Source: an uncultured virus (IMG/VR IMGVR_UViG_3300021197_000608)
Taxonomy: Duplodnaviria; Heunggongvirae; Uroviricota; Caudoviricetes
IMG/VR virus record: IMGVR_UViG_3300021197_000608
Length of the DNA: 64,000 nt
Strand: one strand, 5' to 3'
Below are positions 1 through 64,000 of this stretch, in pieces. Position numbers and translations under genes: made by a program. A model generated the notes under the pieces. That model saw nothing but the letters and a program-made list of their open reading frames with translations. It did not search any database and was not told where the DNA came from. Positions within the stretch are counted from its first letter, which is position 1. Each line of letters opens with the position of its first letter.

Positions 1-115
1 ACCCATCAATTACATCAAGTGCATCCGAAAATGATTGTGCATCAGAAGATGCATCACTGGTCACTTCGTCAACGAACCTAGTATAATCCAAGAGGAAGTT
101 TTTATCTATTACCAT
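1..115 (-). CDS. mazG: MazG-like nucleoside triphosphate pyrophosphohydrolase, N-terminal part only (runs off the window)
   Basis: Manual translation MVIDKNFLLDYTRFVDEVTSDASSDAQSFSDALDVIDG resembles the N-terminus of marine myophage MazG (Y..FVD.VTSDAS.D). Its ATG overlaps the guaC stop (TAATG). The catalytic part is not in the window. Confidence 0.65.
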   Translation of the reverse strand, partial: MVIDKNFLLDYTRFVDEVTSDASSDAQSFSDALDVIDG

Positions 116-1200
116 TATGATTCTCCAAAAATTGTGTTATGAGTAGTATATACTTTAACAAATGTTGTACACTTTGTCAAGTCTTTTATTCGTCTTGCTC
201 CAACATATGTGCATGTTGATCTGATGCCCCCCAATATAGAATGCACAGTAGTTCCAATACTTCCTCTGTAGGGAACAATGACTTCTTTACCTTCTGCGGC
301 TCTGTAGTTTTTAAGTCCACCGAAATGTTTTTCATTTGCAGTCTCCGAGCTCATACCGTAGAACTTAACTCCTACTGGTATTGGATTATCATCTTCCAAT
401 ATATATTCTCCCCCACCTTCATCATGTCCTGAGAGCATTCCACCGAGCATGACGAAATCTGCACCGCCTCCAAGAGCCTTTGCAATATCTCCTGAGTTTG
501 TGCAACCACCGTCAGCGATGATATGACCACCCAAACCATGAGCAGCATCAGCACACTCAATAACAGACGATAACTGAGGATACCCAACACCAGTTTGAAT
601 ACGAGTAGTACACACACTGCCAGGCCCAATACCACACTTAACGATATCTGCTCCATTTAAAATTAACTCCTGTGTCATATCACCAGTAACTACATTGCCT
701 GCTATGATAACAAGTTCTGGATGATTCAATCTTAGTTGGTAAATAAAGTTACTAAACATTTCAGTATAGCCATTTGCAACATCTACACAGAGATACTTAA
801 TCGCTCCATCAGTCATTTCATATACATGTCTAAACTTCTTCAAATCTTCATCAGATGTACCAATAGACATAGCAACATTCTGTCTACGATCATATGCAAG
901 GTCATCTTCTAGACAATGAAAGAATGCAACTAGTTCAGCAAATGTATAAGTCTTTACCAGACATGTAAATATGTTGTGTTTTGCAAGTTCATCTGCAACT
1001 TCAAATGTACCTACACCATCCATGTTTGATGCCATGATAGGGATACCAATATATTCCTTTGGTAATCCCTTACTATCTTTTGCATTTCTAAATTTTGTAC
1101 TACGAAACAAATCTACCTCTTTACGAGATTTGAGTGTTGAACGCTTTGGGCGTATCAACACATTAGAAAAGTCTAGTTTAAAATCTTCTTCGATTTGCAT
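115..1200 (-). CDS. guaC: GMP reductase
   Basis: Motifs LDFSNVLIRPKRSTLKSR, SNMDGVGTF, DVANGY, GIGPGSVCTTR (catalytic Cys), ADGG, FYGMSS, YRAAEGK. Start moved to ATG 1200, which overlaps the upstream stop (TAATG). Confidence 0.95.
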   Translation of the reverse strand: MQIEEDFKLDFSNVLIRPKRSTLKSRKEVDLFRSTKFRNAKDSKGLPKEYIGIPIMASNMDGVGTFEVADELAKHNIFTCLVKTYTFAELVAFFHCLEDDLAYDRRQNVAMSIGTSDEDLKKFRHVYEMTDGAIKYLCVDVANGYTEMFSNFIYQLRLNHPELVIIAGNVVTGDMTQELILNGADIVKCGIGPGSVCTTRIQTGVGYPQLSSVIECADAAHGLGGHIIADGGCTNSGDIAKALGGGADFVMLGGMLSGHDEGGGEYILEDDNPIPVGVKFYGMSSETANEKHFGGLKNYRAAEGKEVIVPYRGSIGTTVHSILGGIRSTCTYVGARRIKDLTKCTTFVKVYTTHNTIFGES

Positions 1201-1505
1201 TAGCTTACAAGTCCTTGTAATCCTTTTTGTGGAATCGCTAGTCCACTCGTTTGCGAAACCCATCCATTTGCAATTTCAGTAGCTGTTTCAATCACAAACA
1301 AGACTCCGTTCTTTGCAAACTGAACATTACTCTTTGGTTCTTGGCCGGTCATGCAAATTCCATTTACAAGTCCAACTCCTTTTTCTGTTACTTGAACAAG
1401 TCTTGGTTTATAGATGGTATAATTTACCATATCATCTACCACATATTTCCCAACGACTTCCATACCGTTAGAAAAAACTAATGTTATAATATCATTTTCT
1501 TTCAT
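1200..1505 (-). CDS. Conserved phage hypothetical protein, possibly Sm-like fold
   Basis: ORF with AGAGGA RBS before ATG 1505. N-terminus IITLVFSNGMEVVGK resembles that of 17756..18142. Confidence 0.6.
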   Translation of the reverse strand: MKENDIITLVFSNGMEVVGKYVVDDMVNYTIYKPRLVQVTEKGVGLVNGICMTGQEPKSNVQFAKNGVLFVIETATEIANGWVSQTSGLAIPQKGLQGLVS

Positions 1506-1506
1506 T

Positions 1507-2805
1507 TTATTCCTCTTTAGTTCCATCTGAAGTTAGTGTAGGAAGATATTCAATCTTCCAATTGATACCTAGTTTATTAAAAATCAACTTGAACTCTGGT
1601 CTGTGAGCTGGAAGTTTTTTGTTAAACCAGTTATCCTCATAGTCAACATTATCTGGTGATGGATGGTGAATATACAGAATGAAGTTTTTCTTCTTTGGAT
1701 AATTCTGTAATACACGAGCAATAATTTTATTCCAATCAAACTTACCAGAAGTCATTGCCATAGTGAATGTATTTTTATCTCTATGTTCCTCAAGTCTTGC
1801 TTCAAGTTGTTGCGACCAATCATCTGAACTCCAATCAATCCAAACTTTACCCATAAGATTGTTTTCTTGCTTTAACATATCTTTTTTGGTAGTCTTGATA
1901 AGTCCAGTAACTTGATTACTAGTCATGTAAAATCTATCTTTCAACCAAGTCTTATTGATAAGTGAATCTACAGGAATTTTCTTATTGAAGTACCGACTAA
2001 GAAGTTGTTTCTTCAAATCATTATCTTCAGTTGGTTTTCTAAAGTTCTTGTGTCTTGGATTAAGCATCAATCCCAAACCTTCAAGGTCAGTTTGATCAAA
2101 CTTTTCCCAAATAGATTTTGGAATAATCATGGTTGGAACTTCAGCTGTTTTACCAACTTTAGATTTAGAAATACCTTTCCTTGAGTGATTACCATTAATT
2201 ACACGATGTTTTCCAACACCATCATAATCTTCTAATACATGACAAAGATAATTATCTTTAATGTAATTCTCATCACCCCAATTATCATTAACCTTATCTG
2301 TAATATTCTTTACATGTTTTGTATCATCTTCAAGTCGTACTTGAATTCTCTTATAACTCATTAAAGTTGTAATCAAAACATTTTGAATACAATAACTAAG
2401 ATCACCATTTAAGATTGAATCATAAAGATCCTCAATGGATGAAAAAGAAGCAATTGCATGGATACCACCACCATTGCTCTTATTATAATAATCTGAATTA
2501 TCTTTCGCATTCACTTCAACTAGCATTTCACGCTCCTTTGTTGCCATATCAATATTGTAACCATAATCTAAAATCTCATATATTATCTTTGAAGCTTTTG
2601 ATAAATCTCTTGCAAAGATAGGACACTCACTAGAAAAGAAGTATGTTCCATCATAAGGTTTACTTCTATAACCAATGTATATTTTATTAGTGTCTACAAC
2701 TTTTATTTTATACAAATACCCTTCATAAGTTTCTGGTGGATTTGGAATAATTAGCTCTATTCTATCACTATTTTCTATCAATGTCAACCTCTTTTTGCCA
2801 AACAT
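1507..2805 (-). CDS. GIY-YIG (Seg-like) endonuclease domain fused to an uncharacterised, possibly ParB/Srx-like, domain
   Basis: GYLYKIKVVDTNKIYIG...EIL...KEREML...YYN matches the GIY-YIG pattern. Central RVINGNHSR resembles the ParB [IV].DGxHR motif. Confidence 0.6.
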   Translation of the reverse strand: MFGKKRLTLIENSDRIELIIPNPPETYEGYLYKIKVVDTNKIYIGYRSKPYDGTYFFSSECPIFARDLSKASKIIYEILDYGYNIDMATKEREMLVEVNAKDNSDYYNKSNGGGIHAIASFSSIEDLYDSILNGDLSYCIQNVLITTLMSYKRIQVRLEDDTKHVKNITDKVNDNWGDENYIKDNYLCHVLEDYDGVGKHRVINGNHSRKGISKSKVGKTAEVPTMIIPKSIWEKFDQTDLEGLGLMLNPRHKNFRKPTEDNDLKKQLLSRYFNKKIPVDSLINKTWLKDRFYMTSNQVTGLIKTTKKDMLKQENNLMGKVWIDWSSDDWSQQLEARLEEHRDKNTFTMAMTSGKFDWNKIIARVLQNYPKKKNFILYIHHPSPDNVDYEDNWFNKKLPAHRPEFKLIFNKLGINWKIEYLPTLTSDGTKEE

Positions 2806-3217
2806 TTCCAGGCATCTTACCGTTTGACCAAGTAATGTATCCTATATTTTTCATACCAACCTTTTCATAGAATCTATTTGCTGGTTTGTTTTCAGAACGA
2901 ACTGTAAGATAAACATCTGTTCCTACATGATCAAAATATTCTTTGATAACCTTTTCGGCATTACCACTTCCCTTAACTGAATTTACAATTTGATGAATCA
3001 TATGAGAACCAGCCTCAACACGAACATCTGTATCCTTACCAATCTTTCTTGTCTGTTGATAAACTTGTTGTGTTATCAACACACCATCTTGAAGAATAAC
3101 CTGACCCCAGTTTAATCTATTCTTTACATGAATGCTTCTCACATGAGGAAACCATTCTTTATTATTATTAAATATTTTCCAGACTTCATCAAAGTCATTT
3201 ATCGTAGCGTAATTCAA
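2768..3217 (-). CDS. GNAT-family acetyltransferase
   Basis: Motif A-like IHQIVNSVKGSGNA and motif B LTVRSENKPANRFYEKVGM. Confidence 0.8.
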   Translation of the reverse strand: MNYATINDFDEVWKIFNNNKEWFPHVRSIHVKNRLNWGQVILQDGVLITQQVYQQTRKIGKDTDVRVEAGSHMIHQIVNSVKGSGNAEKVIKEYFDHVGTDVYLTVRSENKPANRFYEKVGMKNIGYITWSNGKMPGNVWQKEVDIDRK

Positions 3218-4497
3218 AAGAAAGCCTCCAGTGTATTTACCTTAATATCTTTGAACAAATCAACTGAAGTGTCTTTACCAAAACACCAAACATTTTCCAT
3301 ATAAAGTTTGTTCATAAACTCATCCATTGCATCTTTATCAAAGTTACCTTCTTCATCTTTGAATACAGAAGCCCCCTGAGGGCGCTGCATAATTCTCATA
3401 CCAATCTGTCCTAAGAAGTTAGGACGAAGCATATCTACAAGTTCATCACCAGAACGATATCTTTTACCATGCACTTTTGGATCAAGAATATTTACAAGTA
3501 GTACACCCTTATCACTCAAAGAGTCAAAACTGTTTTGTGCAACTGGTAGATAAAAATCATCTCTCCAAGCTTCATATTCATTGAACTTTGCCCAAGATTG
3601 TAGTTCTTCTTTTTCTCCACCTTCATTGTATCTTTCTGTAGAAAAATATGGTGGTGAAGTAAATGCACAATCAACATTACTAATCTCATCCCAAGGCAAA
3701 TCTTCTGCACCACAATTATAAATTTGAACAGTCTTCTTACCACGACTTCTATCGTAAATCTGGTCATAGAACTCAATCATTTTATGATATCGTTCAAACG
3801 TATTTGGATTAGGATCACAACCAATATAGTGTGTTGCGTTTGAGGCATAGAAACCTGTAAGTCTATCACCCCATCCCATAGATGTATCTAATACAGTTTT
3901 TGCACGAGACATTTCATAAATTGTTTTTGCAACAATAGGTTTGAACTGCGTTGCAATATAAGTTCCAAGTCGAAATGCCATTGTATAGGTTTTTGGTGAT
4001 AATTCTTTTGCATCATTGACACCTCTCCAAATAGGCCCAAATGCACCCCAAATATTATCACCATCTTCCCATCGTGTAACTGGTGCTTTGAAACCATAAG
4101 AACCACAACGCATACGCAAATCATTCATAAATGAATCTGCACAATAACTGAAACTAGATGGGCCGTCAATAAAACCTAGTCCACATTCTTTGTATGGATA
4201 TTTGTAGTCATCATACTTTTCAACAACTTCTTTTGTAGGAATGTTGATGTAGTCAGTGAAAGGCGCTTTCTCTAACTTACGAAAGTTTTCTATAATCTTT
4301 TGTTGTTCAAATTCTTTTAATGGGTATGGTGGTTTCTCTCTTGTGATGTATTCAGAAAGAGTAGAACGAAAAAGTTCCTTACCATACTTTTCTGTGGTAG
4401 AAATAAACAAAGATTTATTCATAACTGGCAGCCCATTTTTATCTGCACAGTTTCTTAGTAGTTCATATAGTTCTTCATTTATTTCTGTTTTACTCAT
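3214..4497 (-). CDS. DNA amino-methyltransferase (N4-C or N6-A)
   Basis: SAM-binding VLDTSMGWGDRL and YIGCDPN; catalytic FTSPPYF. Confidence 0.8.
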   Translation of the reverse strand: MSKTEINEELYELLRNCADKNGLPVMNKSLFISTTEKYGKELFRSTLSEYITREKPPYPLKEFEQQKIIENFRKLEKAPFTDYINIPTKEVVEKYDDYKYPYKECGLGFIDGPSSFSYCADSFMNDLRMRCGSYGFKAPVTRWEDGDNIWGAFGPIWRGVNDAKELSPKTYTMAFRLGTYIATQFKPIVAKTIYEMSRAKTVLDTSMGWGDRLTGFYASNATHYIGCDPNPNTFERYHKMIEFYDQIYDRSRGKKTVQIYNCGAEDLPWDEISNVDCAFTSPPYFSTERYNEGGEKEELQSWAKFNEYEAWRDDFYLPVAQNSFDSLSDKGVLLVNILDPKVHGKRYRSGDELVDMLRPNFLGQIGMRIMQRPQGASVFKDEEGNFDKDAMDEFMNKLYMENVWCFGKDTSVDLFKDIKVNTLEAFF

Positions 4498-7019
4498 GTA
4501 AAAAAGTCCTCAAGTGTCATTTGTGTTCCATAGGAACGGTCAATATTCCATCCGATTTGATTCATAATAAAAGTCAAAGGTTCTACGAATGCTTTCTCGA
4601 ACTGCTTATCATAGTCCAAATAGTGATGAATGTCAAGTTCTTTTGGAAGTTTAGTAAAGAATGAAATCACATTTGATTGCATTCGATTGGGTGTTCTCAT
4701 ATTAAGAAACTTAATCTTATCACCCTCTTGAATTAGAGGATACTTGTTTGTTAGTTTCTGTTGTCTACAAAAGTGATTGTATAACAATGCACCTTTACAA
4801 TGCATAGGAGCACCTTTAGAAAATATATTTGCACCGTCACTCCATTTACCAAGTCCATTAACGGAACGAGGAAATGCAATCTCTTCTGGTGACAGATTCA
4901 TAAACTCTTCACGAAACTCTTGGATAAAGTCGTTTACATCTTTTTCTGTACCTTGCATGATAATCTTTAGACATTCTTTAATCTTCTCACGACAAGGTGC
5001 TGGTGTAGATGATTTGACAGCCTCAATTCCCATAATCTTGAGTTGTGGTTCTTGATATCGAACACCTTCAACATCCCATGCATTAAGAATGTAACGCTTC
5101 TTTGCAGTCCAGATACCTTTGTCTGCAATCACCTCACGTTTCATCTGCATCTTTTGATCGTATGCGTTTAGGTATGTAGCAAGAGCCTGATAACTCTTAT
5201 CAATAAAAGGTTCGATTTTCTCCTTAGCCACTGTGTCGAGGAAGTCCACGGCCCTCCCACGATATGAATCCTCCGATTCGTCTGTTCTCTTTTCAAGCAC
5301 ACTATCAACCAACCTGTCAAAAGTAATATATACCGAGTCTGTATCCGATGCAATAACATAATCAACTCCATTTGTGTTTAATATTTTGTTTAGGTAAAGA
5401 TTTAGAGATTTCTCAATCCACCTAATAGATAGTTGTCCAGAGGTAGTAATACCTTCTGCAATACGCAAGTCATAGTAACGAAACCATTCATTACCAATTG
5501 CACCATAGGCAGAGTTTAGAGAAATCTTACGAGCCATTTGAATGTTCTGAAACTTAGATACATCCTTGAGAAACTTAGGATCTTTGGTATCTTCATATTG
5601 TTGTTTCGCCTTCAACATCTTTTTCTTGTAGATGGTTCTATCATCATACTGTGACTGCATCATCTCTGGCAAAAACCCTTGGTACTTTTTGTGGAACATA
5701 GCACCATTTGGAGTGAAAGCAATATCAGTTGGAATATTTGATTTGTCTACATTTTGAGAGAGTAGTGCGTCAACAGGTGTATCACCAAAGTCAAGTTTTC
5801 CATTCAACAAAGTCTCTGGTGATAAGTTGTATTGCATAATCAAGTGTGGATATAGAGAGTTCAAATCAAAAGATAGAACCCACTTGTGTTGTCCAACTTG
5901 AGGCTCTTTGACATATGCACCAACATACTTTTCTGATTTTAATACACCACGTTTCTGTGGTATTGCAATCTTCTTGTTTCTAAGATGATTATAAATCATA
6001 ATATCCCAATACTTAACAGACGTAAATGAATCAGATATATTAACCTTAGCTTCATACGTCATAGTCAATATCAAGTCAATAAGTTTCATCTTGTCATCAA
6101 GTCTATCGACAAGTTCAACGTCTTGAATATTGTAGTCTAGGAATGATTGATAGTCTTTTGTATACCAATCACGAAATGTTTCGTATGGGTTTTCATCTTT
6201 ACGTTCACCAAGTTCTACAAACGCAATATGGTCAAGTCGATATGACTCTTGTGCAGAATAAGTAAACTTACGATAAAGTTGAAGATAGTCAACTTCCTCA
6301 ACACCCATGATATCATAAATCTGATCTTTCTTACCAAAGTTAGAGCCAACCATACGAGAGTTGACTACACCCCAAGGTGACAGACGTTTCATTACATCTT
6401 CACCAAGAACAGATTTAATACGATTACAAATATATGGAATATCAAAGAACTCTGTGTTCCAACCAGTGATAACATCTGGATAATCAGATTCCCACCACGA
6501 TACGAACTGAATTAAAAGTTCACGTTCATTCTGACACTTGATATACTGAACATCTTCTCTATCATTATGATAGTCATGTAATCCCCAAACCTTAATACGT
6601 CCTGTATCATGGTTTTTGATTGTAATTGATAACATAGGCTCAAGTGCTTGTTGAGCATGGGGAAACCCATTCTCACACTCAACCTCAATATCAATTGTAA
6701 CAATACGCATCTGCGAACTGTCAAACTCAATTTGTTTGGGATATTTGTCTGCAATGTATGTGTAAGGAAAGTTAGTCAACCCATACACTAGGTGGGGTTG
6801 ACTTTCGTATCTTTCTACGAATTCTTTTGCTTCTTTAATTGTAAGGAACTTCATAGGATTGACATTCTTGCCATCCAGTGTAGTCCATCCAGTTTCTTTT
6901 TGAACTGGTACGAAAAGAGTGGGTTCGTACTTTACTTTAAAGTTTGAACGAACACCATTCTCAACGGCACGAACAAGTAATTGATTACCCCATTGGGCAA
7001 CATGTGTGTAAAATCTCAT
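4494..7019 (-). CDS. g43: Family B DNA polymerase (T4 gp43)
   Basis: Exonuclease DIEVE, GWNTEFFDIPY, YNIQDV; polymerase SFDLNSLYPH, KISLNSAYG, ASDTDS, KKRY. Confidence 0.98.
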   Translation of the reverse strand: MRFYTHVAQWGNQLLVRAVENGVRSNFKVKYEPTLFVPVQKETGWTTLDGKNVNPMKFLTIKEAKEFVERYESQPHLVYGLTNFPYTYIADKYPKQIEFDSSQMRIVTIDIEVECENGFPHAQQALEPMLSITIKNHDTGRIKVWGLHDYHNDREDVQYIKCQNERELLIQFVSWWESDYPDVITGWNTEFFDIPYICNRIKSVLGEDVMKRLSPWGVVNSRMVGSNFGKKDQIYDIMGVEEVDYLQLYRKFTYSAQESYRLDHIAFVELGERKDENPYETFRDWYTKDYQSFLDYNIQDVELVDRLDDKMKLIDLILTMTYEAKVNISDSFTSVKYWDIMIYNHLRNKKIAIPQKRGVLKSEKYVGAYVKEPQVGQHKWVLSFDLNSLYPHLIMQYNLSPETLLNGKLDFGDTPVDALLSQNVDKSNIPTDIAFTPNGAMFHKKYQGFLPEMMQSQYDDRTIYKKKMLKAKQQYEDTKDPKFLKDVSKFQNIQMARKISLNSAYGAIGNEWFRYYDLRIAEGITTSGQLSIRWIEKSLNLYLNKILNTNGVDYVIASDTDSVYITFDRLVDSVLEKRTDESEDSYRGRAVDFLDTVAKEKIEPFIDKSYQALATYLNAYDQKMQMKREVIADKGIWTAKKRYILNAWDVEGVRYQEPQLKIMGIEAVKSSTPAPCREKIKECLKIIMQGTEKDVNDFIQEFREEFMNLSPEEIAFPRSVNGLGKWSDGANIFSKGAPMHCKGALLYNHFCRQQKLTNKYPLIQEGDKIKFLNMRTPNRMQSNVISFFTKLPKELDIHHYLDYDKQFEKAFVEPLTFIMNQIGWNIDRSYGTQMTLEDFFT

Positions 7020-7025
7020 AATGTA

Positions 7026-7054
7026 AATATACCACCATTAGGGGGGTTTGTCAA
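7026..7054 (-). promoter_or_regulatory. Sigma70-type promoter for gp43
   Basis: TTGACA-N17-TATATT with TG at the extended -10 position; ATG begins 7 nt after the -10 box. Confidence 0.8.
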
Positions 7055-7284
7055 GAGAAAAGAGGCATTTGATCTTCGTTACTAAAATACTTATCTAACA
7101 TCTCTAGTCTATCATTTGCAGTTGCAAGTTTATCCAACTCTGCCATAACTGCTTCAGTAATATCTGAATGTTCACCTATACCAGCAGGCATTGTCTGGTA
7201 TACTTTAATGTTCGCAATGTGGACTGCAACTTGTCCTTCTGCTTGTTTCCTTGCAGCTTGAAGTAGTGCTTCTCCAACCTTCAT
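7051..7284 (-). CDS. Conserved small hypothetical protein of marine T4-like phages
   Basis: ORF with AAGGAG RBS 7 nt upstream; GIGEHSDI motif. Confidence 0.7.
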   Translation of the reverse strand: MKVGEALLQAARKQAEGQVAVHIANIKVYQTMPAGIGEHSDITEAVMAELDKLATANDRLEMLDKYFSNEDQMPLFS

Positions 7285-7286
7285 TA

Positions 7287-8633
7287 TCATTCTCCTTGTT
7301 TTGTTGTCAAGATAAATTTCTTCTGAGGGTCTACCATAACATTCATTGATGTCATAGCAAACCTATTCAAAAGAACATCAGTTGCCATTTCACTTCTATC
7401 ATCAAGGCCAAACATCAACTGATAACTGTGACCCATGAATTCTACATCTAACTGAACAACAGGCCTATCGTCAAGACCAGCACCTGTTTTTGCCTTGTAT
7501 TCTTTTACAAAGTCGGTGGTAATAGTTTTACCGTTTAGTGTGAATGTAATCTTCTTATTGTTTATCTTTATACCTTCAGCATGTAACACTGACAAGGCAC
7601 TGTTGCCTGTATCAAACTTAGTTTCAATTTCACCAAATGATTTTATATCAACCATCTCGTGATATCCACATCTGACAGGAACAGAATATCTCTTATCTAT
7701 ATTTCTATAGTGTTCTAAAACTTTCTTTGCAATATTTAAACCAGAGTTAGCTTCTTCAATACCATCTGTGCCTGGTGAACTATTTACTTCTAGAAAATAT
7801 GGTTGTCCTTTATATGGAATAAAGTCAACTGCAACAAAGTCGCCATCAACTGCTTTTGCAGCAATTAGACATTGACGTATTTCTTCTGGTGATAGTTCAT
7901 ACGATTGTACATTGCCACCCTGTGTATAGTTACTTCTAAAATCACCTTCAATAACTTCTCTTTTCATTGTTCCAATAATTTCTGAACCAGCAATAACTAC
8001 ACGAACATCAAAATCCGTTTTAATATATTCTTGAATAAGAATATCTGTGTCTGGATCTTGTTTGTAAACTAATTGTACTAGGGAATCTAATGCACGTTTT
8101 GACTCAACAAATAGAACACCGACACCGCCTGCACCCCTAAGTGTTTTAAGGATGATAGGAAACTTTGTATCCAGTTCTTCTAGTGCAGTATCTATATCAT
8201 CTTCTGTAGGAACTAATACAGTCTTTGGTTGATTCAATCTAAAATCTTTTAAACGAACATAACTACGATACTTGTCAGCACAAATACTAATGGTAGTTCT
8301 ACTATTAATACAAGTACAACCAATTCTTTCCAATTCAGAAATCAAGTCAAGATGACTATCTCTTGTTGGTGTTCCTCTAACAAACACAACGGTATTCTTG
8401 GAAATAATTTCCATACTGTTGTCTTTATTTTTTAGGGAATACTTACCATCATCAAAAGTCAGTGATGCACCTTTGAAGTCTGATAAGAAAACTTCCATAC
8501 CCATTCTCTGGGCCTGTTTCTCAAACTTTTTTGCAGTGATAGACTTATCACCATGTTCAACTGTGAGAATAACTACCTTGTAGTTTTCTTCATTTTTTTC
8601 TTCTGTAATAAAATCTGAGAACGACTGTGCCAA
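7287..8633 (-). CDS. rimK: RimK-like ATP-grasp ligase fused to a C-terminal retropepsin-like (RimB-like) aspartic protease domain
   Basis: ATP-grasp motifs PIILKTLRGAGGVGV, IQEYI, DVRVVI, FRSNYTQGG, VDFI, LEVNSSPG. C-terminal KFDTGN...RPVV...DRSEM...LLNR. Start placed at in-frame TTG 8633, immediately after the regA stop. Confidence 0.85.
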   Translation of the reverse strand: MAQSFSDFITEEKNEENYKVVILTVEHGDKSITAKKFEKQAQRMGMEVFLSDFKGASLTFDDGKYSLKNKDNSMEIISKNTVVFVRGTPTRDSHLDLISELERIGCTCINSRTTISICADKYRSYVRLKDFRLNQPKTVLVPTEDDIDTALEELDTKFPIILKTLRGAGGVGVLFVESKRALDSLVQLVYKQDPDTDILIQEYIKTDFDVRVVIAGSEIIGTMKREVIEGDFRSNYTQGGNVQSYELSPEEIRQCLIAAKAVDGDFVAVDFIPYKGQPYFLEVNSSPGTDGIEEANSGLNIAKKVLEHYRNIDKRYSVPVRCGYHEMVDIKSFGEIETKFDTGNSALSVLHAEGIKINNKKITFTLNGKTITTDFVKEYKAKTGAGLDDRPVVQLDVEFMGHSYQLMFGLDDRSEMATDVLLNRFAMTSMNVMVDPQKKFILTTKQGE

Positions 8634-8634
8634 A

Positions 8635-9039
8635 CTAAGCTTCTCTCTTTTTTCCAATGTTGTATTTTGTTTCCAAAACCCACTCATCTTTTTCTTTGAA
8701 GGCAATCACTTTAATTTGTGACAAAGGAGCCTTTGGATCTGCATCCCCAACAATTTCTACCAATCCCCAATCACCAAGTAATCCAGCAATAGAGTTACGT
8801 CTTGATACATCATTTTCGTTTAGGTTTGTATCCTTACCATCAAGAGCAAAGAGTTCCTTAAAATGGACAATGTAATATTTGCCTTGTTTATGTAGTATAT
8901 GACAAGACTGATATAATTTTCTCTCTTTACGAGAGGCGACACCTATTCTAGATAGTGTCTCACGAACCTTTAAAAAGTCATCTGGTTCTTTAAGTTTTAC
9001 TTCTAGCATCGACTCTGGATGCCATTCAATTTCATTCAT
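8635..9039 (-). CDS. regA: Translational repressor RegA
   Basis: PDDFLKVRETLSRIG, LYQSCHILHKQGKYYIVHFKELFALDG; canonical position after gp62. Confidence 0.97.
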   Translation of the reverse strand: MNEIEWHPESMLEVKLKEPDDFLKVRETLSRIGVASRKERKLYQSCHILHKQGKYYIVHFKELFALDGKDTNLNENDVSRRNSIAGLLGDWGLVEIVGDADPKAPLSQIKVIAFKEKDEWVLETKYNIGKKREA

Positions 9040-9425
9040 TTTCTTCCACCTTTATTCAAACTATTTTTAATAGTGGTTATCTGGTCATCATTTAGTATTG
9101 ATAATGCTTGTTTGGCCTTCTCATTACTATAACCATAATATTCTTTTACATACTCTAAGTTTTTCAACTTATCCGCTTTCACCCAAGGAGCATATCTTTT
9201 CTTAGGTCTAATAGTATTTAGTAAAAAGTTATATTGTAGTTTTGTGTCAAGGTGGTGACGCATATTCATCTCATTTACTAACATAATAGTGTCATTGAAT
9301 GGTGCAACACACTTATTGATAATAAATGGATAATATTTCTTTTCCCACATAGGATCATCTGTTTCCATCAGATTTTCCTTTGTGAGATTGATTGAGTTTA
9401 GATATTCTTTTAATTCATAAGCCAT
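9036..9425 (-). CDS. g62: Clamp loader small subunit (gp62)
   Basis: YLNSIN, YPFIINK, EYYGYSNEKAKQAL; lies between gp44 and regA. Start ATG 9425 is coupled to the upstream stop. Confidence 0.92.
   Translation of the reverse strand: MAYELKEYLNSINLTKENLMETDDPMWEKKYYPFIINKCVAPFNDTIMLVNEMNMRHHLDTKLQYNFLLNTIRPKKRYAPWVKADKLKNLEYVKEYYGYSNEKAKQALSILNDDQITTIKNSLNKGGRK
9215..9222 (-). promoter_or_regulatory. Possible late promoter (ACTAAATA variant) inside gp62, upstream of regA and rimK
   Basis: Same octamer as found upstream of gp20 and several fibre genes, but intragenic, so a chance match is possible. Confidence 0.4.
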
Positions 9426-9583
9426 TACCAAATACCTAGTATTTTAGCGTTGCCAAGAATAATAAACAAACAGGTAGTGATATGAAGTGATATCCATATT
9501 GTTCTAATAACAAGCATAGGTTTATCATATGGTTCTGTCTTATCATCAGAGTAAGAACCTAATGTATATTGCCAAAGTTTCAT
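9425..9583 (-). CDS. Small (52 aa) predicted membrane protein, absent from the ORF track
   Basis: Manual translation MKLWQYTLGSYSDDKTEPYDKPMLVIRTIWISLHITTCLFIILGNAKILGIW. It fills the gp44-gp62 gap and its TAA overlaps the gp62 ATG. Confidence 0.75.
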   Translation of the reverse strand: MKLWQYTLGSYSDDKTEPYDKPMLVIRTIWISLHITTCLFIILGNAKILGIW

Positions 9584-9588
9584 TATAC

Positions 9589-10527
9589 TCATTTGAAGTT
9601 CACCTGTGTCATAATCTCTACCATATATGCAAGCATATTGATTTCTTGATCTGCAACAAAGGCTGATTTGTAAGAATAATCTGCTGTTGCAAGAACAAGG
9701 TGTGGAACAGTTTGTGGTTGAACTTCATCATAGAGTGTATCAAATACTTTACGATACATGCGAGAAGGATCATTGTCTAGGTTATTTGCAACCCATTTAC
9801 GAATAGACTTGAAGTCAGTTTCTTTGAGGAAAGTAACTAAGTCTTTCATATTAGTTTCTGATAGATTTACTAGAATACCAGCATCAATCATACCAGAAGC
9901 AGAATACCTTTGCAGTTCATTAAGAACTCTTCTCCAATCTGGAAAATGTTTCTCAACAATACCAGCAACAGCCTTTGGTTCAAACTGAACTTCTTCTGTT
10001 TTAAGAACTTCTTGAACACGATTAAAGAACTGTCCAGCAAGTACTGGTTTTTCTGAAGTAGGAATACGAAACTCCACAACAGAACACCTACTGTGCAAAG
10101 GTTCGATGATACGGTTCTTAAAATTACAGGTTAGAATAAACCCACAGTTCTTGTGAAACTCTTCAATAAAACCACGCAAAGCTGGTTGAGTTGATTGTGG
10201 ATTTAGATAATCTGCCTCATCTAGAATCACAAACTTACGATTACCATCCATAGAGACAGTAGACGCAAAGTTCTTGATTTTGTTTCTGAGTACATCAATA
10301 CCTGATTCTTCAGAACCGTTTATCATCATGTATGTGGCACCAAGTTCCTCAAGCATTGCTTTTGCAACTGTGGTTTTACCAACGCCAGGCCCACCTGATA
10401 GAAGAAGGTTTGGAATATGTCCTTCATCTACAAATGTCTGAAAAGTATTTTTTAAATCACTAGTAAGAATGCACTCACTAATTTTAGATGGGCGGTATTT
10501 CTCCACCCACAACATCACATCGTTCAT
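9589..10527 (-). CDS. g44: Clamp loader large subunit (gp44)
   Basis: LWVEKYRP, Walker A GPGVGKTT, ILDEAD, SRC motif. Confidence 0.97.
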   Translation of the reverse strand: MNDVMLWVEKYRPSKISECILTSDLKNTFQTFVDEGHIPNLLLSGGPGVGKTTVAKAMLEELGATYMMINGSEESGIDVLRNKIKNFASTVSMDGNRKFVILDEADYLNPQSTQPALRGFIEEFHKNCGFILTCNFKNRIIEPLHSRCSVVEFRIPTSEKPVLAGQFFNRVQEVLKTEEVQFEPKAVAGIVEKHFPDWRRVLNELQRYSASGMIDAGILVNLSETNMKDLVTFLKETDFKSIRKWVANNLDNDPSRMYRKVFDTLYDEVQPQTVPHLVLATADYSYKSAFVADQEINMLAYMVEIMTQVNFK

Positions 10528-10544
10528 AATATAATCCTTCTGGT

Positions 10545-11207
10545 TTAGGCAGCTTCAAGAGCAATAAAGTATTCAATTTGTTTGTTCATATTCACAAAGT
10601 GTGAAATGCCTTTTTCGGATACTTCTACCTTATAATCACCAGAAAGTAGTTTTAGGTTTTCAACCTTAAAATAGTATGTAAAGTTTGTTGGTGCATTATC
10701 ACCAACTGTAATACTGAAATCATTTGATGTATCATTTTTTCTGTCTGTTACAGTCAAATCAATATTACCACCAGCAGTTCCTGTGAGAACAACATCTGGT
10801 ACACCAAGAACAGCTGATGCTTTTGATATCTGATTGAATGTGTCTTGTGTAAAAGTAAACTCTACATCAACAGAAGGCATATTGATATCTGTTTTTGGTG
10901 CAGTTACAATAGATGGATCACTGAACATATAAGTCAGATTACTACCACCACCTTCTTCATTTAGACACACACTCTTCTCATCAAATGCAAGGGTTGGATC
11001 TTTGAACAGTGACATTGCAGACAAGAATTCATTCAAGTCATATATTGCAAATTCATTTTCAAATGTATCTGGAATAGTTGCTTTAGAAACAATGTTCTTC
11101 ATAGCAGACATAGTTCCAATTGTATTACCATTTTTTACCAGAAGGTTCTGGTTAATGGTTGAAAAGTTCTTTAGAACTTCTCTTGTATCATTACTAAGCT
11201 TCATCAA
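10545..11207 (-). CDS. g45: Sliding clamp (gp45)
   Basis: MKLS..T..VLKNFSTINQN, FAIYDLNEFL, YFIALE; synteny. Confidence 0.95.
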   Translation of the reverse strand: MMKLSNDTREVLKNFSTINQNLLVKNGNTIGTMSAMKNIVSKATIPDTFENEFAIYDLNEFLSAMSLFKDPTLAFDEKSVCLNEEGGGSNLTYMFSDPSIVTAPKTDINMPSVDVEFTFTQDTFNQISKASAVLGVPDVVLTGTAGGNIDLTVTDRKNDTSNDFSITVGDNAPTNFTYYFKVENLKLLSGDYKVEVSEKGISHFVNMNKQIEYFIALEAA

Positions 11208-11482
11208 TTTTTCTCCTGAGAATCGTGATTGTGAAGTGCCATTATACCATAATGGATCACCTTAAGCAAGTCTTTTCTGTTCTTGCCTTCTTTCTTTCCG
11301 TACCGTTGAGAGTATTTTAAAATATTCCCAATACAGAAACCTTCACCATGGCCACTGTCCATGATAAATTCTGTTGCTTGAAATTTATTGTGAGAATAAT
11401 GAGCATCATAGGTTTTGTCTATGTACTCTTGCATTTCTTTCAGAATAGAATCTTCTGAGTATTTGTAGTCTATATCTTTCAC
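11204..11482 (-). CDS. DUF3310-like protein (T7 gp1.7-related putative nucleotide kinase domain)
   Basis: HY...GFCIGNILKY..RYGKK....DLLK..HY pattern. Confidence 0.65.
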   Translation of the reverse strand: MKDIDYKYSEDSILKEMQEYIDKTYDAHYSHNKFQATEFIMDSGHGEGFCIGNILKYSQRYGKKEGKNRKDLLKVIHYGIMALHNHDSQEKN

Positions 11483-11512
11483 ATTTTCATCCTATAAAAT
11501 TCAATTATCATT

Positions 11513-11541
11513 ACTATATCATAAAAAGGTGCCCCTGTCAA
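11513..11541 (-). promoter_or_regulatory. Sigma70-type promoter for the DUF3310-gp45-gp44-gp62-regA operon
   Basis: TTGACA-N17-TATAGT with TG at the extended -10 position. Confidence 0.75.
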
Positions 11542-11550
11542 GAGGCACCT
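11523..11550 (-). terminator. Intrinsic terminator after hsp20
   Basis: AGGTGCCTCT-TGAC-AGGGGCACCT stem followed by TTTT. Confidence 0.85.
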
Positions 11551-11559
11551 TCACTTTAC

Positions 11560-11991
11560 TTACTTGATTTTGATTGAACGTGGTTTCTTTTCGTCTGGAA
11601 TAATTCTTTCCATGTCGATTTTAAGAATACCATCTTTCATATCAGCACCATTTACAACTACGTCATCTGACAGTGTAAATGCTTTTTTAAATCGTTTATT
11701 TGAAATACCTTTGTATAGGTATTCCTTTTCATCATCACCCTCTGGCCGAGACTTAGATTCAATCTTGAGAACATTCTCTCTGAATTCAATATCAATCTCA
11801 TCCTTTGAGAAACCAGCAACGGCAATCTCAATGGTGAACTTATCATCATCGTGTTTTACAATGTTGTAAGGGGGATAACTTGAAGGACTAGTTTGATTGG
11901 GATGATTTCCCATCAGACTGTCAAACATTCTATCGAAACCGATAGAGTAAGTATTGATCCTTGACGGATCTAGTGTAAAGGCTGTATTCAT
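11560..11991 (-). CDS. hsp20: Small heat shock protein (Hsp20/IbpA family)
   Basis: IGFDRMF, YPPYNI, IEIAVAGF, YLYKGIS...F...FTL, DGIL, C-terminal IKI. Confidence 0.95.
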   Translation of the reverse strand: MNTAFTLDPSRINTYSIGFDRMFDSLMGNHPNQTSPSSYPPYNIVKHDDDKFTIEIAVAGFSKDEIDIEFRENVLKIESKSRPEGDDEKEYLYKGISNKRFKKAFTLSDDVVVNGADMKDGILKIDMERIIPDEKKPRSIKIK

Positions 11992-12052
11992 CTTTAATCT
12001 CCTTTGTTAAGCAAGATACAGTGTAATACCCATATTATATGGCGTATCACGT
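11992..12052 (-). promoter_or_regulatory. ROSE-like RNA thermometer in the hsp20 5' UTR
   Basis: AUCUUGCU pairs with AGGAGAU (the SD), with a bulged G and a U-G pair, preceded by a second hairpin (12023-12050). Confidence 0.7.
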
Positions 12053-12053
12053 T

Positions 12054-12061
12054 TATTTATA
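12054..12061 (-). promoter_or_regulatory. T4-type late promoter TATAAATA upstream of hsp20
   Basis: Exact gp55 consensus, intergenic. Confidence 0.8.
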
Positions 12062-12169
12062 ACGGTAGTTTTTTGTATATTAGAGGCTATAAAAAACTAC
12101 CAAAATCGAGCCGCAGCTTAAGTTCTTTTGAGTGTTGAACCAGGCGCAAATGCCAAACAAACACATATT

Positions 12170-12198
12170 ATATAGGTATTCAAGAGGGATTTTTCAAC
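12170..12198 (-). promoter_or_regulatory. RpoH (sigma32)-like promoter upstream of the hsp20 leader
   Basis: GTTGAA-N16-CCTATAT, close to the alphaproteobacterial RpoH consensus CTTGAA-N16/17-CCTATAT. Confidence 0.5.
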
Positions 12199-12207
12199 CC
12201 CTCTTTT
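12182..12207. terminator. Hairpin after the DUF932 gene, probable terminator
   Basis: Minus strand AAGAGGGGTT-GAAA-AATCCCTCTT. The U-tract is short on the minus strand and slightly longer on the plus strand. Confidence 0.6.
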
Positions 12208-12213
12208 CAACTT

Positions 12214-13173
12214 TTATACAGCCTCGGCATATTCCAATGCTTTGTCGAGAGCTTTTAGTTTTACCTTTCGGTTACGTCCATACCATGCAGACTGTAAACG
12301 TCCATCATTGGAACGACCTTGAAGGTGGTCTGTCATGTTAGTGACAGAGTTGAATGCAGTCCACCAAGTACCCTGAGCAAACTCAGCGCCAGGTTGTACA
12401 TCCAAATTCTCAAAAGCAAGTTTTGAGTTACGAGAAGTGAAAGGAACAACATTGTCTACTTTCTCTTTCGCAGGCGCACCAAACACTTCGTTGAAGTACT
12501 GGATTACGTTATCACCAGTTGCTTTCTTTGAACCAAGAAATGCAGCCATTGATTTGTATTGTTCCATTTTCTCACGAGCAATACCCATCTGTTCTTTCAC
12601 ATCTTCAGCATCAAATGCTTTTCGGTGATTTACCGTTACCATTTGGTCAGCGTTTTGTGATAGGGAAAGTGCGAGGGTGTTACTACATACAACACGAATT
12701 GGTGTCATGCGAACATTAATCGCTTTACCAAACTGATGTGGATTAGAAAACAAAAAGTAGTTATCTGTAACATCACCGTTAAATAGTTCAAATGACTCTT
12801 TAGTTTTTGCAAGAGCCCATACCATTTGTCCATCTTTCAATGAACCAGCAGTATGCATTTCCATGTCACCTGACATGCAGTATTCATGGAAGAATTCAAA
12901 CGCTTCTGAGTTCTGTACTGGATTCCAACCAGTACCAACAACATCTAATACAGTGTTGTCAGATGTACGAACAAGTGCTTCCTTGTTCTTTACCGTCACA
13001 CCAGATGGTGTAACAAGTGGTTGTTTTTCAACTGTCCAATCAAGTCCAGCAACCTTTTGGAATTGGTCTGGTGTAAGTTCTTCTTCCACCTTAGTTCCAA
13101 GTCCATGCCATGGTAATTCACCGACATACGCCATTTGTGCTTCACCGTTTACGATTTCAAGTTCATGTGCCAT
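12214..13173 (-). CDS. DUF932/DUF945-family phage/plasmid protein
   Basis: MAHELE...PWHGLG...AGLDW.V, PVQN.EAF.FF, TPIRVVCSNTL, GTWWTAFNSVT...DH. Confidence 0.85.
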   Translation of the reverse strand: MAHELEIVNGEAQMAYVGELPWHGLGTKVEEELTPDQFQKVAGLDWTVEKQPLVTPSGVTVKNKEALVRTSDNTVLDVVGTGWNPVQNSEAFEFFHEYCMSGDMEMHTAGSLKDGQMVWALAKTKESFELFNGDVTDNYFLFSNPHQFGKAINVRMTPIRVVCSNTLALSLSQNADQMVTVNHRKAFDAEDVKEQMGIAREKMEQYKSMAAFLGSKKATGDNVIQYFNEVFGAPAKEKVDNVVPFTSRNSKLAFENLDVQPGAEFAQGTWWTAFNSVTNMTDHLQGRSNDGRLQSAWYGRNRKVKLKALDKALEYAEAV

Positions 13174-13219
13174 AATATAATGTCTCCTAACGACTCTGTT
13201 TTTATCAACTTACCTATAC

Positions 13220-13248
13220 AGTATACCTGTTATAATAACAAATGTCAA
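13220..13248 (-). promoter_or_regulatory. Sigma70-type (early) promoter for the DUF932 gene
   Basis: TTGACA-N17-TATACT, with an AT-rich upstream region. Confidence 0.8.
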
Positions 13249-13775
13249 GATGTTTTTAGAACTTTTTTATTCTTTTTTCTAGCTTTTTTCAAACCCATTT
13301 CAAGTTTGAGTTTAGATGCCCACATGGTAAAGTTACGTCCTTGCATATGGTCGAACTCATGTTGGAATATTCTTGCAGTGATACCACTAAACTGTGCTTG
13401 TCTTTGTTCACCATTCACATCCATAAATTCAAAACTAATTTGTTTTGGTCTTCTTATATTCAGAAATAGATTCGGATACGTCAAACATCCCTCAACAAAT
13501 AGTTCTGTTTCTTCAGATGTATTTGTAATCTTAGGATTGAAAAATATTGTCGCTGCCTTCTTATCCAAGTCTGTCATCATTACGAATGCTCTGATTGCAA
13601 GTCCACACTGATTTGCAGATAAACCTATACCCTTATACTTTATCATCGTCTTAGATAAGTTGTCAAACAATTCTTTTGGTTCAAGTCCAAACTTTTCTTT
13701 CAACTCTTCAAAGGTAATATCAGGCAATACTTCTTGTAGAATTGGTTCATTCGGATCAATTAATTCATATGTCAT
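13245..13775 (-). CDS. def: Peptide deformylase
   Basis: Three PDF motifs GIGLSANQ, EGCLT, QHEFDH. Start set at ATG 13775 (ATGA overlap with the upstream stop). Confidence 0.95.
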   Translation of the reverse strand: MTYELIDPNEPILQEVLPDITFEELKEKFGLEPKELFDNLSKTMIKYKGIGLSANQCGLAIRAFVMMTDLDKKAATIFFNPKITNTSEETELFVEGCLTYPNLFLNIRRPKQISFEFMDVNGEQRQAQFSGITARIFQHEFDHMQGRNFTMWASKLKLEMGLKKARKKNKKVLKTS

Positions 13776-14293
13776 GTTCTTCCCCAAAATTCAATAGGTT
13801 TATGTTGTTTTGTGTCGTGAAATAGATACCAACAACAGTTATCTTTTCCAACACTTTTACTATCTTCAATCCATTTAACTCTTCCTATACTAACAACTTT
13901 TTGTAACTTTGTCAAGAAGGGAATTGACTGTTTTGTATGTATCCAATCTGCATCAAACAATAACCAAGTTGGAGCCATAGATGTAAGATGTTCTATTAAA
14001 GGATGTAATATCTTTCTATCCCAAGGCGGATTTGTAATAAAGAATGGTGTATTAACTTGTTTCAATAACATCGCATCACGTTCAACAACTCTATCATTTC
14101 TTGGTTCTACGTCATACGCCTGTGTACATGTTCCACCATGTTTTTCCAAGTGATCTATTAGTCTACCATCACCAGCACAAGGTTCAGTAAATGTGTACAA
14201 CTCTGGAAGGTGTTCAACTAGAGGTAGGACAGCTTGATAGGGGGTTGGATAATAATCCCTTGGTATTCTTTCAAAGTCACTGCGTTTTCCCAT
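13772..14293 (-). CDS. Small DNA N6-adenine methyltransferase
   Basis: DYYPTP, EPCAGDG, ITNPPW. Confidence 0.8.
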   Translation of the reverse strand: MGKRSDFERIPRDYYPTPYQAVLPLVEHLPELYTFTEPCAGDGRLIDHLEKHGGTCTQAYDVEPRNDRVVERDAMLLKQVNTPFFITNPPWDRKILHPLIEHLTSMAPTWLLFDADWIHTKQSIPFLTKLQKVVSIGRVKWIEDSKSVGKDNCCWYLFHDTKQHKPIEFWGRT

Positions 14294-16002
14294 TATGTCA
14301 CCATATGACTAAAGTTCTTTTCTTTCTTGAACTGGATAATATCTCTAAACTTATCAATCAAAATATCTTGTTTGTGTGATATAACAAACACATTCTGTTT
14401 GTCAAATGTATTAAGTATTTTCAAGAAATCATCTGTACCAGTATTATCTAAAGACGAATCAAATATCTCATCTAGAATTAGTAGATTTGTATTTGTAGAG
14501 TTTTTCATCTTTGCAATAGCTCTCCAAGTAAACAACAATGCAAGGTCGATACGCATCTTCTCACCTTCAGAAAATGATGCATAAGAAAACTCATCTCTAA
14601 AACGTGACTTGATTGTTTCATTGAAGTTCTCATCAATATTAAAGTTGACAAAGAAATCCATACTCGACAAATAAGTGTTGACAAGTTTATTCATTATTGG
14701 TAAGTACTGTTTTACAATCTTTGTTTTGATACCACTATCTTGTAGAAGATTACGAGCAATATCATTGTAAAACTTATCTTCAGTTAACTTAGATTTTAGT
14801 TCTTCAACTATTTTGATTGCACCTTTTAGTTCTGATAGTTTTTCTTTATCATCATCAGATACAGAACCAGCTTCATACTTTGCAATATCTTTTTCTAGTT
14901 TTTTGTTGAACTTTTCTAATTCAGAAATAGAAGAACGTATCTTTGCAATCTCTACGTCTGCACTTCTAATATTGTCCAAGTCTCTAAGAATTTGATCTAA
15001 GAACTCTTCACTGGACTTTTCCATTTCTTCAATTTCTCCGATTGCTCGGTCGAGTTCTCCAATCTTTGAGGTTCTAGATTCAATCTGCGTCTGCTTTGTT
15101 GACTCTGTAATCGACTGTTCACAAGTCGGACATTCTGAGTTGTTCTGGAAAAATTCGATTTGTTTCTCATGGTTTCCTCGTTTGTTAACTAATGCAGCTT
15201 CCGTCTTACTTAGTTCTCTTATCTTTGCCTCTGTTCTTGTTTTTTCCTCTGCTGAGAATGATAAACTTTCCTTCTCATCGCTAAGAGTTTTAATTTCTTC
15301 TTCTTTTGACGTAATATTTTTTTCATTGTCACTTACTTTCTTTTTGTTTTCAGTGATGATATCTGATTTATTATTTGCTACGTCCTCAATGAATCTTTCT
15401 TGTAAAGAAATCTTTTCTCTAGTTATATCATGTTGATATTCAACATTACGAATTTCTTCATTTAGTTCTTTAGTTTTACTTTTTAGTAAGAAGTTCATCA
15501 AAGAAAAAATCTTAATGTCTAAGATATCTTCAACAACTTCCCTACGAGCCTTTGTAGATAATTGCATAAATGGAACAAAGGTGGAAGAACCTAGAATAAC
15601 AACCTGAGTAAAAGAACGATAGTTCAATCCTAAGATTTGTTGTTCTAAATGTTTCTGATAATCCCTTGCATTTGCATCTTGATTAATCATAGTGTCACCA
15701 ATCCAAACTTCAAACTTATTTGGTTTGATACCACGAATAACTTTTACATCTTTACTGTTAACATTAAATTCAACTTCAACAAGAGCAGAACCATTGTTGA
15801 CTGAGTTTACTAATTGTCCTTTTGAAATATTCCTAAACGGTTTATTAAAAAGACCAAAACAAAGAGCATCAAGAATAGTACTTTTACCAGCACCATTCTC
15901 TCCGATAATTAAAGTAGTTGAACTTCTGTCCAACTGCACTTCTGTAAATTGGTTTCCAGTGGAAAGAAAGTTTTTCCACTTAACGGTTTTAAATGTTATC
16001 AA
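14293..16002 (-). CDS. g46: Recombination endonuclease ATPase subunit (gp46, Rad50-like)
   Basis: GENGAGKST, CPTC zinc hook, FSEGEKMRIDL, LDEIFD. Confidence 0.97.
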   Translation of the reverse strand: MITFKTVKWKNFLSTGNQFTEVQLDRSSTTLIIGENGAGKSTILDALCFGLFNKPFRNISKGQLVNSVNNGSALVEVEFNVNSKDVKVIRGIKPNKFEVWIGDTMINQDANARDYQKHLEQQILGLNYRSFTQVVILGSSTFVPFMQLSTKARREVVEDILDIKIFSLMNFLLKSKTKELNEEIRNVEYQHDITREKISLQERFIEDVANNKSDIITENKKKVSDNEKNITSKEEEIKTLSDEKESLSFSAEEKTRTEAKIRELSKTEAALVNKRGNHEKQIEFFQNNSECPTCEQSITESTKQTQIESRTSKIGELDRAIGEIEEMEKSSEEFLDQILRDLDNIRSADVEIAKIRSSISELEKFNKKLEKDIAKYEAGSVSDDDKEKLSELKGAIKIVEELKSKLTEDKFYNDIARNLLQDSGIKTKIVKQYLPIMNKLVNTYLSSMDFFVNFNIDENFNETIKSRFRDEFSYASFSEGEKMRIDLALLFTWRAIAKMKNSTNTNLLILDEIFDSSLDNTGTDDFLKILNTFDKQNVFVISHKQDILIDKFRDIIQFKKEKNFSHMVT

Positions 16003-17075
16003 AGTTCTAAATCACTCGCTTCTACATATAACGACTTCATCATGCCTGTCAGTCGTTTCTTATCCAAGTCAACATCGAGTTCATCAATGTATCTTTCCAA
16101 TAGTGTCATAGTATCTTCTGCATTCTCTACGATTGCATCATCTACATTAGACGCATCAAGTTCACTAAAGTCTTCTACAATTTTTACCTCATGGGCTCCA
16201 GATTCAGATAAAACTCTATCAATGAATCTATCAAACTTGTAGAAATCTTTTTTATTGACAACCACTATTTTAACAAATTTATCTCTTAATGTCAATACGT
16301 TAAAATCAGAATAATCTGTAGTAGTATCATCATAATATACCTTGTCAAAGATTGTATGTGGATTTAGAATGTATTCTAGTTCTCTTGTTTCTGTATCAAA
16401 GATATGGAAACCTTTTGTTTCTTTGTAATCACTCCATGTCATCTGATAGGTATTACCAAGATAGTAGATATGACCATCATCTGACTTCTTGTGGAAATGT
16501 CCACTCATTACAGTATCAAACTTATTGAACATTTCTTTTGGATATCCAGCTTCACAAAAATGTCCAGCGTGCATTTCAAAACCATTTAGTTCCAAGTGAC
16601 CCATACAAATTTGTGCATAGGTTGATTGAATACTTCTCATTGCACGTTCATAGTTTTCTGCATTTATCCAAGGCATAAAATGAATACCTACACCATCGAA
16701 CTCTTCAGTACATGGCCCATCGTAACATTTAATATTTGGATATTTTTCTTCGCCTGGCCCACCAAGCAATTCATACAAAGAGTTTACCTCATTTGTATTT
16801 TTATAGTAGGTATCGTGATTACCTACCATCATGTGAACATCTAGTTTTCTACTTACAAGAGGTAGAACAAAACGCTCACGAAAATCCTTTGCAATCTTGT
16901 ATGAAACATACTTACGTCTGTCCATCACATCACCAAGGTGAATAACTGTTTTAATGTCGTGTTTATCTATATAAGGGAAAAACTCTTCTTCCCAAAATTT
17001 GTAGAAGTAATCATTAAATGCTAAGTTATCGTTTCGTGCGCCAAAGTGTGTATCAGTTATTAACGCTATCTTCAT
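15999..17075 (-). CDS. g47: Recombination endonuclease subunit (gp47, Mre11-like)
   Basis: ITDTHFG, HLGDVMDRR, GNHD, SGHFH. Confidence 0.97.
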   Translation of the reverse strand: MKIALITDTHFGARNDNLAFNDYFYKFWEEEFFPYIDKHDIKTVIHLGDVMDRRKYVSYKIAKDFRERFVLPLVSRKLDVHMMVGNHDTYYKNTNEVNSLYELLGGPGEEKYPNIKCYDGPCTEEFDGVGIHFMPWINAENYERAMRSIQSTYAQICMGHLELNGFEMHAGHFCEAGYPKEMFNKFDTVMSGHFHKKSDDGHIYYLGNTYQMTWSDYKETKGFHIFDTETRELEYILNPHTIFDKVYYDDTTTDYSDFNVLTLRDKFVKIVVVNKKDFYKFDRFIDRVLSESGAHEVKIVEDFSELDASNVDDAIVENAEDTMTLLERYIDELDVDLDKKRLTGMMKSLYVEASDLEL

Positions 17076-17613
17076 TTATCTCTTCACCGTCATCATCATA
17101 AAATATTTCAAGTCCTTTGGGTTGTTTCTTTTTCTTCTTTGGTTTGTAAACAGCTTCAGCTGGTAGAAAGTTCTTTTGTAGATAGTCTACAAATGCACCT
17201 TGATCACCATCTCCATCCATAAGAATATCAACATTCATGTTCTCAATAATCTTGTGTTTAACATGTTGTTGTTTCTTTTCCTTTTGTATTCTACGAATAA
17301 ATGCATAGTAAATGATTTGTGTAAAATATGCAAAAGGATTGTTTGATTTTTCTGGATTGAAGTTACTGCAATATTGTAAACAGTTTTCAATACCATCAGA
17401 AATCATTTCATCTCTATAGGTATAATTAATAAAATTTGGTCTGTATGATAAGTGGTTTGCAATCTTTAGAAAACACTCACCAATATAATTTGTAACAGGT
17501 GGTTGAGGATCACCTTCTTCTTCTGCCTCTTTACAACGCTGTTTCCACTCTTTCATCGCCTCCAAGAATTTCTTGTTATCGACATAGTGAGTGCTTCTTT
17601 GTCTTTTAGCCAT
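17053..17613 (-). CDS. g55: Late transcription sigma factor (gp55)
   Basis: HYVDNKKF, LSYRPNFINYTY..EMISDGIENC, NPFAYFTQI. Confidence 0.97.
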   Translation of the reverse strand: MAKRQRSTHYVDNKKFLEAMKEWKQRCKEAEEEGDPQPPVTNYIGECFLKIANHLSYRPNFINYTYRDEMISDGIENCLQYCSNFNPEKSNNPFAYFTQIIYYAFIRRIQKEKKQQHVKHKIIENMNVDILMDGDGDQGAFVDYLQKNFLPAEAVYKPKKKKKQPKGLEIFYDDDGEEINEDSVNN

Positions 17614-17639
17614 AACAACTCCACTTATTTGTACCCTCT

Positions 17640-17667
17640 ATTATACACATTTATTCGTGTATGTCAA
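17640..17667 (-). promoter_or_regulatory. Sigma70-type promoter for gp55-gp47-gp46
   Basis: TTGACA-N16-TATAAT. Confidence 0.75.
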
Positions 17668-17693
17668 CAAGTAAATTTATTTTCAAAAATGTA

Positions 17694-17722
17694 TTGACTT
17701 GCTATTGACAGGGTGGTATATT
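17694..17722 (+). promoter_or_regulatory. Divergent (antisense) sigma70-type promoter
   Basis: TTGACT-N17-TATATT; shares GGTGGTATATT with the gp43 promoter. Confidence 0.6.
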
Positions 17723-17755
17723 AACTATGCTGGGTTTGAGAATAGATAGATAAGC

Positions 17756-18142
17756 TTAGTGAATAGTATCTGAGATAACTTCAAAGTCATCATATAGATC
17801 TTCTTCTTCTATATCCATTAGTTCTTGATCGGATGGGAACTCAACGTCTTCTTCTTCCATTCTCATCTTAGTAACACAGTATTCATAAAATTTAGATAAT
17901 CCGTAGGATGCAGCAGTAACCACAATAATCTGTGATTTAGGCACATCGTATGAATTTGTTTCAGAGAAATGTATCCATCTCTGTAATGAGAGTGACTCTT
18001 CTAAAGAACCATCTCTTTGTAACTTAGGAAGGGCATTTAGCTTCATAGGCCTACTAACCTTCATATGAGTTTTTTCATTAGTGCTTATATTGCAGATAAT
18101 TTCCTCACCACTAGATAGTTTTAGAATTTTTACATCTGTCAT
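17756..18142 (-). CDS. Conserved hypothetical protein between uvsW and gp55, possibly Sm-like fold
   Basis: VKILKLSSGEEIIC N-terminus, acidic tail, conserved position in marine T4-like phages. Confidence 0.7.
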   Translation of the reverse strand: MTDVKILKLSSGEEIICNISTNEKTHMKVSRPMKLNALPKLQRDGSLEESLSLQRWIHFSETNSYDVPKSQIIVVTAASYGLSKFYEYCVTKMRMEEEDVEFPSDQELMDIEEEDLYDDFEVISDTIH

Positions 18143-19614
18143 TTAAGTTTAATCCTTTTAATTTCATAATCAAATTGTTCCTCATTGTATATATTTATGC
18201 GTTCCATAAAGTGATTCAGGGTAAAGTTCCGTTTTGACTTATATGTGATATCATCGGCAATGTCATAGAGGACAGCAGAATCTTTACTTTCACTCCTACG
18301 CAAGCCACGTCCAATACTTTGCAAGGTACGAATTCTGGACTTACTTGGACTTGAGAACACGATTGTGTGAAGATTACGAATATTAATACCAGTAGAGAAC
18401 GTACCATAAGATGCAACAATAATTGCATTCTTTTCTTTTTCTGTGATTTCACGAATTTGTTCTCTAGTCTGTGTATCAGTGCCTCCATATACATAAAACA
18501 CTTGTCTGTCTGTATTGGATTTGATTAAGTCATAAAGAACACTACCATGTTTCTCTACGAATTGGAAAAGAACTAATGTATTATTATTCAGACTTAATGT
18601 CAAGTCTTTAATGAAATTATTTCTCTTTTCGTGTGTTACAATATAATCAATCTCATCTTGATAATTCATATCTTTTACAAGCTTGCATTCCTGTTCTGGA
18701 TATGTTAATACAAGAGAACGTATCTTAAATGAAGATAAAGTTTTATCGTCAATCAACTTCTTTGTTGAAACAACTTTATTTAACCCACCAAATAACCCTT
18801 CCAGAACTAATCTGTGGGTTTGCATACCATCAAGTGTACCTGTAAGTCCAAAACGATATTTGCATAGATGTAATTTAGTTAGAATAGATGTAAGAGATTT
18901 TGCTTTAAATAGATGAGCTTCATCACCTACGACACAACCAAATTGTTCAAAGTATTTCTTGGGCATTTTATACAAAGACTGCCATGTAGATATCACAACT
19001 TTCTTTGATACTTCTCTATCATGTCCACTGTAGACTTTTTGTATATACGCTTCTTGCCATCCATAGTCAATAAAATCAGAAGTCATCTGTTCAACCAAAG
19101 ATGTTGTAGGAACAAGTATTAGTATTTTATCATTTTGATGTTCTCTGAGAAGTAATTCGTAATATCTTACTAGGATGTAAATAATAAGTGACTTGCCTGA
19201 GGCAGTAGGACTAAGGAGTAAAGCACGATGTTTTCTAATTGCGAAATCCACGGCATCAACTTGGTAGTCACGAGGTCTAATGGATTTACCTCTAGCTCTA
19301 AGATTAAGTTGTCGTATGAATCCATCCAGTATTTTTCTGTCAATTTGTTTTTCATCTTTTAGTTCCTCACTTATTTCATATGGTTCATCATAATCTATTA
19401 ACCACTTTTCTAAGTATGAAAGTAGTCCTAGATAAAGTTCTCCTGTGGCTGGAGAATACAAACGTATCTTACCATCCCAAATCCGATTGCGATATGCGGG
19501 CATAAATCTAGCGCCTGGCACTTCAAATGTAAAGAAGTCAGATAATGATCTTGCAGTAGATGGTTCTGCATTTACCTCTAGATAGACTTCATTTTTCTTT
19601 GAAACTTTAGTCAC
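18139..19614 (-). CDS. uvsW: UvsW SF2 helicase
   Basis: WDGKIRL, SPTASGKS, DEAH, TGT, QSIGRGLR. Confidence 0.97.
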   Translation of the reverse strand: MTKVSKKNEVYLEVNAEPSTARSLSDFFTFEVPGARFMPAYRNRIWDGKIRLYSPATGELYLGLLSYLEKWLIDYDEPYEISEELKDEKQIDRKILDGFIRQLNLRARGKSIRPRDYQVDAVDFAIRKHRALLLSPTASGKSLIIYILVRYYELLLREHQNDKILILVPTTSLVEQMTSDFIDYGWQEAYIQKVYSGHDREVSKKVVISTWQSLYKMPKKYFEQFGCVVGDEAHLFKAKSLTSILTKLHLCKYRFGLTGTLDGMQTHRLVLEGLFGGLNKVVSTKKLIDDKTLSSFKIRSLVLTYPEQECKLVKDMNYQDEIDYIVTHEKRNNFIKDLTLSLNNNTLVLFQFVEKHGSVLYDLIKSNTDRQVFYVYGGTDTQTREQIREITEKEKNAIIVASYGTFSTGINIRNLHTIVFSSPSKSRIRTLQSIGRGLRRSESKDSAVLYDIADDITYKSKRNFTLNHFMERINIYNEEQFDYEIKRIKLK

Positions 19615-20042
19615 TAAATCGTACCATCTACAAATTTACGCCATTCAATTGCGTTTTTAATATCCCATCCACGAGACTGAATTTGTTTCAGAATACGTTC
19701 ACAAGAATCCATGCACATTACATAGTATTCTACTTTTTGTTTTGCCTTAATTAGTTCTTCATCAGAATCCATATAGATATGTAAATCTGTTTTTAGAACT
19801 TTATGGTCAAAGGGATTGTCACGATAGACTTCTGGTGATGCTTTACCACCATAGTATTCCCACTTCTTACGTTTGAGTACATTGTATGTACCCTCATTCA
19901 TAAGTCTGAGTTGTCTAAAGTTATTGTAGATGTTTAGGTATTTTTGGTGCAGAGTTGCAGACTTGAGAGACTCATCTGAGAGTTCCAAGTCATCCATTTT
20001 TAAATCTTTTTCAGCTTGCAGCTGCAATTCATCAAGTGTCAT
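19614..20042 (-). CDS. uvsY: Recombination mediator UvsY
   Basis: LHQKYL, WEYYGGK, RGWDIKNAIEWRKF; lies between gp3 and uvsW. Confidence 0.92.
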   Translation of the reverse strand: MTLDELQLQAEKDLKMDDLELSDESLKSATLHQKYLNIYNNFRQLRLMNEGTYNVLKRKKWEYYGGKASPEVYRDNPFDHKVLKTDLHIYMDSDEELIKAKQKVEYYVMCMDSCERILKQIQSRGWDIKNAIEWRKFVDGTI

Positions 20043-20062
20043 TATATTATCATCCTATAGGC

Positions 20063-20148
20063 GAGCAGAGATTGGTTGGAACTTTCTTGTTCTATATTAT
20101 CTCTTTCAGAGATTCAACGATGGCTGTTAAAGTTCACCGTTTCTGCTC
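20063..20148. ncRNA. Candidate structured RNA or DNA element between gp3 and uvsY
   Basis: Nested inverted repeats GAGCAGA/TCTGCTC, GGT/ACC, GAACTTT/AAAGTTC and ATCTCT/AGAGAT. Confidence 0.5.
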
Positions 20149-20153
20149 AGTTA

Positions 20154-20161
20154 TATTTATA
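20154..20161 (-). promoter_or_regulatory. Late promoter TATAAATA overlapping the gp3 stop
   Basis: Exact consensus. Confidence 0.75.
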
Positions 20162-20723
20162 AAGTTTCAAATTCGTACAAGTCGTAATTCATAGTTACAG
20201 ATGCAGTCAATTGGTTTGAGTCAGCAGTCTGTGAATCATAATCTAAACCAGATAGTGATGTTGGATATAACGCACTATAGTTTACATTAATCAATGGGTT
20301 ATTCTTATTAGACAGAATGGTAAGAGTTCCATCTGAAACAAGAGCAGATGGATTTACTGTGGGGTTTTGTGATGCTGCGCCTGGCTTTGTTTGTTCAGCG
20401 GCAATTGCACTTGCAAATTGTTCTGGATCTTTTGGAAAACCAATACCTGTCATCCAATCATGTATTTCACGATAATTAGATAAATCTTCACTTACTAGAA
20501 AAGTAAGTTCCATAGGACTGTATTCCAAAGTATCCCCCATGAAAGGCATGGCCTTGTATCTACTATTCATAATAGCATCACCAGAAAATGCAATGCCTGG
20601 AATGTTAACTCTAGTTACAAAGTAAATTGTATTAGGGATTTTTAAAAGACCAAACCTAAACTGACTAGGACTTGCAAAGTCTAGTGTTTCTGGTTGTCTC
20701 ATTAGTGGATTAAATTCTACCAT
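20157..20723 (-). CDS. g3: Tail tube terminator / tail completion protein (gp3)
   Basis: F.SP..F.F, NIPGI, FLVSEDLSNYREIHDWM, SDGTLTIL, YPTSLSGL; follows gp23. Confidence 0.88.
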   Translation of the reverse strand: MVEFNPLMRQPETLDFASPSQFRFGLLKIPNTIYFVTRVNIPGIAFSGDAIMNSRYKAMPFMGDTLEYSPMELTFLVSEDLSNYREIHDWMTGIGFPKDPEQFASAIAAEQTKPGAASQNPTVNPSALVSDGTLTILSNKNNPLINVNYSALYPTSLSGLDYDSQTADSNQLTASVTMNYDLYEFETL

Positions 20724-20741
20724 TTTGTTCTTCCTTTATAG

Positions 20742-20749
20742 TATTTATA
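20742..20749 (-). promoter_or_regulatory. Late promoter TATAAATA for gp3
   Basis: Exact consensus just after the gp23 terminator. Confidence 0.85.
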
Positions 20750-20752
20750 AAG

Positions 20753-20780
20753 AAAAAAGGGGAAGCAAAATGCCTCCCCT
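20753..20780 (-). terminator. Intrinsic terminator after gp23
   Basis: AGGGGAGGCA-TTT-TGCTTCCCC followed by TTTTTT. Confidence 0.9.
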
Positions 20781-20808
20781 AAGTTTTGGTTGTTTAACAC
20801 AACTCGTA

Positions 20809-22125
20809 TTACATGATGTTTGTAACTTGTACTCTTCTGTAATATACGTTTGCGTTTGCAGTCATAGCACCACCACCAGCGGTAGCACCTTCTGCGAATG
20901 GGTTTGCAGTAAGACCATAACGTGTCTTGAAACCGATTTTTGGTTGGAAAGTGTTTTCACCAACCGCACGAACCATCTGTAGTGGAACGTATGGACAGTA
21001 GAAAATACCAGCATCGTAAGGTGAAGTACCTTTGTACCCAGCAACGTAGAACTGCTTTGCAGCTGAATTTGCTGAATATGGATCGATGTACACTTTGTAA
21101 CGTCCGTTAAGAACACCAGCAAATGTGTTTCCAGAGTCATCAACACTCAAGTTGTTGTTGAGGGCAGGAGTATAATCAAGTACACCAGCCATCTGTAGTG
21201 CAGAAGCAACGTCTGAAGAACAGATAATCATGTTACCTTTTCCTCTACGAGTTTCTTGAGCAATTGCGTTTGCATCTCTCTCAAGTTGGAACATAAGTCC
21301 TTTGAACTTCTCGACACTCCAACGTCCGTTTGAGTCAACGTCCATGTCGAAGATACCAGCGTTTGCAGTATCAGTTGCAGCACCCTTTTTTGAAGTAATG
21401 TAGATAGTTCTGATTACTTCTCTGTTGATCTCAGCGAGGATTTCAGCAGAAAGGATATTTGCAAGTTCTGTCTCTGCGTCAAGACCGTGAATTGCCTTCA
21501 AGTCTTGTGCAAGTTCCATTGTGTATTCTGCTTTCAATGCTCTTGATTTTGCAGTAACGGTTTGTTTCTCGATTGAGAACGCCATTTCTGCGAAAGAGTT
21601 TGCAGCAGAGTCACCCAAAGCTTCAGCAGTTGCTGTTGCCATTGCTGGATCAGCAGTATATGCACCAGCAGGGCCATCGTTAAGAACCGCTGGGTTTGTT
21701 TCACCAGCAGATGATGTACCAGCAGAGCCTGGGATGTTAGCACGAGTGTCACCACCTGAAAATGCAGAATCAGCTTCGTTGTAGAATGCCTCATCACCAT
21801 TTTGTGCTTTGAAACGTGAACGCATTGCAAAGATAAGTCCTGTTGGGCCTGTCATTGGTTGTACGCCTGCAACGTCATATGCGATAAGATTTGGCATAGA
21901 ACGTCTTACGAGTGAGATCATGATCGGATCCCAATTTGTAGCACCGCCTGCTACGTTAGTTGGAGCAGCTTCTGAAAGGAACGCACTGTCCTCACGAAGA
22001 GCTTTTTCTTGGTTTTCTAGGATAACTGTGGTTACAGCTTTACGATAAGAGTCTTTAATCTCTGGGAGATCATTGTGCTCTAGCACTGGCTGCCACTTTT
22101 CCTGTAAATGTTCAGTTTGAAACAT
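20809..22125 (-). CDS. g23: Major capsid protein (gp23)
   Basis: LQEKWQPVL, GVQPMTGPTGLIFAMR, ELAQDLKAIHGLDAE, FQPKIGFKTRYG. Confidence 0.99.
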   Translation of the reverse strand: MFQTEHLQEKWQPVLEHNDLPEIKDSYRKAVTTVILENQEKALREDSAFLSEAAPTNVAGGATNWDPIMISLVRRSMPNLIAYDVAGVQPMTGPTGLIFAMRSRFKAQNGDEAFYNEADSAFSGGDTRANIPGSAGTSSAGETNPAVLNDGPAGAYTADPAMATATAEALGDSAANSFAEMAFSIEKQTVTAKSRALKAEYTMELAQDLKAIHGLDAETELANILSAEILAEINREVIRTIYITSKKGAATDTANAGIFDMDVDSNGRWSVEKFKGLMFQLERDANAIAQETRRGKGNMIICSSDVASALQMAGVLDYTPALNNNLSVDDSGNTFAGVLNGRYKVYIDPYSANSAAKQFYVAGYKGTSPYDAGIFYCPYVPLQMVRAVGENTFQPKIGFKTRYGLTANPFAEGATAGGGAMTANANVYYRRVQVTNIM

Positions 22126-22156
22126 TTGTTTTTCTCCTTATTGAGTTTTCTAATAA

Positions 22157-22164
22157 TATTTATA
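22157..22164 (-). promoter_or_regulatory. Late promoter TATAAATA for gp23
   Basis: Exact consensus, intergenic. Confidence 0.88.
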
Positions 22165-22170
22165 AAAACC

Positions 22171-23388
22171 TTAGTTTTTAGCTCGCTTTACATTATTGCT
22201 AATGGCATTCATGTAAGCGGCCATTGCACCAGTTGTATCGTAAGATTCAGAACCATCAGATTCAGAGTCTACAGATTCAGCGATAGTGGATGCCTTAGGA
22301 AAATAACTTTCCTTTAGCTGGTCGAGTTTTGCTTTGAATGATTCTTCATCACTGAACTCTACTTCTTCTGCAAGAGATTTGAACTTTTCGACTTCAGTGT
22401 CGGCAAGGTCAGAAGCTACCTCTGCAAAAACAGACTCACGAACTAGAACGTCATGTGACTTTTTCAACTCAGCACTCTTTTCAATTTGTTCGTTAAGTTT
22501 TGCTTCTAGTTCATCAATCTTCTCAGACTGTTGACCTAAAATATCATACTTTTCATCTGGAACGTCAACATAATGTTCTGCGAACAAGTCTTTCAATCCA
22601 GAAATAAAGTCTTCTGCGATTTCGCCTTTGAGTCCACGCTCAATTGCGATTTCGTTTTCTTTCATCCACTCTTCTACAACGTAGTTCATATAGTTGTCAA
22701 CTTTTTCAGTCAACTCATCACGCACTGTGTTGATTTCTTCAGCGACTTCTTGAACCTTTGCAGATTCAATTCTTTCGACTTCAGAACGGAGTTTAGATTT
22801 AACAGCAGCTTCAAATATTGTAGCAGCTTTTTCTTTGAATTCTTCAGTAATTTCTTCACCTTCAACAAGTGCAGAAACGTCTTCAGATACATCTACTGAT
22901 GCAAGACGGTCATCAAGAGTAGATTCGTCAACTTTCACTGACTCTTCTTCTTCTTCCTTACCCATCATTTCCATTTTGTTGTACATAGCCTTGAGTTCTT
23001 GAGATTTCATGCCTTCCATTTTTTTCATCATTTCAGACTTCATCATCTCTTTAGTCATGGCCTTTTCCTCTAGAGCTTCACCGTCATGTTCAATTTCGGT
23101 TTCTGCAGCAAGAGGTTCTTTAATTTTAGTTGGTGTGTCATCGCCACCAGCATCTTTTGCACCCTTAGTTGGAGCAGAAGAATCCTTTTTAGTTGCTTTC
23201 GCAGCATCTGGGCCCTTCTTCTCGTCTGGGGAAACAACAGCTTTGCCTAGGTCTTGGACTTCACCCTCTACTTTTTCCATTGAATCACCTTTGTCGGCAC
23301 CTTTTTTAGGCATATCCTGAGAAGCTTCTTCAAGCTCCTTTTGGACTTCCGCTTCAAGTTCCTCAATTGTCTTGTCTAGTTCTGACAT
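22171..23388 (-). CDS. g22: Prohead core scaffold protein (gp22)
   Basis: Acidic coiled coil with EEFKEKAATIFEAAV, YVVEEWM.EN, LKESYF. Confidence 0.93.
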   Translation of the reverse strand: MSELDKTIEELEAEVQKELEEASQDMPKKGADKGDSMEKVEGEVQDLGKAVVSPDEKKGPDAAKATKKDSSAPTKGAKDAGGDDTPTKIKEPLAAETEIEHDGEALEEKAMTKEMMKSEMMKKMEGMKSQELKAMYNKMEMMGKEEEEESVKVDESTLDDRLASVDVSEDVSALVEGEEITEEFKEKAATIFEAAVKSKLRSEVERIESAKVQEVAEEINTVRDELTEKVDNYMNYVVEEWMKENEIAIERGLKGEIAEDFISGLKDLFAEHYVDVPDEKYDILGQQSEKIDELEAKLNEQIEKSAELKKSHDVLVRESVFAEVASDLADTEVEKFKSLAEEVEFSDEESFKAKLDQLKESYFPKASTIAESVDSESDGSESYDTTGAMAAYMNAISNNVKRAKN

Positions 23389-23424
23389 TGGGATTTTCTC
23401 CTTGAGTTTTTTGTTATCTCAACA

Positions 23425-23432
23425 TATTTATA
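23425..23432 (-). promoter_or_regulatory. Late promoter TATAAATA for gp22
   Basis: Exact consensus, intergenic. Confidence 0.85.
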
Positions 23433-23436
23433 ATGA

Positions 23437-24084
23437 TTAAAGTTTTGACATAAATTTTGCGAAGGCAAGTGCGGAAACATTTGACTGTTTCTTTCTTACA
23501 CCTTCATTTATATCATTTTTGATTCCAGCAATCTCGACTTCTTTGAGAATGCCATTATCCCACACCCATTCTTTTCCTTCCATAATACCTTCAACGAAGG
23601 CTTGAGGAGCAGAAGGGTCTGCAACGATGTCTGCCGCAGTTGCGAGATAGAAATCGTCTTTCACATAGTTAGCACCACCTTTAGATTCTAGTGAACCCAT
23701 GCCTCTTGAAGAGACACCAAGTTTACCACCATCCTTGATTAGTGCTTTCGCAATTTCCCCCATAGGAGTAGACAACAATTTTGCCTCACCAACGAAGTTC
23801 TTTCCATCAGCTTCAAGTTTTGTGATCATGTGCGAAACTCTGTCAAGATTGACAGTTGGGCCTTCTGGATGTCCAAGTTCCCCAAACGCACGACCTTCAG
23901 CAACAAATTCTTTATTATAACGAGCGACTTCTTTATTAAGTACACTCATTGGATAGACACGACCATTTCTATTCTTTTGGTCTGCCTGCATAAAGATTCC
24001 ACGAATCTTCATATCTTTACCACCGTCCTCTTTGGCTTCGGTGATGTATTCTACTTCTTGTATCTGTTCTGCAATTAGTTTCAT
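23437..24084 (-). CDS. g21: Prohead protease (gp21)
   Basis: NRNGRVYP, GELGHP, GVSSRGMGS, DIVADPSAP. Confidence 0.97.
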   Translation of the reverse strand: MKLIAEQIQEVEYITEAKEDGGKDMKIRGIFMQADQKNRNGRVYPMSVLNKEVARYNKEFVAEGRAFGELGHPEGPTVNLDRVSHMITKLEADGKNFVGEAKLLSTPMGEIAKALIKDGGKLGVSSRGMGSLESKGGANYVKDDFYLATAADIVADPSAPQAFVEGIMEGKEWVWDNGILKEVEIAGIKNDINEGVRKKQSNVSALAFAKFMSKL

Positions 24085-24085
24085 G

Positions 24086-24334
24086 TTAGAACCCCGCCGC
24101 TACTACTGGTGTACCTTTGATAGTGGATGCTCCACGCAATCCTTCTCCAGTACCAAGTGTTATTACCATGCCGGCGCCTGCGCCTACACGAATACTACCT
24201 AAATCGGCATTATCTGCAGCGTTCCGAACTGTAACCAATCCAGCAGAACCAGTATTGAAAACCCACGCCGCACCAGTATCATTTAACTTAGTCGTTCCTG
24301 TTGCGAGTGCTACTTCTGGGCCACGAACTCTCAT
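24086..24334 (-). CDS. Small hypothetical protein in the head cluster
   Basis: ORF with AGGAG RBS filling the gap before gp21. Confidence 0.65.
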   Translation of the reverse strand: MRVRGPEVALATGTTKLNDTGAAWVFNTGSAGLVTVRNAADNADLGSIRVGAGAGMVITLGTGEGLRGASTIKGTPVVAAGF

Positions 24335-24343
24335 GTTCTTCTC

Positions 24344-24592
24344 CTAAATTGACAATAGTTCATTTTCAAAATAGTCCATAAGTTTCTTTGGCGGAACTTT
24401 AAACTTCTTTGAAACACTATTTATTGTTTTATCAAAAGTATTTAGGAAATCTGAGGGTTTAGACTCCATTTCCTTAAAAATAGCATCAACAGCATCTTTC
24501 ATCTTAGGGGATAGTTTTTTATATTCCTTAGACTTTGTATGCTCATCCTTTTCTGGTAATTCCTGTTGGAATTGGGAAATGGTTTTACTCAC
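24344..24592 (-). CDS. Probable prohead core protein (gp68 position)
   Basis: Small charged protein between gp67 and gp21; N-terminus MSKTISQFQQE resembles T4 capsid-targeting sequences. Confidence 0.55.
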   Translation of the reverse strand: MSKTISQFQQELPEKDEHTKSKEYKKLSPKMKDAVDAIFKEMESKPSDFLNTFDKTINSVSKKFKVPPKKLMDYFENELLSI

Positions 24593-24767
24593 TATCTTCT
24601 TCTACCTCTGGAATGTGTTGCGTCACAAATGTTTTCGCAACGTCTTTTCTTTTTGTTTCCAAAGCATCACCAACTTTAGCTGCAAGTGCAGCATTAAATT
24701 GTGTTTCTGCTGAGAGATTGTCTCCATCTCCAATTGAGTCAACAAAATCTCTTACATTATTTTCCAT
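24585..24767 (-). CDS. g67: Prohead core protein (gp67-like)
   Basis: Small acidic protein coupled to the gp20 stop; A...FNAALAAKV.DALE.KR pattern. Confidence 0.7.
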   Translation of the reverse strand: MENNVRDFVDSIGDGDNLSAETQFNAALAAKVGDALETKRKDVAKTFVTQHIPEVEEDSE

Positions 24768-26293
24768 TATTTATCTCCTTTTGAGGGATCGTTGTGAGCA
24801 AACATACCATCATCTTCTGGCGCACCCATTTCACCACCCTCTTCATCTTTTATTTGATCTTCAATTTCTTCAATCTCATGTTCAGTCATTCTTAGTATAT
24901 TCTTTCGTACATACTCTTTAGAAAAATATGTTCCAACATAAGACTCAATCTGTCCTAACATATCCAAACGATTTTGTAGAAGTTCTGCATTCTTGAGTTC
25001 AGTGAAGTGTCCATCTGCAAGGAAGTCGAACTGAATATGTTCCTTCATTGTATCCCATTCTTCTACTGCGATTACACCCTTCAATACTAATTGTGTTTTC
25101 AACATGTCTGAGAAAAGAATAGCAAACTTCTTACGAAGTCTTTGTACAAACTTTGTAAATTTTAGTTCATCTCTTGTAATGTTATCAGAACGTCCTATAG
25201 AAAATCCTGATTCTTCTGCAAGTCTTGATACAGGTACATTGAGTGAACGATATAGTTTTTTCTGGAAGTACTGAATGTCATCAATCTCACCAAGGTTTGA
25301 ACCGCCAGGCAAGGTTGTGATTTCTGTTCCTCTACCGCCTTCTCTACGAGGTAGCCAGAAATCTTCTAACATTGACATATGATTTCTATCGTCACGGATT
25401 TCACCAGTTCGTGCATCATACACTAACTTGTTACGATAACGATTCATCACATCCTTTAAGTATGCTTCTGCCTTCATTTTAGGCAAGTTACCAACATCAA
25501 TATAGAAAATACGTCTTTCAGGCGCACGAGAAATACGATAGATAACCAACGCATCTTCAATCATACGCAACTGATTGACAGGTTTAATAGCTTTGTTTAA
25601 ATGAGAAAGGACTGTTCCTTTATGCATATCCACCAAACCAGATGGACAATAAGAAATTGCATCAGCAGTAATCTTTACACCAGTAGATGTTCCTGTGTTT
25701 TGATCAGCACCCTTTTCGTTATAGAGATAAAAATCCTCTATATTCTTTACCATATCCAAACCAGTTTTTGGATCTTTTTCTTTTCTTTGTTCTCTGACCT
25801 TCTTAATCTTGCGAGGGTCAATAAATCTTACTTCCTTAATTCCTTTGCGAGGCCTTTTCGTATCAATAATTTTATGATAATATACTCTACCATCAACATA
25901 CCATCTTCTAAAAATGTCATGTCCTTTTGCATTGAAATCAAGCAAACGCAAAACTTCATCAAACTCATCTCTAATTTTAGATTTGATGTTTGGTGAAAGT
26001 TTTAAATTGTCTAGAGAAATTGCTACAGATTGATCTCTTTCATCAGAGACAATCGCTTCATTTACAATATCTTCAATTGCACTATCACATTCTGCTTGTT
26101 GTGCAATATCACGATATCTACGAATTAAGTCTAGTTCATTTTTGTCACGGCCGTCCATATCAAGGATGGATGCATAATGCCCACCACCTGATACAATATC
26201 CATTGTACCGTCATCAGTAGAAGGAGCAGTGAAACCATCACTACCCCCACTCTGATTCGCCCTTGTGATTCTGAAACCAAATAGTTCCGCCAT
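24767..26293 (-). CDS. g20: Portal protein (gp20)
   Basis: FRRWYVDGR, YRISRAPERRIFYIDVGNLPK, EDFWLPRREGGRGTEITTLPGG. Confidence 0.99.
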   Translation of the reverse strand: MAELFGFRITRANQSGGSDGFTAPSTDDGTMDIVSGGGHYASILDMDGRDKNELDLIRRYRDIAQQAECDSAIEDIVNEAIVSDERDQSVAISLDNLKLSPNIKSKIRDEFDEVLRLLDFNAKGHDIFRRWYVDGRVYYHKIIDTKRPRKGIKEVRFIDPRKIKKVREQRKEKDPKTGLDMVKNIEDFYLYNEKGADQNTGTSTGVKITADAISYCPSGLVDMHKGTVLSHLNKAIKPVNQLRMIEDALVIYRISRAPERRIFYIDVGNLPKMKAEAYLKDVMNRYRNKLVYDARTGEIRDDRNHMSMLEDFWLPRREGGRGTEITTLPGGSNLGEIDDIQYFQKKLYRSLNVPVSRLAEESGFSIGRSDNITRDELKFTKFVQRLRKKFAILFSDMLKTQLVLKGVIAVEEWDTMKEHIQFDFLADGHFTELKNAELLQNRLDMLGQIESYVGTYFSKEYVRKNILRMTEHEIEEIEDQIKDEEGGEMGAPEDDGMFAHNDPSKGDK

Positions 26294-26320
26294 ACTATAG
26301 TTCTCCTAATTTTACCCAAC

Positions 26321-26328
26321 TATTTAGT
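26321..26328 (-). promoter_or_regulatory. Late promoter variant ACTAAATA for gp20
   Basis: Intergenic TAAATA core; the same octamer recurs at 49125, 50445 and 53104. Confidence 0.7.
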
Positions 26329-26345
26329 CGGTTTGTAAAACTAGA

Positions 26346-26870
26346 TTATACGTTACTAGCGGAGAAACTTGTGTATCTCCAAGTTACATCAAATGATTCA
26401 ATATCACTTACAGTGTCATATGACAATTCGATTGGTGCAACTACAGTTGGCCAACAGTTTTTAAGAGTGTATTGTTTTAAAATTCTGTCATCCCTATCTA
26501 ACTGTTGTACAGTCAACTGTGAAGAATAATCTGAAACACTTACGAGTCCAGTGTTTTCTTCAAGGTCATTGATACCATTCATCCAACGCTCAATTGCATT
26601 ACGAACCATGAAATCAGTATCATTGATAACTGTTGTTGTCCAAGTTTCAAAAGTTCTGTCACCAGCGAGGAACAATTGGCGTCCTCTAAAGTTAACAGTT
26701 ACTTCTGGAATTGTCTGGCCAGGCAACGAAGTCGCCTTAACCAAATATTGTGTTCTTACGGTGTCCAAACCTGTTGCAATTCCTGATGGTGTGGACATGA
26801 TAACCCTATATTGGTTAGCCCTTGCACCACCGCCGATAAGGTTTGATTTAAAATCGTCAATACTAGCCAT
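26346..26870 (-). CDS. g19: Tail tube protein (gp19)
   Basis: GGGARANQY, FRGR.L..AGDRTFE.W, QLDR, WPT; follows gp18. Confidence 0.95.
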   Translation of the reverse strand: MASIDDFKSNLIGGGARANQYRVIMSTPSGIATGLDTVRTQYLVKATSLPGQTIPEVTVNFRGRQLFLAGDRTFETWTTTVINDTDFMVRNAIERWMNGINDLEENTGLVSVSDYSSQLTVQQLDRDDRILKQYTLKNCWPTVVAPIELSYDTVSDIESFDVTWRYTSFSASNV

Positions 26871-26874
26871 TTAA

Positions 26875-28884
26875 TTATCCCCCTACCTCTGAAAATGCTA
26901 CCCCAGTTCTCACTGCGATAAAGTTTAGTTGAATAAAGTTGATTGATCTAGATGGTTTGACATAGATATCTCCGACAAACTCATTTCTATCAATTACTTC
27001 ACCTGTGTTATTTGTTCCATCTGCAACAACCTTGAAGTCAGTAATACCTCTTCTACCTTGTACATCTCTTAGGAATGGTTCAACAAGATTTTTGAATTGT
27101 GCTTGTGTGAACTGATCGTTAATTTCAAAGAGTTGAAACTTAGCAGCAGTTGCAATTGCCTTTTCAAGAACAAGGAACAATCTACGGACGTTAATCCTAT
27201 CGAATGCACTTGGTCTAGACAATGCAGTTTTATCACCGAAGAGAACAGTACCTTGGCCTGGGAATGTGCAAACAGGGTTTACACGAGCAGGATAAAGGAT
27301 ATCTCTTTCTGCTTTTGTTGGGTTGTATGCAAGTTTTACTGAACCACGAATTTGTCCTCTGTTGTAACCAGCTGGTGAGAACCAAGGGTCAGCAACATTG
27401 TCTGCATTTGCACAAAGTCCAGCAGTATCACCGTTCAATGGAACGTAACGATACACATCACTATATTTGTCGTACATATACTTGTATCCACTATCGAATA
27501 CTGCATATGAAGAACTTGCAAGAAGGTCAAAGAAACCTTTTACATTTGTTGTTTGTGCGGCACCTGTTGTGACACCTACAACATCAGCTGATCGTGGTGA
27601 AATAAATGATACACAATCTTTTCTTTTTTCTGCAAGGTCGATTAGGTTGGTTGCATGTGTTACACCACCAGTACCAGCAGGAGATTGTCCACCGATAATC
27701 AAGTTAACATCCACTGTGTCTGCATCACTAAATTTTTCGTATGCAACATCTAGTTCACCTACAGTAGGCGCAAGTGGACTTGCAGTACCGTCTGCACCAC
27801 CACCAAGAGCATCATTAATGATACCAGCTTTACCAGCTGTTGATGCGAATGTAGTACCAGAAGCTGGATTTGATCCAGCAGCAGATAGTGTTGAATGGTG
27901 ATCCAACCAACGTACAAATTCTGAACCTAAGTTAACTACGTTTGCATAAAAGTTGCTGTTACCTTGTGGTGTTCTTGCATTTCCTGCCTGAGATACAAAT
28001 GGGAAAGTTTCAAGTACTGAATTTCCTCTTTGTCCAGCAAGGTCGTTATCGAAACCACTGATACCACCAGTTTTATCAAATACTACGACATGCATCTCAT
28101 CTGAAACAAGTCCTCTGTCAGCAGCATAAGTTGATGTGCCTGGAGCAGCATCAAACAAGTCATAAAATCTCCAACGTCTACGAACATTTGTCGCAGCAGC
28201 AAGAGCAGTTTTAAGACCACCACCACTAGGATTGTCTAATTGTCTAATTGTTAAGTTGTCAGTTGAAATTGCAGTAACTTCATACTGTTGTCCGTCTGCT
28301 TCTTGAAAGTAAACAATGTCACCTACGTTGAATGCAGCACCACCGGCACCAGCAGAACCACCACCATTGTCAACACCGACAGTTGTTGCACCAGCAGCTG
28401 GTGTACCTGTTGTTACACCTAGTGTACCAGCAGAACCAGCAAAGGCTTGTTCAAACGCTGTTGCGTTTGCACATATTGATGTTCCTAGAGCATTACCGTA
28501 AGCGCCTGGGAATTTAGATGCCCAGTTTCCTACAGAAGCTTGCCCACCAGCATAATTTGCATCGTAAACATCATCGTTATTAATTTGCAATCCAGCACCA
28601 TTTGCTGTTGCGTTTTTAGATCCTGCCATATTAGCACGAACTACACGCAAAGCATTACTGTATTGCAAGAAGTTGGCGCTTGAAAACCATGTTTCATAGT
28701 TGTCAGAAGTTGGTTTACCAAAGATTTCTACCAGCTCTTGCTCCGAACCAATTGAAACGACTTCATCTACTGGGCCTTGTGTAAAGTGTCCAGCGAGCGC
28801 TCCGATTGATGTTGCAACAGCAGGCACAACATTGGTAAGATCAACTTCCTTGACTAATACGCCAGGGGATACTTGAAATGCCAT
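26875..28884 (-). CDS. g18: Tail sheath protein (gp18)
   Basis: SPGVLVKEVDLT, PWFSPAGYNRG, FDRINVRRLF, KPSRSINFI. Confidence 0.98.
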   Translation of the reverse strand: MAFQVSPGVLVKEVDLTNVVPAVATSIGALAGHFTQGPVDEVVSIGSEQELVEIFGKPTSDNYETWFSSANFLQYSNALRVVRANMAGSKNATANGAGLQINNDDVYDANYAGGQASVGNWASKFPGAYGNALGTSICANATAFEQAFAGSAGTLGVTTGTPAAGATTVGVDNGGGSAGAGGAAFNVGDIVYFQEADGQQYEVTAISTDNLTIRQLDNPSGGGLKTALAAATNVRRRWRFYDLFDAAPGTSTYAADRGLVSDEMHVVVFDKTGGISGFDNDLAGQRGNSVLETFPFVSQAGNARTPQGNSNFYANVVNLGSEFVRWLDHHSTLSAAGSNPASGTTFASTAGKAGIINDALGGGADGTASPLAPTVGELDVAYEKFSDADTVDVNLIIGGQSPAGTGGVTHATNLIDLAEKRKDCVSFISPRSADVVGVTTGAAQTTNVKGFFDLLASSSYAVFDSGYKYMYDKYSDVYRYVPLNGDTAGLCANADNVADPWFSPAGYNRGQIRGSVKLAYNPTKAERDILYPARVNPVCTFPGQGTVLFGDKTALSRPSAFDRINVRRLFLVLEKAIATAAKFQLFEINDQFTQAQFKNLVEPFLRDVQGRRGITDFKVVADGTNNTGEVIDRNEFVGDIYVKPSRSINFIQLNFIAVRTGVAFSEVGG

Positions 28885-28938
28885 CCTGTTTTCTCCTTTA
28901 TGGATTTATCATTATTAAGTTTTCCAAACTTACACGAA

Positions 28939-28946
28939 TATTTATA
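28939..28946 (-). promoter_or_regulatory. Late promoter TATAAATA for gp18
   Basis: Exact consensus, intergenic. Confidence 0.85.
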
Positions 28947-29000
28947 AAAAACCTTCTCTTCATTTATTTTTTATAGGTTTAGCGGCACATAAATAATTAT

Positions 29001-29300
29001 ATGTCAGAACACTATCAGAAATACAAAGAAACCATAAAAAAGGTTTCCCAACGCAATTATAGAGCTAGAAAGATATGGGTAAACCAATATCTCTCTAATA
29101 AAGTATGTACTTACTGTGGGGAATCTGAAACCGCATGTCTCCAATTTTATCCCTATGAAGGGAAAATACGAAATCTCACTAAAAGAAAAGGATTAAATGA
29201 AGAATCTAGAACTGAAGTTGTAGGTTTAATCAATGAATCCAAAGTTGTGTGTGCAAACTGTTTCTTAAAGTTAGATAACGATATTATTGATATTATGTAG
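29001..29300 (+). CDS. HNH-like zinc-binding protein, apparently lacking the catalytic histidines
   Basis: CTYCG...CANC pairs as in small phage HNH proteins; fills the gp17-gp18 gap; CATAAATA at 28988-28995 just upstream. Confidence 0.7.
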   Translation: MSEHYQKYKETIKKVSQRNYRARKIWVNQYLSNKVCTYCGESETACLQFYPYEGKIRNLTKRKGLNEESRTEVVGLINESKVVCANCFLKLDNDIIDIM

Positions 29301-29314
29301 GTATTTGATGTTTT

Positions 29315-30958
29315 CTACCAATCCGAATCGTGACTACGAACTACTGGACTCCATCTTTGGCCGTATTCATCAACAACAGCCTCACCATAATCATTTACTC
29401 CATCTACAATAAATCCAAATGGAGCCATATCTTGTTCTAGTTGATTTTGTTGTTCTAAGTACATTCTAGCACGAATGTCATCATCTGTCAACTCCTTAAA
29501 ATAAGTCTGTTGAACTAACCAACCAAATAACACACAACACATTGCAAGGTCATCACAATGTCCTTCCTCAGCCTCATAAGACTGTCCTTTAAGTATAAAT
29601 GTAGAAAATTCATTTATTAGTTCATAATCTTGTATAATTAGTTTATCAGTCTCAATAATTTGTTTAAGATTTGAACAACCCATCTTTTTTACTGCTTTAG
29701 TTGTTCTTACCCCCAACTGTGCTTTTCCCCCTGAAAACCCACCGCCAACGACTTGACCTGCACGACCACGCATAGAAGCCATAATAAGGTTCTCATACTC
29801 CAAGTCAAACTGTAGAGCAGAAGCAACTTGTTCACCTATATCATTTACCTCTATCATAGTATATGCAAGGTTATATGCAGTAGCAACCTCATGGATTATG
29901 TTAGGAAATAGTAAAGGTTTTATTTGATTGTTACGATATTTTGCAACTATTTTATAGGGAACAGTTGATACGTCAAATACAATAAACGCAGAGTAATCAT
30001 TGTTTGTTCCTCTTGACACATCAGCAATTAGTGTATATGTATGTTTTTCTTTTGGATTTTCATAAACATCCAACCCAGCATTTGACTTGGTAGGAGTATG
30101 AAATGCCATCGTCTTAATCTTTGCAGCTGCAATAAGCGTATTAGAAGAACCAAGAAACTCACAATCAAACTCTCTTCTGAACTGTTCCTCAGAGGTGTTT
30201 GCAATTGTTTCTGTTCTCCACATCTCATCACGGCCAGGCACTTGACTCCAATGAACATCTATGATATTGTATGAGTTACGTTTATTCTCTGCGTCTACCC
30301 AAAGTTTGTAGAACAAGTTCATACCGTTTGGTGTAGAAACGATAATAACCTTTGTAGACTTACCAGATGAAATTGTAGGATAAACAGAACTAAAGAAGTC
30401 CTCTGCAACATTAGTAGGAACGAATGCAAATTCGTCCAAGAATATCATGTTGTAAGAACCACCACGAACTGCACTTGAAGATGTTGATGAAGCAACTACA
30501 CGAGAACCGTTCTCTAAGTCCACTGAACCCTTGTTCCAAGACACAACTCCTTGTTGTAACCACTTGGGTAGGTTCTCGTATGCAAGTTGCAAACGTCCAA
30601 GAATATCTCGTGCAGTTGCAGCCTTGTTAGCAAGGATTGCAACATTCATATTATCATTGAAAAGAACGTAGTGAAGAATGTAAGATACCATAGTCGTGGA
30701 TTTACCAGACTGTCGTGGCATCTTACATATTGTGAATCTATCATTATGAATTGTATCTACGATATCTTCTTGAAAGTCATACATTTCAAAAGGAACAAGT
30801 CCTTCATCAAGAGATACAATTTTAATGTAATTTTTAATAAAGTATATGGGGTTTTCCATACACTTTTGATATTCTAAAATATTCTCTTTTGTCCAGTTTA
30901 CTGGAACATTAGATTTTTTTAGTAGTGGGTTTCCAAGATAGTGCTCATAATTTGACAT
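29315..30958 (-). CDS. g17: Terminase large subunit (gp17)
   Basis: YLGNPLLK, PRQSGKST, FLDEFAF, STPNG, DVSRG, HCDDLAM. Confidence 0.98.
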   Translation of the reverse strand: MSNYEHYLGNPLLKKSNVPVNWTKENILEYQKCMENPIYFIKNYIKIVSLDEGLVPFEMYDFQEDIVDTIHNDRFTICKMPRQSGKSTTMVSYILHYVLFNDNMNVAILANKAATARDILGRLQLAYENLPKWLQQGVVSWNKGSVDLENGSRVVASSTSSSAVRGGSYNMIFLDEFAFVPTNVAEDFFSSVYPTISSGKSTKVIIVSTPNGMNLFYKLWVDAENKRNSYNIIDVHWSQVPGRDEMWRTETIANTSEEQFRREFDCEFLGSSNTLIAAAKIKTMAFHTPTKSNAGLDVYENPKEKHTYTLIADVSRGTNNDYSAFIVFDVSTVPYKIVAKYRNNQIKPLLFPNIIHEVATAYNLAYTMIEVNDIGEQVASALQFDLEYENLIMASMRGRAGQVVGGGFSGGKAQLGVRTTKAVKKMGCSNLKQIIETDKLIIQDYELINEFSTFILKGQSYEAEEGHCDDLAMCCVLFGWLVQQTYFKELTDDDIRARMYLEQQNQLEQDMAPFGFIVDGVNDYGEAVVDEYGQRWSPVVRSHDSDW

Positions 30959-30963
30959 TAATT

Positions 30964-31224
30964 TTATTCAGTCTTTGGTGCAGAGTCCTTTAGATGTTTT
31001 GCATAAGCAGTTTTGACTGCATCAGTATGAAAATGTGCAACCATTGCTTTTACGTCTGCACTTTCGTTAGATGAATCTGAGTCTGGTGAAACAACATGGC
31101 GTGAGAAACTTCTAGAAAGTTCTGCACCATCTTCTTCAATCACAGTAGCAGTTCTAATCTGAATGTGCTTATGTTCGCCTACTACTTCAATCTTATCTTG
31201 TTCTGTACGTTTTGTAATCGCCAT
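30964..31224 (-). CDS. Small fibre-associated partner/chaperone-like protein
   Basis: MAITKRTEQDKIEVV...FSRHVVSP; strong RBS; directly follows the DDYEEGT-domain fibre gene. Confidence 0.6.
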   Translation of the reverse strand: MAITKRTEQDKIEVVGEHKHIQIRTATVIEEDGAELSRSFSRHVVSPDSDSSNESADVKAMVAHFHTDAVKTAYAKHLKDSAPKTE

Positions 31225-31278
31225 TATCTTTCTCCTTTTGTCCGCCTCTAGAATCCACTAGAGGTATAAAGTTATTTT

Positions 31279-31911
31279 TTATGTTTCTGTGATGTAACAA
31301 AAATTTAGATAAATCTCATCAGCGGCCGCTGGGGTAAGATTAAAATTGTGTGTATGCGTATTATTAAGACTTAACAAATTTGAATTTTGATTTAGTTGCA
31401 TACCAAGAAGTTTGTAATAAGAACCAGAACCAGCAGAGTTGTCATAATATTCAAATACACCTCCACTTCTACATTCATCTTGGGCGCCATTCTTTGATGT
31501 AAAAGGTAAACTTAAATACATACTTCCAACAGGAGAGGATACTGAAGCAATTCGTGGATGTCCTGTAATAGTTACAAGGCGACCAACTTTAGTATAACTA
31601 ATTGTATCAAAAGAAGTATTTAAAGTTACTGTACCTGACGTAGACATAGTTATAGCTGTTTGGTGAGTGCCTTCTTCATAATCATCCAAGGTATTAGCAG
31701 CACCAGTACCACCAATTGCGACACCAGCAGTTGCAGTAATTAATCCAGTTGATGTGAATGTTCCACTTGCAGATAGGGTTGCACCACTAAGTGTTCCACT
31801 TGCAGTGATGTTTGTTCCACTAATTGTTCCAGCACCAGCAATATTATTACTTACAGTAATATTACCAGAACCAGTTCTTGTTGCAAGTTCGTCTACTCTT
31901 ACTTTTGACAT
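31279..31911 (-). CDS. Short fibre/adhesin with DDYEEGT C-terminal domain (cassette A head 3)
   Basis: N-terminus MSKVRVDELATRTGSGNITV; NTLDDYEEGT...YTKVGRLVTI...LPFT. Confidence 0.65.
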   Translation of the reverse strand: MSKVRVDELATRTGSGNITVSNNIAGAGTISGTNITASGTLSGATLSASGTFTSTGLITATAGVAIGGTGAANTLDDYEEGTHQTAITMSTSGTVTLNTSFDTISYTKVGRLVTITGHPRIASVSSPVGSMYLSLPFTSKNGAQDECRSGGVFEYYDNSAGSGSYYKLLGMQLNQNSNLLSLNNTHTHNFNLTPAAADEIYLNFCYITET

Positions 31912-31912
31912 A

Positions 31913-33073
31913 TTATTCTTCCTCCAGTGCCGCTACTTTTGTTTCTAATGTTTCTATCTTGGCTATCGCCTCTTGGAGTGCAGCCGTAAGAAGTGGCACT
32001 AATTTTCCGTACTCTATACCTTGATACTCTGGAATTGTGTTACCATCATCATCTAGTTTATTATCACCTAATGAAACACCGTCAGGTAACTCTTCACCCT
32101 TTTGCCATACTACAACTCCATCTTTAGAACCTTTAACTACTGACGAAACAACAGTTGCAACTTCGTGTGCAATAAATCCGTCTTCCAAGGTGTTTGTTTT
32201 GTCAGAAATCCAGTTAAACTTTCTAGGCTGTAGTTGTTTAACTTTTGTTATTCCATCCGTTAAGTCTTCTATATTTTCTTTGAGACGATAATCTGAAGTT
32301 GCATTAAAGGCTGTTGCACTAGCTGCTCCAGCTTGATTTGAAGAGCCATCCATGTTGGCTTTCCATTTTAAAGTATTAGAATGATTTGCTAGGTATAGTC
32401 CTTCTTGATGACTGTAAGAACCATTTGCCCTTACTCTCATCCCATAAGGAGAGGATGCAGTAATATAATCCAAACCAAAAGTATTTGAAGCACTATTAAG
32501 TTTAAGTAATTCAAGTGATAATACACCAAATATCAATTGATCATTAGTATGGTTATACTGAACGTATCCACGATAAACATCTGCACCAGTTTGACCATCG
32601 CCAAAAAGTACAGAAGAGACACCATTAGTTGCAGCGGTAAATGCAATCTCTGAATTAGCACTGGTGTTATGGATGTGGAGTTGACGTAGAGGGGCTGCTG
32701 TGTTAATTCCGATATTGCCTGCTGAGTTTATAACAAGTCTATTGACAGCCGCATCAATATCTCTAATAGAAAATCCACTATTAGCAACTCCTGGCGTTCC
32801 TGATACTAATTGAAAGTTGTCAGCACTTGAATTTGAGTGCTGAAGGCTTATAGAAGGAAGACCACTTGATGCAGTATTAATAGTCAGCGCACCACTCATA
32901 GTTGTTGCACCAGTAACACCAAGTGTTCCACCAACAGTTGCGTTTGATGTAATTGCAGCTGTACCTTGTCCAGTAATATTTCCAGGCACCACAAGATTAT
33001 GTCCAGAACCTAAACTTACGTTTCCAGAACCAGCAACATTTTCAATTGTATCTACTTTAATCTTTGAGGACAT
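31913..33073 (-). CDS. Tail fibre protein with C-terminal intramolecular chaperone (peptidase S74-like) (cassette A head 2)
   Basis: TSDYRLKENI...GFIAHEV...YGKLVPLLTAALQE plus terminal coiled coil; GNIGINT repeat. Confidence 0.85.
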   Translation of the reverse strand: MSSKIKVDTIENVAGSGNVSLGSGHNLVVPGNITGQGTAAITSNATVGGTLGVTGATTMSGALTINTASSGLPSISLQHSNSSADNFQLVSGTPGVANSGFSIRDIDAAVNRLVINSAGNIGINTAAPLRQLHIHNTSANSEIAFTAATNGVSSVLFGDGQTGADVYRGYVQYNHTNDQLIFGVLSLELLKLNSASNTFGLDYITASSPYGMRVRANGSYSHQEGLYLANHSNTLKWKANMDGSSNQAGAASATAFNATSDYRLKENIEDLTDGITKVKQLQPRKFNWISDKTNTLEDGFIAHEVATVVSSVVKGSKDGVVVWQKGEELPDGVSLGDNKLDDDGNTIPEYQGIEYGKLVPLLTAALQEAIAKIETLETKVAALEEE

Positions 33074-33102
33074 TTAACTATTTCCCTATAATTTTATTTA
33101 TA

Positions 33103-33396
33103 TCACAATGCACTTGCATCATCTCTTGCTTTACGGTTCTTATAATCACTATGAGCAAGAACAAGTTTTACAAAGTCTGCTTGGTTCGATGGAATTGGAT
33201 CATTGAAAGATTCATCATTCATTAACCTTGTTGTCCATTCATTTTGCATACGTTTCCAACAGTTATTAATTTTACCATCTATTGCACCTTGAACCCATGA
33301 ATCTAGACCAGCATTGTCTGAATCATTATACAAGTCGTTAGATAGTATTTGTTGTTGTGCATCTGTTAGTGTAATTGTTATAGTATGATTTGCCAT
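33103..33396 (-). CDS. Small fibre-associated hypothetical protein
   Basis: ORF with AAGGAG RBS directly after the C1q-like head gene; TATAAATA at 33095-33102 follows its stop. Confidence 0.6.
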   Translation of the reverse strand: MANHTITITLTDAQQQILSNDLYNDSDNAGLDSWVQGAIDGKINNCWKRMQNEWTTRLMNDESFNDPIPSNQADFVKLVLAHSDYKNRKARDDASAL

Positions 33397-33431
33397 TTTT
33401 ATCTCCTTTAAGATTGCTTATTTCAGCATGA

Positions 33432-34532
33432 CTAGGCTACTAAGTAACCATAAAATTGTGATGAATTAGTAGTAATAATATCCATCTGTGCAGACCCAGA
33501 ATTAGGTGAAATTTGAACCGTTGCTGTGTCACCAGCATCCATATCACAAAGTAACGACCCATTTTGTCCAAAATAACCATCATCTGCCAGTACATCGCCA
33601 GGTTTTAAATCAATATAATAAAGAGCATTAGAAGTATTAAATTGAAACCAGACGTAGTTGAAAGCACTATCCCAATTTGCATAATTGAGATTACACCCTA
33701 TCATATACTTGCCAGTCACAGGCGCAGTAAACGTATAATTAGATGTATTATAATCTGCGTTTTGGTCAAAAACTTCAGAATTAAAAGCAATATTATAAGT
33801 ACTATTGGTTGCAACATTATCTTGAGCAGAAGTAAGTCTAGCTAAAAATGCTGGTTGCGTAGGCATGGTTACATGACCATTTGCATCTATGTTTATTCTA
33901 TTGACTTGATTAGTAGCAAGAGCTAAATCATTAACTGTAGCACCTTGTTTTATTTCTGGAGCAATACCAGTTACCGATGGAAAAATAATTCTACTTGCTT
34001 CAGTAAGTCTAGCGGCATCAAATTTTGTAACTTGACCAGTACCACCACCGACAACAAGTGCAAAGTGGTGTGTAGTTGCTGTTGCAACAAAAGTAAAAGA
34101 GTGTGTACCAGTACCTAAGTTAAGGGCACTAACATTTTGATTTCCATTTGCAGATGTACCTATGTACAATCTAGAATAACTACCAGCATCTTGTGTGACA
34201 ACAACAGATGCAATATAACTTCTACCAACGACAAGATTATCGACTTGTTGGTTTGCAAAACCGTTAACACCACTGTTGGGTGTTAATTGAAGTGCTCCAG
34301 AACTAATTGCAAGAGTTGAACCAGTTGCAGCCCAACCAGTAGTATTGGAAGTAAAATCTCCATTAGTAATAAGATTTGTAGTAGTTCCTACACTTATACT
34401 TTGTTGAAATGTGGAAGCGCCTGATACTGTAAGATTATCAGGTTCAAGAGTATGTCCAGATTCAATCTTGACTTTGTTTGCATCTGCACCAGAGGTTGCA
34501 CCAGCTATTGTTGTGACTGTAAGTTTACTCAT
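33432..34532 (-). CDS. Adhesin with carbohydrate-binding-like middle domain and C1q/TNF-like C-terminal domain (cassette A head 1)
   Basis: NLITNGDFTSNTTGW; P.QPAF...FNSEVFDQ...YTFTAPVTGKY...FYGYLV. Confidence 0.65.
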   Translation of the reverse strand: MSKLTVTTIAGATSGADANKVKIESGHTLEPDNLTVSGASTFQQSISVGTTTNLITNGDFTSNTTGWAATGSTLAISSGALQLTPNSGVNGFANQQVDNLVVGRSYIASVVVTQDAGSYSRLYIGTSANGNQNVSALNLGTGTHSFTFVATATTHHFALVVGGGTGQVTKFDAARLTEASRIIFPSVTGIAPEIKQGATVNDLALATNQVNRINIDANGHVTMPTQPAFLARLTSAQDNVATNSTYNIAFNSEVFDQNADYNTSNYTFTAPVTGKYMIGCNLNYANWDSAFNYVWFQFNTSNALYYIDLKPGDVLADDGYFGQNGSLLCDMDAGDTATVQISPNSGSAQMDIITTNSSQFYGYLVA

Positions 34533-34534
34533 AT

Positions 34535-34867
34535 CTATACCACCGAAAGTTCGCCAGAGATTGTAACTGTAATTCCATTAGCGATTGTAATCTCGCCTGC
34601 ACATGCAGCATTCTGATTTGCTGCAATTGTAAAATTTGTAGTTACCGTCTGGTCATTTAGATAAAAAACTGCATCAGAACCACCACCAGTTGCACCACCA
34701 CCTACAGATGTCCAATTACCACCGTTGTAACCTTCAAATGCAGTGTCGGTTGTGTTAAATCTTAGCACACCTTGTGCTGGTGAACCTTCTCTTTGTGCAG
34801 TTGTACCTGTCGGAACGTCAATTCCTTCAAGTGCTACACCAACATTATTAGCTCTTGTTAGTGGCAT
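34535..34867 (-). CDS. Small fibre protein, putative hub of cassette A
   Basis: PTGTTAQR...GVLRFNT motif; C-terminal TIAANQNAACAGEITIANGITVTISGELSVV. Confidence 0.6.
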   Translation of the reverse strand: MPLTRANNVGVALEGIDVPTGTTAQREGSPAQGVLRFNTTDTAFEGYNGGNWTSVGGGATGGGSDAVFYLNDQTVTTNFTIAANQNAACAGEITIANGITVTISGELSVV

Positions 34868-35286
34868 TATTCTTTTCCTTTTAACATCTTTTGTAGTTCA
34901 GCTGTTGAACCAACAAACAATGCATTCGTTACATTCTTTGGTGCAGAACTAGGAACTTCTTTTAGTTTCTTCATCTTCTCTTGTAAATCACCAAGTTTCT
35001 CTGTTACGTCTGCAACCTGTTTTATTAAATTCCCAGCAACTTCATAGCTTCTAGGGTGTTCTGATTCTCTTGCGAGGTCTAGAATACCATCAATTGCATC
35101 TTGTCCTCTTTCAATCAGATTGTAAAAATTCTCTCGTTGATATTTATAATCATTGTCTATATCCTGTTCATTGTTTTCTGTTTTAGGAACAAGAACAGGT
35201 TTTGGCGACGTTACACTTTTAGTAGTTGTTTCCACAACATCTGTAATACCAAGAACATTATCTAAAATATCAGTTTGATTTGACAT
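34867..35286 (-). CDS. g16: Terminase small subunit (gp16)
   Basis: DYKYQRENFY.LIERG, HPRSYEVAG.LIK, NALFVGSTAELQKML. Start reassigned to ATG 35286. Confidence 0.93.
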   Translation of the reverse strand: MSNQTDILDNVLGITDVVETTTKSVTSPKPVLVPKTENNEQDIDNDYKYQRENFYNLIERGQDAIDGILDLARESEHPRSYEVAGNLIKQVADVTEKLGDLQEKMKKLKEVPSSAPKNVTNALFVGSTAELQKMLKGKE

Positions 35287-35296
35287 TTCATACAAT

Positions 35297-35704
35297 TCAA
35301 GACGGTTCTGTAGGCCAAGTAACATTACCAAGCACACCATCTACTAAAGTCGGTGATGCACCGTCTGGAAGGTCTCTTAGATTTTTACGATATGTTTTCC
35401 AAGCAGCTGACATAGTAACATCACTATTACCCATCCAATCTGTCTCTGTTAATTTTGCATTTCGTTGTTTACGAAGTTCGTTCATAGGTGCTGCATCGTC
35501 CATTTCTTTTTGTTTGTCTGATACTTGTTTCCAAGTTACACCCCATTTTGAAGTGTCAGCAGATTCGATTGCAGAACCTTCTGAATCTGCACCAGTAACT
35601 TTTCTGAACATTTCTTTGAAGTGATCTTCTGTAGTAGGCTCGCCACGCAAAACCCACTCATTAATACCAAGAGCACTTAATGCTTCTGAAGCTGTTGTTG
35701 CCAT
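35297..35704 (-). CDS. Tail fibre assembly chaperone-like protein
   Basis: C-terminal LRKQRNAKLTETDW...WKTYRKNLRDLP...WPTEP; TATAAATA at 35739-35746 upstream. Confidence 0.75.
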   Translation of the reverse strand: MATTASEALSALGINEWVLRGEPTTEDHFKEMFRKVTGADSEGSAIESADTSKWGVTWKQVSDKQKEMDDAAPMNELRKQRNAKLTETDWMGNSDVTMSAAWKTYRKNLRDLPDGASPTLVDGVLGNVTWPTEPS

Positions 35705-35758
35705 TTTATTTTCTCCTAATTAATAAAATTCTTTCTGTTATTTATAATTGCCATTTTT

Positions 35759-36265
35759 CTATCCTATTAAATGTCCAAAAAATTGAGTGCTTCCGTAATC
35801 AGCACCAGAAATGTTTCTTGCAGGGCCATAAGCTCTTGCTTTAACAGCAACCCCAGCACCTAAACTTACTTGAGTTGAACAACATGAACCATATCTAGCA
35901 TTAGAACCTTTAATATAAAAATCTACAGCCCCAACTGTAGTTGATCCTGCTTGAATTGATACGATACCTTGAGACTCAGAACCAGTATTTGCAACATATG
36001 AGTAAGAAAGATAAAAATAATAAATACCAGCAACAGGCGTTGTAAAGGTATAATTACTCGTATTGAAGTTACCACCAATGTCATAATTTTCTGCATTAAA
36101 TTGAATTGTAGTAAAGGTATTCGCTGACGGAGCACTTTGGTCACCAGTCATATATGCTCTAAATGCTGGTCTTGCTGGTTGTAAAACCCTACCAGCACTA
36201 TCAATAGTTATTGCAGACGTTCCACCAGTATGTTGTATATTTTGTACTTTTAATGTTGATGCCAT
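35759..36265 (-). CDS. C1q/TNF-like adhesin (cassette B head 3)
   Basis: GRVLQPARPAF...FNTSNYTFTTPVAGIYYF...FFGHLIG. Confidence 0.7.
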   Translation of the reverse strand: MASTLKVQNIQHTGGTSAITIDSAGRVLQPARPAFRAYMTGDQSAPSANTFTTIQFNAENYDIGGNFNTSNYTFTTPVAGIYYFYLSYSYVANTGSESQGIVSIQAGSTTVGAVDFYIKGSNARYGSCCSTQVSLGAGVAVKARAYGPARNISGADYGSTQFFGHLIG

Positions 36266-36275
36266 ATCCTATTCC

Positions 36276-36806
36276 TTACTGTGCGATTTCTATTATAGAC
36301 CAACTACAAGAGTTTTGATTAGAAAAACTACCAGACCAACCAAGATATACTGTGCCAGAGGCACCACCTCTAAAATGCATTGTGTACGTTATTGCACTTG
36401 TAGTTCCAGCTATATCTTTAATATTAGTAATACCTTGACAATCCCAAGATTGCTTACCACCACTTGCTGATTCTGTATCCATTAAATTTCCAACACCAGA
36501 CTTATTAAGAACAACATAGGAATATGCACCAGCAGCATTGTTATGTGCTGAAACAAGATAACTATGAAGAAGTATACTATTACTATATTTCGGTGTAATT
36601 GTTAATGTATGACCAGATGAAGTATAAGACGTTGATGTAGTAGTAGCTCTTGGAGTCCAAGTTGACGTATCTGAATGTACAGATTGAACAACCATCCCAG
36701 GCGCTTTGATAGAATTAGTGTCAGTTCCAATTATTTGTTTACCAGTAGGAACTGTAATCGTTGAACCACTTGCAGTTGTTAGATTATTTACAAATAGAGT
36801 ACTCAT
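36276..36806 (-). CDS. Short adhesin-like protein (cassette B head 2)
   Basis: PGMVVQ...TITPKYSNS.L...AITY...IIEIAQ; paralogue of 36803, 47554 and 48093. Confidence 0.6.
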   Translation of the reverse strand: MSTLFVNNLTTASGSTITVPTGKQIIGTDTNSIKAPGMVVQSVHSDTSTWTPRATTTSTSYTSSGHTLTITPKYSNSILLHSYLVSAHNNAAGAYSYVVLNKSGVGNLMDTESASGGKQSWDCQGITNIKDIAGTTSAITYTMHFRGGASGTVYLGWSGSFSNQNSCSWSIIEIAQ

Positions 36807-37324
36807 TGTGAAATCTCCTCAACTATAAAGTATGCGGTATAATAACCAGCTTGGTTTATACGAATAGCTTCGGTAGTGGAATTGTATATTCTTGCTTGTG
36901 CTTTTATCACCCTAGCATTAGTGTTACTAGCAGCAACCTCTGCAAACTTAACTTGTCTCATATAATTATTTGGGCCAGTTCCAGCGCCAGCGTCATTTTG
37001 GAAGTAATGTTCATAGTTTCCAGCAGCACTATAGTCTAGAGTAGTTCCGTCATGTAATAATTTTACTATACCACCAGCGTTAGTATTTGTGCCTGTAGTA
37101 TATACGTTTAAACTGTAATTAAATGTTATACATAAAGTACTTGACGCAAACTTTGGGGTAAAGGTTAATGTAGCACCACCTATATCAGAAAAAGATGTTG
37201 TAGTATTAGTATATGCAGTATTAAATTTAGTGGACTGTCTTTGTATTAAACAACCAGCAGGCAACTTTACATTTGCAGCTGTAGTTGCACCTACGATATT
37301 ATCTACTGTTAATGTTGAACCCAT
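36803..37324 (-). CDS. Short adhesin-like protein (cassette B head 1)
   Basis: MGSTLTVDNIVG...PAGCLIQ...TFTPKFASS...EEISQ. Confidence 0.6.
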   Translation of the reverse strand: MGSTLTVDNIVGATTAANVKLPAGCLIQRQSTKFNTAYTNTTTSFSDIGGATLTFTPKFASSTLCITFNYSLNVYTTGTNTNAGGIVKLLHDGTTLDYSAAGNYEHYFQNDAGAGTGPNNYMRQVKFAEVAASNTNARVIKAQARIYNSTTEAIRINQAGYYTAYFIVEEISQ

Positions 37325-37333
37325 GTCTCTCTC

Positions 37334-37561
37334 CTATACAATCGTCAAGTCACCATTAACAGTCAAGTTAACAGTTCCAGTTGTAGATACAGTCAAAGGC
37401 CCAGCGCATGATGCATTTTCACCAGCAGCGATAGTTGTACTTGTATTTAAAACTGATTCATTTACACGAAAAATATCACCCTTACCATCTGTGGCATCAC
37501 CTCTGGCTCCATTTTCTCCTTGGAAGAAACCTACTCCAGCTACTGGTTTTCTAATTGGCAT
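37334..37561 (-). CDS. Minimal hub protein of cassette B
   Basis: GFFQGENG...DIFRVNE...TTIAAGENASCAGPLTV...LTVNGDLTIV; homologous to the C-termini of 48582..49103 and 34535..34867. Confidence 0.6.
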   Translation of the reverse strand: MPIRKPVAGVGFFQGENGARGDATDGKGDIFRVNESVLNTSTTIAAGENASCAGPLTVSTTGTVNLTVNGDLTIV

Positions 37562-37589
37562 TTCTTTTATCCTTATTTCTTTTTACTAT

Positions 37590-38411
37590 TTATTCATCTT
37601 GCCCAGTTACTGGATTATATTCTTTGGCATCTTCAAAGAAACTTGTTGTTTCATTAAATCCAAAGTTATCATCATCTGGGTCAAAGTCAGTAGCTGCAAC
37701 TGAATTGGGTGTTGGAGTAACCGAATATCTTTGTTCTCTCTTAGGTGAATTAACAGGCATATCTGCATATTGGTCAACTTGTACAGAGCGAATAACATTT
37801 GAAGACGTTACTGGGCCGTACAAGTAATACTTTGCAGTAAAAGAAAGCGTATATACAATACTCCTTCTACTTGTAAATTCACCTTCATAATCATCTTCAT
37901 AATTAATACTGTTTAAAACAATAGGAACGTCACGAATTATTTCTAGTTCTGGAACTTCTCTCATTGTCACTGTATATTCTGGTTGAAAGTATGGAAGGAT
38001 CTGTTCTACAATTTGAAGTGCATCATCAGAATTCTTTGACAGTATATATAACTCAAAATTAATATTGTAAGGAACAGGCATAAAACCAGATTTAACTTGT
38101 TCTGCATCAGCTCCATCTGCAACCTTTTTAACTTTCATAACTTTGTTAAGTTTTCTGGTTGAGTCATATGTCATACCAGAAATCTCAAAACCAATTCTTG
38201 GTAATGTGACTGCTACCTTTTTATTAAGGTTTGGATCTTCTGTAAGTCTAGATAACCACTTCTGTTTAGGCCCATACGCAAGAGGCACTTTCATGGTTTG
38301 AATTACATTACCACTATTATCTTTTTTCGTAAGTTGAATTTGATTAAATAATGTACCAAATGCAACTACCACATTTCTTGTGGATTGATTATAAAAATAT
38401 TGTCCAATCAT
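37590..38411 (-). CDS. g15: Tail sheath stabiliser / completion protein (gp15)
   Basis: YFYN, FGTLFN, KVPLAYGPKQKW, LPRIGFE, QIVEQILPYFQP. Confidence 0.95.
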   Translation of the reverse strand: MIGQYFYNQSTRNVVVAFGTLFNQIQLTKKDNSGNVIQTMKVPLAYGPKQKWLSRLTEDPNLNKKVAVTLPRIGFEISGMTYDSTRKLNKVMKVKKVADGADAEQVKSGFMPVPYNINFELYILSKNSDDALQIVEQILPYFQPEYTVTMREVPELEIIRDVPIVLNSINYEDDYEGEFTSRRSIVYTLSFTAKYYLYGPVTSSNVIRSVQVDQYADMPVNSPKREQRYSVTPTPNSVAATDFDPDDDNFGFNETTSFFEDAKEYNPVTGQDE

Positions 38412-38414
38412 AGT

Positions 38415-39329
38415 TTATTTCATCCCAGCATCACCGAATGGATTAGATTCAGTGAAGTCTAATATATTATCATCTGCAAGTTCAAAGTCCTCATTCTGTG
38501 AATTCTCATCAATCGTTGCAATATCGTAAGTTTCTAGTACTATATAGGACGCATCGGCACCCTCTACAGAATTTTCTACTGCAAGAGCACCATCTAGAGT
38601 TTCATCCTCAGTAATGATGAATGGCCCTGCATTGTCGAATGTAAGTGTACTTGCATCAAAACTACCAGCGCCTGGTTGATCGTAACCGATAGAAGATGAA
38701 TCAAATATTCTACCTTCACCAGCACCTTCAAGTCTAATACCCTGATTAAATGCAGTAGTTTGTTCCAGTGTAATCTGATGTTGCATTGTATCTAGAGAAT
38801 TATCTGTCTCAATGTTATCAAGTTCTGCAATACCAGTATCAATGACTTCTGAAGCATACTCAAATGTTTTACATTTAAGTTTGTATGTAGGTAGATTTTG
38901 AGCCTGATAAAAAGGATCATCGTGATCTACAAACGTAATTTCAAAAAGTTTCTTTCCTTTTGCCCAATAGATTAAGTCACCCTCATTTGGTCTTGACGTT
39001 TCAATTAGATTATTATCGACAGTAACAAATTGTTCCCATCTTCTTCTTGCAACTGTAAAGGTTGCATCGTCTTGAATATCTAAACCAAATTTAGACATGA
39101 GTTCTTTTTCACCCTCATATCCATCAGTGTTATCTATGTACATTTCAATAAGATATGCATCTTCAAAAGAAGAACTAATATCTTCTCCAAAAATACTATC
39201 AGTGCCAGCCATCTTACGAGGAATGTAATATACATCCTGTCCGTAAATACGCAATTGTTCTATGATTAAATCTTCATAGAGATGCTGTTCTGGCATTGTG
39301 CCTGTATCAAAATATACATTAGTAGGCAT
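38415..39329 (-). CDS. g14: Neck protein (gp14)
   Basis: EQ.LYEDLIIE, GQDVYYIPR, SKFGL, RPNEGDLIY, DFTESNPFG. Confidence 0.95.
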   Translation of the reverse strand: MPTNVYFDTGTMPEQHLYEDLIIEQLRIYGQDVYYIPRKMAGTDSIFGEDISSSFEDAYLIEMYIDNTDGYEGEKELMSKFGLDIQDDATFTVARRRWEQFVTVDNNLIETSRPNEGDLIYWAKGKKLFEITFVDHDDPFYQAQNLPTYKLKCKTFEYASEVIDTGIAELDNIETDNSLDTMQHQITLEQTTAFNQGIRLEGAGEGRIFDSSSIGYDQPGAGSFDASTLTFDNAGPFIITEDETLDGALAVENSVEGADASYIVLETYDIATIDENSQNEDFELADDNILDFTESNPFGDAGMK

Positions 39330-39332
39330 TGT

Positions 39333-40148
39333 CTATCCTATCATATGCATAGGCGGAAGTTCATATGCAAGTTGGATTTGTTCTTCCAACTGATTTATTT
39401 CTTCTTGCGCCTGTGTATATATCTGTTCGCCGTTTAGTGCAACTCCACCCAACATTTGAATTCCTTGAAACTTTGAAAGGTTTGCACCCCATTGTTTTTT
39501 AATGAGTTGTGTTGCGTATTTCTTTAAAAATATATCATCCCAAACATCGGCAAATGTGTCTGGATCTAATTTACGAAAACATTCAATAATAATAAAGTCT
39601 CCATCTACAAAATCAGTTTGAAAATCTGCATCCATATATAATCTGTTTTGGTGTTGGTTATGTCGTATTGCAGTCTCACCAATAAGAATATGATCTAGAA
39701 AATCTAGATGTTGCATTGTCATTTCATAATGCATCACTGAAGTAGAACTGAAATCATATAAATCATTTAGTCTTAATTGATATCTAACATCAAACATATT
39801 AAGTGAAGCTTTGTCTGTCATAGGAAATACTTTTACAATAGACATAACAGAACTTGGAACAGGAATATAGTTTTTCTGTTCTTTCCATACTGCTGTTGTT
39901 GATGCATCAACATCTGTTACTGTTGCAAGGGTATTATCACTTCTTGAACGATCAATGTCTGCTTGTGAAATTTGATGTTTTAGATATACTCTTTCAATAC
40001 CATCATAATGATATTGAGCGAAATACTGTAATGCCTCATCTATTCTATCCTGTACCTGATCTGGATCGACATTTATTTCGATTACAGGCTTACCTAGACT
40101 TCTAAGGCAGTATTCCTTAAACTCTGTTCTTGATGTAGGTTTTGCCAT
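39333..40148 (-). CDS. g13: Neck protein (gp13)
   Basis: YCLRSLGKPVIEINV, K.QWGANLSKF.G.Q..GGV.LNG; TATAAATA at 40168-40175 upstream. Confidence 0.95.
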   Translation of the reverse strand: MAKPTSRTEFKEYCLRSLGKPVIEINVDPDQVQDRIDEALQYFAQYHYDGIERVYLKHQISQADIDRSRSDNTLATVTDVDASTTAVWKEQKNYIPVPSSVMSIVKVFPMTDKASLNMFDVRYQLRLNDLYDFSSTSVMHYEMTMQHLDFLDHILIGETAIRHNQHQNRLYMDADFQTDFVDGDFIIIECFRKLDPDTFADVWDDIFLKKYATQLIKKQWGANLSKFQGIQMLGGVALNGEQIYTQAQEEINQLEEQIQLAYELPPMHMIG

Positions 40149-40175
40149 TTAAATTATCCTTTTATAGTATTTATA

Positions 40176-41771
40176 CTACCCAAGTGCAATGCCCATTGCA
40201 ATTGCAAATCCTTGTGTTGAACCAGCAGCTGTTTGTGTTGAACCATCTGAGAACTCAATACCATTTGTTCCCACAACAACTTTACCATTACCATTTGGTG
40301 CAAGTGTAATATTTCTATTAGATGTTGTTACAATACTATGTGTTACTAAATCTAAATTGCCTCCAAGTTGTGGAGAACTGTCATCTGATATATTTTGAAT
40401 ACCAGAACCAGCTAGTGAACCAACAGATGCAAATGCAAGGTTTCCAGAACCATCTGTTTTTAGAACTTGTCCAGCATTACCATCTGCGACAGGATGTGAC
40501 AATCCATCAATGATTACTTTACCAGAACCATTTGGTGTAATCGCAATATTTCTATTTGATGTGGAAATAATTCCGTGTGTGACTACATCTAAGTCGCCTC
40601 CAAGTTGAGGAGTTGAATCGGCAGATAAATCTGTTGAACCAATATCACTTGTAAGTGCGAGAGTTCCAGTACCGCCTGGAATTGTATGTCCGTTTAGAGT
40701 TCCAGTTAATGTAGTATTACCAGCAACTTCTAAATCCATACTGTTCAATAACTGAAACTTATCACTTTTCAGTCTTGCAGTGATTGTATTAGAACCAGCT
40801 CTAACATTTGCAAATTCAATAAGACCGTCTTCTGTACCAGCAGATGCGTCTTGAATCTTACCAGTTATCTTTGCATAAACATGAGAACTACCACCATCAT
40901 CATCACCCTTAAATTTAATTTGTCCAAGATAGTCTGCATCAGCAGGACTTGAACTATCACGATTTAATTCAATAATTGGAGCTGCACTTGAACCAGTGTC
41001 AGTAGAGGTGAGTGTAAAAGAACCAGCACCAGAAATATCACCAGTACTAGTAATGTTACCATAACTTCTATTTCCACCTATGTAAGTTTGAACCCTTGCA
41101 TCTGTGTAGTAAAGATTAGATGAACCTTCAGATAAACTATCTGTATCTGCAGCGGCAATTCTTGCATCTGCTCGTGCATTTGTAAAGTACAGATTAGACG
41201 AACCTTCTGAAAGGTCATCTGTATCAAAGTTTGTAAGGTTTCTTGTATTAGTAAATACTGCCCAACCCATGTTTCCATGAGCAGAACATTGATAGTGAAG
41301 AACAGATGGAGTTGTATCCGAAACAATAATTTGAGTGTATGCACCAGCACTACCTGGCGTTCCACTAGTAGTCACGCCCGTTGTAAAGGCAGTTGACTTA
41401 CTTGCATCTAGATAAAAACGCAAAGGGTGGCCAGAGTTGGAAGAATCGCTCTGGTCAAACCGATAAGTGTTTTTTGGAATTAGATGAAGATACGGTGAGA
41501 ATATACCATTGATCTTATACTTGTTACTAGAACCAGTTCCATGATATGGATGATCTGTGGTAGAAGTCGCAACGGTTACATATAATACTTTTGTTGCAGA
41601 TTCATAATCGGTTGCATAATGGTTTGCGACAGTAACAATATTGCTACTACCGTCACGCATATACATTTTTCTGTCATATGTGTTGACAGCAACTTCACCC
41701 TCTATCAAATCTGAAGTAGATGGGATAGTCGAGTGAGTGTGCGACCTTTTAAGTTTTAAATCCACAGCCAT
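40176..41771 (-). CDS. Fibre-like virion structural protein with internal repeats
   Basis: N-terminal LKRS...GEVAVNT; duplicated LSEGSSNLY and PQLGG.LD.VTH units; C-terminal FAIAMGIALG. Confidence 0.7.
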   Translation of the reverse strand: MAVDLKLKRSHTHSTIPSTSDLIEGEVAVNTYDRKMYMRDGSSNIVTVANHYATDYESATKVLYVTVATSTTDHPYHGTGSSNKYKINGIFSPYLHLIPKNTYRFDQSDSSNSGHPLRFYLDASKSTAFTTGVTTSGTPGSAGAYTQIIVSDTTPSVLHYQCSAHGNMGWAVFTNTRNLTNFDTDDLSEGSSNLYFTNARADARIAAADTDSLSEGSSNLYYTDARVQTYIGGNRSYGNITSTGDISGAGSFTLTSTDTGSSAAPIIELNRDSSSPADADYLGQIKFKGDDDGGSSHVYAKITGKIQDASAGTEDGLIEFANVRAGSNTITARLKSDKFQLLNSMDLEVAGNTTLTGTLNGHTIPGGTGTLALTSDIGSTDLSADSTPQLGGDLDVVTHGIISTSNRNIAITPNGSGKVIIDGLSHPVADGNAGQVLKTDGSGNLAFASVGSLAGSGIQNISDDSSPQLGGNLDLVTHSIVTTSNRNITLAPNGNGKVVVGTNGIEFSDGSTQTAAGSTQGFAIAMGIALG

Positions 41772-41793
41772 GAGGCAACTCCTACATGACTAC

Positions 41794-43545
41794 TTAGAAT
41801 GTTCCGCCGTCAATACTCGTTGCAAAAGCTAGTGTATCAGAAGATGCTGTATATAGTAAAATGCCATCATCAGAACCTCCACCGTCAAGAGCAGACAAAG
41901 TATTGGCAGAGTTCGCCACAAGTACAGAACCTTTTGCAATTGAGGTTAATCCTGTACCACCAGAAGTTGCTGCAATTGCAGTACCATTCCAAACACCAGT
42001 TGCGATTGTACCTAAAGTTGTAATAGATGATTGTCCAACATATGTTGATGCGATTGTTACGGCATTTGCAGCAACTGTAATCTTATCAGCAGTTCCAACA
42101 ACATCAATTGTATTACCAGTTTTAGTTAAACCAGCACCAGCAGAAATCTGTCCAGCACCAGAGAATTGTTCAAAGGTAATTGCAGTTGTACCAAGAGTTG
42201 GTGTTCCGTTTGTAGTTAGAACATAACCATTGTCTGCGTTTGCAGTACCTTCTTCAACAAAAGTAAATGCACCACCTGTTAATTCAGAGGCTGCATCTGC
42301 ATCTGGTGTTCTTGTAAGTACAAATGCAGCACCACCACTACCAGTTGCAGTAACTTTATAGAAACCGTTCTGTGTTTGTGTTGTTTGATCTTTAACAAGA
42401 ATTCTATCGTTTGCAGTAAGTGTTACACCATCAACTGCGATTGCACCATTAGAAGATGCAGTAAGTGTACCGTTACCATTGTTGTATGTTGCAGCAAGGT
42501 TTGCAGTAGTAGCAACCTTAACAGATGCTTTAACATCAAGTCCATTTGCAACTGCATCAACATATGATTTGTTTACAAGTGAATCATCACCAAATCCAGC
42601 TCTTCCCTCATAACCAGAAGGAACATTAACTGCACCTGTACCGTTTGGTGCAAGAACTAAGTTTCCGTTTGAGTTGGTTGTTGATACTGTATTTGCATCA
42701 AGTGTAATATTATCAACATCTACAGAAGTCAATCCGTTTAGGTCTGTGATTGTATCACCAAGTGATGTATCATCAGAACCGATTGTAATTCCATCGTTAG
42801 CAAGTTTTGCATTTGCGATTGAACCAGCAAGTTGTGCATTTGTAATTGTTCCAGCAAGAGATGATGTTGGATAGTTTGTTGCATCACTCAAATCAAAGGC
42901 TGGAGTTGCATCCGTAGCACCAAGTGCAAGAGATACTCCACCATAAGAAACTGTATTGTTTGCAAGAGATGAGTTTGCAATCGAGTCAAGACTGAATGTA
43001 ATTTTATTATTTGATACAACTGAAGAAAGTCCAGTTCCACCTTCAAATGTCAAAACCTGTCCTGTTGTAAAAACATCGTTACTACCACTATCAGCGGCCA
43101 ATGTAAATGAACCAGATGGAACGTCTGCGAATGCTAATGTACCAGAACCGTTGGTTTGCAAGAACTGTCCGTTACTACCATCTGCTCCAGGCAACTCAAG
43201 TTCTAAGTTTGCTCCTAAAGCGTTTGGTGCTTTTAGTTGGATGTGATGTACTCCGTTTGAAGTACCCTCTTTAATCTTAATTGATCCACCAGTTGAACCA
43301 CTGTTACCCACAATCAAATCGTCAACAGCTTTGTTTGCGTCAACAATAATTGTAGAACTAGCAGTCAATGTACCAGCTGTATGATCGATCAAGTCATTAA
43401 AAGATTTACCACCAATAAGTTTAACGGTAGAACCGTCACCAATGAAAAGTTTTTCATTGCCGTGGGTGTAGGCCATTTCACCATCTTGCAGAGATGATGG
43501 TGCGGTAGAACCAGATGACCTTTTAATTTGTAATGTTAATGCCAT
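41794..43545 (-). CDS. Fibre-like virion structural protein
   Basis: N-terminal IKRS...GEMAY; DRILVKDQT..TQNG.Y domain; C-terminal IDGGTF. Confidence 0.7.
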   Translation of the reverse strand: MALTLQIKRSSGSTAPSSLQDGEMAYTHGNEKLFIGDGSTVKLIGGKSFNDLIDHTAGTLTASSTIIVDANKAVDDLIVGNSGSTGGSIKIKEGTSNGVHHIQLKAPNALGANLELELPGADGSNGQFLQTNGSGTLAFADVPSGSFTLAADSGSNDVFTTGQVLTFEGGTGLSSVVSNNKITFSLDSIANSSLANNTVSYGGVSLALGATDATPAFDLSDATNYPTSSLAGTITNAQLAGSIANAKLANDGITIGSDDTSLGDTITDLNGLTSVDVDNITLDANTVSTTNSNGNLVLAPNGTGAVNVPSGYEGRAGFGDDSLVNKSYVDAVANGLDVKASVKVATTANLAATYNNGNGTLTASSNGAIAVDGVTLTANDRILVKDQTTQTQNGFYKVTATGSGGAAFVLTRTPDADAASELTGGAFTFVEEGTANADNGYVLTTNGTPTLGTTAITFEQFSGAGQISAGAGLTKTGNTIDVVGTADKITVAANAVTIASTYVGQSSITTLGTIATGVWNGTAIAATSGGTGLTSIAKGSVLVANSANTLSALDGGGSDDGILLYTASSDTLAFATSIDGGTF

Positions 43546-43566
43546 TTTGTTTTCTTCCTATTTGTT

Positions 43567-43818
43567 TTAAAAACTTCCACCACTCAACTTTAGAGTGCCG
43601 CCAGTTGTTCCAAGTTCATTCCTCGCCGTCCACTTTTTTGTGGTATCATTCCATTGTAGTAGTGCTCCATCAGTAAGAGGGAACGAACTAACATCTACAT
43701 CATTTGCAGCAGAAACACTATTTAGAGCTACGTTTACACGAGTTACTTGAGGTTGGTTTCCTTGTGATACCGAACCTACAACATTTCTGGGAGTGTTTAC
43801 TTTTGCTTGAATAGACAT
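43567..43818 (-). CDS. Small fibre linker-like protein
   Basis: NDVD...DGALLQWNDTTKKW repeat unit; C-terminal LSGGSF. Confidence 0.6.
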   Translation of the reverse strand: MSIQAKVNTPRNVVGSVSQGNQPQVTRVNVALNSVSAANDVDVSSFPLTDGALLQWNDTTKKWTARNELGTTGGTLKLSGGSF

Positions 43819-43824
43819 ATTTTC

Positions 43825-44160
43825 CTACCTTGATACACTTGGATTAACAGTTGCAATACCCTCAACCACTCTAGTTTTGACGCCTAAGGAATCTATTATG
43901 ATCATATCATAAACATACCTTCCGTCATCAAGAGCGGCAGTTTGTACATCTGTTAGTGAAATTGTGATTTGTCCTGATGTTCGTGGATTAGCAAATGTTG
44001 AGGTAAATGTAACTGCTGTCGCTGATTGGTAAGTTTTACGAATCATTGTCAGTGCAGTATAACCAGCTAAGTCCAAAGCATCACCACTAGAATCATTGAC
44101 TGTTACTGTAGTAGTAAAGTCAGCGTCTTGATCTATGAATATATTAGAAATTGTTGCCAT
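43825..44160 (-). CDS. Small virion attachment-type protein (BppU N-terminal-like beta domain)
   Basis: NIFIDQDADF...DL.GY...GQITISLT..QTAAL..GRYVYD...RVVEG...V.P; TATAAATA at 44184-44191 upstream. Confidence 0.6.
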   Translation of the reverse strand: MATISNIFIDQDADFTTTVTVNDSSGDALDLAGYTALTMIRKTYQSATAVTFTSTFANPRTSGQITISLTDVQTAALDDGRYVYDMIIIDSLGVKTRVVEGIATVNPSVSR

Positions 44161-44225
44161 CGAACACAGTCTCCTTCTTCTTCTATTTATAAGGATTGTG
44201 TGTTAGATGTTTTTAGTTTTTAAAA

Positions 44226-45740
44226 CTAATCTACGTCTTTAATTGGACTGATTGGATTTTCTTTTGTTTCGGTGTTATCTCTTTTTTCAGATTCCGTCAA
44301 CTCAGGTTCAATTATAATTTTACCATCACTATCTGTCCAATCCGTATCAGAACTTTTCATATGATCGTCTTGACGTTCACCGATAACCATCCATGAAATA
44401 GTATCAGTACATGTACTGATTTTTCTATCTGGATCATCCTGAGCATTAATTATAAGTTTGTTTCCATCAACATAACCTTTAATTGCAGTCCAACCAGTTT
44501 CGTTTGTTGTAAAACATTGAACCTCACGATTTAGAAGTACAAATGTTCCATCTGACATTCCTGATGCAGTATCAATATTGATAACTGCTGATCCATCAAC
44601 TAAGTCTACTTTACCCCTATACAAGTTATCTGCTTGTGGGCCCTCTACAAATGAATGTACAAGCCAATGAGTTTTATTTTTTTCTGGTAGGGGGTGACGT
44701 ATTCTAAAAGAACCAGAAGCTTTAGACAAACTACCACCAACATATACTTGACCTACGTTACCTATTTTAAAATCTGATGAATGACCTTTACCATAACCAC
44801 CAGAGAAACGCATGGTGTTAGAATCACTTTCGTCAACATAAATATTTCTACCATTTGAATCAGTTGCCCAAGCAATTTGTGCATCACCACCATTAATTCC
44901 ATGAATATGTAATTGCCCAAATGTATTATTCATGGCACTTTCAAGTTGAGTTCCTCCACTAACTTTAAGAGGGAAACCATTATCTGTTGTGGTGTTGATA
45001 AGTAGTCTGCCGCCCTGAGTTAGTCTCATTTTTTCTGTCGGTGCTGATCCTGGCCCAGTTCCATTAGGTTTAACATAGAAAGCCATGTGTGTTCCAGCTG
45101 CACTTCCAGAATGATTTTCACCAGCAATTGCTTCAATCGAAGCTTCAGCAGATGCCATTGTGTTAGCACCATCCATAATACCTTTCCATCCAAAAGAACC
45201 AAGTCCTTGTCCAGATGTTGGGTTTCCTGAAGCATCGTTTCTAGCAAGCATTACACCCTTTGATCCACCACCTGTTACAATTGCGAGTCCTGTTGGACTT
45301 GGTGCCACTGAACCGATACCAACAGTACCACTTTTTTCAACTGAAAATATAGAAGCGTAATTTGTTCCAGTAGCAGACGAACTAGTTTGTAAATCAAGAA
45401 CTCTTTGTCCACTATCATTATCACTAGTTCTAATTTGTAAACCTTGAGAACCATCACTGTTGTTTGTAATTCTAGCAGCAAAAGCATCAGCAGATTCTAT
45501 CATATCTAGTGCATGAGCAGGGCTTGTTGTATTCACACCTATACGATTGTTTGTTGCATCGACATGAAGTGTATCAGTATCTACTGTGAGAGTTCCAGTA
45601 ACCGCAATGTTTGTATCTAGTTTTGCAGAAGTAACTGCACCATTCGCCAAATCAGCAGCTGCAATTGTACCATCTGCAATTACAGAACCAGAAAAGGCTG
45701 TAGAATCAACACTTGAACTTTTAATTTTTGAAATTGGCAT
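44226..45740 (-). CDS. Tail fibre-like protein
   Basis: IADGTIAAADLANGAVTSAKL repeats, RIGVNTTSP and VGIG repeats, C-terminal SFRIRHPL...LVHSFVEGP..D.LYRG domain. Confidence 0.7.
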   Translation of the reverse strand: MPISKIKSSSVDSTAFSGSVIADGTIAAADLANGAVTSAKLDTNIAVTGTLTVDTDTLHVDATNNRIGVNTTSPAHALDMIESADAFAARITNNSDGSQGLQIRTSDNDSGQRVLDLQTSSSATGTNYASIFSVEKSGTVGIGSVAPSPTGLAIVTGGGSKGVMLARNDASGNPTSGQGLGSFGWKGIMDGANTMASAEASIEAIAGENHSGSAAGTHMAFYVKPNGTGPGSAPTEKMRLTQGGRLLINTTTDNGFPLKVSGGTQLESAMNNTFGQLHIHGINGGDAQIAWATDSNGRNIYVDESDSNTMRFSGGYGKGHSSDFKIGNVGQVYVGGSLSKASGSFRIRHPLPEKNKTHWLVHSFVEGPQADNLYRGKVDLVDGSAVINIDTASGMSDGTFVLLNREVQCFTTNETGWTAIKGYVDGNKLIINAQDDPDRKISTCTDTISWMVIGERQDDHMKSSDTDWTDSDGKIIIEPELTESEKRDNTETKENPISPIKDVD

Positions 45741-45759
45741 CTAAGTACTTCCTTAATTG

Positions 45760-45939
45760 TTAGTCTGCGTCTGCAATTGTTAATGTGCCTGCATCAACTT
45801 GTTTTTTAATCTCTGCATAATCTGAGTTTGCAATATCCATAGGAACACTACATTCTACACCATCAATTTTACAAAAAACAGTCTGATTTTCTTCTTCTTG
45901 ATTTGTTATATATTGTGCATCTGTAATTATTCTGTTCAT
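45760..45939 (-). CDS. 59-aa partner protein, absent from the ORF track (paralogue 1 of 3)
   Basis: MNRIITDAQY...IDGVECSVPMDIANSDYAEIKKQVDAGTLTIADAD; GGAG RBS. Confidence 0.8.
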   Translation of the reverse strand: MNRIITDAQYITNQEEENQTVFCKIDGVECSVPMDIANSDYAEIKKQVDAGTLTIADAD

Positions 45940-45951
45940 AATATATCTCCC

Positions 45952-47049
45952 TTAAATTTCAGCACTGAATTGGAGTTGGTTTGCAGGCCCAGCACCGACT
46001 CCCATTCTATAGTATGCATCACCATGTGAACCTAGTTGTCCACCATACGTTCCACTAGTTGCCCATTGTGCTTTTGTAAAACCTTCATTTGATAACCCTG
46101 AAATGATGGTTGGTCTTTGAGACACAGCAACTTGTGGTCTAGCAATTGATACCGTACCAACAATAGTTGCTGTTGGAGCAGCTCTCATTTTCTCTCTAAA
46201 AACTCCATCAAGGTACATAAAATAATTGGCTGCGTGTTCATTAGTTCCTTGCCAAACTCTGTTTGAGTAAGTTTGAAAATATCGTTCACAAAGCTGAAGT
46301 TCTTCTCCGAATGAGCGGTACTCAAAATCTGTGGCTGTGTCGCCAACCTCAACTTGAACTCCAGTAACATAGAAATCATTTGATGTACTATCCATATGAT
46401 TTACTGCGTTTGCAGTTGTATAAAGAGAACCAGTAGTCCAAGTTCCAGCAGTACCACCTTGAAAACTTGAACCCATCGCTAATACCCAACCAACTTGTAC
46501 ATAGGTTGAATCATCATTTGCAATCGTTGATGAAGTTAGTGCTGGAATTTCTACTATTTTATGTTCCCAAGTATCAGATGTGTTAATTGTATAATTAATA
46601 ACATTTCTATAATCTGTACCAGTTCCTTGTTTACTACAAAATAAAGATTGGACTCCAGTTTTTGTTGCACGAACCCAAAAAGAAACTTGCAGTTTTTTAG
46701 CAGAGGCAGTTCCCCATCTAAGGTGTTGAAGATTTCTTCCTTCAATACGTTGCAACATTTCATAGTAGTCACCAGCTGCAATAGATGTATCTGCTGTTGT
46801 TACATCAACCTTATATGCAGTATCATGTCCAGTGGCTAATTGATGACCAGTACTTTGTGAACCAGTAAATTGTCCACCACCAGCAACATTCCAAGTCATC
46901 ATTCGGTCTACAGTATCATAAGTTCCGTTGCCTGCAGCTGTGGGGCCGGCGCCTCTCTGAGCTACTTGCATACCACCATTGATGATAAGATTTTTACCAG
47001 CACCAGTTACGTTCTCTGTACCTCTTGATTTTACTTTAATTAATGCCAT
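45952..47049 (-). CDS. Lectin/beta-sandwich-like putative receptor-binding protein (paralogue 1 of 3)
   Basis: KNLIINGGMQVAQRG...DR...QRIEG...SFWV...TGVQVEVG..ATDFE.R...EL.LC.RY...FSAEI. Confidence 0.65.
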   Translation of the reverse strand: MALIKVKSRGTENVTGAGKNLIINGGMQVAQRGAGPTAAGNGTYDTVDRMMTWNVAGGGQFTGSQSTGHQLATGHDTAYKVDVTTADTSIAAGDYYEMLQRIEGRNLQHLRWGTASAKKLQVSFWVRATKTGVQSLFCSKQGTGTDYRNVINYTINTSDTWEHKIVEIPALTSSTIANDDSTYVQVGWVLAMGSSFQGGTAGTWTTGSLYTTANAVNHMDSTSNDFYVTGVQVEVGDTATDFEYRSFGEELQLCERYFQTYSNRVWQGTNEHAANYFMYLDGVFREKMRAAPTATIVGTVSIARPQVAVSQRPTIISGLSNEGFTKAQWATSGTYGGQLGSHGDAYYRMGVGAGPANQLQFSAEI

Positions 47050-47053
47050 GTCT

Positions 47054-47557
47054 TTACCCTATCATAAATCCGTTAAAATAACTATCTGAGTTTATGGAAA
47101 CTGAACTATCTCCATTACTAACAACTGCTACTTTTATGTGTTCTCCAGCGTCAAGTTGACATGCACCTGATACCGTAGGGTTCAAATATGTAGATTGTAA
47201 ACTACTTAAATTACGACCTATTGTTTTAGACCCTTCCAAAGTAACATATAAGTAACTTCCAGCAAAATTATCAAATCTACCTCCAAAATGAAAGAAATAA
47301 AATCCAGTTAAAGGCGCAACATACTGACCAGTACTAAGATTAAAATTACTTCCACCTTGTTCTTCAAGAGTAGCTGATTGAAAGTAAGTAGACCCAGCTA
47401 GTGTAACACCAGATGAAAAATCAACATTAGCTACTGATTGCAATCTAATATGAAAAGCTGGTTTATTAGGTTGAACAACACGACCAGCAGTATCTATGGT
47501 TAATCCAGTTGTACCGTTAAGATTCTGTAGTTCGTTTACTCTTAATTGTGAACTCAT
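47054..47557 (-). CDS. C1q/TNF-like adhesin (cassette C head 3)
   Basis: GRVVQPNKPAF...FNLSTGQYVAPLTGFYFF...FNGFMIG; paralogue of 35759..36265. Confidence 0.7.
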   Translation of the reverse strand: MSSQLRVNELQNLNGTTGLTIDTAGRVVQPNKPAFHIRLQSVANVDFSSGVTLAGSTYFQSATLEEQGGSNFNLSTGQYVAPLTGFYFFHFGGRFDNFAGSYLYVTLEGSKTIGRNLSSLQSTYLNPTVSGACQLDAGEHIKVAVVSNGDSSVSINSDSYFNGFMIG

Positions 47558-48096
47558 TGTGCAATCTCCTGAACTGTAAAGGTAGATGTTCCACGGACAA
47601 TATAGGCTGCATTATCAGAATTACTTGGTCTATTAAGATGCCATGTATTGGTGCCTGGCCCTCCAGCTGATTGTACTTGCAATTTATAAGTTATAGCGCT
47701 TGCAGTTGCAGGCGAATCTAAAAACTCAATAGCAGTATGTTCTAATTTATACTGGAAGTTATCATTATCCCCACCACACCCAAGTGAAGCATAAGTTTGA
47801 CTGCCAGTTGCTGATGTGGCATTACTGATAAATGTACCACCTCTATACAAGCGTATTCCAGCATAAATGTTTATGACACCACCCCAATTTAGTTGTGCTC
47901 TAATTAATATTTTACTTGTTGCATATTTTGGTGTGATTGTGAGTGTCATTCCAGTAATATCAACAAGAGTAGCGGATGCAGATGAAAACTCACCTGTAAC
48001 AGTTGTTGACTCTGTTTGCAATATGCAACCAGCAGGCAACTTAACATTTCCTGCTGTGGTTTGTCCTTGAATAGTGTCTACTGCTAAAATACTCAT
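47554..48096 (-). CDS. Short adhesin-like protein (cassette C head 2)
   Basis: MSILAVDTIQG...NVKLPAGCILQ...TITPKYATSKILI...DSPAT.SAITYK...QEIAQ. Confidence 0.6.
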   Translation of the reverse strand: MSILAVDTIQGQTTAGNVKLPAGCILQTESTTVTGEFSSASATLVDITGMTLTITPKYATSKILIRAQLNWGGVINIYAGIRLYRGGTFISNATSATGSQTYASLGCGGDNDNFQYKLEHTAIEFLDSPATASAITYKLQVQSAGGPGTNTWHLNRPSNSDNAAYIVRGTSTFTVQEIAQ

Positions 48097-48569
48097 ACTG
48101 AAATCTCCATAACACTCAACATAACATGACGAAAGTAACTATTTGCACCACCAGTGGTTGACAAAACTGATTGAAATGAAAGAACATCTCCTGCTGCGCC
48201 AGTTGTTGTATCTTGAAATTCTGGGTCAGACCGTTCCCAAGATGTACCATCTTTACAATATGCTAATACGTCAGAACCAGAACCGATTCTGTAACCACAC
48301 CTTAATTCCCCAGCAGTTGATGCCCTTGCAGAAGTAAATCCAAGTCTTACTATAAAGAAAGAGTTTGCATCTTTTCTAGTAACACTACAAGTTGCTGTTC
48401 CTCTTGCAGTTGAAGCATTCAAAGTTATACTGGTTTGAGATGTAACATTTGTCATTGTTTGACCAGAAGAAGGCGTATTATATACAACTTGAAGAACATG
48501 GCCAGGAATTACCACATTTGCTGCCGTTGCTCTTCCTACTATATTATCTACTGTTAATGTTGATACCAT
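48093..48569 (-). CDS. Short adhesin-like protein (cassette C head 1)
   Basis: MVSTLTVDNIVG...IPGHVLQVV...MEISV. Confidence 0.6.
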   Translation of the reverse strand: MVSTLTVDNIVGRATAANVVIPGHVLQVVYNTPSSGQTMTNVTSQTSITLNASTARGTATCSVTRKDANSFFIVRLGFTSARASTAGELRCGYRIGSGSDVLAYCKDGTSWERSDPEFQDTTTGAAGDVLSFQSVLSTTGGANSYFRHVMLSVMEISV

Positions 48570-48581
48570 TATTTAATTCTC

Positions 48582-49103
48582 CTACGATATAGTCAAGTTG
48601 CCAGTAACAGTAAGTATAATACTATTTGCGATTGTTAGTGGGCCGGCTGCATATGAATTATCATTTGCTGCAATTGTTGTATTAGTACTTAGGGTTGCAG
48701 AATGTGTTCTAAAGATATCATCTTTACCACTGAAGTCTGCACCTCTGTCAAAATTATTTCCTTGAAAGTAACCACCTATAGCAGTCTGTGCAGCTGCACT
48801 TGCACCCACAACTGTTCCGTCTGTGGGTTTACCAATATCGAAGACTTCTCCAAGTGCCATGATGAAGTCAATACTATCTGAACTTGCCAGTGCAGATACG
48901 AATACGATTGTATTATTTGCTACAGTAAAAGAATCTTGTGGAGCCTGAATAACACCGTTAAGTGATACTATCAAATGATTTGCACTCTGTGGAGAATATG
49001 CAACACCACCCAACAACAAGTTATACGTTGCAGTAGCAGATGTTGTGATAGCATCCAACTTGTGGTACGCTCCTGATTGTGGTTGTGAACCTATAAATGG
49101 CAT
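48582..49103 (-). CDS. Two-domain hub protein of cassette C
   Basis: N-terminal MPFIGSQP plus a VSLNGVIQ beta repeat; C-terminal GYFQG...DIFR...TTIAANDNSYAAGPLTI...LTVTGNLTIS. Confidence 0.6.
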   Translation of the reverse strand: MPFIGSQPQSGAYHKLDAITTSATATYNLLLGGVAYSPQSANHLIVSLNGVIQAPQDSFTVANNTIVFVSALASSDSIDFIMALGEVFDIGKPTDGTVVGASAAAQTAIGGYFQGNNFDRGADFSGKDDIFRTHSATLSTNTTIAANDNSYAAGPLTIANSIILTVTGNLTIS

Positions 49104-49127
49104 TATTTACTTTCCTCTTTCACTTAT

Positions 49128-49301
49128 TTAGTCTGCGTCTTCAATAGTTAATTCGCCTGCATCAACTTGTTTTAGAATTTCTGCATAGTGTATGTTGTTA
49201 GCGTCTAGTGGTACTGACATATCTACACCATCAATATTTGCATTGATAGATAAGTGTGTATCATCAAAACTATCGTTATACTTTGCATTTTTAATAATCA
49301 T
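49128..49301 (-). CDS. 57-aa partner protein, absent from the ORF track (paralogue 2 of 3)
   Basis: MIIKNAKY...IDGVDMSVPLDANNIHYAEILKQVDAGELTIEDAD. Confidence 0.8.
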   Translation of the reverse strand: MIIKNAKYNDSFDDTHLSINANIDGVDMSVPLDANNIHYAEILKQVDAGELTIEDAD

Positions 49302-49303
49302 TT

Positions 49304-50413
49304 TTACATCTCCGCATCGAATAGTAATTTTGCATCATCACCACGAATCCCTAGCATAGAGCCTCTTCTACCATCTGTTCCGAAGCTTCCGTTTGATGCA
49401 ACTGTCCATGCTAACTTACATCCCTCAGTTCCAGCCTCATTAAGGGATACCGAAGAAGCCGCATTCCACGCCGTTTGTGGAATTAATGCATAAAATTGAC
49501 CTATTGGTGTCGCAGTAACACTAGGTGTTACTCTCATTGGTGTTGGAAACTTAGTAAAAGTTTCAACAATAGTTGAACTGCCCCAATATCCCATACCTAT
49601 ATTTTGATTAGAACTAGACCCTTCACGAGTAAGAACATGACAATATCTTTTACAAAGTTGTAGTTCTTCACCATGTGATCGGTGTTCAAAATCTGTGGCA
49701 GTATCGCCAATTTCTAATTGGACGCCTGTGAGTTGGAATGTTGAACCATTAGTTGCAGCCAAATTAACTTGGTCAGATTTAGCCATAGCAAATGAACCGA
49801 TCCAAGCATCAATAGTATTTGATTGATAACTTGTACCAGTTCCAAGTGACCACATTATATACATGCCAACGGCATTTGTATTTACCCAAGTTCCAGCGGT
49901 ATCAGGAGTTATTGTAATAGTCTTCTTTTCCCAAGTATTAGCAGAACTTATAGTATAACCTTTAAGTTGTGATCTATTAGCAGCACCATTAAATATAGAG
50001 AAATAATACTGGCCAGTAACACTTGATTTTACATGGAATGATAGTGTAAGAGTTTTAGCATTAGCAGAACCAAAATTGAGATGAGCTATATCTTTTCCTT
50101 CTATTCCTTGTATTATTCTATGAAATTCAGTTCCAGCAAGAGATGCGTCAGCAGTCGTTACCGTCAACTTTATAGAATGTGCAAATCCAGCTGGTGCATC
50201 AGAAACTGTTTGAGCAGTCATCGCCGATGAACTGTTCTCATTAATCCTAAAACGGTCTGCAATATAACCAGTTATTGAGTTTCCATTTACTACTGTAAAA
50301 GAAGATCCGTTATGGCGTTGGTCTACTTGCATAGCACCATTATGAACTATATTCCTACGACCACCAACTTGTGATACATTCAAAAAATTTGGATTTACTT
50401 TACTGAGCGCCAT
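49304..50413 (-). CDS. Lectin/beta-sandwich-like putative receptor-binding protein (paralogue 2 of 3)
   Basis: RNIVHNGAMQVDQR...ADRF...QGIEG...TGVQLEIG..ATDFEHR...FDAEM. Confidence 0.65.
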   Translation of the reverse strand: MALSKVNPNFLNVSQVGGRRNIVHNGAMQVDQRHNGSSFTVVNGNSITGYIADRFRINENSSSAMTAQTVSDAPAGFAHSIKLTVTTADASLAGTEFHRIIQGIEGKDIAHLNFGSANAKTLTLSFHVKSSVTGQYYFSIFNGAANRSQLKGYTISSANTWEKKTITITPDTAGTWVNTNAVGMYIMWSLGTGTSYQSNTIDAWIGSFAMAKSDQVNLAATNGSTFQLTGVQLEIGDTATDFEHRSHGEELQLCKRYCHVLTREGSSSNQNIGMGYWGSSTIVETFTKFPTPMRVTPSVTATPIGQFYALIPQTAWNAASSVSLNEAGTEGCKLAWTVASNGSFGTDGRRGSMLGIRGDDAKLLFDAEM

Positions 50414-50471
50414 TAGATTAATTTCCTACTTGTATTTCTTGATCTATTTAGTAGTTGTCTATTATTTGTTA

Positions 50472-50819
50472 TTACTCTTCTTCTTTCCATTCTTTATTCT
50501 CTTCATCCCAATCATAATCTTTTCCGTCAGTTGGATATGCCTTAGGAGACACCCAAATACATTTATCTTCATTTAAAGTCCAACTTGGATATGGTTTTGG
50601 GGGAATAAATGCATCTCTAGTTGAATCATATGTACCACCAATTATGGCATAGTTTTTTCTTAAAGGAGTACCACCATCTGAATGCACACCTTCTTTTGTA
50701 TTGTATGAAGTTTGAATCCATTCGCCTGGAGAGTCATCAATAAAAGTATCCATAAATTCTTTTTCTGCTACTATAACATTTGTTACTGTTCCGTTAAGTA
50801 CTTTTGCGTAATGTGCCAT
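50472..50819 (-). CDS. Partner protein of the glycine-rich adhesin
   Basis: MAHYAKV...WIQTSYN...RKNYA.IG.TYD..RDAFIPPKPYPSW; directly follows the Gly-rich gene. Confidence 0.65.
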   Translation of the reverse strand: MAHYAKVLNGTVTNVIVAEKEFMDTFIDDSPGEWIQTSYNTKEGVHSDGGTPLRKNYAIIGGTYDSTRDAFIPPKPYPSWTLNEDKCIWVSPKAYPTDGKDYDWDEENKEWKEEE

Positions 50820-50830
50820 AATAAATCCTC

Positions 50831-52117
50831 CTAAGTTAGATACCTAATAACAACGACACCAGAACCACCGTTAGCTCCAACAAATGGTGTACCGCCGTTA
50901 CGACCACCACCGCCGCCTCCACCGCCTCTATTTGCGGCTCCTGCTGTGGATACAGTTGAATTATCTACACCACCATTACCACCGCCACTAGCACCAGAAC
51001 CAGCAGCTGAGCCATCACGACTTCCACCACCGCCGCCACCAGCATAGGCAACTGAACTTCCACTATAAGCGAGTGTTAAACCACCACCACCATTACCACC
51101 AATTGCGTTAGAGCCTGGTGTTTGACCAACGGCACCTTTACCGCCGCCGCCACCGCCACCAGTTGCACCAGAAGAACCACCACCAGCATTACCTTGACCA
51201 GACGTTCCAGAACCACCACCTTGGCCGTCTGAACCACCACCTCCAGAACCGCCGGCAGCTCCAGATTTTGCTTCACCACCACCGTAACCACCACCAGTAC
51301 AAGTTTGGATTGAGCCAAGAGCAGTGTTTCCACCTGATACTCCATTAGCAGCGTCAACAGTAGCACCAGCACCACCAGCACCGATTGTTATTGTGTAAGT
51401 TCCTGCTGATATACTTTGATTGGTTGCGTTGACCATTCCACCGCCTCCGCCTCCACCAGCTCTTCTAGAACCACCGCCGCCGCCACCAGCGACAACTAGA
51501 TAATCGACACCAGTTAGAGAACCACCATCAACTACAAAAGTTCCAGATGATGTAAATGTATGAATAGTGTAACCACCAGAGGTAGTTACTGTGCCTCCAG
51601 TGGCTGATATAACATTAGATAGCGATCTCCATTGAGCATTTCTATATTCTTCTGTAAGATCAAGAGTTGAATTATATCTAAGCATTCCATCTGCTGGACT
51701 GTTTGGACGTTGTGCAGTTGTTCCTTTTGGTAAACCAATAAATCCAGTAGAAACATTTACTGAATCTGATATTGCATCAGCTGTGATATTTACTTTTGCA
51801 TCCGTTACTGCATTAGCTTGAATCTTTGTAGTACTAATAGTGTCATCGGCAGGAACTACTGAATTTTCTTCTAGTTGTTTGAATACGACATAGAAGTTAA
51901 TTCCAGATGCTGGTGCAGCAGACATAGTAAGAGTTGTTCCACTAACGGTATAAGCATCTGTAGGTTCTTGGCGAACATTACCTAAGAATACTTCAATATC
52001 GTTTGCTGAAGCAACTGCACTACTTAATGTGAATGCTGTTGTACTTCCGTTTGCAGTAAAGTCTTGTTTAGTTCTTGAAGAGAAACTAGCGTTTGGTGTA
52101 CTTCCAAGATATGGCAT
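50831..52117 (-). CDS. Modular fibre protein with glycine-rich C-terminal domain
   Basis: MPYLGSTP; FTANGSTTAFTL beta repeat; PKGTTAQRP motif; HTFTSSGTF...YLVVAGGGGGG...GGSGVVVIRY. Confidence 0.75.
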   Translation of the reverse strand: MPYLGSTPNASFSSRTKQDFTANGSTTAFTLSSAVASANDIEVFLGNVRQEPTDAYTVSGTTLTMSAAPASGINFYVVFKQLEENSVVPADDTISTTKIQANAVTDAKVNITADAISDSVNVSTGFIGLPKGTTAQRPNSPADGMLRYNSTLDLTEEYRNAQWRSLSNVISATGGTVTTSGGYTIHTFTSSGTFVVDGGSLTGVDYLVVAGGGGGGSRRAGGGGGGGMVNATNQSISAGTYTITIGAGGAGATVDAANGVSGGNTALGSIQTCTGGGYGGGEAKSGAAGGSGGGGSDGQGGGSGTSGQGNAGGGSSGATGGGGGGGKGAVGQTPGSNAIGGNGGGGLTLAYSGSSVAYAGGGGGGSRDGSAAGSGASGGGNGGVDNSTVSTAGAANRGGGGGGGGRNGGTPFVGANGGSGVVVIRYLT

Positions 52118-52127
52118 AGATTAGTCC

Positions 52128-52466
52128 TTATGTTTTTTCCATAATTCCCATTACGACATCAAGTGAGGAAGCTGTTCCTGCCTTGACTTTGAGAATATCA
52201 GTTGCTTCCAGAATATATTTCTGTCCAGCAAGTGTTTCCAATGTAGTATTCGCTGGAATACTAACATTCTCTAATAGTTGATGTGTTGTAGCTGGACTAG
52301 CAGAAGAATCAGTAAATTGAACTTGAACAGTTGCGGCCGCTGTTGTCTTATTAGCGATGGCAAGTCCTAGAACAACTACTTGAGTACTTGCTGGTGCAGT
52401 ATACAATGTATCATAAGCAGCATGATTTACGTTAGCAAGAGCTGCATTTTTGAAAGTGTTCGCCAT
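52128..52466 (-). CDS. Small adaptor-like structural protein (MAN.FKN family)
   Basis: MANTFKN...LYT...IAN...IP...L...GQK.IL...D.L.V; paralogue of 55288..55635. Confidence 0.65.
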   Translation of the reverse strand: MANTFKNAALANVNHAAYDTLYTAPASTQVVVLGLAIANKTTAAATVQVQFTDSSASPATTHQLLENVSIPANTTLETLAGQKYILEATDILKVKAGTASSLDVVMGIMEKT

Positions 52467-52481
52467 TTTATTTTCCTATGT

Positions 52482-53084
52482 TTATCCTAAAGCAATTGCA
52501 AGAGCAGTTGCGTCATCCTCTGGGTCAAAGTTCAACTTAGCACGAGTAACTGCTCCATTAGCAACAGTATTTAGGGTGTTAGTTCCATTTAATTGTATAA
52601 CTTGAATATTCTTTGTTCCTGCTGTTGGAGCGCCTGTAAATGTAATTGTATCTCCTGATACTGTGTATGCATATGAAGAACCATATCTTTGATATACGTT
52701 ATCAACAAACACAGCAAAGTTAGCAGCAGTTGCAACAGGCGTTCTTGTTAGAGTAAATGCAACCGTAGAACCATCACCATTAAAATCGTCAATATGTGTA
52801 TTTGAATTAGCAGGTTTTGCAGTAACAAGTTCATTACCCATAAAGACAATAGAAACCCTATCCGTATTTGGTATTGCCTCAGAAAATGTAATCTGAGGTT
52901 GTCCTGATATATTACTTGTAGTATATGAGTATTCTGGTTCTTGAACAATACCATTCAACACCACCAACAAAGAAGAAGGTGGTGCCATAAAATCAAGATT
53001 AAAGGTAGTAGCAGTGCCATTACCTAATATAACTTGTCTATCAAATACACCATAGGAAGGTGTTGCTCCAATATAATCTGACAT
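52482..53084 (-). CDS. Structural protein with two beta repeats and an AIALG C-terminus
   Basis: MSDYIGATP; GNGTATTFNL and GDGSTVAFTL repeats; C-terminal ATALAIALG. Confidence 0.65.
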   Translation of the reverse strand: MSDYIGATPSYGVFDRQVILGNGTATTFNLDFMAPPSSLLVVLNGIVQEPEYSYTTSNISGQPQITFSEAIPNTDRVSIVFMGNELVTAKPANSNTHIDDFNGDGSTVAFTLTRTPVATAANFAVFVDNVYQRYGSSYAYTVSGDTITFTGAPTAGTKNIQVIQLNGTNTLNTVANGAVTRAKLNFDPEDDATALAIALG

Positions 53085-53106
53085 TATTGTTTTCCTCTAG
53101 TCATAT

Positions 53107-53280
53107 TTAGTCTGCGTCTGCAATGGTTAAAGTGCCTGCTTTAACTTGTCTTTGAATTTCTGCATAATCAGTATTGTCTGGGTCTAGAGGAACGCATATT
53201 CTTTCACCATCAATAATAGCTACTATTGCATCATTAGTTCCCTCTATCATACTTGTATATTGCGCTGATGTAATATTCAT
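53107..53280 (-). CDS. 57-aa partner protein, absent from the ORF track (paralogue 3 of 3)
   Basis: MNITSAQY...IDGERICVPLDPDNTDYAEIQRQVKAGTLTIADAD; GAGG RBS. Confidence 0.8.
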   Translation of the reverse strand: MNITSAQYTSMIEGTNDAIVAIIDGERICVPLDPDNTDYAEIQRQVKAGTLTIADAD

Positions 53281-53289
53281 TTTTTACCT

Positions 53290-54468
53290 CTATAATTCTG
53301 CATTAAAAGCCACACTTGCAGATGCATGATTACAAAGGTTTCTCATGCCAGTTCCAGCGGTTACGTTTACCGTAGGTGTTCCGTATAATGTTGCATTTTG
53401 AGTGTTAAACGCAAAAGCGTTCCATGCATTAGTCATGTTAGTACTAGTAGCACCTCCGTATGCTAAATAATAATTACTTCCAGAAGTTGCAACTAATGAA
53501 GGAGTGGCCCTCATGGTTTCTGGAAACTTAATATTGCAATTTAATTGCGTTGCTACATACATATCTCCTCCACCCATAAAGGAAGTTGTGCCACTGGCGT
53601 GGTGATAATAATACCTATGACAGGCCGAAAGATGGTCATTGATGGAACGGTGTTCAAATGGTGTCGCTGCACTGCCAGTTTCCAATTGGATGCCTGTGAT
53701 TTCCCAATCATTACTTGTACTATCTGCAAAGTTTACTTGTCCAGTTGCAGACCCAGCATCAACAGAACTTGCCCATGAAGTATATAAACTTCCAGTATTT
53801 GTATCTGCACCAGCAACTAAATTAAAAAATAATTCTAAAGAACTAGCATTATCATTATCTAATTTACCAGATGCATCTGCTGGAAAAGTGATACTATATC
53901 TGGCCCAGTTTGCATTTGCAACTGTATAAGAACCATTAACCTTTCTGGTATTATCTCTATCAAATATTGAAACAGTATATACACCAGTTTTATTTGTTTT
54001 CACATAAAAAGATAAAGTCATTGGTAAAGCATCAGAACCATGTCCTTTTGCAAATCTTTGACATTCTTGACCTTCAAGTTTAGTTACGATATATACTTGT
54101 TCGTTGGCTGCAAGAGAGGTGTCTGCTGTTGTACAGTCCATCTTTAATGATTTAGAAAACCCTGCTAAATCTGTTACATTGTTTTGAGAACAAGTATATG
54201 TACTTCCAGTATTTTGTTTATATACTGCAAACCTATCTAAAACATATTGATTACCAACATTGGATGATGAGGTTTGTCTTTGAGATATCACCATTTCGCC
54301 ATTGACAATAACATTTTTTCCACCACCACCGATACCAGCTGTTTTTGCTGGTGTGATTGCACCATCAGCAATCTTTGCAGTTGTTACTGCATCATTAGCA
54401 ATATCAGTTGCAGTAAGAGTTACATCACTATTTAAAAGTTCAGCAAGATTTTTTGAATTACTAGCCAT
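53290..54468 (-). CDS. Lectin/beta-sandwich-like putative receptor-binding protein (paralogue 3 of 3)
   Basis: KNVIVNGEMVISQR...LDRF...KLEG...TGIQLETG..ATPFEHR...FNAEL. Confidence 0.65.
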   Translation of the reverse strand: MASNSKNLAELLNSDVTLTATDIANDAVTTAKIADGAITPAKTAGIGGGGKNVIVNGEMVISQRQTSSSNVGNQYVLDRFAVYKQNTGSTYTCSQNNVTDLAGFSKSLKMDCTTADTSLAANEQVYIVTKLEGQECQRFAKGHGSDALPMTLSFYVKTNKTGVYTVSIFDRDNTRKVNGSYTVANANWARYSITFPADASGKLDNDNASSLELFFNLVAGADTNTGSLYTSWASSVDAGSATGQVNFADSTSNDWEITGIQLETGSAATPFEHRSINDHLSACHRYYYHHASGTTSFMGGGDMYVATQLNCNIKFPETMRATPSLVATSGSNYYLAYGGATSTNMTNAWNAFAFNTQNATLYGTPTVNVTAGTGMRNLCNHASASVAFNAEL

Positions 54469-55277
54469 TAGATTTGATACCTCGCCATAATTTCTGAAAG
54501 AGCAACTGGAGCAAATGTTAGTGTAAGTGTCACACCACTAATTGAATAGTCACTAGTTGGTTTAAGAGCAATACCGTTATAGAAAATAAATGCACTATTG
54601 GTTGTTGCACCAGCAGTACCTAAAGTAAATGCCACTGTAGAACCATCACCAGTGAATGTGTCGTACTGAAAGTCTGTACTTCTACGAGCAATTGATCTGA
54701 TTGTTAAATGTTTTGTTTCAATCTCTGCAGCAGCTTCTGGTGCTGTTGTGAATGTTAATGTTGTACCAGAGAGACTATAGTTTGTTGTTGCCTTCTGAAG
54801 AATACCATCAACGAAAACCATAATACCAGCTACGTTTGCTGGTTCTTCCGAAAGAGTAAATGCAACCGTAGAACCATCACCAGTAGCAACATCTGTTGTA
54901 AAACTTTTTAAGTTTGCAGCAAGTTCGTTTACACCAACAGAACCAGCTGGTGGTTTAATGTTGATTGTTCCAACACCTCTGTGTATCATGTAAATCGAAC
55001 CACTAGATGGTATTGCACCAGCGAATTTTAAAATCTTTGGATTACCATCTGCGTCATTGTGAATTGTATATGCAACATCTGGTTCTTGTACCACGTTATC
55101 TAGAACTACATGTATGTTTTCTGTATTTCCACCAGGCACTTCTATTGATAATGCTACTGCATTAGTATGAGCAACACCACTAACTGTAATGGTACTCAAG
55201 TTAGAACCTAGAAAATCTTCTTTTAGGAACGCTGGGGATACTTTATTTAAGTGTGGTACACCAATATAGTTAGACAT
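54468..55277 (-). CDS. Structural protein with three beta repeats
   Basis: MSNYIGVP; VVLDNVVQEP repeat and two GDGSTVAFTL repeats. Confidence 0.65.
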   Translation of the reverse strand: MSNYIGVPHLNKVSPAFLKEDFLGSNLSTITVSGVAHTNAVALSIEVPGGNTENIHVVLDNVVQEPDVAYTIHNDADGNPKILKFAGAIPSSGSIYMIHRGVGTINIKPPAGSVGVNELAANLKSFTTDVATGDGSTVAFTLSEEPANVAGIMVFVDGILQKATTNYSLSGTTLTFTTAPEAAAEIETKHLTIRSIARRSTDFQYDTFTGDGSTVAFTLGTAGATTNSAFIFYNGIALKPTSDYSISGVTLTLTFAPVALSEIMARYQI

Positions 55278-55287
55278 ATTTTACCCC

Positions 55288-55635
55288 TTATGTTACATCT
55301 TGTAGAATTGATGCAACAACATCTACAGTTGCAGCCGAAGCATATACTTGCACTTTATCGTTTCCGTTTAAAACAACCTTCTGTCCTGATACTACTTTCA
55401 ACGCCGAACCAACTGGTACTGGTGCATTCTTAACAATGTGGAAACTAGCTGACGCACTACTATCCCTTACTAAGACTGTTACCGTTACAGCAGAAGTTCC
55501 TGTGTTTGCAATATCAAGTTCAATAAGAATTGAATTAACGGCAGATGAACCATCATTAGCAGTATAAACATCAGTCGGCGAACTAGAATTAGTACTGATA
55601 CCTGTTGCAAAAGCATTTTTAAAATTGTTTGCCAT
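55288..55635 (-). CDS. Small adaptor-like structural protein (MAN.FKN family)
   Basis: MANNFKN...VYT...IAN...VP...L...GQKVVL...D.V.V; TATAAATA at 55657-55664 upstream. Confidence 0.65.
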   Translation of the reverse strand: MANNFKNAFATGISTNSSSPTDVYTANDGSSAVNSILIELDIANTGTSAVTVTVLVRDSSASASFHIVKNAPVPVGSALKVVSGQKVVLNGNDKVQVYASAATVDVVASILQDVT

Positions 55636-55668
55636 TCTATTCTTTTCCTTTTATTTTATTTATAACGA

Positions 55669-56367
55669 TTAACCAAGAGCAACCGCAAGAGCAATACCGA
55701 AGCCTTCAGTAGCAATTTTACCACCAGAGGCTGGGAATGTTAATGAACCACTCATAACACCAGCACTATCAATCAATCCCTGAGTAGTTATAGTACTCTG
55801 AGTAGTAATCTTACCTACAGATTCTATATCACCAGTAACATCTAGTCCTTCATTAATTTGAATACCACCAGAGTAAACTGTTAGTTTATTAGAATTATTA
55901 AATGCAAGATGCACATTATTTTTTGCACCAGCGTCATCACTTTCTAGAAGAATGATATAACCATCTTCCAATAGAATTTGACTACCAGCATTCGCACCAC
56001 CAACATCTGTTCCATCTATCTGAAGAACATCTAAGTCAGTGATAGTGTTGATAATTAGATCACCTGTACCACTGTGCTGTATACGAGAATTTGTTGCATC
56101 ATGGAATAGTTGTAAATCATCATCATTACCAAACTTAACTCTAAAATTAGTTGGGCCCGTAGAGTCATTAAAGTCAATAACACTTGGAAATAACACACTA
56201 CTCAAAGCAGCATCTATTTCAGTTATTGATTCTGCAATAGTAGATACAGCTGTTCCATTAATAGTAGTTGGAAGAGATGCTACATCACCGACATCTGCGC
56301 CGAGATTATTAAACTCTACTCTCCACTGTTCAAATGTGGTACTAGCTGGTGCGTTACGATTTGCCAT
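55669..56367 (-). CDS. Baseplate-proximal fibre anchor-like protein with AVALG C-terminus
   Basis: N-terminal TFEQWRVEFN; FGNDDDLQLFHD repeat; C-terminal GFGIALAVALG. Confidence 0.6.
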   Translation of the reverse strand: MANRNAPASTTFEQWRVEFNNLGADVGDVASLPTTINGTAVSTIAESITEIDAALSSVLFPSVIDFNDSTGPTNFRVKFGNDDDLQLFHDATNSRIQHSGTGDLIINTITDLDVLQIDGTDVGGANAGSQILLEDGYIILLESDDAGAKNNVHLAFNNSNKLTVYSGGIQINEGLDVTGDIESVGKITTQSTITTQGLIDSAGVMSGSLTFPASGGKIATEGFGIALAVALG

Positions 56368-56591
56368 TACTTCTTATCCATTAACTGTATCAACAAAGAT
56401 TTTATTTCGTGCATTTCACACTTTAAAGTATTTATCTCTCTAACCGTGTCTCTTAATTGATCTCGTTCTATTTTTTTATTCTCCATAGATTTCATATATG
56501 ATTCATAGGTGGAACGATTTGTGTTTATAATAGCTTTACTATTAATGTCTCGTTCAAGACCTTTGTATCCTTCTACTTTTAATCTATCCAT
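56367..56591 (-). CDS. Small coiled-coil protein downstream of the DUF4815 gene
   Basis: KVEG...L.RD..S.AIIN...Y...EI..LK.E..EIKSLL; start reassigned to ATG 56591. Confidence 0.7.
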   Translation of the reverse strand: MDRLKVEGYKGLERDINSKAIINTNRSTYESYMKSMENKKIERDQLRDTVREINTLKCEMHEIKSLLIQLMDKK

Positions 56592-56592
56592 T

Positions 56593-59500
56593 TTACAACG
56601 CCAATGCAATAATTCTTAGGTTTTTAATTCTTGGTACTTCAACTGTTGAAGTTGATTTGAGTTCCAATTTAACAGCAGCAGTTGAATAACTATTCAGTCC
56701 ACTGATAGTGTATTCTCTCTCAGCAAAGAACGCTGGGTTCTCATCTGGATTATCAGTTCTATCAGGTGTTGCAAGTCTGTATGGAATACTATCGAAATCT
56801 CTAATATCCCCTTCTTCTATAATCTTATAATAAACATTGATTGTAGCTGGGTCTGGACGATTTGCCTCAAACAATATTTTTAGAGCAGTTGCTGGATTCT
56901 CAACTGAAAATCTCTTAGTCATATAGTTTGCAGCATTTGATGTACCAATTGGAGCAATACCATCCAAGTATCTTTCATGTTGTGTTATCACAGCATTACT
57001 TGTTGTTTCACTCGCTGGAGCTGGAGTTATTCCAATAGAGGCACCATCACTTGCAACAGCAGTAACAGTAAATGTTGTGTTGTTACTTGAAGTTCCAGAT
57101 ACCGTAATTTCTTTACCAATGTCAAGTGTTAAGAATTGACTCTTAATGTTAGCAACAGAAGTAGTAACTGTTCCATTAGTATTGAAGACCATAGCACCAG
57201 TTGCATTAGATACTATTCTATCATCTAATGCCGAAACATTAAATGATGAACGTGTATAGTTACTAATTTTATTAGTTGTACAACATAGAGATATTCTTTC
57301 ACTATCTAGAACTGGAGATAACCATTCACTAGTTGTTGACATATTAGCAGTAATACTTCCAGATGTTCCAGAAATAATATTATTAGTTCTACCACCATTT
57401 AGATTTAAGTTTTGATTTAATTCGTTTGCAATCAACTCTCTTTCAGCTGGATAGTAGTTTGAGTTTTCAGAGATGAATGTTGCCGCAGACTTTGAATATC
57501 CTGTGTCCATACCTGTCCAACGATATGTAATTTCTGTGCCTGGCAACTTGACTTGTGATACTGCAAGTTGCAGAACATCAATAGTAATATTTCTTGTAGC
57601 TGTAATACCAGAACCACCAACAAAGTCGTGTGTTAGATTTGCAAGTGTACCACCAACAACATCTGAAGATGCGACAGGAATAGTATATGCATCTAGGTCA
57701 ACATTTGCAATTGTGTGATCTTTGTTAAAGAACTCTGAGTCAATACCAACAGAAGCACTATTCGCACCATATAAACCATCTGTTATACCTCTGAGTTTAA
57801 CTTTATCACCAATCTTCATACCATGATTTTTGTGAAGAACCCTAATAACAGCTGAGTTAGTATTTACTTCAAATGGGTTTGTTGGAAGTGATTGTCTAGG
57901 AACAATTGAGTTAACAAATGTTGGAACACCAATAGATGTTGTCTGGAACTTAGCACGATAGAGAGTAAACTTCACATCACGATATTGATGTGGTGTCCAT
58001 GACTGTCCATTCTGTGATAGGAATAATGTTCCTGCCAATGGATTTGCAGAAATCAATCTACCGTCTGCAAGATTTGTTTTACCAACTTCTGAGAAGAATA
58101 CTCTACATCCTGGCTCATCAACCTTAATTACAATAGCATATTCAGCATCGTCTTTAAGATACACTGGTGAGTCAAACTCAAAAGTTGTAGAAGAAGAAGC
58201 ATCAGTTGAAACATTAATCTCTTCTGGTTTCAGAACTTTTTGTGCAAGTACTTTGTTTGATGGGTGTCCATCGACAGTATCAGTTAACTGAACATATACA
58301 GGTCGTGTACCAGCAGTTTGGAAGAACAAGTCAACTTTAGTAACGAATGCACCTTCTTCACCTTGGTTAATAAATGTCTGTGCAAGTGGATCATGACCCC
58401 TACCTCTAGGCGGAGGCGGAGGCGGTGGATCAGCAACAAACGAACTTGCAATTTGTCTACTAGATGTATTAACACCACCACGAAGTTCTCTACTAACAGT
58501 TCTTTCTCTTTGAACTCTATCACGAACAAACTCTGCTTTTCTTACATTAAGAATTGTTTGTTCTCTCTCTTCTGCGATACCAGTTGCAGAATAAATTCTT
58601 TCTGCAGCTGATGTAAACGCACCAGTTGTTTTTTCGTTATTGACATTATCAATAAGTCTGAATACTCTTTCACCAGTTCTGAAGCGAAGTGCATCTGTAT
58701 TTGGAAGATAGAAAACTCCACTAAATTGACCAATAGAATTAGTTACTAGATTGGAAGAGTTTGTAAATACTGATGGGTTGGTTGTTGTTGAGGTGCCACC
58801 ATTAATTTCTGTAATAGTAACTTGGTTAACCCCACCACCATTTACACTTTTTCTACTTACTGTACCAGTACAAACATCACTTATGGCAAATCCATTGATT
58901 ATGTTTGTTGCGTATACTTCTCTAACTGAAGTACTGCCTGGCCCTTCCATTGCAACGTGACAAGAAGCCTGAAGTCTTTGACAAGAACCACCAGATGAGT
59001 ATGAACTAACAGTACCCAACACACTACCATCAATATTTGTAATTGTAAAGGTATTTGCCGAAGTATTAACAGAAGTAACAAGATAATTATTTTGTAAAGA
59101 ATTTCTAAAGTTCAATTGTGTTGAACCACTAATACTACTAAGTTGTACATGGTGTCCAGGCCGTATACCTGATACACTTGCAACGGTTATTGTTGCAACA
59201 GTCGTACTGTTTTTAACAACACCAGAAATATTAGTTGCAGTTTGAGTTTGGTTACGAATAATGTCACCATAGTTAAATGCATTTGCAAAATCATCTTCAC
59301 CGTCTGTAAAACGAGCAGAGTCAGTACTACCACTTGAGCCAGGCGATTGAATATCTTTAGGACTAAATCTAATGTTTGAACCATTGACTTTGAAAATATC
59401 AGCAGGACGAACAAAGTTACTTACATCTTCATTATCAAAGAATGCATGAACTCTTGTTTTTGGTTTTAGGTTTCCTACATTTACAGATATTGGTCGAGAA

Positions 59501-62500
59501 CGCATGAAAGGAATCATAGAGATACTAGTAATTCTATCTCCAAGATTATTTGATTCTACTGTAGACTGCATAGTAGTTCTAATACCAGAACTAACTTGTC
59601 CTACTTGTTGTGAGAACACCTGTCTACTCTGAACTGTTTGTGTGGTTGTAAATTGTGTACCACCACGAACTCTTTGGGCTGAAGTATTATTTCTACGAGA
59701 TAGAACTTCTGTTCTAGTTGGAACTCTACGTCCATACCAGTTATCCTGCCATGAATTCCATACTGTTCCTGTTACACCAGCTGCATCTGCAAGTTCACGA
59801 ATAACATCAAAGTTATTATCATCATTCACAATTACGTCTGGGCGACGTTCAACATCATTCCAATCATCCGAATATGGAACTAAGAAAATCTCACCAGTAA
59901 ATGGTGCAACCTTATATGGGTTTGTATCAAAACTATCTGAAGCAAATGGATTCTTGATATGTTCTTCTGATGTATATGGAAGAGTAACAATTCCGTCTGG
60001 ATGCATTGTATAATTTGCAGAAGATCTACTTGCATCACTGGTAACAGATTCAAGCAACTGTACATTATCAGTAAATGCCTTTGGACGAGCTTCACGTTCT
60101 GTCATGTCAACTGCGATATTGTAATCTTTATTCTGAATATCACCAATAATGTGTCCAGTAAAGTTGTCTACAACAAAACCATTCTTTAGTCTATCAAATC
60201 CAGCAGAGTCCTTAATTACCAGATCAGCAGTTTCTTTTTCTAGAAGGTTGAGTGAAGTGTAGTATTCTAGATTTGAAATTCTCTTATCTAACTTACCAAT
60301 GTCACGCATTGTGTATCTACGATTATCAAGTTTAGTAACTTGAACTTCATTCAACGACACGACATATGGTTCATAAACCATTTCAAATAGAACCATTCCA
60401 CTGTCTGGTTGTTGTGGTTTCTGTGGATCAAGAGCTGGTACACCTTGGATAATATCAAATCTTCCAAGTCTATCCATAAACATAATATCCATTCTTGCGA
60501 GGAAGAATGAGAAGTCTGCTTCCATGTTTGTACCGATAGCAGGAAGTTCTGAAACAACAGCAGTTGCATTTGTAAAGTTTGCACCAGTGTCATCAATACG
60601 AGGTCTAAAGTCGATACAGTCTCTTAGTTCAAAGAAACTACCATCACCGTTTGCAGATGTGTAAGTTGGAATATTAACATAGTCTACAACACCATCATAG
60701 GAGTCAACAGAAAAGTAATCACCAGCACCATGTGTAAAGAAATCGAATGTAACACGCAATGCACCAGTTGGAGCTGGTTGTCCTGGCTTTAGTTTAATTC
60801 TTGCGAGATCATAGAATGCATCTCTTTGTCCACCATCAAAATCATATCTATCTGTGATATCAATTGCACCAGAAGTTGCATACGCACCAAATCCACTGGG
60901 TTGCATTGAAACACTTGTAAGTTTAAATCCATCTGCTTTTCCAAGTGTAACCTCTGTTGATTGTACTGAAGTTTGACCAGTGATATCAACTGTAGCAGCA
61001 GACTGAAGTGTTTTAGTTTTTTCTGTAGCGTCATTTGCAGATACACGAATAGATGCAATCAATGTAACGGTGTCACCATTTGCCAATACATTAGTAATAC
61101 CAGCATTAAGTCCACTAAATGTTATTGTTCTATCCGAACCACTCAATCCCATTTTTGCACTGGTGATATCAACAATGTCTCCAGCTGAACGAGGACTTGC
61201 CCCTGTTGCAACAACAAGAGTATAGTTTCTCAAGTCTGAAATAGGTCTGAATGTTTCATCTGAACCAGCAACTGTAAATGAAACTGAGTTTGTTGATACG
61301 GTTGCAGGCGCAAACTTTCGTCTTACTGTATATGCAGTAGACTTTTCATTGTCTGGATTTGAAGTGGAGTCACCACGAATTTTTCTAACTCTGAAAAAGT
61401 TTGTTGGGAATACAAGTAACTTTTGATCTGGACGAACAAGTTCTGCTTTAAATCTTTTGATTGTACCACCAGAGACAGCAGCTGCACCATTAGCATCTAG
61501 TGTAATTGCTTGTTGTCCACCAATACTTGCGACAGAACCAATGAGTGTGTCGTTGAGGAAAATAACATCACCAGTTTCAACTTCTTGTAAGAATACTGTA
61601 CCAACACCAGTAATGGTAGTACTACCTGTTGTAGATGTTGCAGTACCAGTTAGTGATACGAGTGTAGGACTTATGTTTGCAGTAAAGGTTGAACCAACAT
61701 TATCTACAGATTTCACATCTCTTTCAAAATCGAAACCAGCATTCATGTTGATATCGAAGAGTCCAAGTTTAAATTTCTTTGTCGCAAGTGTACCCTGATA
61801 GTCACCATCGTGTAGAATAAATGAACGAGCTCTTGCAGAACCAATCTGTGTATTCTGTCCTAAATCTTCATACAATCTGATAACTTCAAACTCATCAATC
61901 TCTGGTACACCAGACACAGCTGTTACGAGAACAAAATTACCGATTGGTGTTTGAATTGGTTTATCGTTAACACGACCAAATGTTCTTGGTTTATCAGTCT
62001 TGACAAACTGAGTTGTCATAGTTTCTAATTCATAACCTTCAACATATGCTTTGCCAGGCTCAACTGCGAATACTAATTTAGATTCCTCACCACCAGAAGC
62101 CTGAGTATAGATACCACGGTTTGTTCCATCGTTTAAATGTTCACGAGTTTCAGAAAGGAATGGACGAACTTCATAGTTACCACTTTCATCAAATGTTCTA
62201 CGAGCAAGTGTATGTTCCAACTCAGCATAGTCTGCATACTTTTTAAACTTTTCAACAGTACCCTGATTAACACGAGCAAGTTCGATGAAGTCTGTGTCAT
62301 CAGTTGCAGTAAGAGTTTTCTTTGATAGGGTAAGGTTGATTTTAAATCTGTGAGCGCCTGGCGCATTTGTGTTTGATGTTCCAGTTGCATTATCTAGAAG
62401 AGATGAATCCTCTTCAGGTGAAACAAAACTTTCTGCAATAGTCCAACCAACTCTATAAGAAGGAGTTGAACTATACTTGTCTAAAAGTATAACCTGTTCT

Positions 62501-63105
62501 GAATTTTCTACAAAGAAACCATTGACAAAGTAAACACCTTTGTGTACAAGTATAGCAGAACCAGTTCCTACTGGGGCGTTTGTCGATTGAATATTTGCAC
62601 CAAGTTCTGTTATTTGATTTGTTGTTAGTAATGGGTTTAGTACAGTTGTATTATCAGCATTAGTTGAAAGAACAGTTTCACCAGATGCAAATGTTTTTGT
62701 CTCTCCATCTGTACCACTATCTTCATACTTGAAATATATTGTTAAAGGATCATCACCAGAAGCTGCAACTGTACCAATTACTTTTGCTTTGACACCAGTT
62801 GTTTGTCCAGTAATAATTTTGTTTTGAAAATCTGTTCTATAACCTTCAACATCTTGTGCATTGTAAATTGATTCAACTTTAAGATATTCATATTCCATGT
62901 CGATATTAATATCGCCTGGAATTACCATAGAACCTTGTTCAAAAACATGTTCACCAAAGTTATTAAGTTGTCTTTGGATTATAGTTTGTAATTGTGTAAG
63001 TTCACGAGCCTGAATTGAAAAGCCAGGACGAAACATAACACGATGAAAGTTCTTGGTTGAATCAAAGTCATCATAGTATGGGTTTACGTTGAAGTTAGTA
63101 GCCAT
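56593..63105 (-). CDS. Large virion structural protein (DUF4815/VrlC-like)
   Basis: NVNPYYDDF...FRPG..IQARELTQLQ, APGAHRFKI, RRYTMRDIGKL, KNGFVVDNF, DPLAQTF; follows gp8. Confidence 0.85.
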   Translation of the reverse strand: MATNFNVNPYYDDFDSTKNFHRVMFRPGFSIQARELTQLQTIIQRQLNNFGEHVFEQGSMVIPGDINIDMEYEYLKVESIYNAQDVEGYRTDFQNKIITGQTTGVKAKVIGTVAASGDDPLTIYFKYEDSGTDGETKTFASGETVLSTNADNTTVLNPLLTTNQITELGANIQSTNAPVGTGSAILVHKGVYFVNGFFVENSEQVILLDKYSSTPSYRVGWTIAESFVSPEEDSSLLDNATGTSNTNAPGAHRFKINLTLSKKTLTATDDTDFIELARVNQGTVEKFKKYADYAELEHTLARRTFDESGNYEVRPFLSETREHLNDGTNRGIYTQASGGEESKLVFAVEPGKAYVEGYELETMTTQFVKTDKPRTFGRVNDKPIQTPIGNFVLVTAVSGVPEIDEFEVIRLYEDLGQNTQIGSARARSFILHDGDYQGTLATKKFKLGLFDINMNAGFDFERDVKSVDNVGSTFTANISPTLVSLTGTATSTTGSTTITGVGTVFLQEVETGDVIFLNDTLIGSVASIGGQQAITLDANGAAAVSGGTIKRFKAELVRPDQKLLVFPTNFFRVRKIRGDSTSNPDNEKSTAYTVRRKFAPATVSTNSVSFTVAGSDETFRPISDLRNYTLVVATGASPRSAGDIVDITSAKMGLSGSDRTITFSGLNAGITNVLANGDTVTLIASIRVSANDATEKTKTLQSAATVDITGQTSVQSTEVTLGKADGFKLTSVSMQPSGFGAYATSGAIDITDRYDFDGGQRDAFYDLARIKLKPGQPAPTGALRVTFDFFTHGAGDYFSVDSYDGVVDYVNIPTYTSANGDGSFFELRDCIDFRPRIDDTGANFTNATAVVSELPAIGTNMEADFSFFLARMDIMFMDRLGRFDIIQGVPALDPQKPQQPDSGMVLFEMVYEPYVVSLNEVQVTKLDNRRYTMRDIGKLDKRISNLEYYTSLNLLEKETADLVIKDSAGFDRLKNGFVVDNFTGHIIGDIQNKDYNIAVDMTEREARPKAFTDNVQLLESVTSDASRSSANYTMHPDGIVTLPYTSEEHIKNPFASDSFDTNPYKVAPFTGEIFLVPYSDDWNDVERRPDVIVNDDNNFDVIRELADAAGVTGTVWNSWQDNWYGRRVPTRTEVLSRRNNTSAQRVRGGTQFTTTQTVQSRQVFSQQVGQVSSGIRTTMQSTVESNNLGDRITSISMIPFMRSRPISVNVGNLKPKTRVHAFFDNEDVSNFVRPADIFKVNGSNIRFSPKDIQSPGSSGSTDSARFTDGEDDFANAFNYGDIIRNQTQTATNISGVVKNSTTVATITVASVSGIRPGHHVQLSSISGSTQLNFRNSLQNNYLVTSVNTSANTFTITNIDGSVLGTVSSYSSGGSCQRLQASCHVAMEGPGSTSVREVYATNIINGFAISDVCTGTVSRKSVNGGGVNQVTITEINGGTSTTTNPSVFTNSSNLVTNSIGQFSGVFYLPNTDALRFRTGERVFRLIDNVNNEKTTGAFTSAAERIYSATGIAEEREQTILNVRKAEFVRDRVQRERTVSRELRGGVNTSSRQIASSFVADPPPPPPPRGRGHDPLAQTFINQGEEGAFVTKVDLFFQTAGTRPVYVQLTDTVDGHPSNKVLAQKVLKPEEINVSTDASSSTTFEFDSPVYLKDDAEYAIVIKVDEPGCRVFFSEVGKTNLADGRLISANPLAGTLFLSQNGQSWTPHQYRDVKFTLYRAKFQTTSIGVPTFVNSIVPRQSLPTNPFEVNTNSAVIRVLHKNHGMKIGDKVKLRGITDGLYGANSASVGIDSEFFNKDHTIANVDLDAYTIPVASSDVVGGTLANLTHDFVGGSGITATRNITIDVLQLAVSQVKLPGTEITYRWTGMDTGYSKSAATFISENSNYYPAERELIANELNQNLNLNGGRTNNIISGTSGSITANMSTTSEWLSPVLDSERISLCCTTNKISNYTRSSFNVSALDDRIVSNATGAMVFNTNGTVTTSVANIKSQFLTLDIGKEITVSGTSSNNTTFTVTAVASDGASIGITPAPASETTSNAVITQHERYLDGIAPIGTSNAANYMTKRFSVENPATALKILFEANRPDPATINVYYKIIEEGDIRDFDSIPYRLATPDRTDNPDENPAFFAEREYTISGLNSYSTAAVKLELKSTSTVEVPRIKNLRIIALAL

Positions 63106-63127
63106 TTATTTCACATTCCTATTATGA

Positions 63128-64000
63128 TTAGAATTCGACAACAATTTTTATATCTTCTGTTTGGTCAGAAGCACGAGAAATTGGTCTACGATTTTCTACA
63201 TAAATTAATTTTCCACTATCTGGTTCTAGTTCTGGAAGGGCAAACCCTCCACCACCAGATGTGAATGCAATAGATCCACCATTACTTAGTGTTTCCGTTG
63301 GTGATGTATTTGCTGGAGTTCCAGCAGCACCAGATGTGCCACCTGTAATAGTATTAGTTCCAGTAAATGCAATGTATTGTTGATATGTCGAAGATGAACT
63401 ATTTGAATTAATGCCATAGTTTAAAAACTGTTCTTGTTGATAGTAAAGAATATTATTCGTAGCATCAAACTCAACAACCCTACCAGTTGCATTATTAGTT
63501 GCTTGTGTAATCTTTTCATCTGGTTCAAATGTTCCAGTAGCAGAAGAAAATTTTACTGCATATGTTAATCTTGTTTGAGTTGCAGTTGCAGCTGTTGTTG
63601 TACCAGCGTTTGTTGGGTTTACAAGAATACCAACTTCTCTAAAATCATTTCCAATTGCAAAGTCATCAGTTTCAGTTTGTTCTAACTTAGTATTCATCAT
63701 TACAAAGTGTCCACCAAGTTCTTCTTGTCCACTGAAACCGTGTCCAACTTTTGGTGAGATGATGGGTAATATTACACCATTAGAACCACTACCAATTGTT
63801 GTTGCAGTTGATAAGTTTGCATCTTTATAAACTTCACCTAGATTTACTACACCATAAGTGTAGTTCTGTCCAGCAGCTTCAATTTGTGTATTCGTTGTTG
63901 CGTTAGAACCGAAAGGTTTAATCTCTCCACCAACCACAACAATCTTAACTTTACCAGAAATACCATCACCACGAATAGGTGAATAATAGATACCGCCTGG
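63128..64000 (-). CDS. g8: Baseplate wedge protein gp8, C-terminal part (frame open to the window edge)
   Basis: PIISP..GHG....ELGG, NDFREVG, SG.LIYVENRRPISRASDQTEDIKIVVEF. Confidence 0.9.
   Translation of the reverse strand, partial: PGGIYYSPIRGDGISGKVKIVVVGGEIKPFGSNATTNTQIEAAGQNYTYGVVNLGEVYKDANLSTATTIGSGSNGVILPIISPKVGHGFSGQEELGGHFVMMNTKLEQTETDDFAIGNDFREVGILVNPTNAGTTTAATATQTRLTYAVKFSSATGTFEPDEKITQATNNATGRVVEFDATNNILYYQQEQFLNYGINSNSSSSTYQQYIAFTGTNTITGGTSGAAGTPANTSPTETLSNGGSIAFTSGGGGFALPELEPDSGKLIYVENRRPISRASDQTEDIKIVVEF

Follow-up and report, generated by a model that had tools for sequence, protein, structure and literature searches.

It is rather likely that the fibre region of this phage (positions 30,964 to 56,367 of the window, i.e. 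the whole 64,000-nucleotide stretch of DNA that was analysed) encodes tail or baseplate fibres in many short polypeptides, which would be joined non-covalently by two sets of conserved terminal modules, here called joint A and joint B. The pieces are predicted to join because the conserved end-peptides recur side by side in many other marine phages, and the sequences suggest that, once joined, they show about a dozen different receptor-binding heads. The joints would be both end-to-end and branching, and chaining B and then A would give a series of stalk, connector, hub and heads, which in the podovirus HMO-2011 is present as a single gene row.

The first-pass annotation had proposed reusable joining terminal peptides for four pairs of motifs and, built from them, a putative single branched tree of about 30 proteins. 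Comparative evidence bears this out for the hub end with its heads and for the ALG end with the MAN.FKN protein, which are well fitted by joints because peptide-conserved ends occur on unrelated proteins, because terminal position and adjacency are strict in several phage families, and because Melnitz offers a fusion. The F.AE[ILM] pair appears to be a duplicated cassette instead, and the GG[ST]F/KRS pair synteny within one lineage. We infer from sequence that the paired ends bind each other, and solely from labels in databases (e.g. 'virion structural protein') that the proteins belong to the virion; the stoichiometry is a prediction too, and a hub might carry all three heads together or just a single one of them.

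Genomic context

The phage is a T4-like marine myophage with Methylophilales phage Melnitz as its nearest relative, and Melnitz and the window are syntenic gene for gene. All genes of the fibre region lie on the minus strand. The surrounding and interspersed genes are:

56593..63105, minus: DUF4815 giant structural protein, 2170 aa (Pfam PF16075, 182.5 bits), C-terminus ..RIIALAL
37590..40148, minus: homologues of T4 gp13, gp14 and gp15, neck proteins and tail sheath stabiliser (PF11649, 112 bits; PF16724, 283 bits)
34867..35286, minus: small terminase subunit (phrog_445; over residues 19-157 of the listed ORF, 86% identity with Melnitz M197)
30964..31224, minus: 86-aa protein (phrog_6228)

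The DUF4815 protein forms the upstream border of the fibre region, while the gp13-gp15 stretch (78% nucleotide identity with Melnitz) gives context. For the small terminase subunit MSNQTDIL is probably the true start, rather than that of the longer listed ORF. In phage S-T4, a look-alike of the 86-aa protein comes after heads.

Hub ends and the heads encoded after them

Joint A would consist of an anchor protein that has no receptor-binding domain and terminates in a ~45-aa hub end, set off by a flexible glycine linker, and of a docking peptide of ~14-24 residues (MS.L.V..I...) that starts each next gene, typically three, and would be followed by a fast-evolving head (EIAQ type, C1q-like, S74-type or others). 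The genes concerned are:

48582..49103, minus: hub 1, g48582, FIG anchor (1-101) and hub end (about 125-173) without a head domain
47054..48569, minus: hub 1 heads g48093 and g47554 (EIAQ/EISV type) and g47054 (C1q-like; PF00386, 25.8 bits), assigned by N-terminal motif
37334..37561, minus: hub 2, g37334, 75 aa, little beyond the hub end
35759..37324, minus: hub 2 heads g36803 and g36276 (EIAQ/EISQ type) and g35759 (C1q-like, 31.4 bits), assigned by N-terminal motif
35297..35704, minus: tail fibre assembly chaperone, last gene of cassette 2 (PF16778 Phage_tail_APC, 45.3 bits)
34535..34867, minus: hub 3, g34535, 110 aa, in which a collar motif is followed by the GGGATGGG linker and the hub end
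31279..34532, minus: hub 3 heads g33432 (CBM_4_9 and C1q-like), g31913 (fibre and Peptidase_S74 chaperone domain) and g31279 (Pfam, N-terminal motif, orthologous order)

A 97-aa gene product, g33103, sits in between among the hub 3 head genes.

As had been claimed, the hub motif terminates g34535, g37334 and g48582, and three MS.L.V..I-type starts come after each. The alignment of the three hub ends has 17 invariant columns, and the position of the module is strictly terminal: it lies at most 3 aa from the C-terminus in 105/105 ORFs from 80 loci, and it is C-terminal in 119 of the best 120 of 2212 longer homologues of hub 3 (one without a match, none internal). Among the top 150 of 2542 representative clusters, 119 matches are complete, and 118 of these are C-terminal as well. 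Identity between hub orthologues, those of hub 2 included, is 68-99%. The carriers span 72-996 aa and their N-terminal parts are mutually unrelated (T7-tail, Mtd_N, collagen and others, including the T7-like fibre of P-SSP7).

In 80 loci fetched by the hub end, the first downstream ORF matches the HMM of the head N-terminus in 81/95 cases, the 14 misses starting with near variants (e.g. MAGTLTVDN, MSEVRADTI). Of the 205 ORFs with the head motif, 202 are found no further than 2.5 kb downstream of a hub end, compared to none of the 165 minus-strand ORFs of at least 100 aa having the motif. Exactly three head genes follow in 35/35 orthologous cassettes. In P-SSP7, a 715-aa T7-like fibre is followed by heads of 193, 198 and 191 aa, and the layout is also found in MEP402, Vibrio phage 1.232.O, S-T4 and HMO-2011, all five being cultured phages of other types.

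A fused alternative occurs in Melnitz. M179 shares the anchor of g48582 (74% identity over residues 1-101), while its residues 124-272 align to positions 15-168 of the head profile (probability 98.4%); the anchor is thus fused directly to a head, without the hub end and without the first 14 head residues, i.e. the docking peptide, and the fused form stands in for the pair. In Legionella phage LME-1, residues 498-656 at the C-terminus of orf22 are homologous to the EIAQ-type heads (g47554 matches them with E 5e-16; PDB 9EFK) and sit on a T7-like fibre (PMC12407071). The head is covalently fused there, with neither hub end nor separate head genes; the distal part of orf22 was left unmodelled in the map (PDB 9EFK; PMC12407071).

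Some observations count against joint A. In Melnitz a C1q-like head precedes the hub. The hub monomer model (pLDDT 69.6, moderate) has no fold match at E <= 0.001; in the AF2 model of hub 3 the linker is disordered and the hub end reaches pLDDT 74-84. Furthermore, none of the 120 best longer homologues or 119 complete cluster matches has a hub end running straight into an MS.L.V..I head. This absence, together with the modelling of the hub end as a small self-contained module, would suit a rather unlikely reading in which the motifs at the ends act as signals for folding or assembly instead of joints between fibres, adjacency reflecting co-expression only. The hub end would then belong to a fibre that stands by itself, as its C-terminal module for trimerisation or as its tip, and MS.L.V..I would attach every head directly to a common baseplate site. 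However, g48582, g37334 and g34535 lack a receptor-binding domain and the heads lack an anchor, and in Melnitz the same anchor and head form one covalent chain.

The heads are hypervariable behind their conserved starts: among head-1 orthologues (n=37) the N-terminal 24 aa are 86% identical, versus 19% for the remainder, and the same N-terminal types carry mixed-and-matched head families. Over the first 24 codons the same codon is used at identical residues in a fraction of 0.80-0.85, compared to 0.63-0.68 in the control genes (gp15, the small terminase subunit and the chaperone) and 0.49-0.66 in the head bodies. Given this raised synonymous conservation, DNA-level homology for recombination contributes to the conservation of the head 5' ends, which counts against docking as its sole cause. 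One could go further and regard the conserved gene borders mainly as recombination linkers for the swapping of head cassettes, with the peptide motifs as a by-product; the values of the head bodies would suggest that the 5' end was homogenised and that the alleles brought in behind it are older, and the mixing of head families would follow. This is very unlikely as the main explanation, since synonymous conservation is not raised in the hub end (0.66), the ALAIALG/MANTFKN junction of joint B combines strong peptide conservation with free variation at synonymous sites and in the spacer, and the motifs persist between phage families at 30-50% protein identity, with DNA homology gone. Such linkers are, moreover, compatible with docking.

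The ALG end and the candidate MAN.FKN connector

Joint B would run from a stalk protein of any length with the C-terminus ..ALAIALG, via a conserved 110-aa jelly-roll MAN.FKN protein encoded next, to a protein with an M.[YF][IL]G..P N-terminus that resembles the T7 fibre attachment domain and bears a head or a hub end. The genes in question are:

55669..56367, minus: g55669, 232 aa, C-terminus GIALAVALG (ALG type), having only its two ends in common with Melnitz M168
55288..55635, minus: MAN.FKN copy 1, g55288, 115 aa, 35% identical over the full length to g52128
54468..55277, minus: YIG-anchor protein, g54468, 269 aa, repeated GDGST..F beta domains, no head domain (phrog_18673 tail fiber)
52482..53084, minus: 200-aa protein, YIG N-terminus, DDATALAIALG C-terminus
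52128..52466, minus: MAN.FKN copy 2, g52128, 112 aa
50831..52117, minus: g50831, 428 aa, YLG anchor, collar motif and glycine-rich head (PF21722 Gly_rich_2, 66.9 bits; phrog_18673 over residues 1-111)
50472..50819, minus: 115-aa MAHYAK.. protein, candidate chaperone (phrog_7759)

The expected ends are in place, AVALG on g55669 and AIALG on g52482, with g55288 (MANNFKN) and g52128 (MANTFKN) after them and then g54468 (MSNYIGVP) and g50831 (MPYLGSTP), g54468 having G.P where G..P had been given; TATAAATA stands upstream of MAN.FKN copy 1 (55288..55635). The double ends ascribed to 52482, 48582 and 40176 are likewise present. The T7-like character of g54468 is weak (PF03906 Phage_T7_tail, 22.7 bits, under the 25.2 cutoff). 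The 115-aa MAHYAK.. protein, probably a chaperone, comes after glycine-rich heads in the window as well as in Melnitz (M172, M176).

When the MAN.FKN protein was used to fetch 80 loci, 76 of their 798 complete plus-strand ORFs had the ALG motif at the end, and 72 of the 76 stand directly upstream of a MAN.FKN gene. The adjacency enrichment predicted for other phage genomes is found for both joints (72/76 here, 202/205 for the heads) and exceeds chance, although these counts overstate independent support, most counted loci being orthologous syntenic regions. Over distinct contexts, orthologous and non-orthologous, the upstream ORF ends in an ALG-type motif in 69/69, whereas a YIG-type start (M.[YF][IL]G) follows downstream in only 56/71. 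ALG-ending proteins range from 58 to 889 aa and have at least a dozen different N-termini. At the junction the amino-acid identity is 0.85-0.86, with a codon identity at identical residues of only 0.41-0.51 and intergenic gaps of 3 to 32 nt: at joint B the peptide rather than the DNA is conserved, i.e. selection acts on the peptide. It also occurs in HTVC010P, S-TIM5 and HMO-2011. Against it counts g40176, which ends in ALG yet is followed by gp13.

The AF2 model of g52128 (pLDDT 93.5) resembles trimeric jelly rolls (Foldseek TM 0.44-0.58), which makes the MAN.FKN protein a candidate jelly-roll connector of the trimer-forming kind. Relatives number at least 503 in viral contigs, and an alignment of the protein shows 42-99% identity. 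If the ends were signals, the MAN.FKN protein could serve the ALG-ending fibre upstream of it as a chaperone or a tip adhesin, as do gp38 in T2-type phages and Tfa in Mu. The order of fibre and then chaperone or adhesin is a usual one, with pairs present here in the family-C cassettes (see below) and with g35297 (PF16778), and the protein was never found fused to a neighbour, the one longer homologue being an apparent artefact. On the other hand, it is conserved, whereas true tips vary, and ALG-ending proteins go down to 58-70 aa, too small for fibres that require a tip.

Duplicated cassettes and the KRS fibres

The remaining fibre genes are:

53290..54468, minus: family-C head 1, g53290, 392 aa, ends FNAEL (31-33% full-length identity to g49304 and g45952; C-terminal part phrog_4492 tail fiber)
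53107..53280, minus: family-C partner copy 1, 57 aa, ..TLTIADAD (51-56% identical to g49128 and g45760)
49304..50413, minus: family-C head 2, g49304, 369 aa, ends FDAEM
49128..49301, minus: family-C partner copy 2, g49128, 57 aa
45760..47049, minus: family-C head 3, g45952 (ends FSAEI), and its 59-aa partner g45760
43567..45740, minus: g44226 (504 aa), g43825 (111 aa; fibre assembly, phrog_3304) and g43567 (83 aa, ends LSGGSF)
41794..43545, minus: 583-aa fibre g41794, Mtd_N-like IKRS N-terminus (PF18454, 17 bits, below cutoff; orthologues), ends IDGGTF
40176..41771, minus: 531-aa fibre g40176, LKRS N-terminus, IAMGIALG C-terminus (orthologues)

The F.AE[LMI] ends of g53290, g49304 and g45952 do each have a 57-59-aa gene next to them, but sequence comparison favours a cassette of two genes that is present three times, consisting of a full-length paralogous head and a small partner. 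The partner is probably a chaperone: M178, its homologue in Melnitz, bears the annotation 'tail assembly chaperone', and the 57-aa copy at 53107..53280 has no Pfam or PHROG match. The N-terminus of g53290 (MAS.SK..AEL) is common to Melnitz M171, whose head differs.

Similarly, the GG[ST]F ends of g43567 and g41794 precede g41794 (..LQIKRSSGSTAPSSLQDGEMAY) and g40176 (..LKLKRSHTHSTIPSTSDLIEGEVAV), respectively, as described, with the P, L and GE of the KRS motif offset by 1-2 residues between the two genes, but synteny within a single lineage is what points to this pairing. Among relatives of g40176, a version of 66-70 aa consists of the two ends only, and Melnitz has a split form.

For these two pairs ordinary paralogy and synteny suffice, i.e. 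a tandem duplication of fibre cassettes that left recurring ends and neighbours without any function of the pairing. Families A, C and D are indeed full-length paralogues, and Melnitz is syntenic throughout. Extended to the whole region, this explanation is quite improbable, being disfavoured for joints A and B, where ends are kept on unrelated proteins (ALG ends on 58-889 aa with at least a dozen N-termini, hub ends on 72-996 aa), head N-termini are 86% and bodies 19% identical, and the arrangement recurs in myoviruses and podoviruses.

Comparison with known systems

The principle of docking joints is already known from podophages that infect Klebsiella (KP32, K11, KP34), in which RBP1 has an anchor and a branching domain and RBP2 a conserved docking peptide, as established experimentally (PMC13352976). 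As here, the primary protein bears the virion anchor and docking platform, and secondary binders from adjacent genes start with a short conserved peptide and have exchangeable heads (PMC13352976). No sequence relation was found (the hub end lacking sequence matches in Pfam, NCBIfam and the PDB). The platform here differs in that it is confined to the C-terminus, as a ~45-aa module preceded by a glycine linker, and in that typically three heads come after it rather than one; binding is experimental there and inferred here. Multi-polypeptide side fibres have been proposed for the marine podoviruses SIO1 and ICP2 (PMC4819975).

The T4 long tail fibre (gp34-gp35-gp36-gp37) is likewise a serial fibre whose genes lie side by side and in which a small joint protein links the proximal to the distal part, and has dedicated downstream chaperones (gp38/gp57A). 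No homology to gp35/gp36 was detected in the fibre region; unlike these, a jelly-roll protein would form the joint here, and its binding partners would be an ALAIALG tail and a T7-fibre-like N-terminal domain.

In the four-tailspike complex of the Ackermannviridae (CBA120, ViI) and in G7C gp63.1/gp66, the N-terminal domains of some spikes carry others, giving, as here, a multi-level complex with several specificities per virion. These are large XD/gp10-like domains on enzymatic tailspikes, in contrast to short peptides with small lectin-like, C1q-like or EIAQ heads; the sole structural echo is a non-significant Foldseek match (E 0.26-0.46) of the hub model to the N-terminal parts of CBA120 TSP4/TSP3. 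In the BppU/BppL tripod of lactococcal phage TP901-1, a trimeric hub holds three receptor-binding trimers via its C-terminal part. Its three heads are identical and come from one gene, whereas here they come from three different genes, with N-termini that are distinct and conserved in order.

The fibre region and its relatives

Every gene between 29.3 and 63.1 kb of the window is carried by the minus strand. Pfam matches were obtained to the T4-type gp13/gp14 neck proteins, the tail sheath stabiliser gp15, the small and large terminase subunits (TerS and TerL) and a 2170-aa DUF4815 protein, and the T4 order gp13, gp14, gp15, TerS, TerL was confirmed (PF11649, PF16724, PF11053, PF03237, PF17289), which corresponds to a Kyanoviridae-related T4-like myovirus module. 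The gp13-gp15 DNA is 78% identical to that of the Methylophilales (OM43) phage Melnitz, with which the synteny is almost gene for gene; kinship with the pelagimyophages Mosig and HTVC008M and with the cyanomyoviruses is more distant. Because of this Pfam content, and of the DNA identity and synteny with Melnitz, the region is, judging from its sequence, read as the fibre genes of a T4-like marine myophage. It holds two extra fibre cassettes, one in the gp15/TerS interval and one in the TerS/TerL interval, and by our own count the window encodes at least 13 head-like domains and ~7 chaperone-like genes.

The small and large terminase genes are separated by an entire cassette of a hub gene (i.e. 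a gene ending in the hub end described below) and its heads (30964-34867, minus strand). In T4, these two genes are adjacent. In Melnitz, one 677-aa F5/8 type C domain protein occupies the interval instead of a fibre cassette. The small terminase gene itself was listed as follows.

34867-35340, minus strand: TerS ORF of 157 aa; its alignment with Melnitz TerS (139 aa) begins at residue 19 (MSNQTDIL..)

The listed start is therefore probably 18 codons too early, and with the later start the ORF no longer seems to overlap the chaperone gene g35297 (genes being named by their lower coordinate). A T4-type late promoter consensus, TATAAATA, stands just upstream of g55288 (about 55636-55668, minus strand) and of gp13 (about 40149-40175, minus strand), and was not found upstream of g52128.

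Terminal motifs and protein families

The first-pass annotation had described recurring C-terminal motifs, each followed by a gene with a recurring N-terminus, and had interpreted them as docking peptides of a branched fibre assembly. Upon translation all of these motifs were present at the named genes, although the spacings given for them are approximate only; the observation itself is real, and the docking interpretation is supported in part. The families concerned were defined by blastp among the window proteins.

Protein families of the fibre region (genes, strand, family, basis)
g55288, g52128; minus strand; MAN.FKN family; 35% identity over the full length
g54468, g52482, g50831, g48582; minus strand; family with the YIG-type (M.[YF][IL]G) N-terminal domain; blastp
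g53290, g49304, g45952; minus strand; family-C heads; 31-33% identity over the full length
g53107, g49128, g45760; minus strand; 57-59-aa partners of the family-C heads; 51-56% identity
g48582, g37334, g34535; minus strand; hub-end proteins; alignment A1
nine heads; minus strand; common part only the N-terminal MS.L.V..I stretch; alignment A2

The C-terminal domains of the nine heads vary (EIAQ-type, C1q-like, Peptidase_S74 fibre and others), with C1q (PF00386, cutoff 23.7 bits) found above cutoff in g47054 (25.8), g35759 (31.4) and g33432 (26.7). Among the YIG-type proteins, g54468 matches Phage_T7_tail (PF03906) at 22.7 bits, below the cutoff of 25.2, and the others have no match; Mtd_N (PF18454) matches g41794 at 17 bits, below the cutoff of 26.3, and does not match g40176. 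The chaperone gene g35297 is a Phage_tail_APC (PF16778, 45.3 bits versus a cutoff of 26.6). No NCBIfam family was assigned to any of 14 proteins, and a PDB sequence search with the hub, a family-C head and MAN.FKN gave nothing under E 0.04. One of the YIG-type proteins, g50831 (50831-52117, minus strand), combines a YLG anchor, a P.GTTAQRP collar motif and a long glycine-rich domain (PF21722) in a single protein.

Not all of the proposed pairings are of the same nature. The ends described as F.AE[ILM] followed by a 57-59-aa partner do recur, but full-length paralogy explains them as a triplicated two-gene cassette of head and small partner; in Melnitz, the homologous partner is annotated as a tail assembly chaperone. 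Melnitz M171 carries a g53290-type N-terminus on a Gly-rich head, not on a family-C head. The pairing of a GG[ST]F end with a KRS-type start was recovered in 20 distinct contexts, all within a single lineage. The third protein of this series (g40176, 531 aa, 40176-41771) has relatives in a 66-70-aa version that consists of the KRS-type start and the IALG end only, and its Melnitz counterpart is a split pair, M187 and the 71-aa M188; the constant parts of this protein and its relatives are the two ends, not the middle. In five of the fetched loci (L249, L265, L303, L304 and L309) the 66-70-aa protein lies directly upstream of gp13.

The proposed ALAIALG/MAN.FKN/YIG joint

The second pairing, in which a protein ending in ALAIALG is followed by a MAN.FKN protein and then by a YIG-type anchor protein (the putative joint B), was followed in 80 loci fetched by the MAN.FKN protein from at least 503 relatives, representing 73 distinct contexts. 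The ORF upstream of MAN.FKN ends in [AS].A.AL[GS] in all 69 contexts that have an upstream ORF, and these ALG-ending proteins range from 58 to 889 aa with at least 12 unrelated kinds of start. Of the 798 complete ORFs in these loci, 76 end in the ALG motif, and 72 of them directly precede the MAN.FKN gene. Downstream of MAN.FKN, 56 of 71 ORFs have a start of the M.[YF][LI]G type.

The junction is conserved at the peptide level, with 85-86% amino-acid identity over the last nine and first eight codons; at identical junction residues the codon is shared in only 41-51% of comparisons, and the spacers vary from 3 to 32 nt. The AF2 model of MAN.FKN is a jelly roll of high confidence (pLDDT 93.5) with a TM-score of 0.44-0.58 to trimer-forming jelly rolls, among them the Sf6 needle knob, TNF-family ligands and a phage cement protein. 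MAN.FKN is hardly ever part of a fusion: the search for fused forms gave one, a 307-aa protein with an aminotransferase Pfam domain, which was set aside as probably an artefact.

HTVC010P, S-TIM5 and HMO-2011 have the triad as well. In HMO-2011, both putative joints lie in a single gene row, directly after the nozzle gene (as assigned in PMC4819975).

gp43: 593-aa side-fibre-like protein, ending in AMAIAL
gp42: MAN.FKN homologue
gp41: protein starting with MPYIG and ending in the hub end
gp40 and gp39: two heads
gp38: chaperone-like protein
gp37: third head

The hub end and its heads

The other widespread candidate joint (joint A) would connect a C-terminal hub end of ~45 aa with the products of downstream head genes starting with MS.L.V..I. 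Scanning viral contigs with the hub alignment gave 360 relatives; 80 loci were retained, and in all 105 hub-bearing ORFs of these loci the hub motif lies at most 3 residues from the C-terminus. A downstream ORF is present for 95 of these hub ORFs; scored with an HMM made from the nine window heads, 81 of the 95 downstream ORFs open with the head motif, the 14 misses starting with near variants, and 202 of the 205 motif-bearing ORFs fall at most 2.5 kb downstream of a hub end. In the gp15-TerS cassette exactly three heads lie between the hub and the PF16778 chaperone in 35 of 35 readable loci, a chaperone of the g35297 type ending the cassette each time. These 35 loci are orthologous, which means that the three-head count demonstrates conservation rather than independent origin.

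This dependence on orthologous loci is partly removed by wider database searches, in which the terminal position is kept. Among the best 120 of 2212 longer homologues the hub end is C-terminal in 119 and internal in none. A search of 1.84 billion representatives yielded 2542 hub-end clusters at E <= 0.001, and of the best 150 of these, 119 hold a complete hub end, C-terminal in all but one (118/119). The exception, P0150 (127 aa), has 35 odd residues after the hub end and resembles a gene-call artefact, and no fused hub-head protein was found among the best 120 longer homologues and the best 150 of the 2542 representatives. The carriers of the hub end span 72-996 aa and have unrelated N-terminal parts (T7 fibre attachment domain, Mtd_N, collagen and several unnamed). 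PF03906, for instance, matches the hub-end relative P0026 at 58.2 bits, and the P-SSP7 fibre begins with a T7-like motif. This 715-aa T7-like fibre has the hub end at its C-terminus, and downstream of it come heads of 193, 198 and 191 aa, a chaperone-like gene and a fourth head; small head genes also follow MEP402 gp60, Vibrio phage 1.232.O gp17, a 544-aa protein of S-T4 and HMO-2011 gp41. In a second, podovirus-like set there are three head N-terminal types, whose order a<b<c is reversed in 0 of 25 contexts; the C-terminal domains are mixed and matched, each kind with its own small downstream gene. NGS-type first heads follow 24 of 30 W-type hub ends and 0 of 36 no-W hub ends, which suggests that hub-end subtype covaries with first-head type, in a comparison that is confounded by lineage and based on post hoc regular expressions.

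Some hub-end relatives (P0002, P0026, P0038 and others) carry a precomputed PF26696 match (PTL_trimer, Atlas output). In P0122 (3733 aa), P0124 (4696 aa), P0149 and P0242, 14-53 repeated stretches match the N-terminal part of the longer hub orthologues (positions about 5-68 of their profile), which makes this segment a common fibre repeat that has no relation to the hub end.

Hub and first head could conceivably be joined by stop-codon read-through. The spacers are in frame in cassettes 1 and 2, i.e. those of hubs g48582 and g37334 (12 and 9 nt), but the frame is not kept in cassette 3, that of hub g34535 (2 nt), nor in Melnitz (10 nt), many orthologous loci likewise having 10 nt; read-through was accordingly rejected.

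Joint A is read as a probable physical joint between the hub end and the head N-termini, which the protein sequences support in part. No receptor-binding domain is present in the hub proteins and no anchor in the heads; g48582 has an anchor-like N-terminus (phrog_18673, residues 1-151) besides its hub end, and g37334 and g34535 have a hub end without a recognisable anchor. Hub orthologues are 68-99% identical to the window hub, and orthologues of the first head are 86% identical over the first 24 aa and 19% over the rest. A conserved N-terminus on a variable body is the usual mark of an attachment site on a diversifying receptor binder. In Melnitz, M179 consists of the g48582 anchor (74% identity over residues 1-101), a short linker and a head that aligns to positions 15-168 of the head profile (probability 98.4%); it has no hub end, and the first 14 head residues are missing as well. 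A covalent link in Melnitz therefore corresponds to the hub-end/peptide pair in the window phage.

A further argument for this reading is that the EIAQ head also forms the C-terminal domain of a tail fibre in Legionella phage LME-1 (PDB 9EFK, E 5e-16), whose structure is described as having 6 x 3 fibre chains with the distal part unmodelled (PMC12407071). In the AF2 monomer of hub g34535 (mean pLDDT 69.6), a disordered GGGATGGG linker lies between a small collar and a hub end of moderate confidence (pLDDT 74-84); Foldseek gave no match to this model at E <= 0.001 (best E 0.26).

Conservation at the head gene borders

Whether conservation of the head N-termini extends to the DNA was assessed by how often identical residues use identical codons. 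The same-codon fraction is 0.63-0.68 in the controls (gp15, TerS and chaperone) and 0.66 in the hub end, 0.80-0.85 in the head N-termini (first 24 codons; 36803-37324, 36276-36806, 33432-34532) and 0.49-0.66 in the head bodies. At the DNA level the head genes are thus additionally conserved at their 5' ends, with older alleles making up the head bodies, which suggests that heads are replaced by recombination at the conserved border. Such recombination would complement the proposed docking of the head N-termini and not replace it.

Branching fibres and a possible address code

The principle of such joints is already known. For Klebsiella podophages, secondary receptor binders that carry a conserved docking peptide, together with an anchor and a branching platform, are described as experimentally established (PMC13352976), a comparable anchor/branching-platform/docking principle has been described for Ackermannviridae, and multi-polypeptide side fibres of marine podoviruses have been proposed by analogy with T4 and K1-5 (PMC4819975). 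Secondary binders of the KP32-type system combine a short, conserved N-terminal peptide with a variable body, and the nine window heads likewise share such a motif; the hub end has no sequence or fold match to the T4 gp10-like branching domain. It has no Pfam, NCBIfam or PDB sequence match, and neither the hub end (2542 clusters) nor MAN.FKN (at least 503 viral-contig relatives) matched a family in the Pfam, NCBIfam and named PHROG libraries searched. Searches of open-access papers and bioRxiv turned up no description of the hub end, the triad or the three-head rule, and none appears in the accessible text of the Melnitz paper or of the structure papers on P-SSP7 and P-SCSP1u. The hub end and the triad are widespread in marine phages.

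A further-reaching reading, which we consider rather unlikely, is that the termini form a positional address code common to marine phage families, multi-level and with one anchor simultaneously holding three different head trimers. The MAN.FKN jelly-roll trimer would then cap the ALAIALG-ending stalk, a YIG-type anchor would dock on this trimer, and the C-terminal hub end of the anchor, on flexible glycine tethers, would hold three different head trimers at once. Three non-equivalent positions would be specified by the N-terminal peptides of the heads, which are related without being identical. In favour of this reading are the constant gene order of the peptide types, never reversed in the 25 contexts, and the three-head count in 35 of 35 cassettes. 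The head N-termini also resemble another repeat of the last strands of the hub (LTV.G.LTIV versus TLTVDNIVG, and VTV.SGS.W versus IAINGSGTI), a likeness that suggests docking by continuation of a beta-solenoid. If so, phages of streamlined oceanic bacteria would display at least 12 receptor binders and exchange them gene by gene.

Distal fibre architecture is unsolved even for the best-studied marine phages: a 2026 cryo-EM preprint reports the first 117 residues alone of the P-SSP7 fibre as modelled, and the distal fibre parts of P-SCSP1u are given as unresolved in its structure paper. The hub-end/three-head layout predicts the P-SSP7 fibre tip and the genes that encode it, and like predictions follow for HMO-2011-, HTVC010P-, S-TIM5- and Melnitz-type phages, whose hosts are among the sea's most abundant bacteria. 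Were the joints real, host range would be determined by small, exchangeable head genes, identifiable in sequence via their docking peptides, making virome host prediction and head-swap experiments directly approachable.

In the HTVC010P record (L314) the MAN.FKN homologue is followed by a 325-nt stretch without an annotated gene (3367-3690), and the next product, of 107 aa, resembles the C-terminal part of an EVAG/EIAQ-type head, so that a gene may be split or mis-called here; one neighbouring translation in this record contains an X.
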